This document shows positions 1 to 64,000 of a stretch of 64,000 bases of DNA, piece after piece (the first letter of the stretch is position 1; each line of letters begins with the position of its first letter). The stretch lies in contig DYGA01000001.1 of NCBI GenBank assembly GCA_020724865.1, positions 835-64,834 on the forward strand. The letters are read 5' to 3'. The translations under genes were made by a program, and so were the position numbers. The notes under the pieces are model-generated. The model saw only the letters and a program-made list of their open reading frames with translations, had not been told where the DNA came from and ran no database searches. The stretch comes from Candidatus Paceibacter sp. (GTDB lineage: Bacteria > Patescibacteriota > Patescibacteriia > S139-126).

Positions 1-1973
1 GGATTGTTGGCTGCTTGAATTATTCTAAAATCATTATCACTCCAATAGGCAATCCGACCGCTGTAATCTGGGGTATTGCCGCTGGTCCAACCTTTGGTCA
101 AATCAATATATGGTATCTGACCGGTGTCGGAATTCCTTATTTCAATATATGAATTACGCCCTGCTGCGGCAGTTTCCAAAGCCAAAGATCCGTATCCGCC
201 AGAGGCAGCACTTTTACTTACATGAATAGCATGAGTTGGAGCAGAAATGCCACCGAGCCCTAAATTACCACCAATACTGGTATCGGCAGTATAAGTTGAA
301 GCATTTGAACCTGTACCTAAAACAGACAACAAATCCTGCGATCCGCCTGGAATACTATTACTACAAACCCATTTACTGGTGCCACTATTGTAAACCAATA
401 TTTGATTATTGGCACAAAGGTTACCGTCGCCATCGGTAAATCTTCCACGAATGGTTCCATTGGCCGTAACATTACCCGATTCATTTACCCGAAAAATATC
501 AATTGTGTCAGCAGAATTCCGAATCACTAAAGGTGAATAATTATTATTTATCAATCTGATACCTTCAGTATTAGCCGGCACATTGATATTCAATCTAGCT
601 GTTGGATTGGTATTAGCAATACCAATATTACCATTATGTAAAATGGTTAATCTTTCTTGGGAAATGGCAGATCCATCAGGAGTAGTCCAAAAAGACATAT
701 TAGTAGGATAATCTCCGCCACTACCACTAGCACCTCTGGTAACAACTATTTTTGCTTCATCTAAATCACCATAAGAAGTCGCAAAACCTATTTGGCCAAT
801 TTGATCTCCTGCAGAATTTTGCGAAGAATTTCTGTATTGAATAGTAAGTGTGCCAGGTGCGCCGTTTCCTGTTAGGAAAACACCACCAGCAGTATTACCG
901 TGACCAATTTTTGGATTACCAGCAAAAGTGCTGGCATCTGCCCCAGCTTGCAAGGTTTCTAATAGATTTTCTACCGTGGTATTGCCAACATTAGTGGTAT
1001 CGACACAATACCAACCAGGAGTGAAAGGAGCGCCTCGATAAACCAATAACTGGTCCGCAGTACAAGTATTATTATTTAAATCTGTAAAATTGCCCCAGAT
1101 TTTTCCCTTACCCGCTCCACCGCTATTAGCCACCACAGTGCCCGCTGTTAAAGTTTTGGCTACGCTAGCATCACCAGCAATTTGAACATTGCCATCTTCG
1201 GCAATCTGAAAAACGGTAGAATTATCACCATTATTAACTCGGAAATAATTTTGATTAAAGTCATTATCACTATCTATCCGAATCTGAAAATCTTTGGTAG
1301 CATTTAAATAACCTAAATAATCAATATATATATTGTTACGATCAGCTGTGGATATATCCAACGCTCTGCCAACATCACCTGATGACTGACCTACATATAA
1401 AGTAGTAGCATTGGAAGTTAAACCTGCTGTATTGACAACTTGTAATAAGTTACCATTAATAACAGAGGCAATAAAAGTTCCACGATTGTAAGCATTTATG
1501 GTGCCATAAAAGCTTGAAGATCCAGTTATACGCAGAGCTCCTCCAGCATAAATATCATAAGCAGAAGCGATATCACCTTGAGAATTATAACCAGTTGGCG
1601 GCGGACTTCCTGCGGTAAAATTACCTGAGACAATCGGTCCAAAAATCTCCACTCCGCCATTGGGCACAACATAACCGCCAGTAACACTGCCTACCATAAT
1701 TTTACCGGGATACAGTTGGGTCCAAGTTGCTGTATCTGCTGCGTTAGCTTCATCTTGAATACGTAAATAACCAGTATGCTGATCACAACTAGCTCCGGAA
1801 AAAAGTGGGGGTAAAATATTACATGAATCTGGATCAGAAATAGTTGGATTACAAGTTGGCTGCACCCAACTGCCGGTATAACATTGAACACCCATCTGTG
1901 CGCTAGCTATTGAAGTTAATCCAAAAACACCACTAAATATAAATAAACCCAATAAAAAAAATTTTTTTTGCAT
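1..1973 (-). CDS. Large secreted repeat protein, N-terminal ~657 codons (gene runs off window start); signal peptide then Gly/Asn/Thr-rich modules with recurring C..Q[IL]LVY..G..W[VY]C motif
   Basis: Manual minus-strand translation from ATG at 1973 (MQKKFFLLGLFIFSGVFGLTSIASAQMGVQCYTGSWVQPTC...) stays open to position 1. Absent from ORF track because it is open at the window edge. Hydrophobic N-terminus suggests a signal peptide. Confidence 0.55.
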   Translation of the reverse strand, partial: MQKKFFLLGLFIFSGVFGLTSIASAQMGVQCYTGSWVQPTCNPTISDPDSCNILPPLFSGASCDQHTGYLRIQDEANAADTATWTQLYPGKIMVGSVTGGYVVPNGGVEIFGPIVSGNFTAGSPPPTGYNSQGDIASAYDIYAGGALRITGSSSFYGTINAYNRGTFIASVINGNLLQVVNTAGLTSNATTLYVGQSSGDVGRALDISTADRNNIYIDYLGYLNATKDFQIRIDSDNDFNQNYFRVNNGDNSTVFQIAEDGNVQIAGDASVAKTLTAGTVVANSGGAGKGKIWGNFTDLNNNTCTADQLLVYRGAPFTPGWYCVDTTNVGNTTVENLLETLQAGADASTFAGNPKIGHGNTAGGVFLTGNGAPGTLTIQYRNSSQNSAGDQIGQIGFATSYGDLDEAKIVVTRGASGSGGDYPTNMSFWTTPDGSAISQERLTILHNGNIGIANTNPTARLNINVPANTEGIRLINNNYSPLVIRNSADTIDIFRVNESGNVTANGTIRGRFTDGDGNLCANNQILVYNSGTSKWVCSNSIPGGSQDLLSVLGTGSNASTYTADTSIGGNLGLGGISAPTHAIHVSKSAASGGYGSLALETAAAGRNSYIEIRNSDTGQIPYIDLTKGWTSGNTPDYSGRIAYWSDNDFRIIQAANN

Positions 1974-2035
1974 AAATGATAAATTGACTTATGGCTGTAT
2001 AAATTATACAATAAATTCACAAAAAAATAAAATCC

Positions 2036-2662
2036 ATGCCTCTAGACCAACAACAAAAAAAAATAATTTATGTCACCGCTGCACTAATAGTAATATTGTT
2101 ATTACTAATCATTGTCTTAGTTTGGCAAAAAAATAATCTTTTAAACAACAAAGACAATATTCAACCGACCACTCCACAAACTAATGTCAATCAACTTGAA
2201 TTTGATACTGACAGCGAAAAAACAGAAAAACAAAAATTAATCGAACAAGTAGCACCCAATACGGATCTAAATCAATTTGATTTACCCGAACCACTTATCA
2301 ATAAAGAAGTAATTCAAAATCCAAACATTTCTCCTGCCTATAATCGTTCGGGAAGAATAACTGAAATAAATTTAAATAATTCTAGTATTACTTTTTTAGA
2401 CATGACTTTTGAAGAAAAATATTATGAAGTAAAAGTTGATGATAATACTAAAATACAAATAACCAATATCATTGAAACCTATTCTGATACCAACTCTCCC
2501 ACCCCTAGTAATGTCAGTACTCAAAGTTTTCAAGGAAAATTGAGCGATTTAAAAGTTGGCGACAATATAAATGTCCGCGCCCAACAAATGATCAATAGTA
2601 ATTCTTATACAGCTTTATTTATTGAAACAACACACATAACAAGTAAAATTATTAATAATTAA
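2036..2662 (+). CDS. Hypothetical membrane-anchored protein (single N-terminal TM, Asn/Thr-rich ectodomain)
   Basis: ORF track; N-terminal hydrophobic helix IIYVTAALIVILLLLIIVLVW. Confidence 0.45.
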   Translation: MPLDQQQKKIIYVTAALIVILLLLIIVLVWQKNNLLNNKDNIQPTTPQTNVNQLEFDTDSEKTEKQKLIEQVAPNTDLNQFDLPEPLINKEVIQNPNISPAYNRSGRITEINLNNSSITFLDMTFEEKYYEVKVDDNTKIQITNIIETYSDTNSPTPSNVSTQSFQGKLSDLKVGDNINVRAQQMINSNSYTALFIETTHITSKIINN

Positions 2663-2665
2663 TAT

Positions 2666-3220
2666 ATGCGAACAACAACTATTTTAATTGTTGTAATAGT
2701 CGCCGTAGTGCTATGGCTTATTTCTATTTACAACAGTCTAATCAGACTAAAAAACCGCGTTGATGAAGCTTGGAGTGATATTGATGTCCAGCTTAAACGA
2801 CGTTATGATCTAATCCCCAACCTAGTGGAAACAGTCAAAGGCTATGCCAGCCACGAAAAAGAATTGTTTACCAAAGTTACTGAAGCACGTAGTCGAGCTA
2901 TGCAAGCAGGCTCTCTTCACGACAAAGCTGAAGCCGAAAATATGTTATCTAATACTTTAAAATCTTTGTTTGCGGTAGCGGAAAATTATCCGCAACTTCG
3001 AGCTAGTGAAAATTTTGCCAAACTACAAGATGAACTGTCTGATACGGAAAACAAAATCCAAGCCGCCCGAAGGTTTTACAACGGTATGGTCAGAGATTTT
3101 AACACCAAAATTCAAGTTTTCCCGAACAATATTATTGCCGGAACTTTAGGCTTCAAATCAAGAGAATTTTTTGAAATTGAAGAGGCTAAAGAAAGAGAAA
3201 ATATCAAAGTCCAATTTTAA
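2666..3220 (+). CDS. lemA: LemA family protein
   Basis: N-terminal TM then [44 protein letters not shown], typical LemA sequence; immediately upstream of an M48 protease as commonly seen. Confidence 0.85.
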
Positions 3221-3255
3221 TTTATATTTTTTAAAATTTATAATTTAAAATTTTT

Positions 3256-4131
3256 TTGATGTATTCCCAAATCGATAGTAACAAAAGAAAAAGTATAATC
3301 CTGATTACCATTTTTACAATTTTGGTAATCTTTTTGGGTTATGTTATAGGACAAGCCACTGGCTATGGTTACAATGGTTTAATTATTGCGGTAGTAATAT
3401 CTATTTTAATGACTCTAACCAGTTATTATAAAGGTGATGTTATTGCTCTAAAAACAGCGGGCGCTGTTGGACCAATCAGTCAGGAACAAAACCCTTATAT
3501 CTATAGACTGGTGGAAAATCTGGCAATCACTGCCGGCATTCCCATACCTAAAATTTATATTATCAATGATCCAGCTCTAAATGCTTTCGCTACCGGTAGA
3601 GATCCTGAACATGCCTCTATTGCTTTGACAACTGGAATTATTCAAGCTTTAGAAAATGAAGAGTTAGAAGGAGTAATAGCCCATGAATTATCACATATAA
3701 AAAATTATGATATCAGACTGATGATGTTGGTAATAGTTCTAGTGGGAGTAGTTACACTGTTGGCTGATTGGTTTTTGCGGTTCAATTTTTTTCGTAGTTC
3801 TGACAATAGACAAAATAACGGGGCGATTTTTGCTCTAGTTGGTTTAATACTAGCAATTCTTTCCCCCCTGTTTGCAGAACTGATAAAATTGGCTATTTCT
3901 AGAAAAAGAGAATTTTTAGCTGACGCTTCTGCCGCGCTATTAACCAGATATCCTGAAGGATTGGCCAGAGCTTTAGAAAAAATTGCTCAACAACCAGATA
4001 TTAAACGTGCCAATAAAGCCACTGCTCATTTGTATATTGCCAATCCCTTTAGTAAAAATAATTTTAGTAAACTATTTTCAACTCATCCGCCTATTGCAGA
4101 ACGAATATCGGCTTTGCGAAAAATGGCCTAA
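3256..4131 (+). CDS. htpX: M48-family zinc metalloprotease HtpX
   Basis: HELSH zinc-binding motif (AHELSHIKNYD), multiple TM segments, C-terminal FSTHPPIAERI motif typical of HtpX. Confidence 0.85.
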   Translation: MMYSQIDSNKRKSIILITIFTILVIFLGYVIGQATGYGYNGLIIAVVISILMTLTSYYKGDVIALKTAGAVGPISQEQNPYIYRLVENLAITAGIPIPKIYIINDPALNAFATGRDPEHASIALTTGIIQALENEELEGVIAHELSHIKNYDIRLMMLVIVLVGVVTLLADWFLRFNFFRSSDNRQNNGAIFALVGLILAILSPLFAELIKLAISRKREFLADASAALLTRYPEGLARALEKIAQQPDIKRANKATAHLYIANPFSKNNFSKLFSTHPPIAERISALRKMA

Positions 4132-4217
4132 ATCATATAGCCCTGTAAAAACAGGGCTTTGTTTTTATTGCCAAAACTCTTATATTTTTCTATAATCTTT
4201 ATACTAAATCTAATATT

Positions 4218-6689
4218 ATGATTACTTCAGATATATTTAATAAATTTACCAAACACCTAAAAAACGCTCTGAAAATAGCGGGATTTTTGGCAAAAAAACA
4301 AAGTTTAACAGCTGTTGAACCAATTCATTTGCTCCAAGGAATTTTAAAACAACCCGGTAGTTTGGCAGCGGAAATTTTACATAAAAATGGACTAGTAGAA
4401 AACAGTCCGCTGGGAGACGAGCTTCTAAATAGTCACATTATTACCTTGGAATTATCGGCTGATGCTCAGAAAATTATTACTAAAATGTTAAATCTAGCAT
4501 TTGAATATCGTCATCTTTACATAGGCACTGAACATTTGCTTATGGCCCTGCTGTTATTGCCTGACGATAAAATTTTAAATTTATTTCAGGAAAAAAACAT
4601 TTCTTTTGCTAAACTAAAAAATAACTTAGAAATTGTTCTTAGTTCTACTTCAAATTTTTCTGATCTAACTGATATTTTTTCCGAACTAACCAGCGGACAA
4701 TTTCAAGAAGAAAAACATTTTGAACCAAAAAATTTAACCCGGGAAAAAAGTTTATTGGATCTATTTTCTACCGATTTAACCAGTCAACAAATCCAACAAC
4801 GTATTGATCCGGTAATTGGGAGAGAAGCGGAAATTGACCGGCTAATTCAAATCATTTCGCGTCGCAATAAAAACAATCCTCTGTTGTTAGGTGATCCGGG
4901 AGTGGGTAAAACTGCGATAGTTGAGGGCTTGGCTAAAAAAATATCTGAAGGTGATGTGCCAACTATTTTAAAAAATAAAAAAATTTTAAGTTTGGATCTT
5001 GGACTTATGTTAGCTGGTACCATGTACCGTGGCGAATTCGAAGCCAGATTAAAAAATATCTTGGAAGAAATAAAACAAAATCCAGATATTATTATATTTA
5101 TTGATGAATTACACAATATAATCGGGGCAGGTTCAACCACTGGTGGAACAATGGATGCGGCCAATATTATCAAACCCGCTCTAGCTCGCGGTGAAATTAG
5201 ATGTATCGGAGCAACTACCATAAATGAATATCACAAATATATTGAATCAGACCCTGCTCTAGAACGCAGATTTCAAACTATTCAAGTCAATGAACCAGAT
5301 CGAGAACAAACTATAAATATTCTAAAAGGGCTAAAAAAATATTATGAACTATTCCATCAAGTCGAAATTCAAGATGAAGCTTTGACACTAGCGGTTGATT
5401 TATCAATTCGCTATCAACCAGAAAAATTTCTACCCGACAAAGCTATAGACCTGATTGATGAAACCGCAAGTCGTGCTAAAATCAGATACAAACATTCTAC
5501 CCTCCAAAATAAATTGTTTACCTTATCTGAAAAAATAAAAGATATTGCTCAACGTAAATATCAAGCCATCGCTGAAGAAAACTATGATTTAGCTATAAAA
5601 ATAAAAGACGAAGAATATAAATTAAAAAAAGATTACCAAAATATTGAAAAAAAGTTGGCGCAAAATCCGCCACAAAAACCAAAAATAACTCCCGATGATA
5701 TCAGTCAAGTGGTAGCACAAATTACCAACATGCCTTTGACCTATCTCAATCAACAAGCAGACTTAAGAATTGCCAATTTAGAAAAAAAATTAAACAAAAA
5801 TATTATTGGACAAAACGATGTCATCTCTGAAGTTTGCGCGGTTATTAAAAGGGCTCAATTGGGTTTGCACAATCAAACCAAACCTATTGGTAGTTTCTTA
5901 TTTTTGGGTCCCTCAGGTGTTGGTAAAACCGAATTAGCTAAACGTTTAGCGATTGAATATTTTGGCAGCGAACAATCTTTAATTAAAATCGACATGTCCG
6001 AATATTCTGAAAGCTTTAATATCTCCAAACTTATTGGCGCTCCCGCCGGCTATGTTGGTTATAAGGAAGGTGGAAAAATAACTGATGCTGTCAGACGCCG
6101 TCCTTATTCGGTTATTCTTTTTGATGAGATAGAAAAAGGTCATCCTGATGTTTTTAATTTACTGTTACAAATTCTGGATGAAGGTAATTTAACTGATGCT
6201 GAAGGCAGAAAAATAAATTTTAAACACAGTATTGTCATTCTGACATCTAACCTAGCTTCAGATAAATTCAACAATATCCAAAATTTTGGTTTCAATCAAA
6301 CTAAAAATAGTCAAAAATACAGTTCACAACAAATCAAACAACAAGTGATTAAAGAATTGGAACAAGAGTTTAAACCTGAATTACTAAATCGTTTGGATAA
6401 AATAATTGTTTTTAATCCTTTGGAAAAAAATAGCCTAAAAAAAATTGTAAAATTGCAACTTACAGAGTTGTTAGAAAATTTAAGCAAACGCGGCATAACC
6501 ATAAATTTTACTCCCGCGGTAGTTAACTATTTAACCACCATCAGTACTGGCGAAAATAAAGGCGCTAGAGAAATTAGACGTAATATTGAAAAGTATCTTG
6601 GACAACCATTGGCCGATGCCTTTTTACAAAACCCGCAAAAAAAACATTTTTCTATATCTTTACGCAATAAAAAATTGTTTGTCAAATAA
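4218..6689 (+). CDS. clpC: Clp/Hsp100 AAA+ chaperone with two nucleotide-binding domains (ClpC-like, short middle domain)
   Basis: Clp_N-like N-terminal repeats; Walker A GDPGVGKTAIVEGLA (NBD1) and LFLGPSGVGKTELAKRLA (NBD2); ~70-aa linker with UVR-like coiled coil, shorter than a ClpB M-domain. Confidence 0.8.
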   Translation: MITSDIFNKFTKHLKNALKIAGFLAKKQSLTAVEPIHLLQGILKQPGSLAAEILHKNGLVENSPLGDELLNSHIITLELSADAQKIITKMLNLAFEYRHLYIGTEHLLMALLLLPDDKILNLFQEKNISFAKLKNNLEIVLSSTSNFSDLTDIFSELTSGQFQEEKHFEPKNLTREKSLLDLFSTDLTSQQIQQRIDPVIGREAEIDRLIQIISRRNKNNPLLLGDPGVGKTAIVEGLAKKISEGDVPTILKNKKILSLDLGLMLAGTMYRGEFEARLKNILEEIKQNPDIIIFIDELHNIIGAGSTTGGTMDAANIIKPALARGEIRCIGATTINEYHKYIESDPALERRFQTIQVNEPDREQTINILKGLKKYYELFHQVEIQDEALTLAVDLSIRYQPEKFLPDKAIDLIDETASRAKIRYKHSTLQNKLFTLSEKIKDIAQRKYQAIAEENYDLAIKIKDEEYKLKKDYQNIEKKLAQNPPQKPKITPDDISQVVAQITNMPLTYLNQQADLRIANLEKKLNKNIIGQNDVISEVCAVIKRAQLGLHNQTKPIGSFLFLGPSGVGKTELAKRLAIEYFGSEQSLIKIDMSEYSESFNISKLIGAPAGYVGYKEGGKITDAVRRRPYSVILFDEIEKGHPDVFNLLLQILDEGNLTDAEGRKINFKHSIVILTSNLASDKFNNIQNFGFNQTKNSQKYSSQQIKQQVIKELEQEFKPELLNRLDKIIVFNPLEKNSLKKIVKLQLTELLENLSKRGITINFTPAVVNYLTTISTGENKGAREIRRNIEKYLGQPLADAFLQNPQKKHFSISLRNKKLFVK

Positions 6690-6695
6690 ATTTAT

Positions 6696-7358
6696 TTGAT
6701 GTCAAAATTTTTAATTTTTCTAAAATCACTTTTTTTTCCAAAAGAGTGTTTGGATTGTGGCATGTTGGGTGAATTTATTTGTTCTGATTGTTTAAAAAAA
6801 ATTCCTATCCGACCCAGTAAACCACCGGAAAAAATAAGGTATCAAGATTATTTAGATCAAGTTCATGTGGCTAGTTTCTATGCTAACCAAATTTTAGCTA
6901 AACTTATTGACCTCTATAAATTTCACTATCAAGAAAACTTAGGGACAATTTTATCTCAAATCGCCATCGACTATTTGAAAAAAAACCAACTAACTGCTAC
7001 GCTGGCTGATTTTATTTTAATCCCTCTTCCCCTGCACCGTCGCAGATATTTAGAAAGAGGATTCAATCAAAGTCAAATTATTGCCCAAAATATAAAACAA
7101 TATTTAAACGCTCCTTTAATTGACGATTCATTAATCAGAACAAAATATACCAAACACCAAACTAAATTAAACATGAATAAACGTTTAAAAAATATTTCCG
7201 GAGTATTCTCTATCACCAATAAACAAAAAATAATTGGCAAAAAAATTTTATTGATTGATGATGTAGTAACCACGGGAGCAAGTTTAAACGAAGCGGCCAA
7301 AATTTTACGCCAAAACGGGGCAATTAAAGTAATTGGCCTGGTGCTAGCAAAAAACTAA
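6696..7358 (+). CDS. comFC: ComF family protein (ComFC-type phosphoribosyltransferase with N-terminal zinc finger)
   Basis: CLDCG...CSDC Cys cluster plus PRTase motif ILLIDDVVTTGASL. Confidence 0.8.
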   Translation: MMSKFLIFLKSLFFPKECLDCGMLGEFICSDCLKKIPIRPSKPPEKIRYQDYLDQVHVASFYANQILAKLIDLYKFHYQENLGTILSQIAIDYLKKNQLTATLADFILIPLPLHRRRYLERGFNQSQIIAQNIKQYLNAPLIDDSLIRTKYTKHQTKLNMNKRLKNISGVFSITNKQKIIGKKILLIDDVVTTGASLNEAAKILRQNGAIKVIGLVLAKN

Positions 7359-7390
7359 AAAAATACAAACTTTGCGTTTGTATTTTTTTA

Positions 7391-7484
7391 TGGCGGAGAG
7401 GGAGGGATTCGAACCCTCGATAGGGATTTAAACTCCTATAACAGGTTAGCAACCTGCCGCCTTCAGCCACTCGGCCACCTCTCC
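7391..7484 (-). tRNA. tRNA-Ser (anticodon GCU), long variable arm, CCA encoded
   Basis: Minus-strand read GGAGAGGTGGCCGAGTGGCTGAAGGCGGCAGGTTGCTAACCTGT...GAGGGTTCGAATCCCTCCCTCTCCGCCA; anticodon loop CAGGTTGCTAACCTG; type II tRNA. Confidence 0.85.
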
Positions 7485-7571
7485 TAAAAAAATAATATTG
7501 AATATTTTTAATTAATATCAAGTAAAATACCAAGTTATTGTAATGAAAAATATTATTAGTGTCAATAAATA

Positions 7572-7610
7572 AAAGCTTCTGAACGTTGTCAGAAGCTTAA
7601 ATTTTTTATT
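7572..7610. terminator. Bidirectional intrinsic terminator (stem AGCTTCTGA/TCAGAAGCT, U-tracts on both strands)
   Basis: aaagcttctgaacgttgtcagaagcttaaattttttatt; revcomp also followed by a T-run. Confidence 0.6.
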
Positions 7611-8097
7611 GTGCCAAAGTGGTTGGAACCTGACTAAGAATCGCCAAAGCGATTTCCAGTATTCTCGCTATTAGAGCAATAAGTCCATTAGCCACTTCGG
7701 GCATAAATATCTGGAGCACCAGAATGGTCAAAGCTAAAGTTAGAGCTCCTCTAATTGCTGTGTACATAAATTTACACTTTAATTTTTATGAGGAGTGCTA
7801 ACAACTTAGCCGACCAACGCTAAGTGCTTGCGGTAGATAGGTCTACCTTTGCCCTCCTAATATTACCACCAAAGTTTAGTAATAATATTAGAAGGGCAAA
7901 GAATTAAACCTTTAGTAAAACATTTTATAATTCTTTAAAAAATAATCAAAAAAACCGCATGTTCTTTTCTGTATGCGGTTTGTTAATGTGCTCTGGTAAA
8001 AATATTTTTTACCACAACACACTAAATATTTTATTTTTTTAATTATATAAAATAAGATTAAATTGTCAAATTAACATTTTTTATATATAATATAGTC

Positions 8098-8601
8098 ATG
8101 CCAATAGATTTAACCAAAGTAGACAAAGATACCGGCAAAGAAATTATTGCCTGGCAATTTCCAGAATTTTCGAAACAAAATTATAGCCGCAGCTGGTTTA
8201 TTGCTTATGGAGCAGTTTTGCTTGGCCTACTCACCTATAGCATATTTACTGCCAATATTCTTTTCATTTTTATTCTAATAATTGCCACGGTTATTATTTA
8301 CATTAATCGTCGGCGAGAACCAGAAAATATAAGATTCCGTATAACTGAAGAAGGTATTATTCTCAATGAAATGCTTTATGAATGGATAGAAATAAAAAAT
8401 TTTTGGATAGCCTACGAACCACCTGAAGTTAAAAATTTGTATTTTGAATTTAAAAACCTACTCCTACCCAGACTTCCCATACCATTACAAGACAAAAACC
8501 CAGTTGAAATTAGAAATATCTTATTAGATTATATTGAGGAAGATATAGAACGAGAAGGCGAACCAATTTCCGACAATATCAGTCGCAAGCTCAAACTTTA
8601 A
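8098..8601 (+). CDS. Hypothetical small membrane protein (two TM helices)
   Basis: ORF track; hydrophobic stretch WFIAYGAVLLGLLTYSIFTANILFIFILIIATVIIYI. Confidence 0.45.
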   Translation: MPIDLTKVDKDTGKEIIAWQFPEFSKQNYSRSWFIAYGAVLLGLLTYSIFTANILFIFILIIATVIIYINRRREPENIRFRITEEGIILNEMLYEWIEIKNFWIAYEPPEVKNLYFEFKNLLLPRLPIPLQDKNPVEIRNILLDYIEEDIEREGEPISDNISRKLKL

Positions 8602-8678
8602 CTTGAAAACACTTATTTTGTTTGTTAAGATATAAAAGCTCTACCTTGAGCTTTTTCTTTAATGCCAAAATATTTTTA

Positions 8679-8753
8679 GCTCTCATAGTTCAATGGATAG
8701 AACGCGAGATTGCGGATCTCGTAATGTAGGTTCGATTCCTACTGAGAGCACCA
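8679..8753 (+). tRNA. tRNA-Arg (anticodon GCG as read by eye), CCA encoded
   Basis: GCTCTCATAGTTCAATGGATAGAACGCGAGATTGCGGATCTCGTAATGTAGGTTCGATTCCTACTGAGAGCACCA; cloverleaf folds with anticodon loop TTGCGGA. Confidence 0.75.
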
Positions 8754-8798
8754 AAATTAGAATACTAAATATTGAAGCTAGAATAAATATAGATATTA

Positions 8799-8940
8799 AA
8801 TAACTAATTACTAATAACTAATATCTAATGAACTTTCTAATTAACTTATTAATAAACTATCACCGCCTTGGCGGGATACCGCCTCATCATAATTATTTAG
8901 GTAGTGGGAAATAATTGATTAGTAATTAGTTATTTGTAAA
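8799..8940. repeat. Palindromic AT-rich intergenic element (terminal inverted repeats AATAACTAATTACTAAT / ATTAGTAATTAGTTATT around a GC-rich core ccgccttggcgggataccgcc); member of a window-wide family
   Basis: Arms at 8801-8823 and 8915-8937 are reverse complements; related copies at 12345-12475, 36938-37042, 38326-38362, 51412-51505, 51686-51716. Confidence 0.55.
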
Positions 8941-9001
8941 ATTAATAATTATACAGCTAGGGGCTGTTTTTTATTTGGTTTGATTTGGTTATAATAAATA
9001 C

Positions 9002-11059
9002 ATGTTAACACTAGAAACAAAACTAGCTGACTTACCAAAAGTTGGCAAAAGTACTGTCAATAAACTAAAAAAAATTGGTTTAATTTCTGTCAATGACTTA
9101 ATCTGGCACTTGCCTTATCGTTATGAAGATTTTTCCAATATCAAACCTATTGGTGATTTAAAAATAAATGAAATTGCAACTATTAAAGGAAAAATTGAAC
9201 TTATCACCAGCCGTCGCGCCAGACATCGACGCTTACATCTAACCGAATGTTTAATTTCCGATGATACCGGTTCAATAAAAACTATCTGGTTCAATCAACC
9301 TTATCTAAATAAATATTTAAATCGTGGTGATGAACTATATATCTCAGGAAAAATTGATGACGATTTTCATACTCTACAATTTACCAACCCTTTATGGGAA
9401 AAAACCGAGCAACACCTGCACACTGGAAGAATTATTCCTATTTATTCCTCTACCCAAGGAATCAGTCAGAAACAGCTAAGGCAAATGATAAAAATTATAA
9501 CTCCTCTTTTAAAAAACTATGAAGATTATCTGCCAAACGCAATTATCAATAAATATAATTTACTACCACTAAATCAAGCTTTAGAAAAAATTCATTGGCC
9601 TAAAAATAAAAATGAATTTTTGCTGGCCCGCAAAAGATTGCAATTTGATGAACTTTTTTTTATTTCTTTGAATCAAGCTAAAAATAACTATGAACTAAAA
9701 AAACACATTGCTCCAATAATCCCTTTTAATAAAGAAAAAACTCTAGTTTTGGTAAAATCTTTACCTTTTACTTTGACTGTTGACCAAAAAAAAGCTGCCT
9801 GGGAAATACTGAAAAATATTGAAAAAAATACACCAATGAATCGCTTGCTACAAGGCGACGTTGGTTCTGGTAAAACCGTGGTGGCGGCAATTGCTTGTCT
9901 AAATTGCGCTCTAAATAATTTACAGTCAATCATTCTCGCCCCTACAGAAATCTTAGCTCTGCAGCACTATCAAACTTTTTTAAATACTCTAAAAAAATTC
10001 AATCTTAATATTTGTCTTTATACTCGCTCCCAACAAAAATTAAATAACGAAACGGTCAAAAGGAATGATCTAAAAAAAATGATTGCTACCGGTAAAATAA
10101 ATATTATCATTGGTACGCACGCTCTACTGCAAGAAAAAGTTGATTATGCTAATATTGGCCTAATCATTGTTGACGAACAACATCGTTTTGGAGTAGCTCA
10201 GAGAAAAAAATTGAAAGACAAAACAAAAAATTTAATACCCCATTTCTTATCAATGACTGCTACGCCGATCCCCAGAACCTTAGCTTTAACTATTTATGGT
10301 GACTTGGATATTTCTATTATTCGAGATAAACCACTGGGCAGAAAAAAAATAATTACCAAAATTGTTGCCGAACAAAATCGCCAAAGAGCTTACCAATTTA
10401 TCGCCGACAAAATAAATTCTGGCGGACAAGCATTTGTTATTTGCCCGTTGATTGAAGAATCAGATAAACTGGGCGTCAAAGCTGCCACTCAAGAATTTGA
10501 AAAACTATCTACCAAAATATTTCCTCAATTTAAAATTGGCTTACTCCATGGCAAAATGAAATCAGCAGTCAAAGAAAAAACTATCAATGATTTCAAAAAC
10601 AAAAAATTAGATATCTTGGTGTCAACCTCTGTCATTGAAGTTGGAGTTGATATACCCAATGCCAACCTGATGATTATCGAAGGAGCTGATCGGTTTGGGC
10701 TGGCCCAACTTCATCAATTTCGCGGCCGCATAGGCAGATCAAACATTCAATCTTATTGTTTGCTTTTTACAGACAATCAGTCAAAAAAAGTTCTCCATCG
10801 TCTTCAAGCCATGGTCCTCTATGATGATGGAATAAAGTTGGCTGAATATGACTTAAAAATCAGAGGCAGCGGCGAAATGTATGGTATTCGTCAGTCTGGT
10901 TTTATAAATTTAAAAATCGCTGATTTAACAGATATTGAAACTATAAAAAAAACCAGACAAGCTGCGGCTACTATAATCTCCCAATCGCCAAATTTAGATT
11001 TGTTTCCACTTTTAAAAAAAGAATTTACTAGCAAAAATCAAATAATACATCTGGAATAA
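9002..11059 (+). CDS. recG: ATP-dependent DNA helicase RecG
   Basis: Wedge/OB N-terminal region; helicase motifs GDVGSGKTVVAAIA and DEQHRFGV; C-terminal RecG-type helicase domain. Confidence 0.9.
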   Translation: MLTLETKLADLPKVGKSTVNKLKKIGLISVNDLIWHLPYRYEDFSNIKPIGDLKINEIATIKGKIELITSRRARHRRLHLTECLISDDTGSIKTIWFNQPYLNKYLNRGDELYISGKIDDDFHTLQFTNPLWEKTEQHLHTGRIIPIYSSTQGISQKQLRQMIKIITPLLKNYEDYLPNAIINKYNLLPLNQALEKIHWPKNKNEFLLARKRLQFDELFFISLNQAKNNYELKKHIAPIIPFNKEKTLVLVKSLPFTLTVDQKKAAWEILKNIEKNTPMNRLLQGDVGSGKTVVAAIACLNCALNNLQSIILAPTEILALQHYQTFLNTLKKFNLNICLYTRSQQKLNNETVKRNDLKKMIATGKINIIIGTHALLQEKVDYANIGLIIVDEQHRFGVAQRKKLKDKTKNLIPHFLSMTATPIPRTLALTIYGDLDISIIRDKPLGRKKIITKIVAEQNRQRAYQFIADKINSGGQAFVICPLIEESDKLGVKAATQEFEKLSTKIFPQFKIGLLHGKMKSAVKEKTINDFKNKKLDILVSTSVIEVGVDIPNANLMIIEGADRFGLAQLHQFRGRIGRSNIQSYCLLFTDNQSKKVLHRLQAMVLYDDGIKLAEYDLKIRGSGEMYGIRQSGFINLKIADLTDIETIKKTRQAAATIISQSPNLDLFPLLKKEFTSKNQIIHLE

Positions 11060-11372
11060 CTTGACAATATCAATAAATATTATAAAATTATTTATTATTC
11101 TTTAAAAAATTAATAGTCTGACTGCCGAATCAGACTTACACCGGTCACTCTGAATAATTTGAGAGCATACCTCACTCTCTCTTATTTTTCCGTGACCGGA
11201 GATTTTTCAAACAAGCTATACGATTTTCGTATAGAAAAAATAATAAACAAAAATATAAACAAAAAAAGGAGCGAACATGCGCTACAACAACAAATCTCCC
11301 TAAACCACTTTTTTAGTTTTTCGGCTAAAATAAATAAAATAATTTAATTAAAAACTAAAGAAGTGAGGTAAT

Positions 11373-11843
11373 ATGAAAAAGAGTGCTAATTCGGTTTTAA
11401 CCAAAAAAAAACCATTAGAAAAAAGAGTTTTATCTGCCAATGATATTGCTGAATTAAAAAAAATTATTGAAGATGAGATTAAAGAAATATTAAGCTTTAA
11501 TGAAAACAATTTAAAAGAAATATACAATGGCAATGGTTTGGCAAATGAAAACAATATAAGCGGAAACGCATTTGCCTTTGGGTCAGAAACCGAAAACATA
11601 CACACGTCAGTTATGTTAGCGGAACACGCTAATCGAGCCCTAAGAGGTAATCTAAACGCACTCAAACGTATTAATGAAGGAACCTACGGACTTTGTCCCA
11701 TTTGTGTAGCCAATAACCATGAAACTATTAAAGATAAAAATGATTGGGAGAAAGTAAAAAATAATCCCAATAATTATATCTCCTACCAAAGGTTAATGGC
11801 TTTCCCCACAGCAAAATACTGCATCAAACATGCAAAAAAATAA
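11373..11843 (+). CDS. DksA/TraR-like protein (coiled coil plus C-terminal Cys cluster; divergent spacing)
   Basis: NEGTYGLCPIC...YCIKH resembles the zinc-finger end of DksA/TraR; same GTYGLC motif as the 44449-44811 paralog. Confidence 0.45.
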   Translation: MKKSANSVLTKKKPLEKRVLSANDIAELKKIIEDEIKEILSFNENNLKEIYNGNGLANENNISGNAFAFGSETENIHTSVMLAEHANRALRGNLNALKRINEGTYGLCPICVANNHETIKDKNDWEKVKNNPNNYISYQRLMAFPTAKYCIKHAKK

Positions 11844-11945
11844 CTCACCAATTCAAGGATGCTTACCCAAAGCATCCTTTTTTAAATAAAAAAATAGTGT
11901 TAAAATTATTATATACTTAATTCTTTATACTTAAATACTAAAAAT

Positions 11946-12269
11946 ATGGGCATATTCAAAAATATTTTTGGTGGTGGCCAAATAAAAACTGGTTCGCAAC
12001 TAAACAAATCTTTTGGTCCAGATTCTTTACGCCAAAAACTTTCAGAGGCTAAAATCAAAGGCGGTTCACAAACTGCCAATCTTTCTAGTGCGGACTTAAA
12101 AAAATTTGAAAATATTATTGCCAAACACGCTAGCTATCTACCTCCGGGAGCTAAATTTTCCGATCATACTAAATACAAAATGCGCATGGAAGCTCATAAA
12201 CTTTTTAAACAAAATGAGATCTCTTGGGAAGATCTGAAAGATTTTGAAAAAATAGTTAAAGAGCTTTGA
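11946..12269 (+). CDS. Hypothetical protein
   Basis: ORF track only; Lys-rich, no recognizable motif. Confidence 0.35.
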   Translation: MGIFKNIFGGGQIKTGSQLNKSFGPDSLRQKLSEAKIKGGSQTANLSSADLKKFENIIAKHASYLPPGAKFSDHTKYKMRMEAHKLFKQNEISWEDLKDFEKIVKEL

Positions 12270-12315
12270 TTAGGAATTAGGAAATAAGATACAGGATTTA
12301 GGATATGGGACGTAG

Positions 12316-12348
12316 AAAAAAACTTCTTGTCAAATGACAAGGGGGATT
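12316..12348. terminator. Bidirectional intrinsic terminator (stem CTTGTCA/TGACAAG) serving radA (minus) and the 11946 ORF (plus)
   Basis: aaaaaaacttcttgtcaaatgacaagggggattttt; minus-strand read ends in TTTTTTT. Confidence 0.6.
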
Positions 12349-12504
12349 TTTAATTAATAATTTTTAATTACTAATTACTAATGAATGATAAAATTTATAA
12401 TTATATAATTAACAATTCATTAGTAATTCAAAATTAGTTATTAGTAATTAATAGTTTTATTATAAAAACAACTAAAAAATTTTATTATTAACAAAATAGT
12501 TTAT

Positions 12505-13860
12505 TTAATTATTAAAACTATCATTCACTGCTGCGAAAACATTTTCCACCTGAATTATATCAACTTTCTGACTGATAATTTTAATACTAGTTTTAGGAAT
12601 AATTATTTTTTTATAACCCATCCGACTGGCTTCTCTAACTCTTTGCTCCAATTGTATAGGTACTTTGACGTGTCCTGATAAGCTAACCTCACCAATAGCT
12701 ATGGTTGGTTCTGGAAATTCAATATTTTTTTTGGCAGAAACAATTGCCAAACACACCCCCAAATCAAGCCCAGTATCTTTGCTACTTATTCCTCCGGCTA
12801 AATTTATAAATACATCATCGCTACTTAAATAAATTTTGGCTCTTTTTTGTAATACCGCCAGTAACATTTCTACACGTTTATAATCAAGTCCGTTGATAGT
12901 TCTTTTAGGGTAACCAAAATTCGTATTGGAAGTAAGGGCTTGAATTTCCACCAAAAAGGCTCGACTGCCTTCCCACATTACCGAATGAATGGTACCAGGG
13001 CTAAACTGCTGACTTTGAATAAAAATTCCAGCCGGATCTTTGACTGGCTCAAGTCCACTTTTAACCATTTTAAATATTCCCACTTCACCAGTGGAGCCAA
13101 ACCGATTTTTCACTGACCGCAAAATACGAAATTGCTGTTGTTTATCACCTTCCAAATAAAGTACCACATCTACCAAATGTTCCATAGTCTTAGGGCCCGC
13201 TACTCGTCCCTGTTTGGTAACATGACCAATTAAAATAATACAAATATTATTTTGTTTGGCAGTTTCCATTAGTTTAGCTGCCACCGCTCTAACTTGCGAC
13301 ACTCCGCCCGCTTCAGTTTCAACTTCTTCATAAATCATAGTTTGTACCGAATCAATTACTGCCAAATCTGGCTTAAGTTTGGTTAAGGTAGCACAAATTG
13401 TTCCAATTTGATTATTGGCAATAAATTTCAGATTAGTAATATCAATTTTCATCCTTTCAACCCTACCTTTGACTTGTTCAGCTGATTCTTCACCCGATAC
13501 ATATAAAATTTTTTTTCCTTGTTTTGATAAATAATTAGTAATTTGTAAAACTAGAGTTGACTTTCCTACTCCTGGATCACCGCCAAGCAATAACAATGAA
13601 CCTGGTACTAATCCACCGCCTAATACTCTGTCTATCTCCAGTTCTCCAACTTTCAATCTTTGCATATTACCAGATGCGATTTTACTAAAATCAACAATAT
13701 CCGCCTCTCCGAGCGGACTAAATGTTGTACTTTCTTTTTTAGTTGTGCGACTACTAATTTCTTCAGCTTGCAATGTTCCCCAACTGCCACACTCTCTGCA
13801 CCTACCTTCCCATTTTTGAAATTGAGATCCACATTTAGAACAAGCAAAAATTTGTTTCAT
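12505..13860 (-). CDS. radA: DNA repair protein RadA/Sms
   Basis: N-terminal C4 zinc finger CSKCGSQFQKWEGRCRECGSWGTL; RecA-like Walker A GGDPGVGKSTL; Lon-protease-like C-terminal domain. Confidence 0.9.
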   Translation of the reverse strand: MKQIFACSKCGSQFQKWEGRCRECGSWGTLQAEEISSRTTKKESTTFSPLGEADIVDFSKIASGNMQRLKVGELEIDRVLGGGLVPGSLLLLGGDPGVGKSTLVLQITNYLSKQGKKILYVSGEESAEQVKGRVERMKIDITNLKFIANNQIGTICATLTKLKPDLAVIDSVQTMIYEEVETEAGGVSQVRAVAAKLMETAKQNNICIILIGHVTKQGRVAGPKTMEHLVDVVLYLEGDKQQQFRILRSVKNRFGSTGEVGIFKMVKSGLEPVKDPAGIFIQSQQFSPGTIHSVMWEGSRAFLVEIQALTSNTNFGYPKRTINGLDYKRVEMLLAVLQKRAKIYLSSDDVFINLAGGISSKDTGLDLGVCLAIVSAKKNIEFPEPTIAIGEVSLSGHVKVPIQLEQRVREASRMGYKKIIIPKTSIKIISQKVDIIQVENVFAAVNDSFNN

Positions 13861-13863
13861 AAT

Positions 13864-15321
13864 TTAGGGATTTTGAGTTAAACAATTATTATATATAGCC
13901 CACGCATCTCGCCCATATTCTTCTGCTGCTGGTCCACTACCATTGTATTTACGAAAACAATCTTGTGTCACATCTGCCGGACAAATTTCTTTCCACAAAT
14001 TTGTCACGGCATCAAGGTTTATATCTAATGTAAATAAACTTTTCGGATCATATAATTTACTGCCAATTTGCCTGCAGTGCGGAGCGCCGTTACAAGCAGG
14101 CCCATCAGGAAAAACTGTTATTTGTCCCAAACCAATACCGTGAGAAAAACGCCAATCTAAACCAAGATCAGCTCTATTCGGATTAACAACATCATCATCA
14201 TTTACAGCCGCACCAGTAATACTACAAACAGCGTTTGATTTTTTACCACTATACATTAAACATCCACTATTTACAAAATCACGACGTGATTTTATTCCCT
14301 CTTTTCGGACATCTTCATCATGACCTAAAGCATCTGCTCTACCTGAAGACTCTTTGGTAAAGAGCGTAGCTAAAACACAATAATGTATATTATTTGCCTG
14401 TGAAACTTGCTTCATAGAATTTTTCATATCTTCACTAAATGGTTTGACTAACCTAGTACCGGTAATTTTTTCATAAGCATCACTGCCAATTAAAGTTATA
14501 CCTTCAACTTCATCAATTTTTAAAGGATTAAAACCTACTAAATTTGGATTAATAAAATAAAGCACAGTATAAGAACTAACTACCAGCAAAAGACCAATTA
14601 TAGAATCACGAATGGTTTCTTTGGCTTTATTTATACCTTCCGCGCTACCAGCCGCTGCCAACCACTGCATCCCTCCAAATGCCATATAAGCCACAACAAC
14701 TACTCCAATTGCGCCAATTAACCAATTAAATAATAAGGCAATATATTTAGATAATAGTTCACCATTTACTTCTATACCTTGACCTTTATTGATAGTAAAA
14801 ACCTTTCCACCAAATTCAACTGAGCCGGGGATAGTGACTTGGGGAGTAAATTCTAATCTTTCAATTTTTTCTGGAGGCCTATATTCAGTACTCAAAAATG
14901 AACTTAAAACCTGACCTATGCCTTGACTACAATTTATTTCCTCACAAGTTTGACCATCAATATATTTTGTAATCGGAACATTGCACTGCTCTTGCGTAAT
15001 ATTACTAGTACAAGTTTCAATTTTTTCGTTATATGTATTTATTTTTATACAACAACTTTTTTTATCAAGCGGACAATTTGTATTTTCTTCACAAAAATTA
15101 CTATATATTGGGTAACCTTCAACTGGTTGATAGTTTGGTTCATGAACACCACAATAAAAATCACAGGCAACTTTATCAATATTTTGATTACCTAAACAAT
15201 TACTATTTGGTAAACACTTGCAACACCCTGCTTGTGCACTCACTGGCAAAAAAAATAACCCAAATAAAAAAATAGAACCAATCAAAAATTTTATCCTATA
15301 ATTTCTCATTGATAATTTCAC
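13864..15321 (-). CDS. Secreted Cys-rich protein with a conserved two-helix hydrophobic hairpin (VirB2/TrbC-like) and a C-terminal lytic-transglycosylase-like domain (VirB1-like)
   Basis: Signal peptide; ~20 Cys in the N-domain; hairpin GAIGVVVVAYMAFGGMQWLAAAGSAEGINKAKETIRDSIIGLLLVVSSYTVL nearly identical in pattern to the 17360-18802 protein; C-terminal LATLFTKESSG...SHGIGLGQIT matches the SLT family-1 ES...G[LI]GLMQ catalytic motifs. Confidence 0.5.
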   Translation of the reverse strand: MKLSMRNYRIKFLIGSIFLFGLFFLPVSAQAGCCKCLPNSNCLGNQNIDKVACDFYCGVHEPNYQPVEGYPIYSNFCEENTNCPLDKKSCCIKINTYNEKIETCTSNITQEQCNVPITKYIDGQTCEEINCSQGIGQVLSSFLSTEYRPPEKIERLEFTPQVTIPGSVEFGGKVFTINKGQGIEVNGELLSKYIALLFNWLIGAIGVVVVAYMAFGGMQWLAAAGSAEGINKAKETIRDSIIGLLLVVSSYTVLYFINPNLVGFNPLKIDEVEGITLIGSDAYEKITGTRLVKPFSEDMKNSMKQVSQANNIHYCVLATLFTKESSGRADALGHDEDVRKEGIKSRRDFVNSGCLMYSGKKSNAVCSITGAAVNDDDVVNPNRADLGLDWRFSHGIGLGQITVFPDGPACNGAPHCRQIGSKLYDPKSLFTLDINLDAVTNLWKEICPADVTQDCFRKYNGSGPAAEEYGRDAWAIYNNCLTQNP

Positions 15322-16012
15322 TTAATTCTTCGCTGGTAAATAAACCACGATAAGGCGTATTGTCAATAAAAAAATAAGGAACAGCATCAATCTCTAAATC
15401 AGTAGCCTCAATATTATTCTCATATACTTTATTTTCCATCTGACCTTCATTTAAACATGCGTTGAATTCATTTATTGATAAATTTAAAGCGGCGGCGATT
15501 GATTCTAAAAATTTTAAATCAATATTTGCTTGATTCATAAAAACCTCATGTTGATATTCCCAAAATTTTCCTTGAGCATTGGCACAATAAACTGCTTGTT
15601 GTGCCAGCATACCTTCATTGGTAGAAGCCGTGCCTTTCCAAACTAAACGTAATATTGTCTCTGGATAAATTGCCAACAACTTATAAATTTCATCTTGCTG
15701 TATTTTACACAAAGGACTAAATAAGTCACAATAATAAAAAATTGTTACTTTAGCGTTAGCGCTACCTCTTCTCACATCATCTGGCAATACCTTTGGATAT
15801 AAAATCTTAGCATCACGAATTAAAGGGTCATTATAACTAATTTTTGGTCCTGCTGCATATCTAACGCTGGCCGGGGTTATATTGGTATTGTTTAAATATT
15901 GAACAAAAATAAATAAAAAAATCGATAGAAAAAATAACCCAACAGCAGCAGAAAAAAATAACCAAATTGAAACTTTTGATTTAGATTTATTTTGTTTTGA
16001 TTTTTTAGGCAT
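15296..16012 (-). CDS. DsbA-like thioredoxin-fold thiol:disulfide oxidoreductase with a non-canonical active site
   Basis: N-terminal TM anchor; KVTIFYYCDLFSPLCK aligns to the DsbA/BdbD VTVVEFGDYKCPxCK region with SPLC in place of CPxC and an extra Cys 7 residues upstream; later VYCANAQGKFWEYQHEVF and cis-Pro-loop-like AVPYFFIDN fit the DsbA fold. Confidence 0.55.
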   Translation of the reverse strand: MPKKSKQNKSKSKVSIWLFFSAAVGLFFLSIFLFIFVQYLNNTNITPASVRYAAGPKISYNDPLIRDAKILYPKVLPDDVRRGSANAKVTIFYYCDLFSPLCKIQQDEIYKLLAIYPETILRLVWKGTASTNEGMLAQQAVYCANAQGKFWEYQHEVFMNQANIDLKFLESIAAALNLSINEFNACLNEGQMENKVYENNIEATDLEIDAVPYFFIDNTPYRGLFTSEELSEIINEKL

Positions 16013-16085
16013 AAATATTAAATTTTAAATTATTAATTATAAATTATAAATGAATTTTAAATGATAAATTTATAATTTATAATTT
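16013..16085 (-). promoter_or_regulatory. AT-rich promoter region with tandem TATAAT-like boxes (TTATAATTTATAATTTT); the same motif style recurs upstream of many genes here
   Basis: aaatgataaatttataatttataattttcaaag directly upstream of the 15296-16012 start; similar boxes at 21995-22068, 24930-25037, 37860-37960, 50221-50280. Confidence 0.3.
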
Positions 16086-17354
16086 TCAAAGATTAATACT
16101 ATAAAGCCCACCTGTTGCTTTATCAACAAAGTATAAAACACTTTGATCTTGAGAAACCATTACTTCGCTGGCAGTATACTTAGTTAGATCGCCAACTGGC
16201 TTGGCAAGCAGTGTTTTGGAACCAGTAGTCAAATCTATACGGTAAAATAAATCTGGTATATCATCTGCTACTTCAGGCACATAAGCTGCTCCCTCCGGCA
16301 AATATTCAGGAACAGCACAATATGCATTGGTTCCGGCAATAGCACATTTATCCAACCAAGTTTGAATACCAAGAGAATTGTTATTCATACCAATATTATC
16401 CCCATCGGCTCTAGTAACCCATAACATTGGTCTGGAACCTGACGCTTCAGAGTATATTTGATAAATTACATTCTTTCCATCATCTAACCATTCACCCTTA
16501 AAACCCCTGCCTTGAACGGTTAAAGATTTAAAATTTTCTCCATTTTGACCAATTAAATAAATTTCTGATTGATTTAAACCTCTGCCTTCTCTATAAAAAG
16601 CAATAACTTGATTATTCGGCGACCAAGCCACCTGGACATCTTCTCCAGCATTATTCATAGGCTCAACAAACTTAATTTCACTACCGTCCGGAGTTGCTAC
16701 ACCTAACCAATCATCATTGGCTAAATCTGACTGCCATTTAAAACCAATATTTGTTCCGGTGCGAGAAAAATCAAACTCTGTCATCTGCCTAGGTAGGGTC
16801 ACCTGCTTATCTTGAGTAAAATCATAATAAATATTGGTACTATCCGGATATTCCAAAATTGCCTTTTCACCATCAGGTGACCAGGTGACTGTATCAACAT
16901 TGAAAAATCTTTTATCAGATAAAGGTTGTACCTCACCACTGGCAGTCAAACGATAAAATTTATTGTCAGCTGAGTCGTAATAATTGAAACTTTTACCGTC
17001 ACCAATTGGTTTAACTCCAGTAATATTTTTAGCAATCACTGTTTTAGCAGTCGTAAGCCCACCAATTGCTCGATCACTAACCGTAGGTTGACCGCCTATT
17101 TGACCTGGAGTAGTTGGTATTTGTCCCCCAGATTGGCCGATATTGCCAGAAATTGGCAGTCCGGTAATTGGATCTATCACCACTCCTGTGGGTGGACCTT
17201 CACCAATATCAGGTAACTGACCAGTTTGACCAGGAGTGGTATCTGGTGGAGTAATAGGTACTTCTGTTCGCCAAAATAAAAACCACAGCAGATATCCCAG
17301 TCCTACAACAATTACTGTAAAAATAATAATTTGTATAATTTTTTTTCTGTCCAT
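16086..17354 (-). CDS. Membrane-anchored TolB-like beta-propeller (PD40 repeats) protein with Pro/Gly-rich linker
   Basis: N-terminal TM; PD40-type repeats WSPDGEKAILEY and AWSPNNQVIAFY. Confidence 0.5.
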   Translation of the reverse strand: MDRKKIIQIIIFTVIVVGLGYLLWFLFWRTEVPITPPDTTPGQTGQLPDIGEGPPTGVVIDPITGLPISGNIGQSGGQIPTTPGQIGGQPTVSDRAIGGLTTAKTVIAKNITGVKPIGDGKSFNYYDSADNKFYRLTASGEVQPLSDKRFFNVDTVTWSPDGEKAILEYPDSTNIYYDFTQDKQVTLPRQMTEFDFSRTGTNIGFKWQSDLANDDWLGVATPDGSEIKFVEPMNNAGEDVQVAWSPNNQVIAFYREGRGLNQSEIYLIGQNGENFKSLTVQGRGFKGEWLDDGKNVIYQIYSEASGSRPMLWVTRADGDNIGMNNNSLGIQTWLDKCAIAGTNAYCAVPEYLPEGAAYVPEVADDIPDLFYRIDLTTGSKTLLAKPVGDLTKYTASEVMVSQDQSVLYFVDKATGGLYSINL

Positions 17355-17359
17355 AATTA

Positions 17360-18802
17360 TTAAAATTCAGGCGTATAATAATTTAACATAAGTACCCAAC
17401 ATCTTTCACCAGTATCACAACTACCTCCAACTGGGGGATATTCAGCACAAGGTTTCTCTATCCAATAAAAGGGTGGAAAATCGTGATTAGGTAATGGGTT
17501 AGGTCTTATATAACCATTTAAAGAAATTGTTGTGGGCCTCTCAACAGAGCATTGTGATTGTTTACTTAATACACATATAGAATCAGTGCCTTTACCAGCT
17601 CTTGGTGAATCAGAACAAGTAACTTCTATTTGATTTGATGTTAGTGGATTTGGTACGCCGGTCGCCCAATATTTTAAAACTCTTGGACTTCCATTTTCCA
17701 AACAAATTTCCTGATTATTGTATTTTCCTTCGCTACAAGGTATACGATTAAAAGTATAATTATTCAATGATAATAAATTGGCGTCTTCTATATCAGTTAA
17801 TACACATTCATCTGGTTGCATAAAATCTAAAGATACAATAGGTATAAAAGCTACCCCAGCTTTTAATATATCATTACGAAAACTGCAAACTTTATTATCT
17901 ATTTCTGAAACATTAGATGCTTTTTGAATAGTCTGTAAATATTGATCAAATAACTCACAACTTGATGTATCTTGAGATTTACAACGTTCATTAAATCTAC
18001 TCAAATCAACACACTCAAAACCAGCATTAGATGAACCTGATGTGTTTAATTTAGCTAAACAATATGTCCCATCACCACATTTTAAACCCTGACAAGTATT
18101 ATTGGGATTAATTTCCGAATAATAAGTAAAATTACACCAAGTATCTTCTTTGTTTACTTTGGTTTTACTTTCATCGCCAACTTTTATCCATTTTTGCGAA
18201 CTTTCTGTATCCACACAATAGTTAAGCAAAAAATTGGGTTTAATTCTTTCTACTCTGATATAATCAATATTTACTAAACGTGAATTTATAGTGCCAAGTA
18301 ATACATAAGAACCAACTGCCAGTAGCAAACCTATAAAAGCACCTTGAATAGTATCTTTGGCTTTACCAATTTTTTCAGCGTTTCCCGCAGCCATCATCCA
18401 TTCAAACCCGCCCCATCCTATATAAGCCACAGTAATAATACCAATAACATAAATAAAATAGGTATAAATAACTTTTAAATAATCAGGAAATTGTGAAACT
18501 TTGGTTAAAGTTCCGCCACTTTGAATATCAGGAATCGGGACCGAAAGGTTTATCTCATCTGGCTTTAAATAACATTTGCCATACTGAATATTTTCACTAC
18601 CTTTACATTCTCTTTGAAAATCAGCATCGCCAACCACAAAAAAATAATTTTCCGTTTCACTGCCCGCTTGTCCCAAACATTGTTCCTGTGTCCAGCATTG
18701 GGCTGGTATGTTTTGAGCTAAAACAACTTCAACTAAACCAAAACTAAATAAGGTTAAAAATGTTATAACAAATATTATTTTATATATATTCCACTTATTC
18801 AT
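17360..18802 (-). CDS. Secreted Cys-rich protein with VirB2/TrbC-like hydrophobic hairpin (paralog of the N-terminal part of 13864-15321)
   Basis: Signal peptide; >25 Cys; hairpin YFIYVIGIITVAYIGWGGFEWMMAAGNAEKIGKAKDTIQGAFIGLLLAVGSYVLL shares the motif VAY.xxGGxxWxxAAGxAExIxKAKxTI...IGLLLxVxSY with the 485-aa protein. Confidence 0.45.
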   Translation of the reverse strand: MNKWNIYKIIFVITFLTLFSFGLVEVVLAQNIPAQCWTQEQCLGQAGSETENYFFVVGDADFQRECKGSENIQYGKCYLKPDEINLSVPIPDIQSGGTLTKVSQFPDYLKVIYTYFIYVIGIITVAYIGWGGFEWMMAAGNAEKIGKAKDTIQGAFIGLLLAVGSYVLLGTINSRLVNIDYIRVERIKPNFLLNYCVDTESSQKWIKVGDESKTKVNKEDTWCNFTYYSEINPNNTCQGLKCGDGTYCLAKLNTSGSSNAGFECVDLSRFNERCKSQDTSSCELFDQYLQTIQKASNVSEIDNKVCSFRNDILKAGVAFIPIVSLDFMQPDECVLTDIEDANLLSLNNYTFNRIPCSEGKYNNQEICLENGSPRVLKYWATGVPNPLTSNQIEVTCSDSPRAGKGTDSICVLSKQSQCSVERPTTISLNGYIRPNPLPNHDFPPFYWIEKPCAEYPPVGGSCDTGERCWVLMLNYYTPEF

Positions 18803-18803
18803 T

Positions 18804-19373
18804 TTATTTTTTATTCATTTTGCCAATCCCAACATATAAAACACTAATTGACCACCAGGGGATAATACCAGTAAAAGGCAATATTTCAAGGACAGGGGCA
18901 ATAAAACCTACGACTTTTTTCTTTCCAGCATTATGCATAAACAAATATGTCCAAAGTAGCCCTCCAACTATAATATCTATAATCCAATCTAACCACCACA
19001 CCGTCTCAAATGAAGCGACGTCAAATACATCTTTTACCCCAGCTGCTATTATCATAAAATACCACATTATGCCTACTTGTAAAAAACCCCCTCCTAAAAA
19101 ATTTACCCCAATATCTTTAGCGCCCTTGGCTATATTTATCGCACCAGCGACTTTATTGCCCGCAGCAATCTGAGCAGCTCCTTTACTTATTTGTCTAGTA
19201 CTTTTACTTAAATCTTTGGCTCTCTTTAAAAGTCCAGCCTGTTCTTGTCCATTAGCGACATTTTGATTATCAATCCTATTTCTAGACAGCATCTCATCCA
19301 TACCTTGAGAACGAGAACTACGAATACGCTGTCTGTTTAATTCACGCTTATAATTATTCTCATTTTCAACCAT
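18804..19373 (-). CDS. Hypothetical polytopic membrane protein
   Basis: ORF track; three or four hydrophobic helices; 1-nt spacing from the upstream gene suggests one operon. Confidence 0.4.
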   Translation of the reverse strand: MVENENNYKRELNRQRIRSSRSQGMDEMLSRNRIDNQNVANGQEQAGLLKRAKDLSKSTRQISKGAAQIAAGNKVAGAINIAKGAKDIGVNFLGGGFLQVGIMWYFMIIAAGVKDVFDVASFETVWWLDWIIDIIVGGLLWTYLFMHNAGKKKVVGFIAPVLEILPFTGIIPWWSISVLYVGIGKMNKK

Positions 19374-19380
19374 AATTAAT

Positions 19381-19968
19381 TTATTTTTTTTCTGGACCGA
19401 TATTAAAATCTGCTACCAACCAAACACCATTATCTTTTACTAACTGTAAGGTAATATCTTGATAAAAAATTCTTTCGTTCCCACCACTAACCTCTCTTTT
19501 TTGCGTCTTAACTAAAACCACTGCTGAATTATTGGTCTGATTTTCAACATTAACTGCTAAAGTTTTCGTACTTAAGGCATAACTTTCTTTCACTTGTTTA
19601 GTGCTAGATCGTAAACTTTGTAAATCAGAATAAATGCTGTTCGTCACTACGCTTTTTATATCATCAATATTTTGCCAAGCGGCACTATCAGAAAAACTGC
19701 CATATCTTTCTACAAAATATCTACTAGTGTTAACTATTGAAGCATAGTCACCTATTTCTTCTTCTGACTTACCAGATATTTGTTGAGATAAAGTATCTTG
19801 AACTTGCTGATCCTGAGTAGAATTCACATCTGATTGTTCAATAATAACTGGGGGCTCACTGGATAAGGGTTGCTCTCTATTTTGCCACCACCACCAACCT
19901 AAAAAACCGCCGACTATCAGTACTAAAACAAACAGTATTATAAGTAATTTTTTTATTCTTGGATTCAT
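19381..19968 (-). CDS. Bitopic membrane protein, candidate VirB8-like component (N-terminal TM plus ~150-aa extracytoplasmic domain)
   Basis: Topology and size fit VirB8/TcpC-like proteins; sits immediately downstream of the VirB4 ATPase gene; no sequence motif confirmed. Confidence 0.3.
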   Translation of the reverse strand: MNPRIKKLLIILFVLVLIVGGFLGWWWWQNREQPLSSEPPVIIEQSDVNSTQDQQVQDTLSQQISGKSEEEIGDYASIVNTSRYFVERYGSFSDSAAWQNIDDIKSVVTNSIYSDLQSLRSSTKQVKESYALSTKTLAVNVENQTNNSAVVLVKTQKREVSGGNERIFYQDITLQLVKDNGVWLVADFNIGPEKK

Positions 19969-19976
19969 ATTTTATA

Positions 19977-20062
19977 AGGATTAGGATTTAGGATATAGGA
20001 TATAGTAGTGGTATATTAATTTATTTTTTTATTCCTCGACCCTAAATCCTATATCCTATGTC
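19977..20062. repeat. Inverted pair of TTAGGAT-type heptad arrays (ggatttaggatataggatatag ... cctaaatcctatatcctatgtcc) forming an imperfect long hairpin between two T4SS-like genes
   Basis: Related arrays at 12269-12312, 21971-22058, 22751-22822, 23273-23310, 23701-23732. Confidence 0.55.
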
Positions 20063-20067
20063 CTAAA

Positions 20068-21960
20068 TTAAATATCCATCTCCTCAGCTTGATTTTGCTG
20101 ACGATTAAACTCCCTTTTTGCTTCTTCGATTTCCAACAACTGCTTGGGGTCGGAAGTAATGAGCTGATCTTCTGTATAGGAAGCGACAATTTTTATAGCT
20201 GCATGCTTGGACCCAGCAAAAAAAATCCCTTCGCCCACGCCGCATTCAAGCAATAGATATTTTTCCCCTTCAGTCAACATAAATGTTTTTTTCACGACAT
20301 CAATGGATGCGGGTGATTGTTTAAGTAACAGCTGCAAAGACGAGTTGGTAACGATTGCCTGACCATAAGGGCTACGTAAAAAATCATTGACATCTTGGGT
20401 TATAGTAGTTACTCCCAAATAATATTTTCGACAACGTTTTACCAAAGCATAGATAAACTTGGCACTATCATCATTTTGCATTAGCCACCAAGCTTCATCA
20501 ATAACCAATATTCTCTTTTTAAGTTCTGATCTTACTATATTCCAAATATAATTAACAATGGTATAAATCGCTATGGGCCTTAATTCATCTTCCAAATCTC
20601 TGACCGAAAAGGTTATCAACTGATTGTTCAAATCAATATTGGTTGGACTATTGAAAAGCCCTGAAAATGTACCTTCTGTATATTTTTTTAAACGCAAAAC
20701 CAAATCATCTCCTCCTTCCATGCCAGATAAAACTTCTTCAAAATCTGACATTAATGGTGTTTCCACGTGAGTCAAATCAGAAGTTGGCGTAATATCTTTT
20801 TTAGCATAAGTTTCAAGTAAGGCACGATCAATAATTGAATCCTCCTGATGGGTAAGATTCCCTAACATCAAACGCATTAACCCCTTCAAGGTAATAACTG
20901 CACTCCGAATAATATCGGCTGGTTTCATATCATCAACCTTACGAGGCAAATCAAATGGATTTATTTTACTGTCACTAGACAAAGAAATATTTATATAAGT
21001 CCCGCCGACAGCATCTGATAAATGTTTGTATTCTTTTTCGGGGTCAATAATAATTACATCGGTTCCCATCATCAAACTGCGTAAAACTTCAAGTTTGATA
21101 GCATAACTTTTACCAGCGCCAGAAGTAGCAAAAACAACCGAATTAGCATTTTGTAAAGAAAATCTATCAAATAAAATCAAACTATTATTATGTCGATTAA
21201 TACCATATAATATTCCTTCATCACTAGTAAGTTCTGAGGATATAAACGGAAAAGACGATGCCACCGGTGAAGAATTCATATTGAAAGAAATCATCAACTC
21301 ATCATTACCCAAGGGTAAGGTGGAATTAAACCCCTGTTCAGCTTGATATAATGTTCTTTTTGTATAAACTAACTTGCTACCAAAAAGCGATTCAATTTTT
21401 TCAGTCAAATTATCAAGTTCTTCTTTGGAATTGGCGTACATAGTTACATACAACGCGTATTGGAAAAACTTTTCTATACCTTGAGTTAAGTCGTCACGCA
21501 ATTTTTCAATATCTTGCAGGGCCGTTTCTCGGATAGGATCACGGGGAGCGCCTTTTTCCGCATCAGCAATCAATTGTGCTTCCAAAACGCCAACTTTATT
21601 TTTCAATTGCTTTAAAACAACCTCAGCTGGAATCGGATAAAAAAACATACCAATATCCATAGTCGCGGAATAATTTATTACTGGCGCAAACCAACCAACT
21701 GAAATATAACGCGGATAATTAATAACAAATATTGTCCGCACAAATTTTGAACCTAACTCCAAATAAGATGGAGTTACTTTAAAAGCAGCCGGAGCAATAA
21801 TATCTCGAATTTTTACCGTACCTTCACGAAATACTTTTTCTGCCTCCAATAGTTGTTTTTCATCCAAAGTTCTTTCCACCTCAATTTCTGCCTGTTCACG
21901 ACGAGAAAGTATCTGTTTAACTGGTCTATTCTTTTGTATGGCTTGTTTGGGATTAAACAT
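20068..21960 (-). CDS. virB4: VirB4/TrbE-family type IV secretion ATPase, C-terminal ATPase portion
   Basis: Walker A VVFATSGAGKSYAIK; Walker B RILVIDEAWWLMQ; overall VirB4/CagE architecture lacking the usual N-terminal domain. Confidence 0.8.
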   Translation of the reverse strand: MFNPKQAIQKNRPVKQILSRREQAEIEVERTLDEKQLLEAEKVFREGTVKIRDIIAPAAFKVTPSYLELGSKFVRTIFVINYPRYISVGWFAPVINYSATMDIGMFFYPIPAEVVLKQLKNKVGVLEAQLIADAEKGAPRDPIRETALQDIEKLRDDLTQGIEKFFQYALYVTMYANSKEELDNLTEKIESLFGSKLVYTKRTLYQAEQGFNSTLPLGNDELMISFNMNSSPVASSFPFISSELTSDEGILYGINRHNNSLILFDRFSLQNANSVVFATSGAGKSYAIKLEVLRSLMMGTDVIIIDPEKEYKHLSDAVGGTYINISLSSDSKINPFDLPRKVDDMKPADIIRSAVITLKGLMRLMLGNLTHQEDSIIDRALLETYAKKDITPTSDLTHVETPLMSDFEEVLSGMEGGDDLVLRLKKYTEGTFSGLFNSPTNIDLNNQLITFSVRDLEDELRPIAIYTIVNYIWNIVRSELKKRILVIDEAWWLMQNDDSAKFIYALVKRCRKYYLGVTTITQDVNDFLRSPYGQAIVTNSSLQLLLKQSPASIDVVKKTFMLTEGEKYLLLECGVGEGIFFAGSKHAAIKIVASYTEDQLITSDPKQLLEIEEAKREFNRQQNQAEEMDI

Positions 21961-22068
21961 AGAAATTAAAATATAGAATCTAGAATTTAAGATATAGGGA
22001 TTAGGATAAAATAATTTTATAATTTATAATTTTCAAACTATATCCTAAACTCTCTATTGTAAATACTG

Positions 22069-22746
22069 TTAACTGGTTCTTAATTTATTAACATCAACTA
22101 ATTTTTGCTGTTCATAAACATCTAAATTGTAAGTATTATAATACAATTCTATCAAACTTTGAGTATCCAATTTAACTGAGGTCAATCCAATGCTGGCTAA
22201 ATTGGACATCACAAAATCAACTCGTTTTTCCAACAATTCTAAATATTGTTCATACTTTTTCTTTTGCAAAGAGATTACCCGAGCCGGAGAGAAAATCGCG
22301 GAAAATCTTTTTATAAAACTTGGTTTTTCAACATTTATTCCTCCATAAGGCACCACCACATAGAAACGTTTGCTCATAATTTCCCCCAATTCAACCAACT
22401 CTTTGACATACTCACGATAATCACTAATTTGAGCGCGCAATAATTCATTGGTCAACATCCGTTCGCGCTGTGCTAACTGCTCCAAATAAAAATCTATATT
22501 CAATTTGCGAGATTGAATAACAATTTGCAAAGGAAAATCTAGAGCATTCAAAAAACTAACATACGCTGCAATGGTAGCATTCTGTTCATCTTCTGATTTT
22601 AAAGCAAAATTGATTGAAGAAACCAACAATACCGCCCGTAAAGTGCCGTCTTTCAAAACAACTGAATCATTTTTAATCTCAGCAATATCTAAATACTGCT
22701 GAGTTGAAATAAGAACTTTTTTATTGGCTAATTTTTTTGATTTCAT
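22069..22746 (-). CDS. VirB4 N-terminal-domain-like protein (probable split-off N-terminal part of VirB4)
   Basis: VVLKDGTLRAVLLVSSINFALKSEDEQNATIAAYVSFLNALDFPLQIVIQS resembles the conserved start of VirB4/TrbE (..kdGsl...f.l.G.d....deel...); encoded directly upstream of the ATPase portion. Confidence 0.45.
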   Translation of the reverse strand: MKSKKLANKKVLISTQQYLDIAEIKNDSVVLKDGTLRAVLLVSSINFALKSEDEQNATIAAYVSFLNALDFPLQIVIQSRKLNIDFYLEQLAQRERMLTNELLRAQISDYREYVKELVELGEIMSKRFYVVVPYGGINVEKPSFIKRFSAIFSPARVISLQKKKYEQYLELLEKRVDFVMSNLASIGLTSVKLDTQSLIELYYNTYNLDVYEQQKLVDVNKLRTS

Positions 22747-22750
22747 TTGA

Positions 22751-22822
22751 TTGGGATTTAGGATTTAGTATTTAGGATTGTAAACTTAACCATTCATCCT
22801 AACTCCTAGCTCCTAACTAATA
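22751..22822. repeat. Inverted TTAGGAT/TTAGGAG heptad arrays (gggatttaggatttagtatttaggatt ... atcctaactcctagctcctaact)
   Basis: Direct reading; same family as 19977-20062. Confidence 0.5.
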
Positions 22823-23269
22823 ATTTTCTCCTTTATAATATCCACCAGTATTGACAATCAATGACAACTCGGCCAATCTGGTGGTTGATAATTGTTTATT
22901 GGTTGGACTAACCAATTTTACTGTATTTAGTAAATCATCTTCTTTCTTTTCTATATCCACATCTTTATCTTTGGAAGAAACTGGGGAATTATCTTTGGCC
23001 CAGATTCGTAAAGATGGTCTCATAATTGTTTGAATGACATTCAGTAAAAAAATATGAAAAGGAGCACCATTAACTTTCAAAAATCCGAAAGCTGCTCCCA
23101 GGGCAACCGTAAAAATCGAAGCAAGTAAAAATCCAGAAAAATCTAAAGTTTTAAAATAGGTGAACAATGCCCCCATAACCACAATCATGATCACAAACTG
23201 ACGAACAGTTATAGGACCTAAGATTTTACTCTCAACATCAATGAATTGTGGCACTAAGAATTGTTGCAT
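22817..23269 (-). CDS. Small two-TM membrane protein, candidate VirB3/PrgI-like
   Basis: 150 aa with two hydrophobic helices (VIMIVVMGALFTYF, LLASIFTVALGAAFGFL) encoded just upstream of the VirB4 pieces, as VirB3-like proteins usually are. Confidence 0.3.
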   Translation of the reverse strand: MQQFLVPQFIDVESKILGPITVRQFVIMIVVMGALFTYFKTLDFSGFLLASIFTVALGAAFGFLKVNGAPFHIFLLNVIQTIMRPSLRIWAKDNSPVSSKDKDVDIEKKEDDLLNTVKLVSPTNKQLSTTRLAELSLIVNTGGYYKGENY

Positions 23270-23316
23270 AAAGTTAGGATATAGGATCTAGGATTTGGGA
23301 TTAGGGATAAAGTGAT

Positions 23317-23670
23317 TTATTTTGATTTTAATTTTTGAATTAAAACGTTTAACATTTTTTGTACTTCTACCAATAAATTTTCAACTTTTTTATAATTTAA
23401 ATTTCTATATATATTTTTTGAAATAATTATTTGTGTTTCCAGCTCAGCTGCAGACCCACTTGCTATACTTAAAAAATTAACATACTCTATTCTTCCTTTT
23501 CATTGATAACCTTCAGCAATATTTGAAGGGATAGAAATAACAGCTCTTCTCATTTGATTTATTAATCCAAATAACTCATGTTTAGGATATCTCTCTGTCA
23601 ATTTATAAATTTCAACCACCAGTTCAATAGATTTCTGCCATACTATTAACTCTTTATATGATTTTAACAT
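23317..23670 (-). pseudogene. Four-helix-bundle protein family gene (23S rRNA intervening-sequence protein type) interrupted by one in-frame TGA
   Basis: Minus-strand translation MLKSYKELIVWQKSIELVVEIYKLTERYPKHELFGLINQMRRAVISIPSNIAEGYQ*KGRIEYVNFLSIASGSAAELETQIIISKNIYRNLNYKKVENLLVEVQKMLNVLIQKLKSK; TGA at 23500-23502 in the conserved AEGYGRRS.EF..FL region. Confidence 0.5.
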
Positions 23671-23724
23671 CTTATTATATTTATAAAAAACTTTTTCTAT
23701 ATCCTAACTCCTATTTCCTAAATC

Positions 23725-24900
23725 CTAATATCTCAACTCTTGGTTTAAATCTGATATTTTTTCAAATTCCTGCACTGTTAATGTTTCCTGATCCAATTGT
23801 TGCCTTTCCATAATTACCTGACTAACTGATTTGCCCTGCTCCATACTTTGTCTGCCGATTTCCAAATATAAATTATACAGAGGTGATTGACGCCAAGCTT
23901 TTATTCCTTCTACTTTCTTACTAAATGATTCTTCTTCCAAGGCATCAATTTTATCTTTAATACGACTGATATTATCTAAAGCATTTGTACCAATCCTATG
24001 CAATTCAGCCAAACTCATATATTTTAACTCTTCAATTGGCCCCCTTACTCTTTCCATTGGCCTAACATCACTTACCCTAGGTTTAATATCTGTAGAAATA
24101 GGCCGTTTTGGACGTTGGATTATAGGTTCTTCTGGTTCAGATTTTATCTCTGGTTCTTTAAATTGTGGCACTTGAGTAAATTCTGGTTTAATTTGTGCTA
24201 AATTTTCGGCAAAATTATCATGTAAATTAGCTGAAGAAGGTTGATCAAATTGATAAGCATCATCTGATTGGCTAATTATATCATCAAGCTCTGATTTGGA
24301 AGGTAAAAAGTATTGACCAGATTCAATTTTTTCCATTTTTTCAGACAATAATGACATTAAAACATCTGCCTCAGAATCACTTAAACCAGCGCCCCCTTCG
24401 GCCATTGCCCGAGTTAATATGTCTCTAGTTTCAGCTTGTTCTCTAACATGTTTAAGTCTAGCTAAAATAATATTTTTTACTTTTGTTCTATTATTCTCAC
24501 TAGCAAAACGAATACCGCTCAAGGCAATTATTTCTTCAGCTACTGGATTAAGGTCAACTTTATCATCCAATCCTTTTTCGGAAACTATTTTATTTATTTC
24601 CTCCTCATCTTCAGGATGAAAATAAAAAGCTGCACCAGTTTGTTTTTGCCAGATGGCTGGGGTGGGCGGCATTAACTGCTCGGCTAATTTTTCTTTACTG
24701 ACCAATCCGTCTTTTGTAAATGATTCAGTTGTCGGTTGGACGGCTTTTTTTTCTACCACTTTAAAACCAGCTGGTAAATCTTCCAATTTACCCCCAATCA
24801 AAATTCGAAAATTTCCCTGTTCATCTTTGACAACTATTTCATCAGATACATCTAAATCCAGCTTCTCGTCAGTTAAATTTTTGTTTAATATTTCATCCAT
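23725..24900 (-). CDS. Hypothetical acidic cytoplasmic protein within the T4SS-like locus
   Basis: ORF track; no TM; no recognizable motif. Confidence 0.4.
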   Translation of the reverse strand: MDEILNKNLTDEKLDLDVSDEIVVKDEQGNFRILIGGKLEDLPAGFKVVEKKAVQPTTESFTKDGLVSKEKLAEQLMPPTPAIWQKQTGAAFYFHPEDEEEINKIVSEKGLDDKVDLNPVAEEIIALSGIRFASENNRTKVKNIILARLKHVREQAETRDILTRAMAEGGAGLSDSEADVLMSLLSEKMEKIESGQYFLPSKSELDDIISQSDDAYQFDQPSSANLHDNFAENLAQIKPEFTQVPQFKEPEIKSEPEEPIIQRPKRPISTDIKPRVSDVRPMERVRGPIEELKYMSLAELHRIGTNALDNISRIKDKIDALEEESFSKKVEGIKAWRQSPLYNLYLEIGRQSMEQGKSVSQVIMERQQLDQETLTVQEFEKISDLNQELRY

Positions 24901-25037
24901 ACTAGTTATTATAGCAGATAAACAATAAAAATTATTAATATTAAATTATAAATTAGAAATCAATAATTTTAATTTTTTAATTTAATAATTTTACAATTCA
25001 TTTAAAATTTAAAATTGATAATTTATAATTTGGAATT

Positions 25038-26360
25038 TTAATCTGCCAATTCCAATCTGTCGTCTTTTTCTAAAATTATTTTCCATTTAAACTCTCCAGT
25101 TTTTAAATCACCATAAGCTATCGGTAAATATTGTTTATCGCCAGCCCGCTTTAACTCGTTGACCAATTTTATCGCCAGTACCGCTGATTCACCATCGTCA
25201 AGTTTTAAAATATCTTTTAAAATATGTTGTAAGAAATATGACAGATAAACTGGTTCCAGCAAATTATTGGCAAAATGATCGGCAATTTTTTTGGAAAACT
25301 TTTTGTTTAAATGCTGTATAAATATTTCTTTAATTTTTACATCTTGTTCAAAAATTTCATCTAACTTTCCTTTTTTGGCAAAAACAAATAAATACAAATA
25401 TATATTATCTTTATCTTTTGAATTTATTGCTTGATGAAAACTTTCAAATAATTCCTTATTCGACTTTTTTAATAAATTATCCGCTTGGTTTATAATTTTA
25501 TCTATAAACTTTTGATAATTTATATATTTTTGTAGAATTTTTTCTTTGTTATCAATATCTGGTTCTGCTGTTGGGGTAATGTTTTCTGTAGAAAAATAAA
25601 CTGCTTTTTCTTTATATACTTTTGGAATGGGGATTAATCTAAATTCTTCAAAAGGTATATTTTTTTCTAAATAAACATCAGGAAAAAATTTTAAATTTCT
25701 AAATATCTTAATTAATGTCTCAACATCTTTCTTTTCTTGAGGAGAAAGATTTTTTACTTCTTTTACTTCAGTTAAAAAGCTGGCCAAAGTAAAATCATTG
25801 AACTCTTTTAAACCATATAGGGAAATAAATAATTTTAACCAATTTGCCACTGTTCCAGGAACTTTTTTATTTTCCAATTCTAAATTTGTTTTGGTAAAAA
25901 TAGTTTTATTGTTATATAAATAATTTAAAAGTTCCTCATTGAAATTTACATCATACAAAATTACATAAAGAAATTTTTCATTTATCTCTATCAACAAATC
26001 TACGCTCTGATTTAATAATTTTCTAATTTCTCCAGTAAAAAAATTTTTCAAATCTTCTTTATAAATTTTATTTTTATCAAGATCACTTACCAACAACAAG
26101 CTGAAAACATCACTGACTAAATCTTGTTTTACTTTGACAGCGATACTTTCTGCCAAATTAAACTTTTTCATAATATATTCTGGTATGTCACTTATATCCA
26201 GTTCTCCAATGGCCACCAAAATAACAACAAACTTTAAATCAATCTGATATTTCAACTCCAAAGATTGCAACGCTTGAACCGCATCTTCACCACCTAAAGC
26301 ATCCTGAACATCGCTAGGTAGTTGATAAAATTTAATTATACAATTTTCGATATAACTCAT
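25038..26360 (-). CDS. Hypothetical cytoplasmic protein within the T4SS-like locus
   Basis: ORF track; Lys/Glu-rich; no recognizable motif. Confidence 0.4.
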   Translation of the reverse strand: MSYIENCIIKFYQLPSDVQDALGGEDAVQALQSLELKYQIDLKFVVILVAIGELDISDIPEYIMKKFNLAESIAVKVKQDLVSDVFSLLLVSDLDKNKIYKEDLKNFFTGEIRKLLNQSVDLLIEINEKFLYVILYDVNFNEELLNYLYNNKTIFTKTNLELENKKVPGTVANWLKLFISLYGLKEFNDFTLASFLTEVKEVKNLSPQEKKDVETLIKIFRNLKFFPDVYLEKNIPFEEFRLIPIPKVYKEKAVYFSTENITPTAEPDIDNKEKILQKYINYQKFIDKIINQADNLLKKSNKELFESFHQAINSKDKDNIYLYLFVFAKKGKLDEIFEQDVKIKEIFIQHLNKKFSKKIADHFANNLLEPVYLSYFLQHILKDILKLDDGESAVLAIKLVNELKRAGDKQYLPIAYGDLKTGEFKWKIILEKDDRLELAD

Positions 26361-26426
26361 AACTCAAATAGATTATTTTTGTTTTATTATTTTAATTAAA
26401 TATTACCAGCCAATATAACATTGTTT

Positions 26427-28895
26427 TTAAAAATGTTCTTCGGGACTTTCACTGCTATTTGGCGGAATTTTTGCTTCTTTGCCGTAACTTATTAATAAAT
26501 CATGAATAAGTGGAATAGTTTTATTTTGGGTATCAATACTCCTTTTAATATCATTTAATACGGAAACTAGGCTTTGATTGGTTGCTTCATCTGACAGTAT
26601 TTGATTAACTGTTTTTGTTTTATCTGAAGAAATTTTTTCTTTAACCAGCTCTTCAATTTTATCTTCTTGTTTATTTTCTAATACAGATTTGACTAACTGC
26701 TCTACTTCTGCCTCATCAGTTAGACCATAACCATGAATCTTCTCACGTATAGTTGCTTCTTTAAAATCACTTTCACTATATCCGCGACTACTAGAATTGA
26801 CTAGGTTTAAATTTTTTAAATTTTTTGAATCTTTTAAACGCTCTTTGGCTTTTTCTAAATTTTTTATTTCATTTTCCTTTCCGCCTTTGGTTTTTAACTC
26901 TTTAATCTGACCATCCAATAATTGAACTAAAGCTTTCGCAACATCTTTTAAATCATTTTTATTTTGAATACTTATACTTTTAACTTTACTGGGGTCGCCA
27001 GTTTTACCTTTCAATAAATCCAATTTTTCAAAATTTTTATTATCAAAATCAACTGCTAAAACATTTGCTTTTTCACTGGCAAAATCATCTACTTCTAAAT
27101 TTCCAGGTCCCTTTTTCAAATCCAATTCTTCTTTTGCAACATCACGATAATGATTTAGATGGTTTCCGGTTCTTGACATTCTATCTAGATCTGCTGGTAA
27201 AATTGCTCGACCAAACACAGGATCGCCTGGTTTATTCAAATCACCAGCTAAAATTTTTCCGTTTTCATCAATACCGGCAATTTTAATGTCATTAAAACCA
27301 GAATAATGGGCTCCCGAATTGTATAATCCCCTGCGATATCTATTTCTTGACAATGCATCTTCATGCTTAGTTCCTCTTAAATCAATACCGCTGTTACCAA
27401 GATTATAAATTTCTTCATCGCTTAATCTGGCAAAATCATCAGCGTCCATTTTGGCTAAATATTCTCTAGCTAAAGTTTTATCCTTTATTAAAGAGGGTGC
27501 TTTTCTTCTCATCACATCTCTACGTACAGAAGGTATTTTACTGTTGACAAAACGCTGTAATATACGAGGGTCATTAATCGAGCCATAAATATCGTTGACT
27601 TTTTTTCTATCAGCCGCTCTTTTATTTTCTGCCATAGCTAGAGCTTTTGTTGCTAAAGTATTTAGACCAATAATCTTTGATCCTCCAATAGCACCCAAAA
27701 CATTTCTTACTCCTTCACTGCGGCTCAAATAGCCACCCAATTGTCCAGCTGCTTTACCTGGCGCTTCTTTCGTTTTTTTCACAGCCCAACCAACTGCGGC
27801 TGCGCCCGTACCAAGCATAGCTGCCCGCGTTCCCCATTTTTGTACTTTTTGAGCAAAATTACCTACTGCTCCACCAGATTGAGCGGCAATTTTTTGTGAA
27901 ATTGCTAGCCCTCCCAATAGTAATGCCAATACTACTATATAATTTAAAATTACACTTTGATCTACATTGGACGGAATAATTTGAGACATTTGACTTTTTA
28001 ACTCCCCGGTTCCTTGAGAAGAAAATTTATTTGCTATATCGCCTTGCTGCATAGTGAGTAAAGCTAACCACAAAAAGAAAGCTATTACGGGACCAGAAAT
28101 AAGATGTTGGAAAAACATTTGCCACCATTGCGACCAATAATTTGGTTTAAAGGCATAAGCCAAATATGCCAATGGCGAAATAATTACCAATACCCAAAGC
28201 ATAGTAATACGCCACATCAAAACAGCAATCATCACCAATATCACCATATCAGCTACCAATATCATCACAACTGCCAAAGCTGCTGCTACGACTAAACCTT
28301 CTTGAAAACCTGAAACGTCAGACGCCCATACTCCCTGTGAAAGCATTTCATAGATACCTAAACCTTGTGCTAAATTTCCACCTGCTACGTCTTTAAAACC
28401 ATTAACAAAGGTCAACATAATTACTTGAAAAAAATCTATCAAAAACCCGGCGATGAGTTTAGAAAAATTTACCAAAATTGCCATGATTAACAACTTGGTA
28501 AGTGTTTTTTGATAATGATATGAGCTTATTTTAAGAACAGTAGAAAAAGCAATTATCAACAGAACCACAATAAAGAACATATTAGCTATATCCCGAGCCA
28601 AACCCCAACCAGTAGCAACCATCGGCATATCAATAAAATTATTGAATTTAGCTAATTCAATCATTATGCCCACAAAAAATACAAATAAAACTCCTAAAAA
28701 TCTTACTACTAATAAAAATATTGCTGTTAACAAATCACTAGCAAATTTTAAAGGGTCAGAAAAACCCTCCCAAATAGCACTAAAGACACTTGCTGAAACA
28801 TAATTGGTAATAAAAAATACACCCACTACGACAAATAGAAAAGTAAAAAGTAAATTGGTTTTGTTTTGTATCAATTGCCTAATTTTTTTTGGCAT
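26427..28895 (-). CDS. VirB6/TrbL-like polytopic membrane protein with long hydrophilic C-terminal tail
   Basis: ~350-aa N-terminal region with 6 or more TM helices rich in Trp/Gly/Ala, as in TrbL/VirB6; then a ~450-aa charged, coiled-coil-prone extension as in Gram-positive VirB6 homologs. Confidence 0.5.
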   Translation of the reverse strand: MPKKIRQLIQNKTNLLFTFLFVVVGVFFITNYVSASVFSAIWEGFSDPLKFASDLLTAIFLLVVRFLGVLFVFFVGIMIELAKFNNFIDMPMVATGWGLARDIANMFFIVVLLIIAFSTVLKISSYHYQKTLTKLLIMAILVNFSKLIAGFLIDFFQVIMLTFVNGFKDVAGGNLAQGLGIYEMLSQGVWASDVSGFQEGLVVAAALAVVMILVADMVILVMIAVLMWRITMLWVLVIISPLAYLAYAFKPNYWSQWWQMFFQHLISGPVIAFFLWLALLTMQQGDIANKFSSQGTGELKSQMSQIIPSNVDQSVILNYIVVLALLLGGLAISQKIAAQSGGAVGNFAQKVQKWGTRAAMLGTGAAAVGWAVKKTKEAPGKAAGQLGGYLSRSEGVRNVLGAIGGSKIIGLNTLATKALAMAENKRAADRKKVNDIYGSINDPRILQRFVNSKIPSVRRDVMRRKAPSLIKDKTLAREYLAKMDADDFARLSDEEIYNLGNSGIDLRGTKHEDALSRNRYRRGLYNSGAHYSGFNDIKIAGIDENGKILAGDLNKPGDPVFGRAILPADLDRMSRTGNHLNHYRDVAKEELDLKKGPGNLEVDDFASEKANVLAVDFDNKNFEKLDLLKGKTGDPSKVKSISIQNKNDLKDVAKALVQLLDGQIKELKTKGGKENEIKNLEKAKERLKDSKNLKNLNLVNSSSRGYSESDFKEATIREKIHGYGLTDEAEVEQLVKSVLENKQEDKIEELVKEKISSDKTKTVNQILSDEATNQSLVSVLNDIKRSIDTQNKTIPLIHDLLISYGKEAKIPPNSSESPEEHF

Positions 28896-28949
28896 GAAAA
28901 TAATAAATTAACATATAATTCATTTTAAATTATACCATAAAAACCTATA

Positions 28950-28990
28950 AATACAAAACAGATAAAAATTTTAATTTTTATCTGTTTTTT
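28950..28990. terminator. Bidirectional intrinsic terminator (stem AACAGATAAAAATT/AATTTTTATCTGTT) downstream of the giant gene
   Basis: aaacagataaaaattttaatttttatctgttttttta. Confidence 0.55.
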
Positions 28991-29012
28991 TATAACTTTT
29001 AATTAATTTTAT

Positions 29013-32000
29013 TTAAGGACAACTTGGTCCAACACAAACGGCGTTATTGACAACACTTTGAGCATATCTTTGCGGATTTGCTCCAAAGCCCCAATTATCC
29101 ATAACTTGAATAGTAATATTATAATTACCCGGCACACCAGCATAAGAGTGATACAAAACATGAGGATCACCAGCAGAAGGCCTTTCGTTAAAGTACCCCT
29201 GAACAATAGTATTAGCTGAACCATCACCCCAGTTAATATTGTAACTACGTAAAGGCAATTGATCATTGGCGATATTGGTAGTAAAACTCAATTTAACCGT
29301 TCCGCCATCAGGTAAACTTACAGTTGAAGAAGCATCATTAATTAAAATATTTCCAATCTGAGGTAAAATACTTGCTCCAATATTATTCCAACCACCACCG
29401 GCAACTTCCACATAACGCCAAGACCCGTTTTCATACTGCCAACGATATTCACCTAAAGATTTAATAAACAACTGACTTAAACTACTTCTAGCTGAAACCG
29501 TATCAGTATTGGGCATCGGACTTGGAGTTTGCCAAGAACCAACACAAACTCCAAAATTGATTCCGTCACCTGAGTAACAACTCTTGGCAGTTTCATCATC
29601 AATACACAAATTACCATTACGAGGGCCACCAACACAAACTGAACCAACACAATTTCCGTTATAACATGCGTAAGGGGTGCCAGCCCTAATATTGGGTCCT
29701 GGATTCAAAGATCCATCGTTCATAGTCAAAGTGTTCGCCGCTTCCACATAAATTGGCTGATTGCCTGGTTCAGTTGGTCGCGAATCCCAAGTAGTAGGAT
29801 CATTTTCATTTTGCATTTGATTGGATCCGTCTTGGAAATAACGAGACAATCCACTCTGATAAACTGCACCAAAGGGAAGACTATCTTTGATATAGTTATA
29901 ATCAAGAGGCGTCACATTGTAACCGCTAAACTGATCAACTCTGGTCCAATAAGGATAAGCTGTGATGTCACCATTTGGTTCAATTTGAGCAACTTTTTCC
30001 AAAACCATACAAGGTTCACGCAAACTATACTCTAATGAATAACCAGCTGCTTGACTACCGCTACTACCACTATAATCATCCATAAATATATAATAAGCTC
30101 TTGGATTTCCTTGTGCTGTAAAAATAACTGCAAAAACTAATAGATCGCTGGAATCGCCACAAGTACCTTCTACCGGCCTATCTTCCCCATAATAAGCAGA
30201 ACTACAATAATTAAACCAAGCATATTCATCATTTGCCATGGCATTAGACAATTCAGTTCCACCATAAGACCCAAAAGCAGCTATCTGATTTTTACTCAAC
30301 CTATGCGCCCTTGTTAAAACAGCCCAATCAGGATACTCACCTCTAGTAGATTTTTTTCTTAAAAATATTTTTTCTATATCATGTTCAAAATATTTATTTT
30401 CAGGGGTACCACTAATATCACGGATTATATACCTCGTACCATCTCCTCTAGAACAACCACCTATTGTAAATCCAACTCCACTTTTAAGACCAGACCAATC
30501 ATCACAACTATTATTTTCAAAAATAAAAGGCTCTTGTCCTACATATGATGGATAAATAGTAAATGCTCCCCTTATTACATTTAATTTATAATTATCATGT
30601 GTGTAGAGCCCATAATTTGGATTAGAACTTTCATTACCCGCTGAAACCGCACAATAATACAACGGTACTTTTTCCTCAAAAACCAATGGTCGTTCATTGA
30701 TTTGGGCTACTGAGCCTTTGATAATATCAATTGGCCACCAGTTCACACAGTAAGCCGGATTTCTGGGATCTGCTTCAGCACAAAAACCTGGCCAACCAAC
30801 ATATGATTTAGTGCCTTTGACATAGTTACACTCAGGCGAAGAACTTTCCGGATATAAACGACAACGTTGGCTAACCAATGTTTCTGGATTATTTTTCACT
30901 TGCAAAGCTGGTAGTATAGTCAAACCATCAATAAACATTGTACCTTCTTTGATATTCAAAAGTTCAGCTCTGATGGTTATATTGTTGGCAGTATTGTTAA
31001 ACTTGATAGAAAACTGTTGCCAACCGCCAACACTATAATCCTGTTTAGTGCCAAATTGGCCTACTGTATTACTGCCTTGTAAAATTCTTATATTAGCTCC
31101 AGCGTTATTATTGTCGGTTGGAATATTTTCCCACCTAATAAACCCAGATAAAATATATTCTGAAGGTGACAACGACAATGGTTGATTTAAGAAAACATTA
31201 CTATTGTCGGCACTGGCGTTGTTAGGACTGATAGAAAGTTTTGCGGCTTTTAAACCAGAAATAGCTTGGCTATCAGGGGTCACCCGACAAGTGCTACCAG
31301 CACTACAATTTGAACTATCTGTATTCCAATAAGGAAATGGAGATTGCAGTGGCTGATTGGTAGTAATAGTGTCTTCAAAACTTGGGTTGTATAAAACGTT
31401 GGCTTCATTGCCAATTTGGATCATTTTACTATATGGTAAATACCCTGGAGTGGTACCATTGCCAGTAGCAAAACCCGACCAACTCATTCCCGCTTTGGTA
31501 TAACCACTCATCATTCGCAAATCTTCGACAGTATAAGGAGCTGTATATCCAGTAGCACCGCTGATTTGTTGGCCGACTATTTCAGTATCTGGCAGTTGAG
31601 GAAAACTATTACATTCGCCACTATCATTTAACCCATTACAAATACCTATATCAAAACATTTATCATCACGATTACCTTCACTATCATAAGCTTGTATACG
31701 CGTTTTACAATACAACCACTCTTCACAGACCCGATCTTTTTGTACTTGTAAAATTATATTGACACTATTTTCCGCAGGATTTGAACTACTAATCGGCACA
31801 CTGCCGTCAGGCGTGGCGGTGGTATAAGCACTAGCCGTATAAGCTTGAGGTGCGCCGTCAACTTTGTTAAACAGTCTGCAACCACGCTCGCGATCAACTA
31901 AACCATTGCAGGCAGCGGTATTGACTGACTGCTCTAAGTAAAAATATGAACTCTTGGTCACATCAGATTCGCCTTCTGGATCAATGTATTGACTACAACC

Positions 32001-35000
32001 CATTGCTTCTGGAGAACAAAGCCCTACCCAACCGTCATAATTTGGATCTGTGCTTGGTATTGGTTGCGAGGGATAAGATTGTAAATCTGGACAAAACTCT
32101 TCAGTGCCAGTTTTGTACCAATTAGCCTGAGTACGACCGGGTAATAATTTATATTCACAAGTGCGATTAGCCGGATCTATCAAAAAGGCTGTGGCTCCGG
32201 TGCGTTCATTGGTGTATTGTTCACAGTAAAGCCCGCCAACACCGCACATTGTCGTATTATAATTTTCTGGATTATCAATAATATATTTATCATTGAAAGC
32301 AACTACTGCTCTATTGTCAGATTGACGATTTAAAATAGCTTCTCCCGCCAAAGTACAACCAGCAAACTGACCAGCACAATATTTTTCTTGATCATCAACC
32401 AAGTATACTATAGTGTCAGCTGGCACCGTAACATCATCAAATCCTTGCGGATCAGAAAAGGCGTTATTGCCGGTGTTGTAAGTTTGACTATAAGGAGAAT
32501 TGGAATTTTTGGTATCAATCAAAGCTTTACAGCCCACCTTGGAATCACTACAGAGAGATGTAAAACTAAGCAAGTTTATTTGATTGCCCTTAACATCACG
32601 ATAAGCCTGACAACCCAACTGAGCGCCCACAAAAGGTTGATTACAAATTGCCGGAGTTTCCCAAGAATCATCTATTAAATAATAACTATCTGTTACTTCT
32701 CTAACTATAACATTATCTAGGTAAGCGTTGACTGCATTGGTTTGTAAAAATTCATAAGCAGCGACTTCCCGATCAAAATTAACTGGCCCGAGTCGATAAT
32801 ACTGCCATTCATCAGTCAAACTAACTGTGCCAAAGCTACGCTGCGAACCAGCTATGGGTTGTAAATCTGTAAATTGAATTATATTTTGAGCTTTAGCTTG
32901 TTTGATAAATGCTAATTGCTTGGAGTCTTTTTGAGTAATTTGACTAACTTGGTAAGCTTGAATTTCAAAAGATAAATTAGCCGCCGATCCTGCGCTTCTG
33001 GCCCAAAAAGAAATAGTATAATTTTTACCTTGTTTGATAATTTCTCTGACAGATTTATGTGCCCGAACACCTGACAACTGTAAAGAGTGTCCGCCTACAT
33101 ACACTGATTCACTAGAATTAAATCCATTAGTCCAACCCTCGCTAGTGCCAGATTCAAAATCATCGTTGACTATAATAGTAACCACATTACCTTGATTACC
33201 TCGATATTCTTTACAACCTACAACTTCGGCACGACAAGACCGACTAAAAGATTCAATGCCATAAATAACACTAGAATCCACTGTGCGACGGAAAGGATGA
33301 CAATCATCAGTAGCATAAGTTACAGTCATAATATCCCGTGACCAACTACTACCTTCCGCATCAATAAAGGTGCGACAATTTAGCGGATCATTAGTAGGAT
33401 CACAACTATTACCAGTGGGCGCTCCACCACCAGCTGACTGTAAACGCCAAGTTTTCAATTGATAACCAGCTGTATCACTACCTTCCCAAGTATAAAAAAC
33501 TTTGGCTGCTGGATCGTTGGGCAATATACACTCTCTAATAAAAGTGAAATATCTTATTCCTTCGCCGCCTTGAGCAACCTCATCTAAATTGGTAAATTGT
33601 TCACAACCAACATCGCTTAAACGACAGCTAGTTGCAGAAGCAGGAATTATATTTTCAATACTAGGAGTCAGTAAAGGATTTGCTCTTTGTTCAAAATAAG
33701 TTGGCACCTCTAAATATTGATCATAACCTATACACGAAGCACTGCAATAATCATTACTGCCTAAAACCGCGGGCACGGGTGGATCGCCATTGATTGGAGT
33801 ATATAAACTACAACCAACTTCAGCAGCCGTACAACTTTGAGCATAATTATCACATTCGGAGTCACGGTTAGGATCGTTGACATCAGCTGGACAATTCAAA
33901 TAACTTGGTGCTTTCTTCATATTTTTTTCCTGAATCAACCCCCATTCACCATAAGAATCAAGTATCCCAGCATCAGCATAAATACTCTGATTATTTTGGA
34001 TATATTGGAATATTGATTGGGTCGTGGCTTCATAACCATCAGGCGCAGTTATATTTGTAAGTTCTATGAATTTATTACAACCCTCGTCTTTCGAACTGCA
34101 AGTCTTTACTTGATTATTGAAATATCGCGCATAACTTATGTCACCTAAATCACTGCGATTGTAAACATCACCAAAGGTAATTTGATTGTCACTACCAAAA
34201 CCGTTGGTAGTTTGATTCCAAATATCATCTGCCCAGTAGCCACTTGGAGTTTTATACATACTGTACCATCGGCAACCAACTTGTGACGAATCGCAAGTTT
34301 GCATAGTAGCAGTCAAATAAGAAATTTTATCACTGGTTGATTTTTTTACATATGTTTCACATGTAGAAAACTGAGGGAGACAAGCTTGTCCTTGAAAATT
34401 CCAAGTATTTTTTTCCTTGGTACAATAGCCATATTTTTGACAGGTGCCATTGGGATTTTCAACAATACAAGTCTGCTCGTCTGCACAATAATTTGCTCTT
34501 TGTAATGATTCTTCACTAACTCTTATGGTTCCACCAAAACCATCTGCCACTTCAGTTTCAACGTTTACACGTTGTGATATTTGCGGACCCGGACCTTCTA
34601 TACGACAATCATATTCTGGTAATTTCAAAACCCAATTTGGATCTATAAGATGATAAAATGGAGAAGTTGAAGAACTAAAGGCCTGAAAGTTATCAGCTGG
34701 TGTACCCATAACTTGAGCCAGAGTAAATGTTTCGTTGTTGGTATTTATATCTTTGATATAAAGGGCGGCCAATTCCCAAGTAACCGGAATTATTCTGTAT
34801 TTCCGCATAAAGACTAAACTACGATAAGGGTAACCATTGGTATAAGATGGTTCACTACCATCACTCAAAAAACCAAATGGTTTATTGGGATCCAGATAAC
34901 CTTGCTCAATCGCTTGTCTGACGGTCAAACGTTGGTCAATCGCTGTCGCTAAATTATTATCAATAATACAATTATCAAATAAACGAGCTTGATTTTCTGG

Positions 35001-36089
35001 TGGACAGGACGAGAGTTTGCCCAAAACATCTACACTTCCGCCGCCACGAAAAGATGGAATTATAAATTCTGCATAACTAGCATCTGCGCCTCTGGTTGCA
35101 TAAGAACTGGCAAAATCTCTTGGACCGCCACCGGTAGCGCCACCTTTGCCAGCCAAAACACCTTTTTGTAATCTTTGCAAAAATTTAGACGCTAAAGTAT
35201 TGGTAAATGTCCGCAAAGCATCAGCGGCGATATCACCAGTCAAAGTGGTCCAACCAGAATCAACTGATTTTTCTGCAGTTGCTCCTAGCCAATTTTTTAT
35301 ATCCAAAGCTGGGGTCTTAATAGATTCAAATCCTAAATCACCAATCGGAGATTTTAAACTCTTAACATCTGATTCAATTGACCTAATCAAAGTGGCCATT
35401 TGCTCATCTTGAGCTCTTTTGGTGGAAATATTGGAATATAAAATAAACTGAGCCCCTAAATCATTTGATCGGGGATTAAAATATTGAGCTAACAAGTGAA
35501 AATTTTCTGCATCAAGTAATCGTAAATCAGGTTTTTGTCCATTGATGGATACGTTCAATAATTTAGTTTTTAAAATATCATTGAAAGTGCAGGTTGCTCT
35601 TTGCGGTTCAAAAGCTTGTTTGGTTCTTAAAATCAACTGTAATTTTATATTAGCATTATAAGGTTCACACAAACTGACACCAAATGTGCCTTTAGCTAAC
35701 TCATCCAACCCCTTACCAATCGCCTCATCGCCAATTCCTCTAATATAAGCTCCAATACCTTCATCCCAATACAAAGGTTTTTGTCCTTTATCACCAGTAG
35801 CCAGCCAAGTAGCTGTATCATAAGCTACTCTTTGTAAGAAATAGTCTAGAGCATTTTTGTAAACAATTTTAGCTGCCCTTTGTACAAAAAACCAAATTTT
35901 TTCGGCAATTGAAACTTCAATCTGAGGTTTGCTAACCAATTCAACTGTAGGAGTAGGAACACCAATAGCTTTAATATTTTTTATCGGCAATATATAGCCA
36001 CCTAAAATAAAAAATAAAAACAAAACCAAAAACAAAGATCTGATACTTGTCTTTTTTTGATCTTTGCCTGGTTTAATATTTTTTGGCAT
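29013..36089 (-). CDS. Giant (2358 aa) secreted/membrane-anchored Cys-rich surface protein with C-terminal PKD domain and lectin/CBM-like beta-sandwich regions; candidate adhesin of the T4SS-like system
   Basis: Uninterrupted ORF; N-terminal TM/signal LFLVLFLFFILGGYILPI; >100 Cys and many Trp/Tyr/Asn/Gly; C-terminal INWGDGSANTIV...LYHSYAGVPGNYNITIQVMDNWG matches the PKD motif (WDFGDGS...H.Y...G.Y.VTL.V.D..G); mid-region GGHSLQLSG...YTISFWARSAGSAANLSFEIQAY is CBM-like. Confidence 0.6.
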   Translation of the reverse strand: MPKNIKPGKDQKKTSIRSLFLVLFLFFILGGYILPIKNIKAIGVPTPTVELVSKPQIEVSIAEKIWFFVQRAAKIVYKNALDYFLQRVAYDTATWLATGDKGQKPLYWDEGIGAYIRGIGDEAIGKGLDELAKGTFGVSLCEPYNANIKLQLILRTKQAFEPQRATCTFNDILKTKLLNVSINGQKPDLRLLDAENFHLLAQYFNPRSNDLGAQFILYSNISTKRAQDEQMATLIRSIESDVKSLKSPIGDLGFESIKTPALDIKNWLGATAEKSVDSGWTTLTGDIAADALRTFTNTLASKFLQRLQKGVLAGKGGATGGGPRDFASSYATRGADASYAEFIIPSFRGGGSVDVLGKLSSCPPENQARLFDNCIIDNNLATAIDQRLTVRQAIEQGYLDPNKPFGFLSDGSEPSYTNGYPYRSLVFMRKYRIIPVTWELAALYIKDINTNNETFTLAQVMGTPADNFQAFSSSTSPFYHLIDPNWVLKLPEYDCRIEGPGPQISQRVNVETEVADGFGGTIRVSEESLQRANYCADEQTCIVENPNGTCQKYGYCTKEKNTWNFQGQACLPQFSTCETYVKKSTSDKISYLTATMQTCDSSQVGCRWYSMYKTPSGYWADDIWNQTTNGFGSDNQITFGDVYNRSDLGDISYARYFNNQVKTCSSKDEGCNKFIELTNITAPDGYEATTQSIFQYIQNNQSIYADAGILDSYGEWGLIQEKNMKKAPSYLNCPADVNDPNRDSECDNYAQSCTAAEVGCSLYTPINGDPPVPAVLGSNDYCSASCIGYDQYLEVPTYFEQRANPLLTPSIENIIPASATSCRLSDVGCEQFTNLDEVAQGGEGIRYFTFIRECILPNDPAAKVFYTWEGSDTAGYQLKTWRLQSAGGGAPTGNSCDPTNDPLNCRTFIDAEGSSWSRDIMTVTYATDDCHPFRRTVDSSVIYGIESFSRSCRAEVVGCKEYRGNQGNVVTIIVNDDFESGTSEGWTNGFNSSESVYVGGHSLQLSGVRAHKSVREIIKQGKNYTISFWARSAGSAANLSFEIQAYQVSQITQKDSKQLAFIKQAKAQNIIQFTDLQPIAGSQRSFGTVSLTDEWQYYRLGPVNFDREVAAYEFLQTNAVNAYLDNVIVREVTDSYYLIDDSWETPAICNQPFVGAQLGCQAYRDVKGNQINLLSFTSLCSDSKVGCKALIDTKNSNSPYSQTYNTGNNAFSDPQGFDDVTVPADTIVYLVDDQEKYCAGQFAGCTLAGEAILNRQSDNRAVVAFNDKYIIDNPENYNTTMCGVGGLYCEQYTNERTGATAFLIDPANRTCEYKLLPGRTQANWYKTGTEEFCPDLQSYPSQPIPSTDPNYDGWVGLCSPEAMGCSQYIDPEGESDVTKSSYFYLEQSVNTAACNGLVDRERGCRLFNKVDGAPQAYTASAYTTATPDGSVPISSSNPAENSVNIILQVQKDRVCEEWLYCKTRIQAYDSEGNRDDKCFDIGICNGLNDSGECNSFPQLPDTEIVGQQISGATGYTAPYTVEDLRMMSGYTKAGMSWSGFATGNGTTPGYLPYSKMIQIGNEANVLYNPSFEDTITTNQPLQSPFPYWNTDSSNCSAGSTCRVTPDSQAISGLKAAKLSISPNNASADNSNVFLNQPLSLSPSEYILSGFIRWENIPTDNNNAGANIRILQGSNTVGQFGTKQDYSVGGWQQFSIKFNNTANNITIRAELLNIKEGTMFIDGLTILPALQVKNNPETLVSQRCRLYPESSSPECNYVKGTKSYVGWPGFCAEADPRNPAYCVNWWPIDIIKGSVAQINERPLVFEEKVPLYYCAVSAGNESSNPNYGLYTHDNYKLNVIRGAFTIYPSYVGQEPFIFENNSCDDWSGLKSGVGFTIGGCSRGDGTRYIIRDISGTPENKYFEHDIEKIFLRKKSTRGEYPDWAVLTRAHRLSKNQIAAFGSYGGTELSNAMANDEYAWFNYCSSAYYGEDRPVEGTCGDSSDLLVFAVIFTAQGNPRAYYIFMDDYSGSSGSQAAGYSLEYSLREPCMVLEKVAQIEPNGDITAYPYWTRVDQFSGYNVTPLDYNYIKDSLPFGAVYQSGLSRYFQDGSNQMQNENDPTTWDSRPTEPGNQPIYVEAANTLTMNDGSLNPGPNIRAGTPYACYNGNCVGSVCVGGPRNGNLCIDDETAKSCYSGDGINFGVCVGSWQTPSPMPNTDTVSARSSLSQLFIKSLGEYRWQYENGSWRYVEVAGGGWNNIGASILPQIGNILINDASSTVSLPDGGTVKLSFTTNIANDQLPLRSYNINWGDGSANTIVQGYFNERPSAGDPHVLYHSYAGVPGNYNITIQVMDNWGFGANPQRYAQSVVNNAVCVGPSCP

Positions 36090-36106
36090 AAATTATTAAT
36101 TTTAAA

Positions 36107-36871
36107 TTAATTACCTTCTGCCCTGATCTGTTCATATATATCCATCAACTCTTGATCGCTGTAAGCATTAACTTGTTCGGCAGGCACACCATTGGCAATC
36201 AATAATTCTCGCAATTGCGCTGGGGAAGAAATAACCGGTTCAGCCGTGGTAGTATTATTATTTTGACCAGAAATTGTTCCTACTTGATTTTCAGTTTCCA
36301 GATATGCTTGTAAAAACATCTGTTCTAATGAGGCATCATCAATTTCATCCAAAGTTGCCTGGTCTAACCCGCTATTTATAAGTAATTGTCTAATTTCTGC
36401 GGGAGTAATTTTATAAGGATCTATCAACGCATCAGTAGTGACTTTGGCTTGACTAGATGTAGTTACTGTCTGACTATCTACTAAACATTTTTGACCAGCT
36501 GGACAAAGTGGGTCATTACCAGTTTCTATTTCCAATTTATCAAAATAACTATCAGAATCAGAATCTTCCAAATAGGGAGAAGTTCCATAGACATACAGTT
36601 CATCATAATCTGATAAACCATCGTTATCCGTATCTTTTGTTCTCAGTTCGGTTAAACTTTTAATTTGATCTTCAACCGAATTTTGTACCTGTGATTGGGC
36701 AAGAAGTTTACTCTTATCAATTTGAAATGGGCTTTTAATAGTATTAAGTATTCGCCACGAGCCAAAAATTAACGCAATTAAACCAATTATAAGAAAAAAT
36801 CTTCCTTGATTCTTAGGAACAGTAAAAATTTTTTTTAATTTTTCAAATAATATACCTTTTACCCTACCCAC
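36107..36871 (-). CDS. Membrane-anchored protein with thrombospondin type-3-like calcium-binding repeats
   Basis: N-terminal TM; DTDNDGLSDYDELYVYGTSPYLEDSDSDSYFD matches the DxDxDGxxDxxE Ca-binding repeat. Confidence 0.5.
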   Translation of the reverse strand: MGRVKGILFEKLKKIFTVPKNQGRFFLIIGLIALIFGSWRILNTIKSPFQIDKSKLLAQSQVQNSVEDQIKSLTELRTKDTDNDGLSDYDELYVYGTSPYLEDSDSDSYFDKLEIETGNDPLCPAGQKCLVDSQTVTTSSQAKVTTDALIDPYKITPAEIRQLLINSGLDQATLDEIDDASLEQMFLQAYLETENQVGTISGQNNNTTTAEPVISSPAQLRELLIANGVPAEQVNAYSDQELMDIYEQIRAEGN

Positions 36872-36937
36872 ATTATTATAAAATATATTTTCTTAACTTT
36901 ATTATAACAGATTTTTTAAAAATAGTCAAAGTAAAAA

Positions 36938-37042
36938 ACCACTAATTACTAATAACTAATTGTTAATTACTAATGAATGACTAAATGAAATTAATTAATG
37001 AATTAAATAATTAAAAAATTCATTAATCATTAGTTATTAATA
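36938..37042. repeat. Palindromic AT-rich intergenic element of the ATTAGTAATTAGT family
   Basis: actaattactaataactaattg ... cattagttattaataattagtaattt inverted arms. Confidence 0.5.
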
Positions 37043-37043
37043 A

Positions 37044-37859
37044 TTAGTAATTTAATTCAGAAACTAACCTCTGCCACTGTTCTAAATCCAATTCCTGCGC
37101 TCGGGCTAATGGTTTTATGTTTAATTTATCAAAAATTGATTTGATTTCAGATTTTTCCATTTTCAATCCAGCTACTAAATTGTGAATAAAAGTTTTTCTT
37201 TTACTAGAAAAACCAATTCGTGCTAATTGCCAAAATTTTTTTTCGTGATTCTTATCTATAACTTTATCAACCACAATTTTCACAATTGCTGAATCTACTT
37301 TGGGACGAGGAAAAAATTTTCCACTTGTTACTCGTCTAACAATTTTTGGCGTACCATAATATTGAACGGCTAACGATAATAAACTGTGTTTTCCTGTCCC
37401 AGCGCAAATTCTTTCTGCCACCTCTTTTTGTACCAAAAATACAATCAGACTAGGACGGTTTTGAGTAGTCAAAAATTTTCTAATTATTTTACCAGTAATA
37501 TAATAAGGAATATTGCCAACTAATTTATAGTTAGTTGGCAATAACCTTTCATCATATTGCAAAATATCACTATTGATCAATTCTAAATGAGGACTCAATG
37601 GTTGTAAGTTAGCTAAAATTGGCATAAGTTTTTCATCAGCTTCGACAGCAATTACTTTTTTAGCTTTGGCCAATAACTTACTGGTTAGAAAACCTAGCCC
37701 CGGACCAATTTCCAACACTATATCAGTATCATTAATATCAGCGCTGTTGACTATCTCGTCATAAACTTTTTCACTAATTAAAAAATTTTGCCCCTGAATA
37801 CGATTGGGTTTAAGATTATATTTTTTTAAAATAAAAGATGTAGCTGCAGAAATATCCAT
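37044..37859 (-). CDS. rsmA: 16S rRNA (adenine1518/1519-N6) dimethyltransferase RsmA/KsgA
   Basis: SAM-binding VLEIGPGLGFLT; NIPYYITGKI motif; size and order typical of KsgA. Confidence 0.9.
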   Translation of the reverse strand: MDISAATSFILKKYNLKPNRIQGQNFLISEKVYDEIVNSADINDTDIVLEIGPGLGFLTSKLLAKAKKVIAVEADEKLMPILANLQPLSPHLELINSDILQYDERLLPTNYKLVGNIPYYITGKIIRKFLTTQNRPSLIVFLVQKEVAERICAGTGKHSLLSLAVQYYGTPKIVRRVTSGKFFPRPKVDSAIVKIVVDKVIDKNHEKKFWQLARIGFSSKRKTFIHNLVAGLKMEKSEIKSIFDKLNIKPLARAQELDLEQWQRLVSELNY

Positions 37860-38432
37860 AAAGTAATAATTATAAATTTTAAATTATAAAATATAATTAA
37901 CAAAATTTATAACTTAAAATTTATAATTTTATTTCAATCTCTCATTGTCGTAATGCAATAAGTTTACCCTTTTCCCAGTCAACAATAGTTGAAGACTTTG
38001 GTTTTGATTTTAGCTTAATCCAGTAATAATCAAATCGGGCTTAAATTTTTTATTTTTAAACTGTTTAATCACCTGACAGTCAAAAAACCGGGTCAATATT
38101 TTTTTACTAATTTATCTAATACTTTTGGCACATAAAAAAATTTTGCACTATATAATTCGTCCTTTTACTTTATCTGATAAATTTTTAACTCCCGGCGATT
38201 AATGGCATCAGTAATAAGTCCACAAAATGTTTTGCTGGGCATAGCTAATACTTATCCGGCTGGCAATCTTTTTACTAAGTCGGATAAAACTACTTCTACT
38301 ATATTAAGCAATTGCATTAATGATAATTATAAATTATTAATAACTAATTACTAATCAATTTTTGAATTTTTAATTTTTTAAATAAATTTAAATTACAAAA
38401 TATTAAAAATTATAAAATTACAAAATTTGAAA

Positions 38433-40862
38433 TTAATCAATAACAACTATATTAACTATCTTTCCAGGCACATAAATTTCTTTTACCACTTTTTTACCGC
38501 TTATATACTTTTTAATACTTTCTTGTTCACGTGCCAATGACAAAACTTCACTTTGTTTAGCATCAATGCTGACTTCTATACTGCCTCGCAATTTACCATT
38601 CACCTGAATAGCAACTGTCACACTATCAGCTTGGACCAAATTTTTATCCCAAGTTGGCCATGGTTGCGTAACCAATAAATCTTTGTTACCTATTTTTTGC
38701 CATAACTCCTCAGTTATATGAGGAGCAAAAGGATTTAAAATAACTAATAAATTATGCAAGCTTTCTTGACTGAATGATTTTTCTTTAGCCATAAAATTAA
38801 CTAATATCATCAAGGCAGAAATAGCCGTGTTAAATTTAATAGCGACAATATCTTCGCTGACCTTCTTAATAGTTTGTTGCACCAACTTTTTCATTTCTTT
38901 GGATTCTACACTTGGTCTATTGTTTTCCAACCATTCAAGTACCACCAACCATAATTTTTCCAAAAATCGACGAGACCCAATTATACTACTAGTAGACCAA
39001 GGTTTGGTATCTTCCAATGGACCCATAAACATTTCGTAAATACGCATAGTATCAGCGCCATATTCTGCTACTACCTCATCAGGATTTATAACATTACCTC
39101 TGGATTTTGACATTTTTTGATTATCTTCACCTAAAATCATACCCTGATTACGCAAACGCAAAAATGGTTCTGAAATTTTTAACCAGCCAAAATCACGCAA
39201 TGCTTTGGTAAAAAATCTAGCATACAATAAATGTAAAACTGCATGTTCTGCACCGCCAATATACAAATCTACCGGCAACCAATAAGCAACCTTTTCTTGA
39301 CTAAATGCTTGCTGTTCATTATGAGGATCACAATAACGCAAAAAATACCAAGATGAACATACAAATGTGTCCATAGTATCAACCTCCCGTCGAACACTTT
39401 GGCCACTAACTCCGCACTTAGGACATTGAACCTGATGAAAAATTTTTGAATATACCAAAGGCGATTGACCTGTAGGTTTAAAATCAACATCCCGAGGAAG
39501 TAAAACTGGCAAATCTTTTTCTGGGACTGGCATCATACCGCAATCATCACAATAAATGATAGGTATCGGCGCTCCCCAATATCTTTGTCTGGAAACCAAC
39601 CAATCACGGAGACGATATTGCGTTGTGATTTTTCCGTTAACTTTTTTGGTAATTTTCTGCTTGGCCGTTTCGCTATCTAAGCCATTAAATTCACCGGAAT
39701 TTATTAAAACACCTTCTGCAGTATACAATTGAATGTTTTTTAAGTCGGTACTCTTATGTGAATTTGGTTTTATAACCTGAATAATTTCTAAATTGTACTT
39801 TTTGGCAAACTCCCAATCTCTTTCATCGTGGGCTGGAACTGCCATTATTGCACCAGTGCCATATGTATTTAAAACATAATCAGCAATAAAAACAGGTATT
39901 TCTTTATTATTGGCCGGATTAATAGCTTTTAAACCTTGTAGTTTTACACCGGTTTTTTCCTTATTTAAACTGATTCTTTCCAAATCAGATTTTTTCTTGG
40001 TTGCTGTAATATATTGGTTTACTTCTGTTTTATTCTCTATTTTAGATTCTAAACTCTGAATTAACTCGTGTTCTGGTGCTAAAACTATATACGTAGCTCC
40101 ATATAAAGTATCGGGCCGAGTAGTAAAAACTTTTATACTTAATACAGAATTTTTTATTTTAAATTCTATCTCTGCCCCAACGGATTTACCAATCCAATTT
40201 TTTTGCGCCAATTTAATATTTTCTGGCCAATCAAGCATATCAAGTCCTGACAACAGTTCTTCCGCATAATCAGTTATTTTGAAAAACCACTGTTCTAAAT
40301 CCTTTTGCCTAACTTCGTTTTGACAACGTTCACATTGCCCATTGATTACTTGTTCATTGGCCAATACTGTCTGACAGTGTTCACACCAATTTACTTTGCC
40401 TTTTTTCTTATAAGCCAAACCATGTTTATACATTTGCAAAAATAACCATTGGGTCCAACGATAATAATTTGGATCAGCTGTACTAATTTCTCTTGACCAA
40501 TCATAGGAAAAACCAAATGATTTTATTTGTCTACGAAAATTATCAATACTTTTGGCAGTAGTTTCCCAAGGCGGAACTCCAACTTTGATAGCATAATTTT
40601 CTGCTGGTAAACCAAATGCATCCCAACCGATGGGATTTAAAACATTATAACCTAAATGACGATGATAACGGGCAATAATATCAACTGCGGTATAACTTTC
40701 TGGATGTCCAACATGCAAACCAGCCGCTGAAGGATAAGGAAACATACAAAGAGCATAATACTTCTTTTGTTTAGTTTGCTCTTGGACTACAAAAACTGAT
40801 TCTTTTTCCCATAGCTGTTGCCATTTGGTTTCTATTTTTTTATGGTCATAATACCTATCCAT
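38433..40862 (-). CDS. leuS: Leucyl-tRNA synthetase
   Basis: HVGHPESYTAVDIIARY (HIGH-class motif) and KMSKSRGN; CP1 editing domain; 809 aa. Confidence 0.9.
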   Translation of the reverse strand: MDRYYDHKKIETKWQQLWEKESVFVVQEQTKQKKYYALCMFPYPSAAGLHVGHPESYTAVDIIARYHRHLGYNVLNPIGWDAFGLPAENYAIKVGVPPWETTAKSIDNFRRQIKSFGFSYDWSREISTADPNYYRWTQWLFLQMYKHGLAYKKKGKVNWCEHCQTVLANEQVINGQCERCQNEVRQKDLEQWFFKITDYAEELLSGLDMLDWPENIKLAQKNWIGKSVGAEIEFKIKNSVLSIKVFTTRPDTLYGATYIVLAPEHELIQSLESKIENKTEVNQYITATKKKSDLERISLNKEKTGVKLQGLKAINPANNKEIPVFIADYVLNTYGTGAIMAVPAHDERDWEFAKKYNLEIIQVIKPNSHKSTDLKNIQLYTAEGVLINSGEFNGLDSETAKQKITKKVNGKITTQYRLRDWLVSRQRYWGAPIPIIYCDDCGMMPVPEKDLPVLLPRDVDFKPTGQSPLVYSKIFHQVQCPKCGVSGQSVRREVDTMDTFVCSSWYFLRYCDPHNEQQAFSQEKVAYWLPVDLYIGGAEHAVLHLLYARFFTKALRDFGWLKISEPFLRLRNQGMILGEDNQKMSKSRGNVINPDEVVAEYGADTMRIYEMFMGPLEDTKPWSTSSIIGSRRFLEKLWLVVLEWLENNRPSVESKEMKKLVQQTIKKVSEDIVAIKFNTAISALMILVNFMAKEKSFSQESLHNLLVILNPFAPHITEELWQKIGNKDLLVTQPWPTWDKNLVQADSVTVAIQVNGKLRGSIEVSIDAKQSEVLSLAREQESIKKYISGKKVVKEIYVPGKIVNIVVID

Positions 40863-41122
40863 TTGTTATATGGTTATATAAAACAACTTCACTCTAGCAT
40901 TCGCCAACTATTTTTTCAACATATTACCATTGACCAAAAAATCTAAATAACTTATGATTGATGTTGATCACTAAAATATTAACACAGCTTCAGGGATATT
41001 ATTTTTATAGTTTATTTATCAAGCACTGGTTGCGTTTAATAATATGTCTGAAAATGTGATTTGGGGCATAATATATACCTCAACCAATCAAAAATATATT
41101 AATTATAGTCTCGGCTAAAACC

Positions 41123-42421
41123 TTGAAAATTTTTTCTTGGTTATTAAAAATTCTTATTTGGCTATACAAAAAATTATTACACAAACCAATTGCTTGGTTT
41201 GGTATTTTTTTATGGCGCAATATTATTATCAATATTTATAAAGCTTACGTTTCTTTGAAACGTCAAATAATAAAACTATTAGAAAGACACAATAATATCT
41301 TAGCGATTTTTCTGAATAAAAAATTAATTACCCCAATAATAATATTATTAATGACCCTAGCAGTGGTTACCAATAATATTGCCGCCAAAGAAACTAATCG
41401 AGAAGATTTTGGCAGACAAAGTATTTTATTTAGTTTAGTAAAAGATGAATTTGGTGGCCATGAAATAATTGAAGATAAACAACTACCACAAATAAATACG
41501 GAAGTTGCCAATCAAGAACTAATGGCCTTATCAGCTAATAATTTAGGTATTAACCAAGAAACTGAGGACAATAATTTGGCTATTACTCAAGGCGGTGCAT
41601 TGGTACAACAAAATATTATTGCTGCTGATCAAATGCGTACCCGTACTGAAGTTGAAGATTATATAGTCCAACCGGGCGATACTGCTTCTTCTATTGCTGC
41701 TGCCTATGGTCTGTCAGTCACTTCAATACTGTGGGCTAATAATTTAAATAACTATTCAATTATTAAACCTGGGCAAACTTTAAAAATACCTCCTCAGGAT
41801 GGAGTTATATATACTATTGCTAAAAATGATACTATTCAAAAAATTGCCGAAACTTACCAAGCTGACGAATTAAGTATTCTTGATGCTAATCCAGAACTAA
41901 ACCCCAACTCCCTAACAGTCGGCAAAACAATATTTATTCCTAACGGAGTAAAACCAGCCCCCAAACCAACTATTCAAACTAAACCTAATACCGCTGTGGC
42001 TATTAGAACAATTTTATCTCCCAATACTCCAGTACCCGAAGCGGCCACCAATTTAGATCTGGAAAATAAACTACTCTGGCCGGCTAAATCTAGACGAATA
42101 AATCAGTACTTCAGCTGGCGTCACACTGGACTTGATATTGATGGCGACACCGGAGATCCAGCTTATGCTCCAGAATCGGGTAAAGTGGAAAGAGCGGGTT
42201 GGAGCAATGGCTATGGTTATAATGTAATTATCAATCATGGCAATGGTATCAAAACATTGATGGGACATTTTTCTAAAATTTTGGTTAAAGTTGGCGACAC
42301 GGTTGAACGCGGAGATGTAGTTGCTTTGATAGGTTCAACCGGTTGGTCAACTGGTCCTCATATTCACTTTGAAGTTATAGTCAACGGAAAAAAAGTCAAT
42401 CCTTTTACTTATACTAAATAA
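41123..42421 (+). CDS. Membrane-anchored LysM-domain M23 family metallopeptidase (peptidoglycan endopeptidase)
   Basis: Two LysM repeats (YIVQPGDTASSIAAAYGLS, YTIAKNDTIQKIAETYQ); C-terminal M23 motifs HTGLDIDG...GSTGWSTGPHIHFEV. Confidence 0.8.
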   Translation: MKIFSWLLKILIWLYKKLLHKPIAWFGIFLWRNIIINIYKAYVSLKRQIIKLLERHNNILAIFLNKKLITPIIILLMTLAVVTNNIAAKETNREDFGRQSILFSLVKDEFGGHEIIEDKQLPQINTEVANQELMALSANNLGINQETEDNNLAITQGGALVQQNIIAADQMRTRTEVEDYIVQPGDTASSIAAAYGLSVTSILWANNLNNYSIIKPGQTLKIPPQDGVIYTIAKNDTIQKIAETYQADELSILDANPELNPNSLTVGKTIFIPNGVKPAPKPTIQTKPNTAVAIRTILSPNTPVPEAATNLDLENKLLWPAKSRRINQYFSWRHTGLDIDGDTGDPAYAPESGKVERAGWSNGYGYNVIINHGNGIKTLMGHFSKILVKVGDTVERGDVVALIGSTGWSTGPHIHFEVIVNGKKVNPFTYTK

Positions 42422-42460
42422 TGTATATTACCGAGAATATAAATAATTCTAGACTCTAAT

Positions 42461-43990
42461 CTACATTTGTCTTAAACTAGGCCGATATTGGATACTTTCA
42501 GCTACATGAGGTAAATCCACTTTTTCTGAGCCTGCTAGATCAGCAATAGTTCTGGCCAATTTTAATAGTCGATGGTAAGATCTGGCAGACAAATTCATTT
42601 GGTGCACGGCATTTTTTAAAATTTCTTTAGCTGGTTCAGACAATTGACAATATGTTTCTATCTCCTTAATACCCATTTCCGAATTGGTAAATATCTTTTT
42701 ACCACTAAAACGTTCCATTTGTTTTTGTCTGGCCGCCTTAATACGTGTCAAAATTTTTTCTGATGATTCGGCTGTTTGAGTACTGGTTAATTTTTCATAT
42801 TCCACTCTAGGAACTTCAATATGCAAATCAATGCGATCAAGCAGTGGTCCAGAAATTTTCTTTTGATAATTTAACATTTGGGCTGGACTGCAAATACAAT
42901 GTTTAACTGGATCACCGTAAAAACCGCACGGACAAGGATTCATCGCCGCCACCAACATAAATTTAGCTGGAAATTGTACAGTGCCATGAGCTCTAGACAC
43001 GGTTACAAAACCATCTTCTAAAGGTTGTCTTAATGAATCCAAAACATTTCTAGGAAACTCTGGAAACTCATCTAAAAACAAAACGCCTCGATGAGCTAAA
43101 CTTATCTCACCGGGTTTGATATTAGTACCGCCGCCTACCAACGCAACCGAAGATGAAGTATGATGTGGTGAACGAAAAACTCTGTGTTTAATTAAAGGAT
43201 AATCAGCGGTCAATAAACCAGCTACCGAATAAATTTTGGTTACCTCTAAACTTTCAGCTAAATTCATTGGAGGTAAAATTCCCACCAAAGCCCTAGCTAA
43301 TAAAGTCTTTCCAGACCCTGGCGGTCCGGATAATAAAATGTTGTGGCCGCCAGCAGCGGCAATTTCTAAAGCCCTTTTAACCGATTCTTGCCCTTTAATT
43401 TCAGCAAAATCAACCGCTGTTACTTTCTCAGCAAAAAGTGGTTTAATATTTTGCTGAAAAGGTGTTATCTTTATTTCCTCTGCTAAAAATTGCACTACTT
43501 GACGCAAATTCTCCACTCCATAAATTTCCACTCCTTCCACTAAACTAGCTTCAGCTTGGCTGGCGGCAGGAACAATAAATTTACTAATACCTTTTTCCTG
43601 ACAACTTATAACCATAGGTAAAATACCAGCCACTGGACGTAATGAACCGTCCAAAGACAGTTCCCCGCAAATCATAAAATGCTGTAAATTTTTTTGTACC
43701 TGACACTGACCAGAGGCACGAAGCAAAGCCAAGGCAATGGGCAAATCAAAACTTGGCCCTTGTTTTTTTATATCAGCTGGCGCTAAATTGACGGCAATTC
43801 GCGCTGGAGGAAATTTAAAACCAGAATTCTTTATTGCACTTCTAATTCTTTCACGAGACTCTTGTACAGCTGCATCAGGCAAACCAACAATAATAAAAGA
43901 AGGTAAAGCCGTAGGAGTTATATCAGCTTCAACTTCTACCAAAACACCATCTAAACCCAACAAAGATGCTGAAAGTAAATTGACTGACAT
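42461..43990 (-). CDS. comM: Mg-chelatase-like AAA+ protein YifB/ComM
   Basis: Lon-like N-terminal domain; Walker A ILLSGPPGSGKTLLARAL; GVLFLDEFPEF; C-terminal ComM-type domain. Confidence 0.85.
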   Translation of the reverse strand: MSVNLLSASLLGLDGVLVEVEADITPTALPSFIIVGLPDAAVQESRERIRSAIKNSGFKFPPARIAVNLAPADIKKQGPSFDLPIALALLRASGQCQVQKNLQHFMICGELSLDGSLRPVAGILPMVISCQEKGISKFIVPAASQAEASLVEGVEIYGVENLRQVVQFLAEEIKITPFQQNIKPLFAEKVTAVDFAEIKGQESVKRALEIAAAGGHNILLSGPPGSGKTLLARALVGILPPMNLAESLEVTKIYSVAGLLTADYPLIKHRVFRSPHHTSSSVALVGGGTNIKPGEISLAHRGVLFLDEFPEFPRNVLDSLRQPLEDGFVTVSRAHGTVQFPAKFMLVAAMNPCPCGFYGDPVKHCICSPAQMLNYQKKISGPLLDRIDLHIEVPRVEYEKLTSTQTAESSEKILTRIKAARQKQMERFSGKKIFTNSEMGIKEIETYCQLSEPAKEILKNAVHQMNLSARSYHRLLKLARTIADLAGSEKVDLPHVAESIQYRPSLRQM

Positions 43991-44437
43991 CTAATTATAA
44001 TCTTTTTTGTAATTTAAATACATTAAAGTCATCACACCAACTACTATGTAAATATCGGCTAAATTAAATACCGGCCAATACCATATAGATAAATAATCCA
44101 CTACTCCCTGATAAAAAATTCTATCAAATAAATTACTATAACCACCAATAATTATTAAAGCCAACCAAAAAATAAAATTAAATCTTTTTTTCTGCCACCA
44201 ATAATATCCAAATAAAAAAAGAGTTAACCAACCAATAAATACAAAAATTAACCACCAAAATTTGGTGGGCAGAATACCAAAAAAAAATTTGTCATTAAGC
44301 CATAATTGCCAACTGAACCAAGGATTAGAAAAAAAAACTTTATCTGGATTTTGTAAAGCTAAATGTTTAAAAAATCTATCAACAATAAATAAACAAAAAA
44401 TAAATATCGATGATAGATATATTTTTTTTCTCCTCAT
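43991..44437 (-). CDS. lspA: Lipoprotein signal peptidase (signal peptidase II)
   Basis: Four TM helices; conserved GGYSNLFDRIF and FNLADIYI motifs of LspA. Confidence 0.75.
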   Translation of the reverse strand: MRRKKIYLSSIFIFCLFIVDRFFKHLALQNPDKVFFSNPWFSWQLWLNDKFFFGILPTKFWWLIFVFIGWLTLFLFGYYWWQKKRFNFIFWLALIIIGGYSNLFDRIFYQGVVDYLSIWYWPVFNLADIYIVVGVMTLMYLNYKKDYN

Positions 44438-44448
44438 TAAATAAAAAA

Positions 44449-44811
44449 CTAAGATTTATCAGCCTGACATTTCATGCAAAAATTTGCCGCTGGATAAACT
44501 TTTAATCTTTCAATTTGAATTTCCTTACCACATTGTTCACACAATCCATAAGTACCATTGTCTATTTTCGCTAAGGCTTTGACTGTAGATTGCAGTAAGC
44601 TTTCTAAATTTTTTTCAATACCCAAACGAGAAGAATAAGTATCAACTTCAGCCGCATTTGAATCTATATCATCGCCCCAATTGGGGAAGCGTGAATCAAA
44701 GTCATTGGCAACTTCTTCTTTTTTATCAGCAATTGAAAGTAACTCATTTTCCAGACGTTCTTTTTCTTTAAGTAATTTATCTTTAATTTGTTTTAATAAA
44801 TCTTTATCCAT
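44449..44811 (-). CDS. DksA/TraR family C4-type zinc-finger protein
   Basis: N-terminal coiled coil; canonical C-x2-C-x17-C-x2-C (CEQCGKEIQIERLKVYPAANFCMKC). Confidence 0.6.
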   Translation of the reverse strand: MDKDLLKQIKDKLLKEKERLENELLSIADKKEEVANDFDSRFPNWGDDIDSNAAEVDTYSSRLGIEKNLESLLQSTVKALAKIDNGTYGLCEQCGKEIQIERLKVYPAANFCMKCQADKS

Positions 44812-44921
44812 AAAAAAATAAAAAAACTCTCCGTATAGATTATATCAAATTTATAAAACTATGGCTATCTAATAATTATCTATTGACAAAATTATAAATT
44901 TATGTTTTAATATGTTAATAA

Positions 44922-44953
44922 TACAAAAAAGACGCCGGGGTTACCGGCGCCCT
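44922..44953 (-). terminator. Strong intrinsic terminator on the minus strand (stem GGCGCCGG/CCGGCGTC then TTTTTTGT) closing an ORF-free ~430-nt unit
   Basis: Minus-strand read gggcgccggtaaccccggcgtcttttttgtatt. Confidence 0.6.
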
Positions 44954-45387
44954 ATTATATTTAAAAATATTTAATGGCTGAGTAACTCCGGCGTTTATTG
45001 CCATTTTTTGAACAAATTTTCACTTAAATTATTAAGTAAATATTTGTATTTTCGTTAAAATGGCATTTTACGCCTGTTCCGACTTTAGGCAATTTAACTT
45101 CCTAACCTTAGTGGGTTATCCTTTTCTTTTGTAGAAAATGGGCCCTTTTTCAAATTTTGTTTTTGTTTTGTCTTATGGTCGGGTCATAAGATCCGGTTAG
45201 GGAGAAAAAATTATTCCAAAATAATTTAAATTTGGAATAATTTTCTGGAAATGAACTTACTACATTTTTATTATATCACCAATTTTAAAAAAAGTCAATA
45301 TCAAACAATATGTTTTTTTATGTAAAATTAGCTAAAAAAATAAATATGTTTGTAATTAACTAAAATTAAATACAAAATTTGAACACA

Positions 45388-45420
45388 TATATTGTTCAAA
45401 TTCTGTATTTTTATCAACAA
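45388..45420 (-). terminator. Intrinsic terminator (stem AATTTGAACA/TGTTCAAATT) just after the 45453-46793 gene
   Basis: Minus-strand read aatttgaacaatatatgtgttcaaattttgtattt. Confidence 0.5.
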
Positions 45421-45452
45421 TTTATCCACAAAATTATAAATTTACTGATTTT

Positions 45453-46793
45453 TTAATAACAAAATCTATATTTTACCTGGTTTTTATTAACCCAATAACT
45501 TAAACTTAGTAGTTTATTATTGAATTTAAAAGAGTAATTTGCCGTTGGATTATTCTGGCAAATAGAATTTATTTTTTGGTGGCCTTGAACTTTAGTAATT
45601 AAACGATTTAATAGTTTTAAATCATTACCCAAAATATATCTATTATTTAACAAAGTATAAAAAACATAATCATGGGGAGTAAAATATATTATTTTAATAT
45701 TTTGTCCTGATAAATTATAATTTTGCCAATTTACTGGTTGTTCTGAAGCAACTATCTCTTTGATAATGGTTTTATCTGGTAGAGTTATTTCTTTTATTTG
45801 CGGTTGAAAATAACCTAACATTTTTGCCATTATTTTATTTATTATTTGAAAAAAATTGTCATCTATGGGTAAACTCAACAACCACGGAGAAATTTGTTTA
45901 TTTTCCGTATGATCTGTAGAGATGACCAAATCATAAAAACTATTTGCTTGCAATAGTTCTTGCTCAATATCTATTCCGGTAATAGCCGATAATTGTTTAA
46001 ATTTTTTATACCATTCCTGTGATTGATTTTGTTGCCACGCCCAAATAAATTCTTCTGCGTTTAAATGATAAAAAAGCCAATTTTCACCATAAAAAGTAGT
46101 TAACCACTGCCTATCTTTATTATCTACCAGAGATACATAATTGTTTTCCAATGAAACTATTTCTAAATAATTATCATATATTTCCCAGCGCCAACTTCCA
46201 ACTAAATTAAACAAATTGAATTCTTTTGCTAAATTGTTGAAGTTAACATAACCATAAGGGGCGTTAATTGGTCGGGAAAAATTTGGCCAAACCTTTGTCA
46301 ATAAAGACCCTCCTGCAGAGATATTATTAAAAAATTTATTTTTTATTTCATCAGCTTGATTGCTGACAATTAACAAATTGCCGCTAGTAGCCGCTGATAA
46401 ACCGTTAGCTAATACTGGCAATGTTTGTTCAGGCCAATAAATCAACCAACCAAAATAATTTTTATTTTCCGAAGAGAAAACTACATAGGCATATTCTGAC
46501 TGGGAAAAACTAGAAATTTGTTTTTCCTGGCTAAAAAAATCTGGCTTGGCATTATACAAATTTTCTTTTAATTCCGACGGCAGTGCTTGCCAATTTTTAT
46601 CATTACTTAAAGAATTTGGAAAATGAGCATAAAAACCTATACTCTCTACTGACAAATTGTTTATTATATTATCTGGACTGTCCAACCATTCTTCATAAAT
46701 AACACTTATCAATCCAAAGACAACTAATATTGCTATTAGTATGCCGTAAAACCAATAACGACGTTTTACTTGAGGAAAAAAATTCTTTAACAT
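45453..46793 (-). CDS. Hypothetical membrane-anchored protein (N-terminal TM, Asn/Tyr/Trp-rich ectodomain)
   Basis: ORF track; TM YWFYGILIAILVVFGLISVIY. Confidence 0.45.
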   Translation of the reverse strand: MLKNFFPQVKRRYWFYGILIAILVVFGLISVIYEEWLDSPDNIINNLSVESIGFYAHFPNSLSNDKNWQALPSELKENLYNAKPDFFSQEKQISSFSQSEYAYVVFSSENKNYFGWLIYWPEQTLPVLANGLSAATSGNLLIVSNQADEIKNKFFNNISAGGSLLTKVWPNFSRPINAPYGYVNFNNLAKEFNLFNLVGSWRWEIYDNYLEIVSLENNYVSLVDNKDRQWLTTFYGENWLFYHLNAEEFIWAWQQNQSQEWYKKFKQLSAITGIDIEQELLQANSFYDLVISTDHTENKQISPWLLSLPIDDNFFQIINKIMAKMLGYFQPQIKEITLPDKTIIKEIVASEQPVNWQNYNLSGQNIKIIYFTPHDYVFYTLLNNRYILGNDLKLLNRLITKVQGHQKINSICQNNPTANYSFKFNNKLLSLSYWVNKNQVKYRFCY

Positions 46794-46857
46794 AACCTAA
46801 TTATAACAAAAAACTGCTTATTTTATCATAAGCAGTTTTATTTAAAGTGTATTTTAG

Positions 46858-49149
46858 TTAGTAATGATTATTTGGTCGATGATTATTTTTATGATGTGAA
46901 CGATTGGGACGATTAGAACGTGGCGATGATTCAATAAAACTATCTGGTTTTGGTAATAAAACTTTACGCGACAAATTAATTCTACCAAGATTATCTATTT
47001 CAATTACTTTAACCTTTACACTATCACCAACTTTTAACACGTCTTCAACCTTATTAACCCGACGCCAATCTAATTCACTAATATGTATCATACCTTCCTT
47101 ACCAGGTAAAATCTGAACAAAAGCGCCAAAATCCATCAATCTAGTTACTGTGCCTTCAAAAATTTCACCAACTTCAACTTCACGAACAATATTCTGTATC
47201 CATTGCACAGCTTTTTTAACCTGATCAGGATTTGTGCCAGTTACCAATACCGTGCCATCTTGTTCAATATCAATGGTTGTACCTGTTTTATCAATAATTT
47301 CATTGATTACTTTGCCACCCGTGCCAATGACATCTCTGATTTTATCAACGTTAATTTTAATTGACTCAATACGCGGCGCGTATGGAGATAATTCGCTTCT
47401 GGGTGCAGGTAAAACCTCAAGCATAGCGGCGAGTATTTTTTCTCTGGCGATTTTGGCGGCCATTATAGCTTCCCGACAAACTTTATAACTTATACCTCCC
47501 AACTTTATATCAACCTGAATAGCAGTAATACCTTTGGCACTCCCAGCTACTTTAAAATCCATATCACCAGCATGATCTTCTACACCTTGAATATCAGTTA
47601 AAATTCGATAATCATTTTTATCTTTGGGATTGGACATCATGCCAATGGCAATACCGGCCACAGGGGCAATAATAGGGACACCAGCATCCATCAAAGCTAA
47701 AGTTGACCCACAAACTGAGGCCTGGGAAGACGAACCATTTGATGACAAAACTTCGGATACTACTCTAATCGTATAAGGAAATATCTCTTTATCAGGTATA
47801 ACTGGCTCTAAAGCTTTTTCAGCCAAAGCGCCATGACCAATTTCTCTTCTACCTGGACCTCGCATGGGTGATACTTCTCCAACACTAAAGGGAGGAAAAT
47901 TATAATGATGCATGTAACGTTTTTTACCTTCGACTTCCATAGTATCCAGCAACTGTTCATCCCCGGGAGCACCCAATGTAACCACTGACAATACTTGAGT
48001 TTCTCCTCTAGTAAATAAGCCGCTGCCATGCGTACGAGGAAGTAATCCTACCTCTATCTGCAATGGTCTAATTTCATCCAAAGCCCGTCCGTCAACTCTT
48101 TTATTTGTTTTCAAAACAAAATCACGAGCTGCTTCTTCTAAATAAAGAGAAAATTTAGCCAAAGCTTTAGCGCGCATCTCTTTACTCACTTCATTATCCG
48201 CCTTTAGTAATTCATTAAGCTCTTGTTCCAGAGTAACAACTTTCTGCCGATAATCATTTTTTGACTGATAAGGGAATAAAGAATCAATTTTTATATTGGC
48301 AAAAAATTCTTTTACCTTACTGTCAATAACTTCTGCTTCGTTTTTTGCTTCCTCACTAAGAACTGGCTCTTCGTCTTTTGGTATTCCAATAGCTTGCCTT
48401 AATTCTTGAAGAAAGGGAAAAAGATTTTTTAAATGTTTATGACCAAACTCTAAAGCTGCTACCATATCGGCTTCTGAAATTTGTTTGGCGCCAGCTTCAA
48501 TCATTACTGCTTCTTGTTCAGTGCCAACTAATACCAAATCTAAATCAGATTTTTCTCTAGCTGAATAAGTTGGATTTAATACCCACTCATTATTTATCCT
48601 TCCAACTCTAACTGCCGAAACTGGGCCTGCCCAGGGAACGCTGGAGATATGTAAAGCGATTGAAGCTGCTAATAACGAGGGTAAATCTGGATCATTTTCA
48701 TTATCAACTGATAAAACTGTTAATACCACTTGTACATCCTTTCTTTCGGTTTCTTTGAATAAAGGCCTGATTGATCTGTCAATCAATCGAGCAGTCAGAA
48801 TTGCTTCATCTGATGCCCTACCTTCACGTTTAATAAAACGTGAACCCTTAATTTTTCCTGCAGCGTACATTTTTTCCTCATAATCAACCATTAAAGGGAA
48901 ATAATCTACACCTTCGCGAGGTTGTGCGCCTCTAACTACAGTAGCTAATACTACTGTGTCACCGTACCTAACGGTACATGAACCATGAGCTTGACCAGCT
49001 AATTTACCAACTTCAACATGTAAATTACGACCAGCCCACTCGGTATCAAAATGTCGATACATAAATTTGCCTTTCTTTACGACAAAATCAATCAATTTTA
49101 GGCCAAATAATGAGTTATTTGAACTATTCTGAAAAAAAATAATTTCCAA
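46858..49149 (-). CDS. pnp: Polynucleotide phosphorylase
   Basis: Two RNase PH domains, KH and C-terminal S1 domain (GEIFEGTVTRLMDFGAFV); classic rpsO-pnp neighbourhood. Confidence 0.9.
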   Translation of the reverse strand: MEIIFFQNSSNNSLFGLKLIDFVVKKGKFMYRHFDTEWAGRNLHVEVGKLAGQAHGSCTVRYGDTVVLATVVRGAQPREGVDYFPLMVDYEEKMYAAGKIKGSRFIKREGRASDEAILTARLIDRSIRPLFKETERKDVQVVLTVLSVDNENDPDLPSLLAASIALHISSVPWAGPVSAVRVGRINNEWVLNPTYSAREKSDLDLVLVGTEQEAVMIEAGAKQISEADMVAALEFGHKHLKNLFPFLQELRQAIGIPKDEEPVLSEEAKNEAEVIDSKVKEFFANIKIDSLFPYQSKNDYRQKVVTLEQELNELLKADNEVSKEMRAKALAKFSLYLEEAARDFVLKTNKRVDGRALDEIRPLQIEVGLLPRTHGSGLFTRGETQVLSVVTLGAPGDEQLLDTMEVEGKKRYMHHYNFPPFSVGEVSPMRGPGRREIGHGALAEKALEPVIPDKEIFPYTIRVVSEVLSSNGSSSQASVCGSTLALMDAGVPIIAPVAGIAIGMMSNPKDKNDYRILTDIQGVEDHAGDMDFKVAGSAKGITAIQVDIKLGGISYKVCREAIMAAKIAREKILAAMLEVLPAPRSELSPYAPRIESIKINVDKIRDVIGTGGKVINEIIDKTGTTIDIEQDGTVLVTGTNPDQVKKAVQWIQNIVREVEVGEIFEGTVTRLMDFGAFVQILPGKEGMIHISELDWRRVNKVEDVLKVGDSVKVKVIEIDNLGRINLSRKVLLPKPDSFIESSPRSNRPNRSHHKNNHRPNNHY

Positions 49150-49214
49150 AATACTTCAAATAACCTCTCTGCCTAAAACTTAATTAATTATGTCTTCTTA
49201 TTAATTTTTAAAAA

Positions 49215-49724
49215 TTATTTTTTCTTTCTCGGAATAAGATATTTTTTACTCTGAGAGGAAATATCAAAAAAATTATCAGCTCTTTCAATCAATCTTTGTG
49301 ATGAACTTTTGCCAAAAGCCACGACTTCTACCTGCACGCCTTGATTTTGTAGATATTCTATCAATGGCTCATAATCACCATCACCAGTTACCAAAACAAT
49401 CACATCTACCCGGGGAGATAACTTAACAGCGTCAATGGTAAGCCCCACATCCCAATCACCTTTTTTCATTCCGCCCGGAAAAACTTGGAGATCTTTAACT
49501 TTAATAGCAAAACCTTGTTTATCCAAAGCTTCAAAAAAACCTTTTTCATCCAAACTATAGGACTGAACAACATAAGCAATGGCTCGAACTAATTTTCTCT
49601 CAGCCACAGCCAATTTCAATATCTCTTGAAAATTTACTCGGCTATTGTATAAACTTTTTGCCGAGTGATACATATTTGCCACATCAACCAATACCGCCAC
49701 TCTTTGTTCTTTACTTCTCATCAT
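49215..49724 (-). CDS. NYN-domain (LabA-like, PIN-fold) protein
   Basis: AVLVDVANMYHSAKSL...DVIVLVTGDGDYEPLIEYLQNQG matches the NYN/LabA pattern. Confidence 0.7.
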   Translation of the reverse strand: MMRSKEQRVAVLVDVANMYHSAKSLYNSRVNFQEILKLAVAERKLVRAIAYVVQSYSLDEKGFFEALDKQGFAIKVKDLQVFPGGMKKGDWDVGLTIDAVKLSPRVDVIVLVTGDGDYEPLIEYLQNQGVQVEVVAFGKSSSQRLIERADNFFDISSQSKKYLIPRKKK

Positions 49725-49735
49725 AAATTATTTTT

Positions 49736-50092
49736 TTATTCTTCTTCCGCCGGAGCTTCCTCTGTCATTTCATCTTCACTTTCTGTCCTAATAAAATCCT
49801 CTTCATCTTCCAAAGTTGTCAAAGGTGTCATTTTGATACCTAATTTTTTACATAATTTGTTGAAACTGTCCTGATTTTCCTTTTCTAAATATCTAAGCAA
49901 CCTTTTTCTTTGGATGACTTTTTTAATCAAACCCCTTCTTGAAGAATGATCTTTCTTATGCTTTTTTAAATGCTTGGTCAATTCATCTATTTCGGCTGAC
50001 AAAATAGCAATCTGAACTTCGCTGGAACCAGTATCACTCTTGTGAGTTCGATATTTTTTTATTATCTCCTCTTTTTTCTTTTTATCTAACAT
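49736..50092 (-). CDS. rpsO: 30S ribosomal protein S15 with ~30-aa acidic C-terminal extension
   Basis: SDTGSSEVQIAILSAEIDELTKHLKKHKKDHSSRRGLIKKVIQRKRLLRYL is S15; start placed at the internal ATG (50092) preceded by AAAGGAA; the ORF-track start at 50140 adds 16 unlikely residues. Confidence 0.85.
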   Translation of the reverse strand: MLDKKKKEEIIKKYRTHKSDTGSSEVQIAILSAEIDELTKHLKKHKKDHSSRRGLIKKVIQRKRLLRYLEKENQDSFNKLCKKLGIKMTPLTTLEDEEDFIRTESEDEMTEEAPAEEE

Positions 50093-50430
50093 AAAATTCC
50101 TTTCGCGGTTTACATAGTAAATGGCTAAGCCAAAAACCAAGAAAACCGTAAATAATTAATAATAAACTTTTCTAATAAATAAAGCACGCTTACTCTAACA
50201 TATTTATCTAAGTTTGACAAGTATTAATAGTTAATTATAAATTGTAAATTTTTAATTATAAATTCAATATTCCTTACTCTATTAAAATTAAATTGCTACA
50301 CGCTGCTTTGAGCGGATTTGATAGGACTAACCATGTTAAATGGCTTGGCATAACCTGTGGTAGATTTAACAGGGTGCATCCTAATTTATTTGCCAGATTT
50401 AAGTTGGTGTCGTAAAATATATTTACAATT

Positions 50431-51408
50431 ATGACAAAAAATAATTCGGTAAATCAACTTTTGAATTTTGGTTTATTGGGCCGTTGGGCTAATGATTTTT
50501 TAAATTACCTAGAAATTGAAAAAGGTAGATCACTGCGAACTGTACGAAATTACAGCTTCTATTTACTTAGATTTTTTATCTGGTTAAATAAAAAAAATCT
50601 AAAACCTAACGATATATCCTTATCTAAAGTAAAACAATATCGTTTGTGGCTAAACCGACAAACCGACCGACATGGCAAAGCATTAAAAAAATCAACACAA
50701 AACTATCACCTGATTGCCCTGAGATCATTTTTAAAATATTTAGCCAAACAAGATGTAAAAACTTTAGCTCCAGAAAAAATTGAACTGGCCAAACAACCAG
50801 AAAGAGAAGTAGATTTTTTGGAAAATGATGATTTAGAAAGATTACTCAAAGCGCCCCAAAACAGTACTCAACCAGAGATTATTAAACTTCGTGACCAAGC
50901 AATTCTAGCAGTGCTTTTTTCCACTGGTTTACGTGTCTCAGAACTAACCTCTTTAACTCGTGAACAGGTAAATTTAAAAAAAGATGAATTTACAGTAAGC
51001 GGCAAAGGAGGGAAAAATCGTCTGGTGTTTCTATCCGACAACGCCAAAATGGCATTGAGTGCCTATTTAGATAAAAGACAAGATATGGATCCATCACTTT
51101 TTGTTGGTCATGATAGAGCTAAAAATAAAAGGGTAAACAAAGATAATAAAGTTGTTCATCCTCTCACTCCCAGAAGTGTTGAAAGATTGATAAAATATTA
51201 TAGTAAAGCAGCGGGTATTACAAAAAAAGTTACCCCCCATACCCTGCGTCACTCTTTTGCCACTGATTTATTACAAAATGGCGCTGATATTAGATCGGTA
51301 CAAGCTATGCTGGGGCATGCCTCTATTACTACTACCCAAATATACACGCACATTACCAATCGTCAGCTTAAAGAAATTCACAAAAATTTCCACCATAAGA
51401 AAACATAA
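50431..51408 (+). CDS. Tyrosine site-specific recombinase, XerC/XerD family
   Basis: N-terminal SAM-like domain; catalytic HTLRHSFAT...LGHASITTTQIYTH with terminal Tyr. Confidence 0.8.
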   Translation: MTKNNSVNQLLNFGLLGRWANDFLNYLEIEKGRSLRTVRNYSFYLLRFFIWLNKKNLKPNDISLSKVKQYRLWLNRQTDRHGKALKKSTQNYHLIALRSFLKYLAKQDVKTLAPEKIELAKQPEREVDFLENDDLERLLKAPQNSTQPEIIKLRDQAILAVLFSTGLRVSELTSLTREQVNLKKDEFTVSGKGGKNRLVFLSDNAKMALSAYLDKRQDMDPSLFVGHDRAKNKRVNKDNKVVHPLTPRSVERLIKYYSKAAGITKKVTPHTLRHSFATDLLQNGADIRSVQAMLGHASITTTQIYTHITNRQLKEIHKNFHHKKT

Positions 51409-51411
51409 ACC

Positions 51412-51505
51412 TAATTATTAATAACTAATTATTAATAAACAATTTAATTTTAAAATTAAAAATAAATAATTCATTAGTTATTAAAAATTAGTAATTAGAA
51501 ATTTT
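51412..51505. repeat. Palindromic AT-rich element of the ATTAGTAATTAGT family between the recombinase gene and tRNA-Arg
   Basis: aataactaattattaataaa ... attcattagttattaaaaattagtaattag. Confidence 0.5.
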
Positions 51506-51550
51506 AAACATTGACCTTTTTCAATTTTTTATATATTTTTATAAAGTTTA

Positions 51551-51625
51551 GCCCCTGTAGTTCAATGGATAGAACACCAGCCTTCTAAGCTGGATATAGA
51601 GGTTCGATTCCTCTCGGGGGCACCA
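51551..51625 (+). tRNA. tRNA-Arg (anticodon UCU), CCA encoded
   Basis: GCCCCTGTAGTTCAATGGATAGAACACCAGCCTTCTAAGCTGGATATAGAGGTTCGATTCCTCTCGGGGGCACCA; anticodon loop CTTCTAA. Confidence 0.85.
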
Positions 51626-51717
51626 GAATCTGACTTTTAGCAAATAAATTCGAGCTGACTAAAAAAACAACCAATAATAAGTATAAAAATTAGTAATTAG
51701 TAATTAATAATTTAAAA

Positions 51718-52428
51718 ATGCATTTACCAAATGATTTTTTAAATCCAGGAACGGCTTCAGCGCTCATGGGAGTTGCAGCTGGCGCTCTAGCTATGGCCAT
51801 AGCCAAAGTTAAACTAAGTATTACCAAAAAAATCAAAGTCCTAAAAGGACAACTGGCTACAGAACCGCAAATTGGCGCCAGTGAAACTGTAAAACTCACT
51901 GCTCAAGGCAAAGAAAAAATTTACGCTATGGCTTCACTTGCGGCTTTGATTTTTGCTTTACAGATGGTTAACTTTCCTATCACCGGCGGCACTAGTGGCC
52001 ATTTTGTTGGCGGGGCTTTGGCATTTTTTGTCCTTGGTCCTTGGGCAGCAATTATCGTTATGTCACTAGTAATTTCCATTCAAGCAATATTTTTTGCTGA
52101 TGGAGGAATCTTGGCACTGGGAGCCAATGTTTTTAATATGGGAATACTTACAGTTTTAACAGCTTACGGAATAAATCTAATTGTAAAAAATAAAAAATTT
52201 TTTTATTTTAAAATACTTATTGGTGCTCTTACTTCAGTTCTGATAGCTGCTTTTGGCACATCTTTGGTAATGATTATCTCCGGTATTACCACATTTACTT
52301 CAATAATGCCGATAATGTTGAAATATCATTTTCTGGTTGGTTTAGGAGAAGGATTAATTACTTGGTTAATAATATTTTTATTTAAAAAATATAATTATCA
52401 ATTGTGGATTTTGGAAAATGAAAAATAA
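51718..52428 (+). CDS. cbiM: CbiM/NikM-family ECF transporter substrate-specific component (metal uptake)
   Basis: N-terminal MHLPNDFL matches the conserved MHIPDGFL start of CbiM/NikM; 5-6 TM helices. Confidence 0.6.
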   Translation: MHLPNDFLNPGTASALMGVAAGALAMAIAKVKLSITKKIKVLKGQLATEPQIGASETVKLTAQGKEKIYAMASLAALIFALQMVNFPITGGTSGHFVGGALAFFVLGPWAAIIVMSLVISIQAIFFADGGILALGANVFNMGILTVLTAYGINLIVKNKKFFYFKILIGALTSVLIAAFGTSLVMIISGITTFTSIMPIMLKYHFLVGLGEGLITWLIIFLFKKYNYQLWILENEK

Positions 52429-52720
52429 ATGGACAATAATTTTTATAATTTCTTTGATTATAGCAGGTGGATTTTCTCTGCTAGCTTCTACCAGTCCTGA
52501 TGGCTTAGAAGCAAGCGCTATAAATATTGGTTTAGATATTGAAGAACAAGCAAACTATAAATCACTTATGCCTGATTATCAAATTTTAGGGATAAAAAAT
52601 GAAATTTTGTCCAGCGCTTTAGCCGGAATCATTGGCACAATTATTGTTTATTTGGTAGTTTTATTAATTAGTAAACTAATCAATAAAAAAGAAAAACAAA
52701 AAAAATTACCAAACACTTGA
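52418..52720 (+). CDS. PDGLE-domain small membrane protein (CbiM-associated)
   Basis: LLASTSPDGLEASAINIGLD contains the PDGLE motif; overlaps the cbiM stop by 11 nt. Confidence 0.5.
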   Translation: MKNKWTIIFIISLIIAGGFSLLASTSPDGLEASAINIGLDIEEQANYKSLMPDYQILGIKNEILSSALAGIIGTIIVYLVVLLISKLINKKEKQKKLPNT

Positions 52721-52755
52721 AACATAAAAATTTATAATTTATACTAACCTATCAT

Positions 52756-52830
52756 GGTGGCTATAGTTTAACGGTAGAACAGCGGGTTGTGGTCCCGCTG
52801 GCGAGGGTTCGACTCCCTCTAGCCACCCCA
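52756..52830 (+). tRNA. tRNA-His (anticodon GUG) with encoded G-1 and CCA
   Basis: G-GTGGCTATAGTTTAACGGTAGAACAGCGGGTTGTGGTCCCGCTGGCGAGGGTTCGACTCCCTCTAGCCAC-C-CCA; extra 5' G pairs with discriminator C, diagnostic of tRNA-His. Confidence 0.85.
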
Positions 52831-52863
52831 TTTTGACTAAAATTGACAGTAGATTTAGATAAG

Positions 52864-52894
52864 AAAAAAACCGCTCCGAGAGGGACGGTTTATA
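52864..52894 (-). terminator. Intrinsic terminator for the 52897-54291 gene (stem AAACCGTCCCTC/GAGCGGTTT then U8)
   Basis: Minus-strand read aaaccgtccctctcggagcggtttttttt; near-identical element at 57790-57818 and related ones at 58654-58680 and 59516-59544. Confidence 0.6.
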
Positions 52895-52896
52895 TT

Positions 52897-54291
52897 CTAT
52901 CTTTTTGCTCCAGAATAAGCGATTGCTCTTACAATATCCCAGTGTACAGCGGTAGAAGGATAATACCCATATAACCAACGAAAGGTTTTTATGGCAACTG
53001 TCTCACTGTTTAAATTTCTATCAGAAGGTCTTAAGCCGTAAGTCATAATAGTCACAGCGGCGTTATCATTTGGATTATTCATATTCGCATTTCTTAAATA
53101 TATTTTACGGAAAGATTCTTTAGCTTGATTTTCCTTTGCTTCATTGCGTTGTGATGGCCATCTGCCGTTTGCTATCTTCAAAACATCTTCCCAGTCGGTT
53201 TGATTTTCTGGCAATTTACCAAAGGCAGAAACAAAAGAATTAACAGCTCCAGCTCTTTCTCCTTCTCCCAACTTAGCTGACATGGGAGAGCCATAAGCTA
53301 TAAACCACTTAAGTCTGTTTCTTGTTTCATTAGATACATTCTTTCCTTTTACTAATGGTCCAACATATTTATTATCAACATCAGATTCTTTATTTTTATT
53401 ATTTAACTGATCCCAGTTACTCCAAATAGAATAAAAATTATCAATCATTAGAGCCGAGGCTTCTAATAAAATATCATCTATTTGTTTTTGTCTGACGTCT
53501 ACTTCAAAACCTAAAACAATTGGGTTTTCCTTTTCAGTCACGTCTACTTTACTATTTAAATTTATACTGACCTGAGCTGAATAACCAGAAAGATTACCTG
53601 TCTTATCAACTGAACGCAAAGAAAAATAATAAGTTACATTATTTGCTAAACCAGTGCTTAGTATGCTTGTACTCGTAACATTATTGTAAACAGCACTGCC
53701 ATATTCCCCGGCAATAGTTGAACGATAAATAACTACATGAGAAAAATCACTATCTAATGGTTTGGTCCAAGAAATTCTAGCGCTAGTATCGCTTACTTTT
53801 GTTACTACAATATTCTGTGGCAAATCTGGCGCAGTGGTATCGCTGGGAGCAAAACCACTACTACCGCTACTACCACTACTTCCTGATGAAGGTTGGGTGG
53901 GTACAATTACCTGTTTTGTAAAATTAAGATTTAATTCCACCACTTTACCTGGTTCAAAAGTTTGATTATAAACTACATTACTAATGCCTGTTATATACTC
54001 TGATTCTCCTGAGAGTTTATATTTAAAAAGTAAATCACCAACATATTCTCCTACTATTAATCTGCTGGCAAAAGGGTCATTATAACCATATATGCCATCT
54101 GATGTCATAATTATCTCTCCGATTTTAACGTCGTTATTATATACGGCAACACTTGTGCCAGCTGGCAAAGCAATGTTATTAAGAGTAGCTTGGCCCCAAA
54201 ATGACATAGGGAAAGCTGGAAAACCATCAACAGCTCCTACTGTTGTGGGAAATAATAAAACAAAAATTGTAGTAAATATTATTTTTTGCAT
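52897..54291 (-). CDS. Secreted protein with fibronectin type III domain and Ser/Gly linker
   Basis: Signal peptide; (SSG)4 linker; FN3-like APDLPQNIVVTKVSDTSARISWTKP...YYFSLRSVDKTGNLSGYS. Confidence 0.5.
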   Translation of the reverse strand: MQKIIFTTIFVLLFPTTVGAVDGFPAFPMSFWGQATLNNIALPAGTSVAVYNNDVKIGEIIMTSDGIYGYNDPFASRLIVGEYVGDLLFKYKLSGESEYITGISNVVYNQTFEPGKVVELNLNFTKQVIVPTQPSSGSSGSSGSSGFAPSDTTAPDLPQNIVVTKVSDTSARISWTKPLDSDFSHVVIYRSTIAGEYGSAVYNNVTSTSILSTGLANNVTYYFSLRSVDKTGNLSGYSAQVSINLNSKVDVTEKENPIVLGFEVDVRQKQIDDILLEASALMIDNFYSIWSNWDQLNNKNKESDVDNKYVGPLVKGKNVSNETRNRLKWFIAYGSPMSAKLGEGERAGAVNSFVSAFGKLPENQTDWEDVLKIANGRWPSQRNEAKENQAKESFRKIYLRNANMNNPNDNAAVTIMTYGLRPSDRNLNSETVAIKTFRWLYGYYPSTAVHWDIVRAIAYSGAKR

Positions 54292-54320
54292 ATAATTAAT
54301 TGCTTTGCAACTAAAAAATT

Positions 54321-56165
54321 TTATTTCTGTAGAGTTTGTAAATCAGATGGTAAAGTCTTCACATATAGACCACTAGCCCAATCAGCAGAACCTGTTGAGT
54401 GTGGTACGGCTGACATATCAGACCAGATGAAGAGACGGCTACCAATCAAGGCATTGATAGTGCCTGTTTGTGTAGCAGAATCTGTTACTAATCCAGTTTG
54501 AACATTGTCACCGGTAACGATTGTGCCACCAATAGTAGCTTTCAACTCATAAGTCTTGCTGGATGCAGCAGCAATCTGTTCTGGAGTGGTCAAACTAATC
54601 TTGAGACCACTGGCAGTAAAGGCTGTGCTAGAAGCAGACAAAGCTGTTGGATTACCTGACACATACAAAGCTGGGGAAGATAAGGTTACGCTTCCTGAAG
54701 TGGCTGTAGTCCAAGTCAAGGTAGAAAGTTCAACAGAACCCTTGGCATCAGCTGCCACCGTGAACTTGGAAATCACTTGAGTACCAGCACCAAGAACTGT
54801 AGTTGGTAAACCAACCAAGGTTACAGTCGGTCTGGTCTTTCTTACTACCATGTCATTGCCATTGATATTTGAGGCTGACACATTTGTACCAGTAGTTTCA
54901 GTCAAACCTGAACCTTTACCAACGTGTTTGTAAGTTGCAGAAACATCCCAATTTATACTACCAGTACCACCTGAGATGGTTCCAGATGATAAGGCTGGGA
55001 CATCAATGTAAACTTTCAACACAGCAGTATTGTCTCTGGCAACAAACATTGTTAAGCCAGTGAAGGTTACTGTGCCTGAAGCCATATAACCAACAGCAGT
55101 ACCTGTGCCACCACCTTGAACTGGATATTCCAAAGTTACAGCGCCAACATGAGGTTGAATACCAGAATCAGCAGTAAAGGTTAATTCTTGTACTTCGAAA
55201 TCTTCATACTGAGCTGTGAACTTGATTGCGTTCATTAGGACTTTGCTAGTACCAGCCAATACTATATCAGCATCTGGTTTGGAAGCATCAGCAGCAGCAG
55301 TTAACGAAGGTATAACTATTGTAATCATTTGTAATAAAGCGTCATTGGAAACCATATTTGGACCTTGAGCAGATAAACTAAAATATATATTGCCTGGTTG
55401 TGCATCTGATTTTATGTCAGCATAGATATCTATCACCTTTGAACCTGATGATGGAATAACTAAATTAACAGTAAAATTATTAACTGCTTCTGGTATCTGC
55501 TTAACTGAACCAATTTGAGTTCCACCATCTTTTAAATACATATTGGCAATATATGAAGATGTTAAAACAGAAGACGATACTGTCAAATTAGTTATATTTA
55601 CCGCCCCTTCATTACTGGCTGTTAATACGGCGCTGCCCACTTTGACAGATTGAGAACCTAAAGCAAAATTCTGATTACCGTAGGCAACATATTTTGTTAT
55701 TGTTAAACCTCCCTGTGAAACTGTTAATTCGTTAGCTGCTGAATCAAATAATGGGGCATTAAAAATTGTATTGGTAGTTAAACCAATAGCATTATTTGTA
55801 TTTCCGACTAATGTAATCAGTATAGTATCATCAACATTAAATACTCCGCCGTCGGATTTATAAACATCAGCCCTTATTTCCAAAACACCCGAGGTATTAC
55901 TGGGAATAATTAAACTGGAACCGAATGAAAAAAGTGTATCAGTATCTTCAATTAAATCTTGGGATAAACCTATTTGAGTGCCGTTATAAAATACTTTCAC
56001 ATTTTTAAGACCGCCTAAAACAGAAGTGTTTACTTTAAACTTTAATTCATTAATTTTAATGTTTTCATTAGTTGCATGTAATTTCCACCTAGCCATAGTT
56101 ATATTACTTGCTCCATTAGGAATTCCTCCTGATGGTGAAAGTAAAGGATCAAAAATAACTGACAA
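54321..56165 (-). CDS. Thr/Ser/Gly/Val-rich repetitive putative surface protein
   Basis: ORF track; first codon is TTG, so the true start is uncertain; composition and repeated beta-strand-like motifs resemble the partial gene at 1-1973. Confidence 0.45.
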   Translation of the reverse strand: MSVIFDPLLSPSGGIPNGASNITMARWKLHATNENIKINELKFKVNTSVLGGLKNVKVFYNGTQIGLSQDLIEDTDTLFSFGSSLIIPSNTSGVLEIRADVYKSDGGVFNVDDTILITLVGNTNNAIGLTTNTIFNAPLFDSAANELTVSQGGLTITKYVAYGNQNFALGSQSVKVGSAVLTASNEGAVNITNLTVSSSVLTSSYIANMYLKDGGTQIGSVKQIPEAVNNFTVNLVIPSSGSKVIDIYADIKSDAQPGNIYFSLSAQGPNMVSNDALLQMITIVIPSLTAAADASKPDADIVLAGTSKVLMNAIKFTAQYEDFEVQELTFTADSGIQPHVGAVTLEYPVQGGGTGTAVGYMASGTVTFTGLTMFVARDNTAVLKVYIDVPALSSGTISGGTGSINWDVSATYKHVGKGSGLTETTGTNVSASNINGNDMVVRKTRPTVTLVGLPTTVLGAGTQVISKFTVAADAKGSVELSTLTWTTATSGSVTLSSPALYVSGNPTALSASSTAFTASGLKISLTTPEQIAAASSKTYELKATIGGTIVTGDNVQTGLVTDSATQTGTINALIGSRLFIWSDMSAVPHSTGSADWASGLYVKTLPSDLQTLQK

Positions 56166-56219
56166 GGTGCCTGGTAAATTAACTGGTTCATTATTCTGAA
56201 AACCGCTGTAGGTACAACT

Positions 56220-56873
56220 CTAATTGGTAGTAAAAACTGCGTAAGCTTTTAGCTCTCTTAGATCATTTAATTGATTGACTTCATTCCAAACTTTCTGTTC
56301 CCATTGGTCACTTACTTTTACCGAACCTTTGTCTAATTCTCCTGCAGTCAAATCCATAACATGAGACACACAGCCAGAAAGAGATGAAAAAATATTTGTC
56401 ACATTATCATAATCCGTTCCCCCGATATAATTATTATTTAAAGCATAAGAAGGATTGGCTATACCTAATACATTCCAACCTATATCTAATGTCCTGCTAA
56501 ATAATCTTTCATTGGGCTCAACATCCTGTTTGTATTCTAATGTCAATGTTTGATCAGACCCAGTTTTATTATTTATAAAATAACCATATAAAGGTATAAA
56601 CTCTGTTTGCCCTAATTCTGCCATGGTTTTCCATCCAGATAATGCTGTATTATCCAAAACTAAAATATCAAAATTAGCTAGAGTTTCTTCAGCTGAAAAT
56701 ATATGGGAATCCACTAATCTAGGCACTGAAATTAGATTCCAACCATTCTTTAAATTTACAGTCTGGTCATATTCGCCTGCTTTAGACGAACTTACTTTAA
56801 ATCCAAAAAAAAGTAAGATTAATAAAATTATAAGTAGACTTTTTTTCATCATAAATTTGTTATTAAAATTCAA
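56220..56873 (-). CDS. Secreted hypothetical protein
   Basis: Signal peptide MMKKSLLIILLILLFFGFKVSSSKA; directly upstream of the repetitive surface protein. Confidence 0.5.
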   Translation of the reverse strand: MNFNNKFMMKKSLLIILLILLFFGFKVSSSKAGEYDQTVNLKNGWNLISVPRLVDSHIFSAEETLANFDILVLDNTALSGWKTMAELGQTEFIPLYGYFINNKTGSDQTLTLEYKQDVEPNERLFSRTLDIGWNVLGIANPSYALNNNYIGGTDYDNVTNIFSSLSGCVSHVMDLTAGELDKGSVKVSDQWEQKVWNEVNQLNDLRELKAYAVFTTN

Positions 56874-57068
56874 ACTAGTATATATAAATTATATCAATTT
56901 ATCAATTAAAAATTCCCCAAACAAACGCATGGGGAATTGCTTACTAAATTATCCTGTGTTTACTGCCTTTTGTCAAATATATAATTAATATGATACATAT
57001 GATTTATACAAAATGTACTTCCCCCATTTCTTTAGACACGAACCTTGTTAGTTACATTGTATGCGATA

Positions 57069-57157
57069 GCCGCCAAACGTGCAAATTGCTGTGGCGGCAT
57101 TTTTAGTGCGGCTGATAATTTGCTCTTTTAGATCCGGAGCAATTTTATGTTTTTTTA
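57069..57157 (+). terminator. Two tandem plus-strand intrinsic terminator-like hairpins with no plus-strand ORF upstream (candidate 3' end of a small RNA)
   Basis: gccgccaaacgtgcaaattgctgtggcggcattttta, then ttgctcttttagatccggagcaattttatgttttttt. Confidence 0.4.
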
Positions 57158-57259
57158 TAGGTCTTGTATAATTACTGTTTAATTATATTATACAAGATTA
57201 GTGTTCAAAATTTGGGGGAGGGCCACTATCTTTTTTATAATTTATTTTTATATAACCAA

Positions 57260-57526
57260 CTATAATTTATTTCTATTTTTTATCAATTTAAACATCATTA
57301 TAATGAAAAATAAAATAACAATAATATCTATGAATCCCCACAATGTTTTATATCTTAAATAAATTAGTATTATAGGATTGAATAAAATAGCAATACTAAC
57401 TAAACACCAAAATAAAAGATTTTGTTTTTTAAAAACTTCATAAATATAATATGCATAATAAATAGAAGAACCAGTAACTACAAATTTCATAAAAGTATAA
57501 TCCATAAGGCCAATCAAAAAAGACAA
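57260..57526 (-). CDS. Small three-TM membrane protein
   Basis: ORF track; hydrophobic helices throughout. Confidence 0.4.
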   Translation of the reverse strand: MSFLIGLMDYTFMKFVVTGSSIYYAYYIYEVFKKQNLLFWCLVSIAILFNPIILIYLRYKTLWGFIDIIVILFFIIMMFKLIKNRNKL

Positions 57527-57700
57527 TAAAAGAAATATAGATGATACAATTACTGGTTAATAAAATAAATTTTTTTATTCATAATAATTTAAAATTATAA
57601 TCAGTCATCACAAGTAATATTTTCTAATATTCCGCCTGATTTATAACAAGGCACTTCCACATAACATCGTGTCTTTGTTAATCTTCCATTTTCATTCTCC

Positions 57701-57779
57701 AACTCTTGTAACCACAACTTTAATTCTTTAATCAAGGGGTTCCAAAATCGCACCTGGCGGGATTCCATTCAGACCCATT
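57701..57779. repeat. Copy 1 of a ~75-bp duplicated element (core GATTTTGGAAC...TTAAAGTTGTGGTTACAAGA on the minus strand); second copy at 58555-58625
   Basis: Direct comparison of the two minus-strand reads; copy 1 is embedded in an unlisted 55-codon ORF (57601-57768, minus). Confidence 0.55.
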
Positions 57780-57789
57780 TATACCTATG

Positions 57790-57818
57790 AAAAAAACGCT
57801 CCGAGAGGGGCGGTTTTA
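57790..57818 (-). terminator. Intrinsic terminator (stem AAACCGCCCCTC/GAGCGTTT then U-tract), sister of the 52864 element
   Basis: Minus-strand read aaaccgcccctctcggagcgtttttttc overlapping the stop of the 57816-58490 gene. Confidence 0.55.
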
Positions 57819-58490
57819 TTTATCGGAATAATTATCATTTTTAATCTCTACGTTCTTAATATATTTAAGTGGTAATTCTTTTGGAAACATAATTTCTGGA
57901 CTTAATCTATTAAAATTTCTAAATTTATCTTTCTTACCTTCTATATTTTTCTCTAATAAAGCTTCTCCTAAATAATCATTAATTTCATCTTTAACTTTAG
58001 GGCCACCAAAAAACCATTCTTTATTAGGTAAACTATTTATATATTTTATTAAATAATTTATAAAATCTTTTCCTTCTATAATTGATTTGCGAAAATATTC
58101 TTTATCATCGTCATCAACAGCATAATGTAACCATTCGCCGGCAGTAGCTACCTTTGTCCCTTCAATATTCAATGCTGATAAATCTATCTCAAGAATTACA
58201 TCGCCATAATTTTGTGGTTTATGTGATGCAAACACAAATTCATCTCTACCTTCTTCTCTATCTAAATAACCAGTACTAGTATCTTCATAATAACCAAATT
58301 CATTTTTACTTATCATTCCTCTTTTGACTAACTCCTTTTCGCTTAATAATGCTCCTTGTTTTTTTATTTTTTCCCATTTCTCCTTAGTGGTAGAATGATA
58401 TAATTTTAATCTTTCCAAGATTTCTTTTTCAGTAATTTCTTTTTCAATTATTTTTTTATTTTCAAAAGAATTGTTTTTTTCAAATACCAT
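57816..58490 (-). CDS. Hypothetical protein; weak, unverified resemblance to ADP-ribosyltransferase-fold proteins (YHST...DEFVFASH)
   Basis: ORF track; LKLYHSTTKEKWEKIKKQGALLS resembles the DarT/ART N-terminal strand-helix pattern LYHxTH..NL..IL..G.L; no catalytic motif confirmed. Confidence 0.4.
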   Translation of the reverse strand: MVFEKNNSFENKKIIEKEITEKEILERLKLYHSTTKEKWEKIKKQGALLSEKELVKRGMISKNEFGYYEDTSTGYLDREEGRDEFVFASHKPQNYGDVILEIDLSALNIEGTKVATAGEWLHYAVDDDDKEYFRKSIIEGKDFINYLIKYINSLPNKEWFFGGPKVKDEINDYLGEALLEKNIEGKKDKFRNFNRLSPEIMFPKELPLKYIKNVEIKNDNYSDK

Positions 58491-58554
58491 ACTTGCTTAT
58501 TTATATTAATATTACCTATATTCTACCAAAATCCCATCTAAACCACTATCACCA

Positions 58555-58625
58555 ATCTTGTAACCACAACTTTAACTCTTCTATAAAGATGTTCCAAAAT
58601 CTCAACTGATGGTGCCCCTATTTTC
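58555..58625. repeat. Copy 2 of the ~75-bp duplicated element, immediately upstream of the 57816-58490 start; carries only a truncated 17-codon remnant of the copy-1 small ORF
   Basis: Minus-strand read ...gattttggaacatctttatagaagagttaaagttgtggttacaagattgg... Confidence 0.55.
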
Positions 58626-58653
58626 ATAATTTAAAAATAAATTTAGATAAGAA

Positions 58654-58680
58654 AAAACCGCTCTGATGAAGAGCGGTTTT
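58654..58680 (-). terminator. Intrinsic terminator (AAAACCGCTCT...AGAGCGGTTTT) downstream of the Nudix pseudogene; shares the 5' flank ATTTAGATAAGAAAAAACCGCTC with the 52864 element
   Basis: Minus-strand read aaaaccgctcttcatcagagcggttttttc. Confidence 0.5.
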
Positions 58681-58897
58681 ATCAAATAATTTAAATATTT
58701 TAAATTTTTAAGTTGATAAAAATTCAGACGAAAATTTTTGAATAAAATATTAACTAGATATGCCGTTTTATATTTATAGTAATAACTTCTTATTTTCTAA
58801 CTACAAAAAGAATATAAAATAAAAAATATTAACTCTTATTTTACCTCCTCCCAGACAAAATATGTAATTTTATCAGATTGCTCCTCTATATATCCTT

Positions 58898-59408
58898 CAG
58901 GATCAAATTGTTCGTCTGTTAATGTACAAGAAAATTGTGGCGAATATATTCTGATTTCAATCCAGGATAACTTGGAGATGTAACTTGAGAATCACTTTTT
59001 CCGGTTTCAGATAAAGCAAATCCACTACTTATGCCCAACTCTTCTTGAATACCACGTATCACAGCAGCCTTAGGATTTTCATCTAGCTTAATTTTTTCTG
59101 AAACTGATGTCCCTAAATTCCTTTGTCTCTGCCGACCATCCTTAAAAATCTGCCTTTCTTCTTTAAGACGATATTTTTTACCATCAGGTGATTGGTAATA
59201 AATATCAGCACATACAATAATAACTCTTCTTAATAATTCGCCCTTTTCTCCAACAATTAAAATAGTCTCCCCACTTTCAATTTCTTTTTGGAGATGAGTT
59301 AATGTTTTAGATTGTCCAGTACCCCATGATGATGTGTCAATACCAGCATTGGCAAGCTTTTCTTTAATGTTTCAATGACAAATTGTTCTTTTTTCTCAAA
59401 ATTTTCCA
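58898..59408 (-). pseudogene. Nudix hydrolase gene disrupted by a +/-1 frameshift in an A-run near the 5' end
   Basis: Minus-strand frame gives MENFEKKEQFVIETLKK, then shifts to ...EKLANAGIDTSSWGTGQSKTLTHLQKEIESGETILIVGEKGELLRRV...GTSVSEKIKLDENPKAAVIRGIQEELGISSG; the Nudix box E-NP-x2-A-A-V-I-R-G-I-Q-E-E-L-G-I aligns to MutT GETPEQAVVRELQEEVGI; not in ORF track because no start codon is in frame. Confidence 0.5.
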
Positions 59409-59525
59409 TAGGATAAAAAATAAATTTTTTTCATTATTTACTATTCATAAATCATTATACTAAAATTTGCTATATTAGACGATTCAAAAGCATTCAACAC
59501 ATCTATACCTATAAAAAACCGCTTT

Positions 59526-59906
59526 TTAAAAAGCGGTTTTGTTTATATTTAATCTTCTCAATAGCTGTTTGGCGAGTCGCACAATTTGTGCATTTGTCAT
59601 TCGGTTAATAGCTTTATCAGTTTTAATTTTAATTTGTTTTTCATTCAATTCAACAAATCTTTCGTGCAGCATTTCGTGGATATAAACTTCAGCCAAAAAC
59701 AAATGCAGATTAATAAAAATTTTTTCTTGAAAATAATCTATTTCGCCAAAAGTATTTTTATCAAGCCATTTAAACTGAACTTCATATTCACTTTTCCTAA
59801 GCAAAATTTCATAAATTGATCTTTTTAATAACTTTTTTTTCATTATCCACTCCTTTTTGTTTTTAAAGAATTTATCTACTTTAAAATTAAAAATTAAATT
59901 TGTCAA
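59526..59906 (-). CDS. Small HExxH-motif protein (putative zinc metallopeptidase-like, ImmA/IrrE- or SprT-like size class)
   Basis: LFLAEVYIHEMLHERF contains HEMLH; ~110-126 aa; stop sits inside a terminator hairpin aaaaccgctttttaaaaagcggtttt. Confidence 0.4.
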   Translation of the reverse strand: MTNLIFNFKVDKFFKNKKEWIMKKKLLKRSIYEILLRKSEYEVQFKWLDKNTFGEIDYFQEKIFINLHLFLAEVYIHEMLHERFVELNEKQIKIKTDKAINRMTNAQIVRLAKQLLRRLNINKTAF

Positions 59907-60144
59907 ATAAAAATAATCAAATTTAAATATAAATGTAAAATTATTAAATTTTTATTTTTAATAATTAATATTATTAAATTTCAAGTTTGTTTTTAATTGA
60001 CAAAACCTACTATCCATGCCATACTCAAATCAAGCAAGTGATTCTATTTTATATTTGCTTACACAAATAATTTAATTAATAGTGTGTAAGTTACATAAAT
60101 AGTTAGGTCGCTCTTGCGAATTTATTTGTGTAAGTTAAATTACT

Positions 60145-60471
60145 ATGGCAAAAAAACTATACGTCGGTGGATTGTCCTATAATACCACTCAAGAAGGTTT
60201 GCGTGATGCTTTTGCGCAAGCTGGTAATGTAGAGTCAGCCATCATCATTACAGACAAAATGTCAGGCCGTTCCAAAGGTTTTGGTTTTGTAGAAATGTCT
60301 ACTGATGAAGAGGCAGACAATGCTATAACTACTTTCAATGGCAAAGAACTTGATGGCCGCACTATAACTGTAAGTGAAGCCCGGCCAATGACCGATCGCC
60401 CTCGCCGTGATTTTGGAAATCGTGGGCGTGGCTTTGGCGGCGGTGGTAACCGACAAAAAAACTGGAACTAA
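60145..60471 (+). CDS. Glycine-rich RNA-binding protein with a single RRM domain
   Basis: RNP2 KLYVGGL and RNP1 KGFGFVEM; C-terminal RGRGFGGGGNRQ tail. Confidence 0.85.
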   Translation: MAKKLYVGGLSYNTTQEGLRDAFAQAGNVESAIIITDKMSGRSKGFGFVEMSTDEEADNAITTFNGKELDGRTITVSEARPMTDRPRRDFGNRGRGFGGGGNRQKNWN

Positions 60472-60485
60472 TTATTCCTTTTGTA

Positions 60486-60513
60486 AAAAACCTCCCTACG
60501 GGGAGGTTTTTTT
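60486..60513 (+). terminator. Intrinsic terminator after the RRM gene (stem AACCTCCC/GGGAGGTT then U7)
   Basis: aaaaacctccctacggggaggttttttta. Confidence 0.7.
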
Positions 60514-60514
60514 A

Positions 60515-60829
60515 TTACCACAACACTTCGATTATTTGTTGTTTTGCTATTGGCTCATCAATATCCGGAAATTTAAGATGAGGATATTTTGCTGCCTCAG
60601 GTTTACATTTAGGGCAATACGGCCTGCTAATTATTTGTCTAAATATTTTATTTTTATCTTTAACCAGCATCTCAATATCTAACCATTCTATTATCTTATG
60701 GGTATAAAGGCAGCGCCAATACATTGAACCATGTGGTGATTTTTTATCTTCAAAAATACCAGCGTGAATATGCAAATATGCTAAATCAATTTTTAAAACG
60801 AACATAAGCCCTCCTATTGTTTTCCTCAA
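60515..60829 (-). CDS. Hypothetical protein with C-terminal Cys pair (CPKC)
   Basis: ORF track only. Confidence 0.3.
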   Translation of the reverse strand: MRKTIGGLMFVLKIDLAYLHIHAGIFEDKKSPHGSMYWRCLYTHKIIEWLDIEMLVKDKNKIFRQIISRPYCPKCKPEAAKYPHLKFPDIDEPIAKQQIIEVLW

Positions 60830-60879
60830 CTTAACATAAACAAAAAAAATAGAAAAGCCCTCAATTTTGAGGACTTTAT

Positions 60880-61488
60880 TTAAATTATTTTTTTTATGTT
60901 TTCTCGATGAGCAATCAAAATCATGATGGTTATACCTATAATAAATAAGGTAATTTCAAAGTTATCTTGATTAAAACCACCACCAAAAATAATTTTTACA
61001 ATAACAGCTGAAATAGCTGCAATCATTGAACCTAAAGCAACTTTTTGTGAAGCTATTTTTGGGGAACCAAATTTTTTGGCAAGTAGTATGGTTATAACAA
61101 AAACCAAAAGTATGACAATAATAAACCAATCTGGGGTAAGACCTAAAAGTACACCAAGTGAAGTGGCAACAACTTTACCACCTTTAAAATTCAACCAAAC
61201 CGATTTAAAGTGTCCAACAATAGCAAAACTCCCAGCCAAAATATAATAACCTACCTTAGGTTCTATAAAAAGCAAGTTGACCAAACTGATAGCCGCAAAT
61301 CCTTTTACTACATCTAAAATTAAGGTTAGCGCACCCCATTTGGCACCTAAAGCCCTGGTTACATTGGCAGCACCAATATTACCACTGCCAACTTTTTGTA
61401 TATCAACTTTGTTGTATTTGGCTATCAAATAGCCAAAAGGTATACTTCCTAATAAATATGAGATGATGATTAATATTACAAATTCCAC
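60880..61488 (-). CDS. plsY: Glycerol-3-phosphate acyltransferase PlsY
   Basis: Conserved GSGNIGAANVTRALG motif; five TM helices; ~200 aa. Confidence 0.85.
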   Translation of the reverse strand: MEFVILIIISYLLGSIPFGYLIAKYNKVDIQKVGSGNIGAANVTRALGAKWGALTLILDVVKGFAAISLVNLLFIEPKVGYYILAGSFAIVGHFKSVWLNFKGGKVVATSLGVLLGLTPDWFIIVILLVFVITILLAKKFGSPKIASQKVALGSMIAAISAVIVKIIFGGGFNQDNFEITLFIIGITIMILIAHRENIKKII

Positions 61489-61970
61489 TGGTACCTCCGT
61501 TTTATTTTTTAAAGAAATTGAATTAAATTATCTTATATCTAAAATATTTTTTTGGCAAGAAAAAAACCCGTCCGTAGACAGATTTCTAAGTGTTATAGAA
61601 ATGTCCAATGGGACGGGTTTAAATGAATCTTGTTGAGCTCTTGCGGAAAAAATTATTTAAGAAATGTGGTTTCTTCGAAGTCGTTCAACATAACATTTAT
61701 TTTTTGATTGATCACTTATACATCTTTTTTTTCCGCATCGCGAATTAATTTTCCCTAATTGGGATTTTTTCCCTTAAAAGGGATTTTTAAATAACAAGAT
61801 TCAATTTCCTTTCGGTAATCAATACCTTACACTATTGAAACTTTGTGGTCAAGCACAGCTTTTGAATAACCTGTTGATAACTTTATAAAACCTAATAAAA
61901 ACTAAAGAATTATTGTGATTTAATAGAATATTATGCTACATTATGCTACACTATCGTTTAGACTAAATTT

Positions 61971-63713
61971 ATGAAATTATTTTGGCAATATCTAAAAAAT
62001 TATAAGGGGATATTTATTTTATCTCTTTTTTTGGCGCTGATTAATCGGGTATTTTCTTTGTTAGATCCGCAAATTTTTCGTTTAATCATTGATCGTTATG
62101 CGACCAAGTTTAATGAACTATCAAAAGATGAATTTTTATATGGGGTGCTTGGTCTTTTACTGCTAGCCATTGGCGTGGCTTTGGTCTCGCGGATTGCCAA
62201 AAATTTTCAAGACTACTATGTAAGTATGATAACGCAAAAATTGGGCGCCAAACTTTATGCTGATAGTGTACAACATGCTTTATCCCTACCTTACATGGAA
62301 TTTGAAGATCAACGCAGTGGCGAATTGTTGCAAAACTTAAACAAAGCCCGACATGATGCAGAAAAATTAATTCGCAGTCTAATTGATATTTTATTTTTCT
62401 CACTAATTGGTATCTTGTTTGTTTTAGGATATGCTTGGTTTGTTCACTGGTCTTTGGGTTTAATTTTTATATTAATTATTCCTACTCTTAGTGCCATAAC
62501 TTTTTATATCAGCCGTAAAATAAAACAGGCACAAACTGATATAATTTTAGAAAAAGCTGACTTAGCTGGTTCAACTACTGAAACCATTCGCAATGTTGAA
62601 TTGGTAAAAAGTTTGGGATTAGAAAATCAAGAAATTATTAGATTAAATAATGTTAATGAAAAAATTTTAGAATTGGAATTAAAAAAAATAAAATTGGTCC
62701 GCACCATGAGTTTTATTCAAGGAACCCTAATTAACCTACTTCGATCTGCTATGCTACTACTAATGTTATGGTTAATATATTTACAAATTATTTCTTTGGG
62801 TGAATTTTTTACTTTACTTTTTTATTCATTTTTAATATTTACCCCTCTGACTGATTTGGGCCAATTGATTACTGATTATCGTGAAGCTCAAGCCAGTGGT
62901 GATATCTTACAAACAATATTAAATAAACCGACAGATAAATCTCCCTCCCAACCTAATAATTTAGGAAAATTAAAAGAAATAAAATTTGTTGATGTTGATT
63001 TTGTATATAAATCAAGTAAAGATCCATCGGTAAAAAATATAAATCTGGAAATTAAAGCTGGGCAAACTGTGGCTTTTGTTGGGCCCAGCGGATCAGGTAA
63101 AACTACTTTGATAAAACTTTTAGTTGGCCTTTATAAACCTACTCGGGGAAAAATTTATTACAATCAAATTGAAAATAGTAATTTAAATTTTACTCAACTC
63201 CGTCAACGTATCGGTTTGGTGGCTCAAGAAACTCAGCTTTTCGCCGGCACTATCAGAGAAAATTTAATTTTTACCAATCCCCAAGCTTCCACTGAAGATT
63301 GTCTAAATGCTATGAAGTCAGCCGCGGTTGATAATATTTTAACTAGAGATAAGCTCGGCCTTGATGCTAAAATTGGCGAAGGCGGATTGAAACTATCAGG
63401 GGGCGAAAAACAAAGATTGGCTATTGCCCGGGCCCTATTAAGAAAACCAGAAATTTTAATTTTTGATGAAGCTACCAGCAACTTAGATACAGTTACCGAA
63501 AACGCCATAACCAAAACTATCAAAGAAATAGAACAAAAAAATCCTGACCTGATCAGGATTTTAGTGGCCCATCGACTTACCACTATCATGCATGCTGATA
63601 TAATTTATCTAATGCAAAATGGACAAATTATTGCCAAAGGCAGTCATTCTGAATTGCTAAAGAGCAACCTTCTCTATCAATCCTTATGGCAACAACAAGA
63701 TAACAATATTTAA
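61971..63713 (+). CDS. ABC exporter, fused permease/ATPase (MsbA/multidrug-type)
   Basis: Six N-terminal TM helices; Walker A GPSGSGKTT; signature LSGGEKQRLAIARALL; Walker B ILIFDEATSNLD. Confidence 0.85.
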   Translation: MKLFWQYLKNYKGIFILSLFLALINRVFSLLDPQIFRLIIDRYATKFNELSKDEFLYGVLGLLLLAIGVALVSRIAKNFQDYYVSMITQKLGAKLYADSVQHALSLPYMEFEDQRSGELLQNLNKARHDAEKLIRSLIDILFFSLIGILFVLGYAWFVHWSLGLIFILIIPTLSAITFYISRKIKQAQTDIILEKADLAGSTTETIRNVELVKSLGLENQEIIRLNNVNEKILELELKKIKLVRTMSFIQGTLINLLRSAMLLLMLWLIYLQIISLGEFFTLLFYSFLIFTPLTDLGQLITDYREAQASGDILQTILNKPTDKSPSQPNNLGKLKEIKFVDVDFVYKSSKDPSVKNINLEIKAGQTVAFVGPSGSGKTTLIKLLVGLYKPTRGKIYYNQIENSNLNFTQLRQRIGLVAQETQLFAGTIRENLIFTNPQASTEDCLNAMKSAAVDNILTRDKLGLDAKIGEGGLKLSGGEKQRLAIARALLRKPEILIFDEATSNLDTVTENAITKTIKEIEQKNPDLIRILVAHRLTTIMHADIIYLMQNGQIIAKGSHSELLKSNLLYQSLWQQQDNNI

Positions 63714-64000
63714 CCTAACAATTTTTTAACCTTGTCTACTAAATCGGTTAAATGAATATCTATTTTTAACCAATAATCTATCGCCCCTAATTCTTTGGCT
63801 CTTTTTATCCACTTATCATCATCTATATTGGATAAAATAACCACCTTTTGTTCACTCAATTTGCCTTGGCGATTTAAACTTTCCAAAACTACAAATCCAT
63901 CTTTATTTGGCATTTGCATATCCAACAAAATCAAATCAAAACGATCTTTATTTATTTTTTCTAATGCTTCTTCTCCATCCTGAGCTGGCTCAACCGTAAA
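63710..64000 (-). CDS. Response regulator receiver domain, C-terminal part only (gene continues beyond window end)
   Basis: ...LILLDMQMPNKDGFVVLESL...VVILSNIDD...ELGAIDYWLK matches CheY-like receiver motifs (DxxMP.mdG, K near C-term); open at the window edge. Confidence 0.55.
   Translation of the reverse strand, partial: FTVEPAQDGEEALEKINKDRFDLILLDMQMPNKDGFVVLESLNRQGKLSEQKVVILSNIDDDKWIKRAKELGAIDYWLKIDIHLTDLVDKVKKLLG

Follow-up and report, generated by a model that had tools for sequence, protein, structure and literature searches.

Type IV secretion systems (T4SSs) without a coupling protein include Helicobacter ComB and Sulfolobus Ced, which import DNA, and Bordetella Ptl, which exports toxin; two of these, ComB and Ptl, are of the diderm type and include VirB7/9/10. 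Coupling-protein-free T4SSs are also treated in PMC12857230. Among the Patescibacteria, relaxase-less T4SSs with TrsD, PrgI, VirB6, and VirB2-like pilins have been described (Wang 2023, PMC10633639; Quinonero-Coronel 2025, PMC12102498). In Saccharibacteria, epibiotic growth requires both the T4SS and its pilin array, and the cluster has no recognisable coupling protein or relaxase (PMC10633639). In the class ABY1, a T4SS has been reported beside recG, radA, and comF (Quinonero-Coronel 2025, PMC12102498).

How does the locus studied here, part of a 64-kb window (the whole stretch of DNA that we analysed), compare with these systems? It is almost certainly a chromosomal, vertically inherited T4SS of an ultrasmall ABY1-class bacterium of the Patescibacteria (CPR), in a Patescibacteria clade whose ancestry lies in monoderm MPF-FATA (CD1110-type) conjugation machinery. 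Systems of this relaxase-less kind were already described in 2023–2025. With Southlakia epibionticum SEML1_0006-0019 and the Patescibacteria clade it shares a VirB4 with separate TrsD, PrgI/VirB3, an extended VirB6, PF18895 hairpins, lysozyme-like and M15-type hydrolases in the cluster, and an NTF2-like protein, as well as its chromosomal location, the absence of a relaxase and coupling protein nearby, and the ABY1-specific neighbourhood of recG, radA, comF, and ksgA. Saccharibacteria have six small pilins (genes of ~380–420 bp, ~125–140 aa) and separate hydrolases, whereas here and in ABY1 relatives the hydrolase is fused to the hairpin protein; the VirB8-like protein of this locus is recognisable by fold. 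The 2358-aa Cys-rich CBM protein and the p391/p440 family, both conserved here, are features that we did not find mentioned in the Patescibacteria T4SS literature.

The MPF-FATA systems (C. difficile CTn2/CD1110, pCF10 Prg, pIP501 Tra, and Mycoplasma ICE Mbov_0395-0397) resemble the locus in that its VirB4 passes the CD1110 model, PrgI is present, TrsD and VirB4 between them span the Mycoplasma-ICE VirB4 profile, the VirB8-fold protein is similar to PrgL, TraH, and TcpC, and the hairpins weakly match the Mbov_0395 pilin-like family. Unlike them, the locus is a fixed chromosomal feature of an entire class, the window holds no relaxase, coupling protein, oriT, or mobile-element borders, and VirB4 is at most 35% identical to any plasmid copy, the closest being from Bacillota or Actinomycetota. 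The nearest VirB4 in the plasmid database (35% identity, E 4e-121) lies on the 898-kb non-mobilizable replicon of Pontibacillus sp. ALD_SL1 (NZ_CP062975.1). The core order there is the same—pilin-like genes, a 779-aa putative polytopic protein, PrgI-like, TrsD-like, VirB4, wall hydrolase—and, as here, no relaxase or coupling protein is annotated, in that case within 14 kb; however, its pilin-like proteins have 145 and 151 aa, its 1050-aa M23 hydrolase is separate, and its host is a free-living Firmicute. Like ComB, Ced, and Ptl, the present locus encodes a predicted VirB4-driven machine of VirB2/3/6/8-type parts with neither coupling protein nor relaxase.

Gene order

Both the ORF listing and independent gene calls on identical contigs place 15 genes between 13864 and 36871, all on the minus strand, one of them a 56-aa pseudogene fragment; the preliminary description recognised the co-orientation but counted sixteen genes.

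12326..12341, minus: candidate transcription-unit end, a terminator-like hairpin then a T run, downstream of radA
12505..13860, minus: radA (sms); TIGR00416, 503 bits vs 403 cut-off
13864..15321, minus: hairpin protein, 485 aa; signal peptide, Cys-rich N-domain, VirB2-like hairpin at aa 190-262
15296..16012, minus: thioredoxin-fold (DsbA/Thioredoxin_4) protein, 238 aa; membrane-anchored
16086..17354, minus: propeller protein, 422 aa; membrane-anchored, Pro/Gly-rich linker, PD40 (TolB-like) beta-propeller
17360..18802, minus: hairpin protein, 480 aa; signal peptide, short Cys-containing N-domain, VirB2-like hairpin at aa 107-178
18804..19373, minus: 189-aa protein; polar N-terminus, three C-terminal TM-like segments; close relatives only
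19381..19968, minus: VirB8-like bitopic protein, 195 aa; N-terminal TM helix, linker, NTF2-like alpha+beta domain
20068..21960, minus: VirB4 ATPase, 630 aa; Walker A ATSGAGKS at residue 278; Pfam P-loop_TraG 1.9e-30
22069..22746, minus: TrsD-like protein, 225 aa; VirB4 N-terminal domain as its own gene; TrsD 1.3e-5
22817..23269, minus: PrgI/VirB3-like protein, two TM segments; PF12666, 31.1 bits vs 27 cut-off
23320..23670, minus: 23S_rRNA_IVP-type four-helix-bundle gene; in-frame TGA after codon 56
23725..24900, minus: p391, 391-aa cytoplasmic protein; C-terminal ~120 aa conserved
25038..26360, minus: p440, 440-aa cytoplasmic protein; no TM segments, one Cys
26427..28895, minus: extended VirB6/TrbL-like polytopic protein, 822 aa; TrbL via a homologue, TrwI as top fold match
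29013..36089, minus: giant surface protein, 2358 aa; one N-terminal TM/signal anchor, 68 Cys, CBM_4_9-type jelly roll
36107..36871, minus: 254-aa protein; N-terminal membrane anchor, TSP3-like Ca-binding repeat, two helical repeats
36901..36929, minus: candidate operon promoter, TTGACT-17-TATAAT with TG; best sigma-70-like site of the region, 11/12 matches

Gene order is common to 80 related loci and runs giant, VirB6, p440/p391, PrgI, TrsD, VirB4, VirB8, (hairpin/PD40/Dsb), radA, recG in relatives that include Falkow-, Komeili-, Jackson-, and Veblenbacteria. GC content of the locus matches that of its flanks, no integrase or repeat borders are present at the locus, and the sole recombinase, of XerC/D type, lies 13.5 kb away.

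The membrane machine

The membrane machine is made up of VirB4 (TrsD plus ATPase), PrgI/VirB3, an extended VirB6, and a VirB8-fold protein, and the VirB4 ATPase, VirB6/TrbL-like polytopic protein, and candidate VirB3-like and VirB8-like small membrane proteins named in the preliminary description all stand. The ATPase is a true VirB4: besides its P-loop_TraG domain, it scores 366 bits (cut-off 325) on NCBIfam NF045971, "VirB4-like conjugal transfer ATPase, CD1110 family," and its best solved relative is VirB4 itself (PDB 4AG5, 2.8e-47; TrwK, 1e-7). These matches rule out an FtsK/HerA ATPase of another system. The TrsD-like protein has a precomputed PF26593 TraC-like match and is encoded in 81 of 84 loci (median identity 56%). 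On the Mycoplasma-ICE VirB4 profile NF045975 it occupies positions 92-276 and the 630-aa ORF positions 292-892; VirB4 is therefore split, as first described, yet not unusually so, since separate TrsD and VirB4 genes are the normal arrangement in this clade (PMC12102498).

The smaller membrane parts are also widely kept, PrgI/VirB3 in 77/84 loci and the VirB8-like gene in 73-75/84. A model of the latter (pLDDT 83) finds CagV as its top PDB match (E 6.9e-5, TMt 0.70), with TrwG, TraH of pIP501, PrgL, Brucella and Agrobacterium VirB8, and TcpC further among the top matches, although matches to its NTF2 fold extend to unrelated proteins, the CaMKII hub among them. The VirB6-like protein, with ~8 hydrophobic helices in residues 1-340 followed by a ~450-aa Lys/Glu-rich hydrophilic tail, had no direct HMM match in profile searches; its homologue P0011 (36% identity, E 3e-42) passes Pfam TrbL (28.5 bits vs 25.9). 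The top Foldseek PDB match of its AlphaFold model (pLDDT 78) is R388 TrwI/VirB6, chain 7o3v_F, a weak one (E 0.076, prob 0.99, TMt 0.46). Between VirB6 and PrgI in 72/84 loci lies p391, which is a conserved accessory component of no known family. Profile searches likewise place p440 in no known family; its N-terminal ~90 aa are common to longer p391-family proteins of other ABY1 loci. The 23S_rRNA_IVP-type gene is a passenger pseudogene and no part of the machine.

Is there a second ATPase that could recruit substrates? A Walker-A inventory of all but three of the window's ORFs of at least 100 aa recovered ClpB/C, RecG, RadA, VirB4, YifB/ComM, and one ABC transporter, leaving VirB4 as the sole T4SS ATPase of the window; in 80 related loci, the surroundings of virB4, searched out to at most 10 kb, yielded no other. 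No relaxase family occurs among the Pfam matches of the scanned ORFs, which comprise the window apart from 60145-60471, 60515-60829, and the nested ORFs 4847-5221 and 56623-56988. The earlier statement that no VirD4-type coupling ATPase or relaxase is encoded here thus holds for the scanned ORFs of the window.

Exported proteins and exchanged domains

Signal peptides or membrane anchors mark the exported parts: the two hairpin proteins, the propeller, the thioredoxin-fold protein, and the 2358-aa Cys-rich carbohydrate-binding protein. Cysteines are restricted to exported proteins (22, 22, and 68, vs 0–2 in cytoplasmic and TM parts), each hairpin protein having 22 in total. The hairpin proteins, with a signal peptide, two TM segments, and a basic loop, score 26.7 and 26.2 bits on PF18895 (cut-off 26.6), and 30/33 syntenic relatives match this family (best E 3.7e-11), in keeping with their initial assignment as VirB2/TrbC hairpins. 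The 480-aa protein ends in a 300-aa Cys-rich ectodomain and the 485-aa protein in an SLT-type, lytic-transglycosylase-like (VirB1-like) domain, which was likewise rightly called: it has no direct profile match, but residues 186-485 give full-length alignments with P0042 and P0043, both of which pass Pfam SLT. Every ABY1 hairpin that we saw, at this locus and in relatives, sits inside a Cys-rich protein of 277–586 aa. All known pilins are far smaller, and we did not find this large size in the literature on Patescibacteria T4SSs.

C-terminal domains of the hairpin proteins comprise SLT, SLT_3, VanY/M15, M15_4, NlpC/P60, and C39_2 types, and they are exchanged among strains that are 99.6–99.97% identical elsewhere, with the breakpoint directly after the hairpin. 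That of the 485-aa protein is replaced by VanY/M15 in strain L001 and by C39_2 in L005, and the last ~187 aa of the 480-aa protein are replaced in the near-identical L001. Hydrolase swapping between strains otherwise >99.6% identical was not found in the Patescibacteria T4SS literature.

The giant protein, with many of its cysteines in repeated C-x6-C ...GCxx[YF] loops, has the size and Cys-richness first described and a CBM_4_9 match of 27 bits vs 25.9; the PKD domain attributed to it is a weak, sub-threshold similarity at the C-terminus (E 0.042). It is a candidate adhesin or wall-spanning component, and 22 related loci have a large ORF with partial similarity to it directly upstream of the VirB6-like gene. 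The TolB-like propeller is real (PD40, 25.1 bits vs cut-off 20.9), and its gene co-occurs with hairpin genes in 21 loci. The proposed DsbA-like oxidoreductase has the fold, with an active site that reads C-x3-S-P-L-C, not C-x-x-C, a variant that we did not find in the Patescibacteria T4SS literature. A part for it in folding the Cys-rich proteins is uncertain because CxxC is missing in this lineage. The TSP3_bac match of the 254-aa protein (23.8 bits) falls under the cut-off of 25.

What is the machine for?

We infer the function of the locus from its parts. Because coupling protein and relaxase are absent, the VirB2/3/4/6/8 set would be the pilus- or stalk-building part rather than the DNA-recruiting part. 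As a whole, a Patescibacteria T4SS that builds a hydrolase-bearing, wall-spanning structure for host exchange is somewhat favoured as the best explanation, and its mechanism is offered more tentatively.

It is possible, if rather unlikely, that the locus is instead a DNA-import machine, comparable to ComB and Ced, which takes up DNA from the host or environment and hands it to the recombination helicases encoded alongside. The conserved link to radA, recG, comF, and comM points toward DNA handling and against the structure-building explanation. The last T4SS gene is followed after 3 bp by radA on the same strand, a location kept across ABY1 loci though ABY1 RadA is only ~46% identical, and radA is probably co-transcribed with the T4SS genes. 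No terminator-like site occurs on the minus strand in the intergenic gaps from the promoter candidate at 36.9 kb to the terminator after radA. That promoter, ~30 bp upstream of the first gene, is itself weak evidence because promoter-like sites overall show no enrichment relative to shuffled sequence. The window also holds recG, in convergent orientation to the locus, a comF-like gene (6696-7358), and YifB/comM (42461-43990); the ABY1 association with comF, recG, and radA is reported in PMC12102498, whose authors propose that DNA or other macromolecules are imported. However, Southlakia relies on ComEC for competence yet can grow without comEC, whereas its T4SS is essential (PMC10633639; PMC12857230), so the T4SS of that organism does something other than ComEC-linked DNA uptake. 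Moreover, VirB4 here is weak on the CedB model (46 bits vs cut-off 700), uptake alone leaves the polymorphic wall hydrolases and giant CBM protein unexplained, and the adjacency of the genes may be merely inherited.

PrgK and TraG of Gram-positive plasmids, which are VirB1-type wall hydrolases, are the model for a less probable reading, in which the hairpin proteins are no more than membrane-anchored VirB1-type wall hydrolases and adhesins and the channel exports other effectors into the host. The set of SLT, cysteine peptidase, and metallopeptidase domains parallels Gram-positive VirB1-like proteins as well as the Southlakia cluster, where lysozyme and M15B occur as proteins of their own, the hairpin proteins far exceed pilin size, and protein export is one option suggested by Wang 2023 (PMC10633639). 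Yet no coupling protein is present to recruit cytoplasmic substrates, the locus has no candidate effector or immunity genes, and membership of the hairpins in the T4SS_pilin family is clear; from Saccharibacteria, members of that family match TrbC/VirB2 as well.

It is very improbable that the locus serves ordinary conjugation for an integrated element whose relaxase, oriT, and coupling protein lie beyond the window: CD1110-type VirB4, the best curated model match, does show conjugative ancestry, and coupling-protein homologues lie far from virB4 in many Patescibacteria genomes (PMC12102498), but gene order is conserved with housekeeping radA, recG, ksgA, and leuS across the entire class, composition is uniform, integrase and repeat borders are absent, relaxases occur in only 103/3035 Patescibacteria genomes (PMC12102498), and VirB4 (median identity 76%) exceeds RecG (50%) and RadA (46%) in the same loci, as a core cellular machine would. 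The preliminary description's view of a Gram-positive/CPR-style T4SS that is no ordinary conjugation module agrees with the clade literature (PMC10633639; PMC12102498; PMC12857230).

How might a wall-spanning structure, our preferred reading, be built? Subunits with 100-190-aa N-domains and 220-300-aa C-domains might not pack as a VirB2-type helical filament, and the hairpin might do no more than anchor the protein in the membrane; also against this reading are the weak VirB6 fold match, the unrelated matches of the VirB8-like fold, and, for a view confined to 64 kb, the coupling-protein homologues reported elsewhere in many Patescibacteria genomes (PMC12102498). If it holds, VirB4 would pull the hairpin proteins from the membrane at VirB6, and these would assemble into a short structure spanning the cell wall, each subunit displaying its Cys-rich ectodomain and one protein also a peptidoglycan hydrolase. 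The hydrolase would open a wall—its own or, more likely because the hydrolase cassettes swap between strains, that of the host—and the giant CBM protein would bind glycans on the host surface. A role in surface-structure assembly or adhesion, as proposed at the outset, is conjectural, and the assembled structure would serve contact-dependent exchange of macromolecules with the host cell.

Composition of the type IV secretion locus

How complete a type IV secretion system (T4SS) does the locus encode? From 36871 down to 13864 we found 15 genes, all on the minus strand and separated by short gaps (1-230 bp). The preliminary description had listed sixteen co-oriented genes; the co-orientation stands and the number does not, as our ORF listing gave 15 and genes called independently on public contigs of identical sequence form the same 15-gene set. 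The 630-aa VirB4 reaches 366 bits on the NCBIfam model NF045971 (CD1110 family, VirB4-like conjugal ATPases), whose cut-off is 325, and matches Pfam P-loop_TraG at 1.9e-30; among solved structures it is closest to 4AG5, a Gram-positive VirB4 (PDB, E 2.8e-47), and next to TrwK. These matches indicate that the locus has the VirB4-family ATPase of the T4SS superfamily. An FtsK/HerA-like identity, which would have undone the earlier VirB4 assignment, is ruled out by the PDB matches and by the score on a curated model specific to VirB4. The earlier remark that VirB4 is split also proved real, because two genes cover separate stretches of the Mycoplasma-ICE VirB4 profile NF045975: VirB4 covers only positions 292-892, and a 225-aa gene just upstream of virB4, which also matches TrsD, covers positions 92-276. 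The split is the TrsD+VirB4 arrangement, reported to be the most abundant T4SS component in Patescibacteria (PMC12102498). A separate TrsD-like gene adjoins virB4 in 81 of the 84 loci in which we counted gene presence.

The remaining core components were assigned with different kinds of evidence. The proposed VirB3-like membrane protein, with two transmembrane (TM) segments, is recognized directly as PrgI (PF12666, 31.1 bits; Pfam cut-off 27). The 822-aa polytopic protein had no direct family match in Pfam and NCBIfam HMM scans, but its homologue P0011 (36% identity, E 3e-42) lies above the Pfam TrbL/VirB6 threshold. The top PDB fold match to an AlphaFold model of its first 400 residues (pLDDT 78) is R388 TrwI/VirB6 (7o3v_F), a weak match (E 0.076, prob 0.99, TMt 0.46). 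Together, the homologue and the fold agree with the earlier proposal of a VirB6/TrbL polytopic component, and the hydrophilic tail of ~450 aa is as expected of an "extended VirB6" (PMC12857230). In its model (pLDDT 83), the 195-aa product of the gene following virB4 has a TM helix joined by a linker to an NTF2-like domain; the best PDB matches are CagV, TrwG/VirB8, TraH, PrgL, the Brucella and Agrobacterium VirB8 proteins, and TcpC. Because non-T4SS NTF2 proteins share this fold and match as well, genomic context bears part of the assignment; predicted fold and context together point to a VirB8-type bitopic protein, the second of the small membrane proteins anticipated from the sequence. The structure models used protein-database alignments, which are shallower than locus-derived ones.

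A family of cytoplasmic proteins, represented by the 391-aa (23725-24900) and 440-aa (25038-26360) products, is encoded between the VirB6 and PrgI genes in 72 of 84 loci. We found no mention of it in the published accounts of Patescibacteria T4SSs that we consulted. Direct Pfam and NCBIfam scans gave nothing significant for the 391-, 440-, 189-, and 254-aa proteins, and a Pfam scan of 50 relatives of the 391-aa protein gave no meaningful family match. Profile searches against the PDB with this family (50 sequences) and with the VirB8-like family (47 sequences) returned only low-complexity or TM matches.

Hairpin proteins and their C-terminal domains

Two exported proteins of 480 and 485 aa, encoded 1.3 and 4.7 kb downstream of virB4, each have a signal peptide ahead of a hairpin of two TM segments joined by a short basic loop. 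The hairpins match Pfam T4SS_pilin (PF18895) at about the gathering score, as well as the Mbov_0395 pilin-like family, in keeping with their initial reading as two VirB2/TrbC-hairpin proteins; Saccharibacteria members of PF18895 also match PF04956 (TrbC/VirB2). An HMM built from the hairpins of relatives has two matches in the whole window, these two proteins only. T4SS_pilin was matched by 30 of 33 scanned hairpin proteins (29 from related loci, the two window proteins, and two variants from L001, a contig from another sample). In size, neither window protein is the small mature polymerizing subunit of VirB2/TrbC type, and the same is true of relatives: all 29 hairpin proteins in related loci of ABY1, the patescibacterial class concerned, are 277-586 aa long, with no small pilins among them. 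In Saccharibacteria, by contrast, arrays of small pilins occur with separate lysozyme and M15B proteins.

What do the large hairpin proteins carry? The C-terminal domain of the 485-aa protein had no direct Pfam SLT or PDB match in our searches, which included Pfam and NCBIfam scans; a lone bromodomain match from phmmer against the PDB was put down to chance. Residues 186-485 nevertheless align over their full length, at 31-32% identity, with two homologues (P0042 and P0043) that both pass Pfam SLT, and the motifs TKESSG (containing E-S, the motif expected at the catalytic Glu), GLGQIT, and YNGSG (YNxG) are kept in these alignments by the 485-aa protein, which itself falls below the model. Across its family, interchangeable wall hydrolases make up the C-terminal domains: SLT, SLT_3, VanY/M15, M15_4, NlpC/P60, and C39_2.

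Exchange is visible between near-identical genomes. L001 and the window are 99.6-99.97% identical over 22 kb, bar two replaced blocks (window 13866-14528 and 17360-17921; L001 17374-17985 and 14042-14542). One block covers the C-terminal ~187 aa of the 480-aa protein and the other the C-terminal ~221 aa of the 485-aa protein; in the latter, L001 has VanY/M15 in place of the SLT-like domain and the breakpoint falls immediately after the hairpin. In a third close genome (L005, VirB4 98%), a C39_2 domain occupies the same C-terminal position. Neither the size of these hairpin proteins nor their swappable C-terminal hydrolases were found mentioned in the published Patescibacteria T4SS accounts consulted.

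The two hairpin proteins contain 22 Cys each and the 2,358-aa giant protein (29013-36089) contains 68, compared with 0-2 in the cytoplasmic and TM components. The size and Cys-richness first noted for the giant thus hold, whereas its PKD domain is sub-threshold (E 0.042); a CBM_4_9 domain scores just over threshold, and C-x6-C ...GCxx[YF] loops number about ten. The DsbA-like oxidoreductase of the preliminary description (15296-16012, minus strand) likewise keeps its fold (Thioredoxin_4 1e-14, DSBA 2.4e-9) and not its CxxC active site. It reads YYCDLFSPLCK: the first Cys of CxxC has been lost in this lineage, the nucleophilic Cys being replaced by Ser, with a new Cys 4 residues upstream. The CDLFSPLC motif is common to the three closest relatives, and CxxC is kept in 30 more distant syntenic homologues.

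Genomic context and relatives

The window has a low GC content (~33%) and uniform composition throughout. Upstream, the locus is flanked by the housekeeping genes leuS and ksgA; downstream, radA follows the last T4SS gene by 3 bp on the same strand, with recG convergent. Other window genes include a comF-like gene, clpB/C, and YifB/comM. Four genes linked to natural transformation/recombination lie no more than 10 kb from the locus:

6696-7358, plus strand, ComF-like gene
9002-11059, plus strand, RecG gene
12505-13860, minus strand, RadA gene
42461-43990, minus strand, YifB/ComM gene

A context of recG, radA, and comF around the T4SS has already been described for ABY1 (PMC12102498); ComM is absent from that account. 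The best sigma-70-like site of the region (36929-36901) is directly upstream of the first gene, a terminator-like hairpin (12341-12326) lies 3' of radA, and the intergenic gaps between this candidate promoter (36.9 kb) and the post-radA hairpin contain no minus-strand terminator-like site. The operon limits are tentative, because promoter-like sites show no enrichment in the scan relative to shuffles.

Three further features of the window deserve description. Within the locus is one disrupted gene:

23320-23670, minus strand, 23S_rRNA_IVP-type four-helix-bundle pseudogene with an in-frame TGA after codon 56 and an otherwise intact frame

The gene is a recent pseudogene. UGA recoding was rejected for two reasons: the 120-aa intact relatives have Arg at the stop (a CGA-to-TGA change), and TGA is the normal terminator of three ordinary genes. 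The position of this gene varies among related T4SS loci. A LysM + Peptidase_M23 wall hydrolase (41123-42421, plus strand) is encoded on the opposite strand some 4 kb upstream of the locus; some VirB1-like proteins bear M23/LysM domains (PMC12102498). A three-gene run at 52897-56873 (minus strand) encodes an fn3-containing 464-aa protein and 614-aa and 217-aa proteins of no known family, the 614-aa one rich in Ser, Thr, and Gly; these are possibly further surface proteins.

Could the locus be part of a conjugative element? A Walker-A inventory of window ORFs of at least 100 aa (bar three) comprises ClpB/C, RecG, RadA, VirB4, YifB/ComM, and one ABC transporter, so that VirB4 is the sole T4SS ATPase and no VirD4/TcpA-type coupling ATPase is present. 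The same inventory found none in 80 related loci, where the other Walker-A ORFs of at least 300 aa, over stretches of up to 10 kb on each side of virB4, are ClpB, EF-G, Fic, AdoHcyase, and a propeller protein. No relaxase Pfam family was detected among the scanned window ORFs of at least 100 aa (a set without 60145-60471, 60515-60829, and two ORFs nested in longer ones). For the ORFs covered, the original observation that coupling ATPase and relaxase are missing thus holds across the 64-kb window; an oriT is recognizable only alongside its relaxase. Judged by integrase genes, composition, and gene order, the borders of an integrative conjugative element are not seen either. The sole recombinase, of XerC/D type, is 13.5 kb away. 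A mobile island was rejected on the uniform composition and the class-wide gene order with housekeeping genes.

The nearest 80 loci in our VirB4 genome scan, at 72-98% identity, come from metagenome-assembled genomes named, where titles are informative, Falkowbacteria, Komeilibacteria, Jacksonbacteria, Veblenbacteria, Parcubacteria, or "Patescibacteria group"; one of the closest, CAZBLW01, has a 98%-identical VirB4 on a 348-kb contig. About 30 records are titled "uncultured Gammaproteobacteria" (e.g., L005-L007 and L012-L014) and show CPR gene order and 72-98% VirB4 identity; the title is apparently a placeholder or mislabel. The order giant - VirB6 - 440-/391-aa proteins - PrgI - TrsD - VirB4 - VirB8-like - (hairpin, PD40, Dsb; variable) - radA - recG is kept, in agreement with the published ABY1 context (PMC12102498). 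In these same loci, median identity is 76% for VirB4, 50% for RecG, and 46% for RadA. VirB4 is thus far more conserved than its neighbors, which fits a core cellular machine and not a mobile element.

The window locus shares with the Patescibacteria-clade T4SSs (PMC12102498) a separate TrsD gene, PF18895 genes near virB4, and, over its 64 kb, the lack of a relaxase or T4CP near virB4. The best curated model for its VirB4 is CD1110 (MPF-FATA), and no plasmid copy exceeds 35% identity. The nearest such copy (35%) is on a non-mobilizable 898-kb replicon of the Firmicute Pontibacillus sp. ALD_SL1 (NZ_CP062975.1), where 9486-19039 encodes, in this order, a pair of small Mbov_0395-family pilin-like proteins, a polytopic protein of 779 aa, proteins resembling PrgI and TrsD, VirB4, and a 1,050-aa M23 hydrolase; within 14 kb, the annotation shows neither a relaxase nor a T4CP. 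This cluster resembles the window locus, but its pilin-like proteins are small; among monoderm T4SSs, VirB2-like hairpins therefore occur outside Patescibacteria as well.

Possible roles of the system

In canonical systems, VirB4 together with VirB3, VirB6, and VirB8 drives the extraction and polymerization of VirB2; a coupling protein and relaxase are required for DNA transfer and dispensable for F-type pilus assembly. The locus would accordingly encode the assembly half of a T4SS, in which the hairpin proteins, displaying a wall hydrolase and Cys-rich domains, would be built into an envelope-spanning or short pilus-like structure. The adhesin would be the giant CBM protein, and the assembled structure would serve host-cell contact. 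Since cassettes have been swapped between near-identical strains, the hydrolase target is probably variable, and the host wall is a more likely target than the bacterium's own. A host-interaction role is supported by Southlakia, in which a homologous T4SS is essential for epibiotic growth (PMC10633639).

The principal competing explanation is a ComB- or Ced-like DNA importer. Conservation of the radA, recG, comF, and comM neighborhood speaks for import; the finding that in Southlakia comEC is dispensable and the T4SS essential speaks against it (PMC10633639; PMC12857230). On the CedB model, the window VirB4 scores 46 bits (cut-off 700). The locus raises DNA import coupled to radA, recG, and comM as a concrete alternative.

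Overall, the preliminary observation is confirmed, and its interpretation as a repurposed Gram-positive/CPR-style T4SS is supported. The locus belongs to a kind that has been described before, and the pilin-hydrolase cassettes are its lineage-specific part; it offers no new kind of system and serves as a fully parsed ABY1 example, with VirB3, VirB4/TrsD, VirB6, and VirB8 all assigned. Relaxase-less T4SSs are near-universal in Patescibacteria and essential in the sole species tested. In this class the "pilins" are large Cys-rich proteins with strain-variable wall-hydrolase cassettes, an observation that predicts hydrolases specific for the peptidoglycan of the host or of the bacterium itself, recombination breakpoints at the hairpin, and a correlation with host range. 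One speculative reading, which we consider rather unlikely, is that in ABY1 the VirB2-like hairpin has turned into a carrier: hairpin proteins bearing interchangeable outward cassettes (Cys-rich binding domains or SLT, VanY/M15, NlpC/P60, or C39-like peptidoglycan hydrolases) would be extracted and assembled by the T4SS, and strains would recombine at the hairpin boundary to match the wall chemistry of different hosts. If true, the structure would be a wall-piercing, enzymatic "pilus" whose tips are polymorphic, a use of a T4SS not described so far.

Follow-up and report, generated by a model that had tools for sequence, protein, structure and literature searches.

A pilin-type hairpin inside two large secreted proteins

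What is a hydrophobic hairpin of pilin type doing in the middle of two large, cysteine-rich proteins encoded within a T4SS locus? The two genes, here called A and B, lie in a 64,000-nucleotide stretch of DNA (the window), where both minus-strand ORFs were found at exactly the coordinates given by the first-pass annotation (Table 1). The start of protein A is likely ATG 15309, since the MxxYx[IL]K N-terminus of the protein is kept in homologues and a contig that matches the window at 100% identity has a gene call of 481 aa here; the cluster of protein A also includes a 481-aa member. As had been proposed, both proteins open with a putative signal peptide, read off the sequence as basic residues followed by a hydrophobic segment and an AxA-like site (VSAQA/G in A and VVLA/QN in B). 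In A, the AG-CC right after this segment is conserved among homologues, and cleavage may occur at a signal-peptidase I site or at a lipobox-like one.

Table 1. Features of the locus in window coordinates
Feature	Position	Strand	Basis
Gene of protein A; 481 aa from the probable start ATG 15309, 485 aa as the longest ORF (GTG 15321)	13864..15321	-	
A: predicted signal peptide, aa 5-31, MRNYRIKFLIGSIFLFGLFFLPVSAQA	15229..15309	-	Read from sequence, hydrophobicity
A: variable Cys-rich N-module, aa 32-156, 14 Cys, strain-variable cassette	14854..15228	-	
A: conserved linker, aa 157-186, FTPQVTIPGS...GQGIEVNGE	14764..14853	-	Invariant columns in homologue alignment A4
A: VirB2-like pilin hairpin, aa 187-264	14530..14763	-	PF18895, NF045849, AF2, HMM matches
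A: predicted C-terminal GH23 (SLT/goose-lysozyme-like) module, aa 265-485, 8 Cys, strain-variable cassette	13867..14529	-	
Membrane-anchored DsbA-like thioredoxin-fold protein, 238 aa, between the A and B genes	15296..16012	-	PF13462 E=1e-14; PF01323 E=2.4e-9
422-aa protein: N-terminal TM helix, Gly/Pro-rich linker, PD40/TolB-like beta-propeller; conserved operon member	16086..17354	-	
Protein B gene, 480 aa	17360..18802	-	
B: VirB2-like pilin hairpin, aa 105-178	18269..18490	-	PF18895 aa 109-170, 26.2 bits; NF045849 E=7.6e-6; HMM E=9e-24
B: conserved Cys-rich C1 sub-domain, aa 179-293, 8 Cys	17924..18268	-	
B: variable beta-rich Cys-rich C2 module, aa 294-480, 10 Cys, strain-variable cassette	17363..17923	-	
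Two small membrane proteins between VirB4 and B: 189 aa, polytopic; 195 aa, N-terminal TM helix and soluble domain	18804..19968	-	
VirB4-type T4SS ATPase, 630 aa	20068..21960	-	PF19044 E=1.9e-30; AAA_10, DUF87
TrsD/TraC-like protein, 225 aa, resembles VirB4 N-terminal region	22069..22746	-	NF045975 E=2.1e-9; NF041427 TrsD E=1.3e-5
PrgI/VirB3-like protein, 150 aa	22817..23269	-	PF12666 E=3.5e-7, above gathering cutoff
Polytopic membrane protein, 822 aa, candidate VirB6-like channel subunit	26427..28895	-	

A pair of long hydrophobic helices is present in both proteins (aa 187-256 in A and 107-176 in B), and the annotated motif VAY..GG..W..AAG.AE.I.KAK.TI...IGLLL.V.SY occurs in each. In A the helices span 187-222 and 227-256 around the loop GSAEGINKAK, and the hairpin terminates in INPNLVGF; its AF2 pLDDT is about 80, and the N-module is poorly modelled. 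The hairpins had been called near-identical and the proteins paralogous, but pairwise alignment gave 42% identity over 81 aa (E=5e-20), which makes the hairpins similar, and the remainder of A and B does not align, so that paralogy holds for the hairpin only. The 22 cysteines of each protein agree with the 20-25 expected of each N-terminal ectodomain in total but not in placement, as A has 14 in its N-module and 8 in its C-module, whereas in B only 4 precede the hairpin and 18 follow it. Thus A runs from the signal peptide through the Cys-rich N-module, the linker (the left-hand limit of the core conserved in the strain comparison) and the hairpin to the GH23 module, and B from the signal peptide through a small 4-Cys N-module and the hairpin to C1 and C2. 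Among relatives of B, C1 is 78-98% identical while C2 is only 34-40% identical. C2 matched no known fold and the variable module of B gave no enzyme signal in any search; protein B is probably an adhesin.

The T4SS locus and the family of the hairpin

The A and B genes stand in the same operon as VirB4, TrsD and PrgI and only a few genes away from them. The synteny of this locus is identical in three related loci (L001, L002 and L008), the order of the 189-aa and 195-aa membrane protein genes is conserved, and the DsbA-like gene keeps its position in L001-L003 and L008; on L008 the gene identical to our TrsD/TraC-like gene is annotated as PF26593 TraC-like. We list the 195-aa membrane protein as a VirB8-like candidate. 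HMM searches with the 822-aa protein found no match; it shares 28% identity over 190 aa (E=2e-7) with a large polytopic protein adjoining the pilin array of a Saccharibacteria MAG, and we regard it as a candidate VirB6-like channel subunit. By gene content, the locus is a chromosomal T4SS of Patescibacteria type (PrgI, TrsD, VirB4, candidate VirB6), and the bacterium is probably an ultra-small, Patescibacteria-like one. No rRNA gene is present in the 64-kb window.

The PF18895 (T4SS_pilin) scores of the two hairpins sit at the threshold (26.7 bits for A, over aa 196-257 with E=5.8e-6, and 26.2 for B, against a gathering cutoff of 26.6), and 23 of 23 relatives of A matched this profile. Both hairpins also cover 67-70 positions of the 80-position model NF045849 (Mbov_0395 pilin-like conjugal transfer protein), with E values of 1.4e-4 and 7.6e-6, both under its 40-bit family cutoff. 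An HMM built from 120 small Patescibacteria pilins picked A and B (E 1e-21 and 1e-24) and no other ORF of the window, and across the hairpin HMMs only these two were found in the 64 kb, at E 1e-21 to 1e-38, the next ORF having E>=0.05. A profile search with the hairpin recovered at least 3754 proteins; the best 120 of them are all 73-142 aa long, which bears out the earlier remark that hairpins embedded in large ectodomain proteins are non-canonical, and 61 of these 120 also carry PF04956. The motif GG..W...KAK..I..GL is common to thousands of T4SS-linked pilins. On this profile evidence the hairpins of A and B belong to the VirB2-like pilin family of Patescibacteria (PF18895). The proposed VirB2/TrbC likeness therefore stands as a T4SS pilin-type module, but the link to PF04956 is transitive, as neither protein matches that profile directly. 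VirB2 in the PDB was reached only at E=2.1, which is not significant. It may be noted that helical hairpins yield non-specific structural matches.

This chromosomal T4SS locus encodes no VirB2-like (PF18895) subunit besides A and B. HMM searches for a small pilin gene found none in the window nor, in relatives, within +/-10 kb, and the lineage may therefore lack a filament.

A GH23 enzyme fused to the hairpin

The SLT-like motifs reported for protein A are all present (KESSG 323-327, GIGLGQIT 395-402 with GLGQIT at 397-402, and YNGSG 459-463), with Glu324-Ser325 as the predicted catalytic residues. The SLT assignment itself holds as a GH23/SLT-type domain, but again transitively, since PF01464 does not match A directly: four homologues (P0017-20) reach the PF01464 gathering score, and the C-domain of A alone aligns with one of them (P0017) at 31% identity over 222 aa (E=3e-26). 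A profile built from 135 representatives of the family matched MltC (9e-5), MltE, Slt70, EtgA and goose lysozymes, that is, GH23 proteins only, and aligned its ESGGNP with the catalytic ES of MltE/MltC. Also, the best 26 matches of the C-domain in a Foldseek search of the PDB were all GH23 (best E=0.035, probability 0.99). A ~65-residue insertion separates the ES motif from GLxQ. The C-module of A is thus assigned by homology to a divergent GH23 lysozyme/lytic-transglycosylase domain with a predicted catalytic Glu-Ser, which would make A in effect a VirB2-VirB1 fusion. The predicted fusion of hairpin and GH23 is widespread, occurring in hundreds of clusters at 50% identity (523 representatives at E<=1e-30), and the hairpin is followed by GH23 in 127 of 135 representatives checked. 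Therefore, the suggestion of a new family was not upheld: the fusion is common, and PF18895 pilins beside VirB4 in Patescibacteria have already been published (PMC12102498, PMC10633639).

Exchange of ectodomain cassettes between strains

The most informative feature, new in this analysis and invisible from a single window, is the exchange of ectodomain cassettes at strain level. Strain loci that are 99.6-100% identical to the window differ from it in ectodomain-coding segments only. One of them (L008) is 99.6-99.99% identical except at 13866-14528 and 17360-17921; here, as in L009, an M15 peptidase replaces the GH23 module of A, directly after F264 and through the stop codon, and the next gene, radA, resumes at 99.98% identity. 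Another (L017) differs only at 14852-15220, where the N-module of A is a 34%-identical allele between flanks of 96.6-100% identity. The boundary of this module at 14851/14852 is seen again in L001 and L003, and cassette boundaries are the same in genomes only 75-80% identical. Replacement alleles of the A N-module and the B C-terminal module are 32-34% identical. Alternative C-modules of A among relatives are M15, VanY, M15_4, C39_2, NlpC/P60 and SLT_3, those of more distant relatives being C39-like, NlpC/P60 or SLT_3. Both forms are seen repeatedly: independent assemblies from at least 3 samples contain the M15 variant (the L008 contig in 2 samples, and SRR17771284), and at least 4 runs (L011, L012, L014 and L016) yielded the window-type sequence at 100% identity. 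The comparison of these predicted modules reveals exchangeable cassettes on a conserved hairpin scaffold, with near-clonal replacement by other peptidoglycan-hydrolase classes (A C-module) or by highly divergent alleles (A N-module and B C2). Such exchange between near-identical strains suggests that the outer modules face the host, an epibiont/host reading that draws on gene content only.

Proposed function and alternative explanations

The cysteine count is even in every module and odd only in cysteine-peptidase modules; together with the DsbA-like gene in the operon this points to extracytoplasmic disulfide folding, and the DsbA-like protein is probably the oxidase for the 44 ectodomain cysteines of A and B. 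Since the flanks are Cys-rich and one of them is a wall hydrolase, both would sit on the outer side of the membrane and the KAK loop would point to the cytoplasm, which is the VirB2 topology. We consider it somewhat likely that A and B are pilin-scaffolded, disulfide-stabilised, outward-facing T4SS modules under diversifying selection, one a VirB2-VirB1 fusion and the other a probable adhesin. The signal peptides would export both proteins, and the hairpin would dock to or enter the T4SS surface structure, where A and B would be minor subunits, tip subunits or a short conduit, comparable to the VgrG/PAAR proteins with fused effector domains of type VI secretion. With the modules directed outward, B C2 may recognise the partner cell and the enzyme of A may breach peptidoglycan where the cells touch; cassette exchange would then follow differences between target surfaces or walls, or reflect an arms race with the target. 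In known VirB2/TraA pili the subunits are tightly packed, and globular domains of ~200 aa at both ends of a subunit look sterically incompatible with such packing.

A tentative alternative is that neither protein leaves the membrane, the hairpin being a two-pass anchor or docking element, A the system's own VirB1/PrgK-type hydrolase that opens the producer wall locally for assembly, and B an ectoprotein with a structural or scaffolding role. Since the producer's own wall is a possible substrate of any peptidoglycan hydrolase, swapped enzymes are no proof of a foreign target, and the missing local small pilin fits a membrane-bound role. Literature cited in PMC12102498 describes the Gram-positive VirB1 analogues PrgK, TraG (pIP501) and TcpG as membrane-anchored multidomain hydrolases in T4SS operons; VirB1 is not recognisable in most Patescibacteria with VirB2-like genes (PMC12102498), a gap that the fusion would fill. 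Yet strains 99.6-100% identical at the locus, presumably with the same wall, carry different enzyme classes, non-enzymatic modules also occur as 32-34%-identical alleles, a pattern expected of surfaces that meet a variable external partner, and the anchor is specifically a pilin-family hairpin instead of any TM segment.

The sharp swapping of non-homologous C-terminal modules right after INPxLVGF on an otherwise identical chassis, every alternative being a wall-degrading enzyme, recalls the toxin swapping of Rhs/CDI/T6SS effectors and the bacteria-killing T4SS of Xanthomonas. The N-terminal part with the hairpin would then be a trafficking domain, and the hydrolase would be cleaved off and delivered by the T4SS to kill or lyse competitors or prey. 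We find this unlikely, as the swap stops at the stop codon before radA with no co-varying immunity gene, the Sec signal peptide and disulfide-rich folding mean that the module has left the cell ahead of any T4SS step, no cleavage motif was found, and the variable module of B is not an enzyme by any search. The first-pass annotation had also allowed for a generic TM anchor lacking PF04956 and SLT hits. On such a reading, A and B would be secreted enzymes or adhesins of an ordinary kind, with no tie to the T4SS. Neither profile matched directly, the Pfam scores are borderline and structural matches of helical hairpins are non-specific, but the A-B alignment, the family HMM values confined to two ORFs of the 64 kb, the motif shared with T4SS-linked pilins and the place near VirB4 kept in several genomes mark the hairpin as specifically pilin-family, and we hold a coincidental anchor to be very improbable.

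Comparison with known systems

A and B resemble VirB2/TrbC/TraA (PF04956; A. tumefaciens T-pilin, F-pilin) in the signal peptide, two long hydrophobic helices, short basic loop and outside termini, and about half of the small hairpin relatives also carry PF04956; they differ in lacking a direct match to it, in their large fused ectodomains and in the apparently monoderm cell. The Mycoplasma ICE Mbov_0395 family, matched by both hairpins below its cutoff, likewise pairs a monoderm T4SS with a VirB2-like protein, but its members are small and stand-alone. With VirB1, PrgK (pCF10), TraG (pIP501) and TcpG, protein A shares a membrane-tethered GH23/SLT-type catalytic domain within a T4SS operon. 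These are held by a single N-terminal TM helix, and PrgK, TraG and TcpG join several hydrolase types (SLT plus CHAP), whereas A is anchored by a pilin hairpin, carries the GH23 insertion, is missed by PF01464 and has an enzyme module interchangeable between strains. 'Evolved' VgrG/PAAR/Hcp proteins of type VI secretion and polymorphic toxins offer an analogy of logic only, a conserved structural subunit with a swapped C-terminal enzyme, peptidoglycan hydrolases being frequent cargo; A and B belong to another secretion machine, with Sec-dependent export and no co-varying immunity gene, and their N-terminal and non-enzymatic modules vary too.

The closest relatives are the PF18895 pilins of Patescibacteria (SEML1_0014-0019 of Southlakia epibionticum ML1), of the same hairpin family. 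According to PMC12102498 and PMC10633639 these also have a signal peptide, a VirB4/PrgI/TrsD/VirB6 cluster and high diversity between copies. Known pilins of this group are about 100-185 aa long, in arrays of 2-11 genes, and vary by tandem paralogues, whereas here just two proteins of about 480 aa each, with N-modules of 75-155 aa and C-modules of 220-300 aa, one of them enzymatic, vary by cassette exchange. In the same two papers, epibiotic growth of a Saccharibacterium requires the T4SS and its pilins, and lysozyme-like and M15B-like genes adjoin virB4 (PMC10633639, PMC12102498). In S. epibionticum these are SEML1_0006 (two lysozyme-like domains and a cysteine proteinase) and SEML1_0007 (M15B-like), reported essential for epibiotic growth. 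The same enzyme types, lysozyme-like, M15 peptidase and cysteine peptidase, thus accompany the Patescibacteria T4SS in both cases, there as separate genes without PF18895 annotation and in the window lineage one at a time, fused to a pilin hairpin.

Gene context of the locus

The minus strand of the window carries an uninterrupted string of genes that runs through those of a type IV secretion system (T4SS) and of proteins A and B to radA. The genes around it are housekeeping genes (recG, leuS, ksgA, pnp, comM and one for a ClpC-type ATPase), so the T4SS locus is chromosomal. Its genes follow the PrgI-TrsD-VirB4-VirB6-VirB2 pattern that PMC12102498 reports for Patescibacteria, and the genes of both proteins with the two-helix hairpin lie, as for PF18895-type pilins, close to virB4, PrgI, TrsD and VirB6-like genes, a synteny conserved in the relatives. 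As the window has no rRNA and only four tRNAs were found in it by Rfam and ARAGORN, taxonomy was inferred from gene content. The MAGs closest at species level, those of loci L001, L002, L003 and L005, are Patescibacteria-like in content, with a monoderm-type PrgI/TrsD/VirB4 T4SS, PF18895 pilins and ~33% GC, and also encode a ClpC-type ATPase with a UVR motif. Positions 9296-22012 recur at 100% nucleotide identity in contigs of at least four runs (SRR5011275, SRR5011273, ERR15459720 and SRR6488387), and the source organism is thus recurrent in public metagenomes.

Features of the T4SS locus and its surroundings (window coordinates)
Feature	Position	Strand	Remarks
tRNA-Arg, anticodon GCG	8679-8753	+	
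radA		-	last of the gene string, directly after A
Protein A, maximal ORF 485 aa	13864-15321	-	
Segment of A differing in L008	13866-14528		
INPxLV/INSRLV segment	14530-14553	-	directly after helix 2
Segment of A differing in L017	14852-15220		
Mature N-terminus of A	15226-15240	-	invariant A-G-C-C (SAQ↓AGCC)
DsbA-like thioredoxin-fold protein	15296-16012	-	PF13462, E=1e-14
PD40/TolB-like propeller protein	16086-17354	-	TM-anchored, Gly/Pro-rich linker
Protein B, 480 aa	17360-18802	-	
Segment of B differing in L008	17360-17921		
INPxLV/INSRLV segment	18272-18289	-	directly after helix 2
Two small membrane proteins, 195 and 189 aa		-	between VirB4 and B
VirB4-type ATPase	20068-21960	-	PF19044, E=1.9e-30
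TrsD/TraC-like protein, 225 aa	22069-22746	-	NF045975 and NF041427
PrgI/VirB3	22817-23269	-	PF12666, E=3.5e-7
Two proteins, 440 and 391 aa		-	between the 822-aa protein and PrgI; without family match
Polytopic membrane protein, 822 aa	26427-28895	-	candidate VirB6
Cys-rich protein, 2358 aa	29013-36089	-	signal/anchor segment; CBM_4_9 carbohydrate-binding domain, E=6.6e-6
LysM-LysM-Peptidase_M23 wall hydrolase	41123-42421	+	E=4e-32

Encoded just upstream of the candidate VirB6 gene, the very cysteine-rich 2358-aa protein may serve this apparatus as an adhesin. In all related loci the propeller protein is kept between the genes of the two pilin-like proteins, and a TolB-like propeller is puzzling in an apparently monoderm T4SS operon. 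The tRNA-Arg may be a lineage marker, CGN codons being decoded in most bacteria by ACG(ICG)/CCG tRNAs. The LysM-LysM-Peptidase_M23 hydrolase is a separate gene 20 kb off; some 'VirB1' homologues of Patescibacteria are reported to combine the same domains (PMC12102498).

Modules of proteins A and B

The first-pass annotation described A and B as paralogous, disulfide-rich secreted proteins whose N-terminal ectodomains precede a shared hairpin. Pairwise alignment does relate the two, at 42% identity (E=5e-20), but only over the 81 residues of the hairpin, and nothing else aligns. Each has 22 cysteines, differently placed, A having 14 before and 8 after the hairpin and B 4 before and 18 after. 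Each starts with a signal peptide, as judged by eye, followed by a pair of long hydrophobic helices that a short loop joins (motif GG..W ... KAK..I..GL). The start of A is probably the ATG at 15309, giving 481 aa; the N-terminal MxxYx[IL]K is conserved among homologues, a contig with 100% identity to the window has a 481-aa gene called there, and a 481-aa cluster member also exists. At the mature N-terminus, SAQ↓AGCC may mark cleavage by signal peptidase I or an atypical lipobox whose Cys is at +1.

The cysteine count is even in every module (14 and 8 in A; 4, 8 and 10 in B), and among relatives with a conserved chassis odd counts occur only in cysteine-peptidase modules (9, 9, 7 and 9 in C39_2; 13 in NlpC/P60), where they fit one free catalytic thiol besides paired cysteines. 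Together with the DsbA-like protein of the operon, the even counts support the reading that the modules of A and B are independently folding, disulfide-bonded and extracellular. It may be noted that the DsbA-like protein has C-x6-C (YYCDL[FL]SPLC, conserved in 7 related sequences) in place of the expected CxxC, and that two more conserved cysteines and the cis-Pro region (A[VL]PYFF) are still there.

Family of the shared hairpin

The hairpin belongs to the PF18895 (T4SS_pilin) family, though at the margin for the two proteins themselves: A scores 26.7 bits, barely above the cutoff of 26.6, and B 26.2 bits, 0.4 below it. The same model matches all 23 relatives of A (best E=5.8e-10), and both hairpins match, below its cutoff, the NCBIfam model for the 'pilin-like conjugal transfer protein' of Mycoplasma ICEs. 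A hairpin profile retrieved at least 3754 proteins; the best 120 of these are all of 73-142 aa, and 61 of the 120 are annotated with both PF18895 and PF04956 (TrbC/VirB2). An HMM built from these 120 small members gave E=1.6e-21 for A and E=8.9e-24 for B; no further ORF of the window matched it, nor did any in the 10 kb on either side in three related genomes. Arrays of 5-7 small pilins occur instead in Falkowbacteria, Saccharibacteria and another Patescibacteria MAG. PF04956 itself gave no match to A or B at E<=0.1 and E of 0.015-1.5 for the database relatives P0017-20. The hairpin profile reached the VirB2 structure 8exh in the PDB only at E=2.1 and a 122-sequence profile reached none, a phmmer search of A and B against PDB sequences gave nothing relevant, and Pfam and NCBIfam scans of the window proteins found no SLT, TrbC or VirB1 family. 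In the AF2 models each hairpin consists of two helices, 30-36 residues long. Since both flanks are Cys-rich and one is a wall hydrolase, they would be extracytoplasmic, which would give A and B the N-out, loop-in, C-out topology of VirB2. The description 'VirB2/TrbC-like' in the earlier annotation therefore holds through PF18895 membership, the PF18895/PF04956 overlap in the small relatives, topology and gene context, but not through a direct PF04956 match.

Directly after helix 2 lies an INPxLV/INSRLV segment that is conserved in the A family, the B family and P0017-22 and absent from the small pilins that stand alone, whose sequence stops at this point; the boundary at which the A C-module recombines falls on this segment. 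At two loci of other Patescibacteria, the first gene of a small-pilin array is an intermediate form of 241-244 aa, with a Cys-rich C-terminal extension in L006 (9800-10534) and an N-terminal extension in L007 (9491-10216), which suggests that plain pilins grade into the large fused ones.

The C-terminal module of protein A

The SLT-like motifs quoted for A are present (KESSG 323-327, GIGLGQIT 395-402 and YNGSG 459-463), but PF01464 (SLT) does not match A, even with the isolated C-domain at E<=10. The link is made through relatives: the C-domain is 31% identical to P0017 over 222 aa (E=3e-26), and P0017-P0020 score 24.6-34.9 bits against a PF01464 cutoff of 21.3. Against the PDB a 10-sequence C-domain profile found nothing and only a profile of 135 family representatives reached GH23 structures, namely MltC (9.2e-5), MltE (5.5e-4), Slt70, the T3SS transglycosylase EtgA, goose-type lysozymes and also a phage tape-measure protein, all 20 matches being GH23. 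The family motif ESGGNPNAiG lines up with the catalytic Glu-Ser of MltE (IESGGNPNA) and MltC, and GiGLxQ and YNGG with the later SLT motifs; E324 is invariant in the A family and S325 nearly so. In the AF2 model (pLDDT 80-92) the top 26 Foldseek matches in the PDB are all goose-type lysozymes or MltE/LtgA/Slt, though weak (E 0.035-2, TM on target 0.41-0.51). Unlike classical SLT domains, the A family has ~65 extra residues inserted after the ES motif and before GLxQ, with invariant GHDE, NDD and DLGLDWRFSH, and because of this insertion the PF01464 model misses the family; given its invariant Asp residues, the enzyme may be a muramidase or a transglycosylase. By homology, the C-module of A is thus a GH23 enzyme, so that the 'VirB1-like lytic transglycosylase' is upheld as to its GH23 family, at the level of the family profile, though not by PF01464. 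Overall, the first-pass annotation had observed largely correctly and interpreted partly so: pilin hairpin and GH23 domain stand, whereas the proteins are not a new family.

When the A-family profile was run against all 1.84 billion cluster representatives, 50,513 matched at E<=1e-3, and 523 of these at E<=1e-30. Among them the best 150 representatives are of 280-930 aa and mostly matched from the hairpin to the C-terminus. On counting the domain layout of 135 such representatives by local HMM scoring, we found the hairpin in all 135 and a GH23-like domain after it in 127, behind N-terminal regions of 0-598 aa. As judged from these layouts, the hairpin+GH23 architecture is widespread, and it is not discussed in the searchable literature. 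In Southlakia epibionticum, lysozyme-like/cysteine-proteinase and M15B-like genes adjoin virB4, separate from the small pilins. The pilin family of A and B and the T4SS locus type are already known and the fusion is common in databases; its reading as VirB2-VirB1, the alternative hydrolase modules and the strain-level exchange of cassettes are not described in the searchable literature.

Exchange of ectodomain cassettes between strains

Contigs with an identical DsbA-like protein were retrieved and compared to the window by blastn. Four of them (L011, L012, L014 and L016) are 100% identical to it and show no difference. L008, a 33-kb contig seen in 2 samples (the same variant is also in SRR17771284), is 99.6-99.99% identical over 17 kb except for two segments. 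The first runs in A from just past F264 to the stop, where an M15/LAS metallopeptidase with its SxHxxGxAxD and ExxH motifs replaces the GH23 domain; the second runs in B from residue 294 to the stop, where the variable C2 module is replaced by a 32-34%-identical allele. In L017, whose two flanks are 96.6% and 100% identical, the N-module of A is replaced by a 34%-identical allele. In strains 99.6-100% identical across the locus, only ectodomain cassettes of A and B differ. The same three boundaries recur in L001-L003, genomes only 75-80% identical, and the modules combine freely across the database relatives of A: identities for N-module, hairpin and C-module are 34%, 97% and 96% in P0002 and 25%, 95% and 85% in P0004, while P0005 (100% and 98%) and P0008 (94% and 89%) have an unrelated C-module. 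The alternative C-modules (M15, VanY, M15_4, C39_2, NlpC/P60 and SLT_3) are all wall hydrolases. A tblastn search of the 64-kb window found no silent or donor copies of alternative cassettes. Assembly chimerism was considered as the cause of the differences and rejected, as each variant recurs in independently assembled samples and the boundaries are the same in distant genomes.

Proposed role and its alternatives

We propose that the hairpin fixes A and B to the surface structure of the T4SS, or makes them part of it, with their modules outward; the enzyme of A would open peptidoglycan at contact with a partner cell, and the variable C2 of B, which is beta-rich and confidently modelled with no fold match in the PDB, would recognise that cell. 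The main rival explanation takes the hairpin for no more than an anchor, and A for an autolysin with which the machine acts on the wall of its own cell. But the non-enzymatic modules are extremely divergent and the enzyme class switches between 99.6-100%-identical strains, which argues for, though does not prove, an external and variable target. As to how such an outward display would be built, subunits of this size make a full homopolymeric pilus sterically doubtful, and A and B may more plausibly be minor or tip subunits or form a short conduit. Small pilins appear to be absent nearby. Even for small PF18895 pilins, assembly into an extracellular T4SS pilus is unproven by experiment (PMC12857230, PMC11665869). 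We hold it possible, though rather unlikely, that the T4SS displays a wall-breaching enzyme and a host-recognition domain on VirB2-type subunits, as an 'armed' pilus or conduit that strains re-tool by recombination of ectodomain cassettes across the conserved hairpin, with the host range or wall specificity of an ultra-small epibiont residing in three swappable modules.

The question bears on the function of the essential Patescibacteria T4SS, whose role has been stated to be completely unknown (PMC11665869), and an 'armed' pilus would be the first concrete mechanistic handle on it. It would also explain why most Patescibacteria appear without VirB1, as reported for most genomes with VirB2-like pilins (PMC12102498). 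The hairpin itself is fused to a divergent yet very common GH23 domain, and elsewhere to other wall hydrolases; the usual VirB1/SLT models miss this GH23 domain, and part of the 'missing' VirB1 is thus probably hidden inside pilin genes. Variation confined to the cassettes points to a surface under selection, which makes these modules candidate determinants of host recognition and wall penetration.

Comparison with known systems

Like the T4SS-dedicated hydrolases of VirB1 type, A is encoded inside the T4SS locus and carries a GH23 module. Whereas the small PF18895 pilins are of ~100-185 aa and often in tandem arrays, A and B are of 481 and 480 aa, and neither the window nor the flanking sequence of the relatives contains another copy. 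As in polymorphic toxins, the C-module is swapped among close relatives on a conserved N-terminal chassis; those systems, however, have a co-varying cognate immunity gene directly downstream, and the A locus has none. No immunity-like gene co-varies here, as the variable segment of A stops at the stop codon, and radA, starting 3-9 nt after A, is 99.98% identical between variants. A and its relatives also show, in a system other than type VI secretion, a modular design in which a structural subunit carries a swappable enzyme.

Follow-up and report, generated by a model that had tools for sequence, protein, structure and literature searches.

The gene at 15296..16012 (minus strand) of the window, i.e., the whole 64-kb stretch of DNA that was analysed, encodes a 238-aa membrane-anchored protein of the DsbA/BdbD (Thioredoxin_4) family. 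This protein is a DsbA/BdbD-family homolog without the catalytic signature of its family, since the positions aligned with CxxC read S99-P-L-C102 and no other CxxC is present, and its gene has a fixed place in a Patescibacteria (monoderm-type) type IV secretion (T4SS) locus. Because the reactive cysteine has moved four residues upstream, to C95, the protein is probably unlike a textbook disulfide-forming enzyme. We tentatively favor, at a little under even confidence, a secretion-dedicated folding/assembly factor whose redox chemistry would be attenuated or non-classical and in which C95 and C102 would be joined in a relocated and largely buried disulfide. A C-x6-C center that is still catalytic is a serious rival.

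The family assignment was examined through the ORF, Pfam, alignment with PDB sequences, AF2, and Foldseek. The ORF, read from 16012 to 15296, contains VTIF..., QGKFWEYQHEVF, and DAVPYFFIDN, i.e., all of the fold motifs on which the original prediction had based its DsbA/BdbD assignment, and Pfam, AF2, and Foldseek agree with them. Specifically, the translation matches Pfam Thioredoxin_4 (PF13462; 55.5 bits against a cut-off of 23.2, E = 1e-14) and Pfam DSBA (PF01323; 37.7 bits against a cut-off of 25.6, E = 2.4e-9). The AF2 model (mean pLDDT 85.8; 10-residue block means of 86-97 from residue 71 on) has the topology β(89-96)-α(100-115)-β(121-128), followed by five helices (132-205) and then β-β-α, which is a thioredoxin fold with a helical domain between β2 and the cis-Pro strand. 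Its best Foldseek matches are structures of the DsbA family (3gyk, ScsC, α-DsbA1, BdbD, and MdbA), with E-values of about 1e-10 to 1e-8 and TM-scores, normalized to the target, of up to 0.83. By sequence alignment, V211-P212 (15377..15382, minus strand) is the predicted equivalent of the cis-Pro loop, as it aligns with the V/T-P of α-DsbA1; P212 is invariant in the alignments.

The relocated active-site motif, C95-D-L-F-S99-P-L-C102, lies at 15707..15730 (minus strand; codons TGT GAC TTA TTT AGT CCT TTG TGT). A phmmer alignment with Wolbachia α-DsbA1 (3f4s, E = 2.6e-7) puts S99 opposite the first Cys of CYHC and C102 opposite the second one, which bears out the claim that a serine occupies the position of the nucleophilic cysteine. 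C95, at −4 relative to S99, sits at the end of strand β1, just before the helix that begins at residue 100 in the AF2 model, and is the extra cysteine that had been placed 7 residues before the remaining one. Since the protein has only four cysteines, namely C95, C102, C143, and C186, a CxxC is absent elsewhere; both the alignment and the cysteine count were searched for one, and the SPLC assignment stands. The other two cysteines, C143 in the helical insertion (15584..15586, minus strand) and C186 (15455..15457, minus strand), align with the two cysteines mutated in 3f4t (α-DsbA1 C97A/C146A), are invariant in the subfamily, and form a probable structural disulfide.

The N-terminal part of the protein carries two further features. 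A signal-anchor follows the Lys-rich N-terminus MPKKSKQNKSKSK and comprises the hydrophobic residues 15-37 (15902..15970, minus strand), which fall within an AF2 helix spanning residues 11-41. By the positive-inside rule, we infer an N-in/C-out topology that would place the redox-fold domain outside the cytoplasm. The anchor is followed by a subfamily-specific linker motif, YAAGPKISYxDPLIxxAKxxYPKV (residues 52-76; 15785..15859, minus strand), which is nearly invariant in relatives with the shifted motif and in those with a canonical CxxC alike (invariant columns G55, D62, P63, L64, I65, Y72, and P73 in alignment A3). AF2 confidence is low in this linker (pLDDT below 50 at residues 64-68; block means of 70 for residues 51-60 and 51 for residues 61-70), and one might speculate that the motif has a docking role.

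A single nucleotide separates AGT (Ser) from TGT (Cys), so that a CPLC motif misread in sequencing or assembly could be the source of the serine, as could the decay of a pseudogene. The orthologs leave this explanation with virtually no probability. At least 15 orthologs (45-97% identity), which come from independent samples, strictly keep C-D-L-x-S-x-L-C despite synonymous codon turnover. C-D-L-[FL]-S-[PD]-L-C is read in P0001-P0010, P0034, and six metagenome loci, and the carriers of the motif vary synonymously between TGT and TGC, GAC and GAT, TTA, CTT, TTG, and CTG, AGT and AGC, and CCT and CCG. In addition, the exact protein is recorded on 11 contigs, the ORF is intact, mean column identity is high (71%), and synteny is conserved. 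The motif singled out in the original prediction is therefore a conserved one.

More distant orthologs in the same gene neighborhood retain the canonical CxxC, and their −4 residue is Ser, Asn, or Ala; all outgroups read CEPC, CPEC, CSDC, CPAC, or CPQC. An ortholog at 45% identity with the same synteny (P0034) reads C-D-L-L-S-D-L-C and is the neighbor-joining sister of the close clade. As judged from these sequences, the shifted motif is shown to have a single origin within the subfamily, from an ancestor with a canonical CxxC. Every subfamily member, shifted or canonical, has exactly four cysteines, and the change reads as a reciprocal Ser/Cys swap in which the Cys gained at −4 makes up numerically for the Cys lost at 0. 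The clade-diagnostic substitutions cluster around the site, with 12 of the 17 falling within residues 93-121 (the end of β1, α1, and the start of β2); they include V/E to Y/F at −6 and the change to Leu at +2. A nucleophilic Cys/Ser(−4) swap frozen over long evolution amounts to a natural active-site experiment that recurs independently elsewhere (see below), and either biochemical outcome would inform how the active sites of thioredoxin-fold proteins can be rewired.

The host-dependent lifestyle of Patescibacteria is believed to rest on their T4SS. The DsbA-like gene keeps its place within a cluster of VirB4, PrgI, TraC-like, and T4SS_pilin genes, beside radA and recG, and the gene order is identical in eight loci at 35-97% identity, whether the motif is shifted or canonical. 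The T4SS core genes together span 20068..23269 (minus strand) and encode a VirB4-like ATPase (20068-21960), a TraC/TrsD-like protein (22069-22746), and a PrgI/VirB3-like protein (22817-23269), all recognized through Pfam and NCBIfam and found in the same order in the orthologous loci. For the class ABY1, radA, recG, and comF have been described as linked to T4SS loci (PMC12102498). Since that 2025 survey of T4SS loci contains none of the words thioredoxin, disulfide, and oxidoreductase (PMC12102498), the gene adds a conserved, so far unremarked DsbA-family component to the locus. Our literature search for SxxC DsbA proteins, or for DsbA or VKOR in CPR bacteria, returned nothing directly relevant. 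A scan for promoters and terminators gave sites no commoner than expected by chance.

Within the cluster, the DsbA-like gene lies between a gene for a TolB-like propeller and one for a pilin-like/lytic-transglycosylase protein. The upstream gene (16086..17354, minus strand) encodes a membrane-anchored TolB-like β-propeller protein, as judged by Pfam PD40 and synteny, with two cysteines conserved in orthologs; its match to the NCBIfam TolB propeller family is far below the cut-off. The downstream gene (13864..15309, minus strand, or to 15321 if it starts at a GTG) encodes a protein with 22 Cys, a candidate client, in which a Cys-rich ectodomain is joined to a membrane domain resembling T4SS pilins and to an SLT-like domain of the lytic transglycosylase kind. 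It matches Pfam T4SS_pilin and, below its cut-off, the NCBIfam Mbov_0395 pilin-like family. Its C-terminal domain has no direct match in Pfam, PHROGs, or PDB sequences, and is assigned as SLT-like by transitive homology, through relatives that are themselves recognized by Pfam SLT, such as P0216 (BLASTP E = 2e-39). The VirB1-like neighbor of the original prediction is thus recovered as a pilin-like domain fused to a domain of the lytic-transglycosylase type.

The claim that the DsbA-like gene overlaps this neighbor by 26 nt holds as far as the overlap itself is concerned, with two amendments: the partner is downstream (3'), not upstream, and the length is probably 14 nt (15296..15309, minus strand). 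An overlap of 26 nt results only if the GTG at 15321 is the start, the ATG at 15309 gives 14 nt, and in the orthologous loci the ATG start is called, each time with a 14-nt overlap. Such an arrangement suggests co-translation or translational coupling.

The linkage to Cys-rich exported proteins is upheld by synteny, which extends through the entire subfamily to members at 35% identity. Neighboring proteins carry 13-26 Cys in loci with a shifted and with a canonical DsbA-like protein alike. A second Cys-rich T4SS pilin-like protein (17360..18802, minus strand; 22 Cys; identified by Pfam, NCBIfam, and Cys count) is a candidate client, and a giant exported protein of 2358 aa with a CBM_4_9 domain (29013..36089, minus strand; identified by Cys count and Pfam) is a possible further one; we count 68 Cys in the latter, not the more than 100 that had been claimed.

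In the reading that we prefer, the protein is a T4SS-dedicated, membrane-anchored member of the DsbA family whose ancestor had a normal CxxC. The serine at −4 and the nucleophilic cysteine of one sublineage would have traded identity through two single-nucleotide transversions (AGT<->TGT), yielding C95-x3-S99-P-L-C102, and a C95-C102 disulfide would have taken the place of the CxxC disulfide. Since C95 lies at the end of β1, on the same face as the now-aromatic −6 residue, and C102 corresponds to the normally buried second Cys, this bond would be largely buried and would staple β1 to helix α1. Both the C95-C102 disulfide and its burial are predicted from covariation and analogy. The −4 position of E. 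coli thioredoxin is held by Trp28, which is near the active-site disulfide in three dimensions (PMC3646739); the peroxiredoxin signature PxxxTxxC has the same 0/+4/+7 spacing, and its Pro lines the pocket that holds the Cys (PMC5719442); and in Sco proteins, the N-terminal Cys is shifted into the β1-α1 loop (PMC2757866).

Under the same preferred reading, the peptide-binding surface of DsbA would be kept in the form of the cis-Pro loop, the helical cap, and the newly fixed Leu at +2. The protein would act on the Cys-rich ectodomains of both pilin-like proteins, and perhaps on the giant protein, during their emergence, with the downstream pilin-like client translated from an overlapping reading frame. 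It would not be a strong oxidant of the DsbA type, and bulk oxidation would come from another source. Like the membrane topology and the clients, the loss or attenuation of oxidase activity is predicted. A folding factor whose redox function is attenuated or absent is no less likely than an atypical catalyst, because the exposed nucleophile is lost and the remaining cysteines occupy positions that, by analogy with thioredoxin and peroxiredoxin, are on the buried side. F-plasmid TraF, a T4SS-encoded thioredoxin-fold protein without CXXC, has a role in pilus extension that is independent of redox activity (PMC11315126), and if C95-C102 is a buried staple, our protein would be a TraF-like redox-inert assembly factor derived from DsbA.

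Several observations count against this preferred reading. An inert protein could also have lost C102, as most degenerate DsbA domains did, and the retention of C102 together with the fixation of C95 could mean that the pair still does chemistry. The neighboring clients are as Cys-rich as in the lineages with canonical CxxC. Redox-inactive TraF is not seen in F-like systems unless a redox-active partner is present (PMC11315126), and SdbA of S. gordonii reportedly works with a single Cys of its CXXC, the C-terminal one according to the title of the study cited for it (PMC12453122).

C-x3-S-x2-C could mimic the P-x3-T-x2-C of peroxiredoxins, in a peroxiredoxin-like or sulfenic-acid-forming single-Cys center where C102 would be the peroxidatic cysteine and C95 the resolving one. 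The key positions, at −7, −3, and 0 from the retained Cys, are identically spaced, a hydroxyl residue stands for the first Cys in both (PMC2757866, PMC5719442), Ser is conservative for Thr, and an atlas of the thioredoxin fold classes peroxiredoxins as a "cxxC" state (PMC2757866). Nevertheless, such a center is extremely improbable, as Cys replaces the peroxiredoxin Pro, the stretch before the cis-Pro loop (DLEIDAVP) has no conserved Arg, and the conserved T4SS context gives no reason for a peroxidase. In addition, the architecture is of the DsbA type with a helical insertion, all close structural matches belong to the DsbA family, and there is no peroxiredoxin structure among the 50 best Foldseek matches. 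The protein is not a member of the peroxiredoxins, whose signature joins PxxxT/SxxC with a catalytic Arg.

A copper or zinc site formed by C95, C102, and nearby carboxylates, similar to that of Sco or ScsC, is in turn very unlikely. The closest structures include ScsC and "copper resistance" DsbA-like proteins, Sco handles copper with a shifted CxxxC (PMC2757866), and all 16 sequences of alignment A1 have D96. On the other hand, D96 is Glu or Asn in some canonical subfamily members and is also present in ordinary CxxC members of the DsbA family, no His ligand is conserved, the locus has no copper-handling genes, and its conserved context is a T4SS rather than metal homeostasis. A Sco-like site was rejected on the absence of conserved His and of copper genes and on the T4SS context. 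In comparison with the Sco1/SenC CxxxC, the shift here is of four residues rather than one, Sco binds copper with an additional His, and subfamily and context differ.

Among known systems, the protein most resembles the DsbA proteins of the BdbD, α-DsbA1, and MdbA type (PF13462). Actinobacterial MdbA and Mtb DsbA are extracytoplasmic and membrane-tethered, as is predicted here. The thioredoxin fold with its helical insertion and the cis-Pro loop are shared, and the second pair, C143 and C186, aligns with C97/C146 of Wolbachia α-DsbA1. Unlike these proteins, ours has S-P-L-C for CxxC with a compensating Cys four residues upstream, an aromatic rather than an acidic or aliphatic residue at −6, and no DsbB or VKOR partner nearby.

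TraF and TrbB are DsbC-like periplasmic proteins of diderm F-type systems. They too are thioredoxin-fold proteins inside a T4SS cluster with Cys-rich components, of which F-plasmid TraN has 22 Cys (PMC11315126). The likeness drawn here is one of functional analogy. Our protein is of the DsbA/BdbD type, is membrane-anchored, and belongs to a monoderm-type Patescibacteria T4SS; Pfam and NCBIfam scans gave no TraF or TrbB match. Moreover, one active-site Cys is kept and a new one is present, whereas TraF lost both. SdbA offers a precedent, as it is an extracytoplasmic oxidoreductase reported to oxidize with a single Cys of CXXC (PMC12453122).

To place the swap in a wider context, we took a census of 641 non-identical DsbA-like domains among the matches listed from a search of a representative library, the best-ranked of which were mostly tandem multi-DsbA proteins. 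Cys(−4) occurs in 4 of the 11 lineages with a lost Cys(0) and a retained Cys(+3), compared with 3 of the 547 domains with an intact CxxC (lineage-level Fisher p = 2.8e-6). The four Cys(−4)...Cys(+3) lineages share 22-32% identity with one another, and the number of cysteines per domain is even in all of them, whereas it is odd in most xxxC domains that lack Cys(−4). As judged from these sequences, at least three further DsbA-like domains acquired the same arrangement independently. This covariation rule, i.e., a Cys at −4 when Cys 0 is lost, provides a simple, checkable flag for DsbA-like proteins whose oxidase function should not be taken for granted. When degenerate patterns of the motif were run against a genome collection, the matches listed included only distant DsbA homologs, at 34% identity or less.

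The census bears directly on whether the protein is still a genuine thiol-disulfide oxidoreductase, i.e., a dedicated oxidase or isomerase for Cys-rich T4SS proteins with an altered redox potential and altered partner needs. We regard this as quite possible, if less probable than the preferred reading. Client thiols could attack a redox-active C-x6-C disulfide, C95-C102, via the gap that C99->S leaves, or C102 could exchange on its own in the manner of SdbA, with C95 as the resolving Cys. Four independent origins of the arrangement argue for such a center, as do the strict retention of both Cys, S-P-L, and the cis-Pro loop, and clients that are still Cys-rich and translationally linked. In three domains, Cys is present at −4, 0, and +3 together, which indicates that Cys(−4) can coexist with an active CxxC. 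However, 3 of the 4 independent C(−4)...C(+3) domains are in multi-domain proteins beside canonical CxxC domains, as expected of non-catalytic modules, and the exposed helix-dipole-activated thiolate, from which the strong oxidant character of DsbA comes, is lost.

Scanned ORFs of at least 100 aa in the 64-kb window include no other DsbA, VKOR, DsbB, or CcdA. This result cuts both ways: the lack of another Dsb component counts against the preferred reading and for catalysis, whereas the lack of a reoxidizing partner counts against catalysis. The single-Cys state of SdbA was reportedly an engineered mutant, unlike the natural and conserved state here. Shifted or single cysteines can be functional, as reported for SdbA with its C-terminal Cys (PMC12453122, citing Davey 2016) and for Sco with its shifted N-terminal Cys (PMC2757866), yet −4 and +3 would face the buried side in thioredoxin-fold proteins (PMC3646739, PMC5719442).

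If the pair is redox-active, it would be a new C-x6-C center. A bolder and rather unlikely extension is that C-x3-[S/G]-x-x-C is a recurrent functional alternative to the DsbA redox center, evolved at least four times, that would permit DsbB/VKOR-independent folding in quinone-poor Patescibacteria. The arrangement would then be a catalytic solution new to the thioredoxin fold rather than the mark of a dead enzyme, and a route to fold the Cys-rich surface proteins of the Patescibacteria T4SS/attachment machine. We note, in favor of the preferred reading, that S-P-L is also found at these positions in tandem-DsbA domains without both active-site Cys, which read SPLS, SPLT, and SPLA.

The DsbA-like gene is read from the minus strand (16012 to 15296) and encodes 238 aa, laid out as a Lys-rich N-terminus, one 23-residue hydrophobic helix, and then a thioredoxin-type domain. 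Two Pfam profiles, Thioredoxin_4 (E = 1e-14) and DSBA (E = 2.4e-9), match the protein over threshold, and among solved structures that of Wolbachia alpha-DsbA1 (3f4s, E = 2.6e-7) is closest to it in sequence. When the two are aligned, the first Cys of CYHC lies opposite S99 and the second opposite C102, which bears out the original prediction that Ser occupies the nucleophilic Cys position (SPLC), with an extra Cys (C95) seven residues ahead of the retained C102. The same alignment places the cis-Pro loop on V211-P212, and C143 and C186 on the two Cys mutated in the deposited alpha-DsbA1 C97A/C146A variant. The AF2 model, computed from an alignment of 16 sequences, follows the DsbA topology (strand 89-96, helix 100-115, strand 121-128, an insertion of five helices, beta-beta-alpha), with 10-residue block means of confidence of 86-97 from residue 71 onward. 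Its top Foldseek matches in the PDB are all DsbA-family proteins (3gyk, ScsC, alpha-DsbA1, BdbD, and Corynebacterium DsbA and TsdA; E about 1e-10 to 1e-8). A canonical CxxC elsewhere is ruled out, as the whole protein contains just four Cys (95, 102, 143, and 186). By homology, the protein is in the DsbA/BdbD (Thioredoxin_4) family, and the catalytic signature of that family is absent; annotation as a disulfide oxidase is unwarranted without testing.

Among NCBIfam models, the highest score is to "Rcas_1661 family thioredoxin-like (seleno)lipoprotein", a family of which the protein is a relative rather than a member, since its 59.7 bits fall far under the cut-off of 190. Residues 52-76 (window 15785-15859, minus strand) link the membrane anchor to the thioredoxin domain. 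This linker, of low AF2 confidence, has the motif YAAGPKISYxDPLI...YPKV, which is almost invariant across the subfamily, canonical CxxC members included, and could serve another T4SS component as a docking peptide.

We rejected an artefact, such as a sequencing error in a CPLC motif, as scarcely credible, since the identical protein is recorded on 11 contigs and orthologs keep the motif residues constant despite synonymous codon differences. C-D-L-[F/L]-S-P-L-C is present in all 10 orthologs (P0001-P0010; 59-97% identity) and in five metagenome loci (62-74% identity); a sixth metagenome locus (38% identity) has canonical CPEC. Below, position 0 is S99, +3 is C102, and −4 is C95, and "shifted" denotes Cys(−4) and Cys(+3) with a non-Cys residue at 0. 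The homolog P0034 (45% identity) reads C-D-L-L-S-D-L-C, shares the gene neighbourhood, and groups by neighbour-joining as sister to the close shifted clade. The next relatives in that neighbourhood (P0011, P0029, P0037, P0046, P0164-P0167, and locus L095; 35-45% identity) all have a normal CxxC (CEPC, CPEC, CSDC, CPAC, or CPQC) and carry Ser, Asn, or Ala at −4. Judged from these relatives, the direction of change is clear, with an ancestral S...C-x-x-C giving way to the derived C...S-x-x-C. At the codon level, the Ser/Cys exchange is AGT<->TGT at both positions. In the wider family sample, −4 is most often Ser (Ser(−4) with intact CxxC in 280 of 470 aligned domains), and every subfamily member, shifted or canonical, has exactly four Cys.

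For a census of recurrence, DsbA-like domains were aligned to the clade profile, which yielded 641 non-identical domains with a complete motif. Loss of Cys(0) with retention of Cys(+3) was accompanied by Cys(−4) in four lineages and occurred without it in seven domains; among domains with intact CxxC, Cys(−4) was present in 3, which thus carry Cys at −4, 0, and +3, and absent in 544. These counts (Fisher's exact test, p = 2.8e-6; few lineages, with no formal phylogenetic correction) provide covariation evidence that −4 and +3 probably act as a coupled pair. The four lineages, namely the DsbA-like clade, P0080/54-211 (FCDFQSPYC), P0116/374-535 (YCDFEGPFC), and P0027/293-470 (FCNYRKYQC), share just 22-32% identity and have 2 or 4 Cys per domain; in xxxC domains without Cys(−4), the number of Cys is mostly odd.

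Residues −6 and −4 of the beta-strand face the same direction, and the −6 residue (Asp26 in thioredoxin, Glu24 in DsbA) is buried beneath the second Cys; it changes from V/E to Y/F in the shifted clade. Shifted and canonical members are cleanly told apart by 17 positions, of which 12 fall in residues 93-121 (from the end of beta1 through helix alpha1 to the start of beta2), among them a newly fixed Leu at +2. The pattern suggests that the surroundings of C102 were remodelled in concert and then strongly constrained, rather than decaying. A C95-C102 disulfide is plausible, with its proximity backed by three published facts on the fold: the −4 residue of E. coli thioredoxin, Trp28, is near the active-site disulfide in three dimensions (PMC3646739); the peroxiredoxin motif PxxxTxxC has exactly the spacing of C-x3-S-x2-C, with Pro lining the Cys-holding pocket (PMC5719442); and in Sco proteins the N-terminal Cys is shifted into the beta1-alpha1 loop (PMC2757866). 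Peroxiredoxin-like chemistry, despite the shared spacing, is very unlikely, and we give a metal site very little weight.

The T4SS locus reads PrgI/VirB3-like, TraC/TrsD-like, VirB4-like ATPase, two small proteins, a Cys-rich T4SS-pilin-like protein (22 Cys), a TolB-like propeller, the DsbA-like gene, a second pilin-like protein (22 Cys), and radA, with recG nearby. Gene order is identical in eight loci, down to 35% identity, and the DsbA-like gene is a fixed part of the locus. The window is chromosomal, as it contains tRNAs and LeuRS, PNPase, S15, KsgA, and ClpB-type genes. A 2025 survey described monoderm-type T4SS loci in Patescibacteria, with comF, recG, and radA linkage in class ABY1; the words thioredoxin, disulfide, and oxidoreductase are absent from it (PMC12102498). 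The flanks here, a ComF-like phosphoribosyltransferase-domain protein (6696-7358, plus strand), RecG (9002-11059, plus strand), and RadA (12505-13860, minus strand), fit this reported linkage of competence and recombination genes. By the same linkage, the window probably derives from a Patescibacterium of the ABY1 type.

The proteins of the cluster are bimodal in Cys content, with 22 in each pilin-like protein, 68 in a giant protein, and 0-2 in the others; the neighbours of the gene in canonical-CxxC lineages are equally Cys-rich. The giant protein (29013-36089, minus strand; 2358 aa) had been credited with more than 100 Cys, which the count of 68 corrects; it is exported and has one CBM_4_9 domain, with no family match beyond it. 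The Cys counts of these exported proteins (22, 22, and 68) are all even. The predicted 26-nt overlap with an upstream VirB1-like gene holds as an overlap, at 26 nt from a GTG start and 14 nt from the ATG at 15309, the start called in orthologous loci; the gene is, however, downstream. The VirB1-like label is reasonable, since the C-terminal domain of its product, with no direct Pfam match, is clearly homologous (BLASTP E = 2e-39) to P0216, which passes Pfam SLT, as do P0217 and P0218. Across lineages, this protein (13864-15309, minus strand; elsewhere L085:1624-3006, L086:10758-12143, and L087:5542-6786) retains a Cys-rich N-terminal region and a membrane domain of pilin-like type, and its C-terminal cell-wall hydrolase module is swapped, being SLT-like in all shifted-motif loci examined and 3D, VanY, or NlpC/P60-CHAP in other positional orthologs.

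Altogether, a membrane-anchored DsbA-family fold has lost its nucleophilic Cys and gained a compensating Cys at −4, the new motif is conserved long-term, and the protein is dedicated to the T4SS locus. The strong oxidant power of DsbA comes from an exposed, helix-dipole-activated thiolate, which is gone here, and S-P-L is seen again in tandem proteins, in DsbA domains where both active-site Cys have been lost (SPLS, SPLT, and SPLA). Therefore, our best reading, tentatively held, is a folding or assembly factor stapled by a disulfide, whose redox chemistry is attenuated or non-classical. Its domain would face outward, the C95-C102 disulfide would lie on the buried side of the first turn of alpha1, and its clients would be the Cys-rich pilin-like proteins. 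We liken this role to that of TraF of the F plasmid, a thioredoxin-fold T4SS protein that lacks CXXC (PMC11315126). Redox activity retained by C95-C102, or by C102 alone, is the main rival reading and a lesser possibility of some weight: both Cys are kept, not lost, Cys at −4, 0, and +3 can coexist, the candidate clients are still Cys-rich, and the scanned ORFs of at least 100 aa in the 64-kb window include no VKOR, DsbB, CcdA, or second DsbA. In addition, a single CXXC Cys reportedly suffices for SdbA, the C-terminal one according to the title of that study (PMC12453122), and no redox-inactive TraF is found in F-like systems unless a redox-active partner is present (PMC11315126). Our literature search, incomplete in coverage, found neither a natural DsbA-type SxxC protein compensated by a Cys upstream nor any DsbA-like member of T4SS loci in Patescibacteria, so the lack of a prior description is absence of evidence.

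Ahead of the DsbA-like gene, a 73-nt gap (16013-16085) consists almost wholly of A+T and repeats TATAAATT-like units; it contains promoter-like matches, whose frequency across the region is no higher than chance. The T4SS cluster of orthologous loci contains inserted small genes for four-helix bundles (Pfam 23S_rRNA_IVP, with bAvd as well in one case) at L081:2116-2478 and 9601-9939, L082:3289-3627, and L083:1188-1526, in L081 and L082 with one immediately upstream of the DsbA-like gene; scanned window ORFs of at least 100 aa gave no match to this family. The bAvd-type proteins are accessory factors of diversity-generating retroelements. PDI combines active and inactive domains, and a comparable mix is seen among representative-library matches (P0016-P0163), where a large set has 2-6 tandem DsbA-like domains and reaches about 1200 aa in length. 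Many of those listed contain individual domains with systematically degenerate motifs, often CxxS/T in the first and W-[FY]-S-D-L-x-S-P-L-[ST] in the last.
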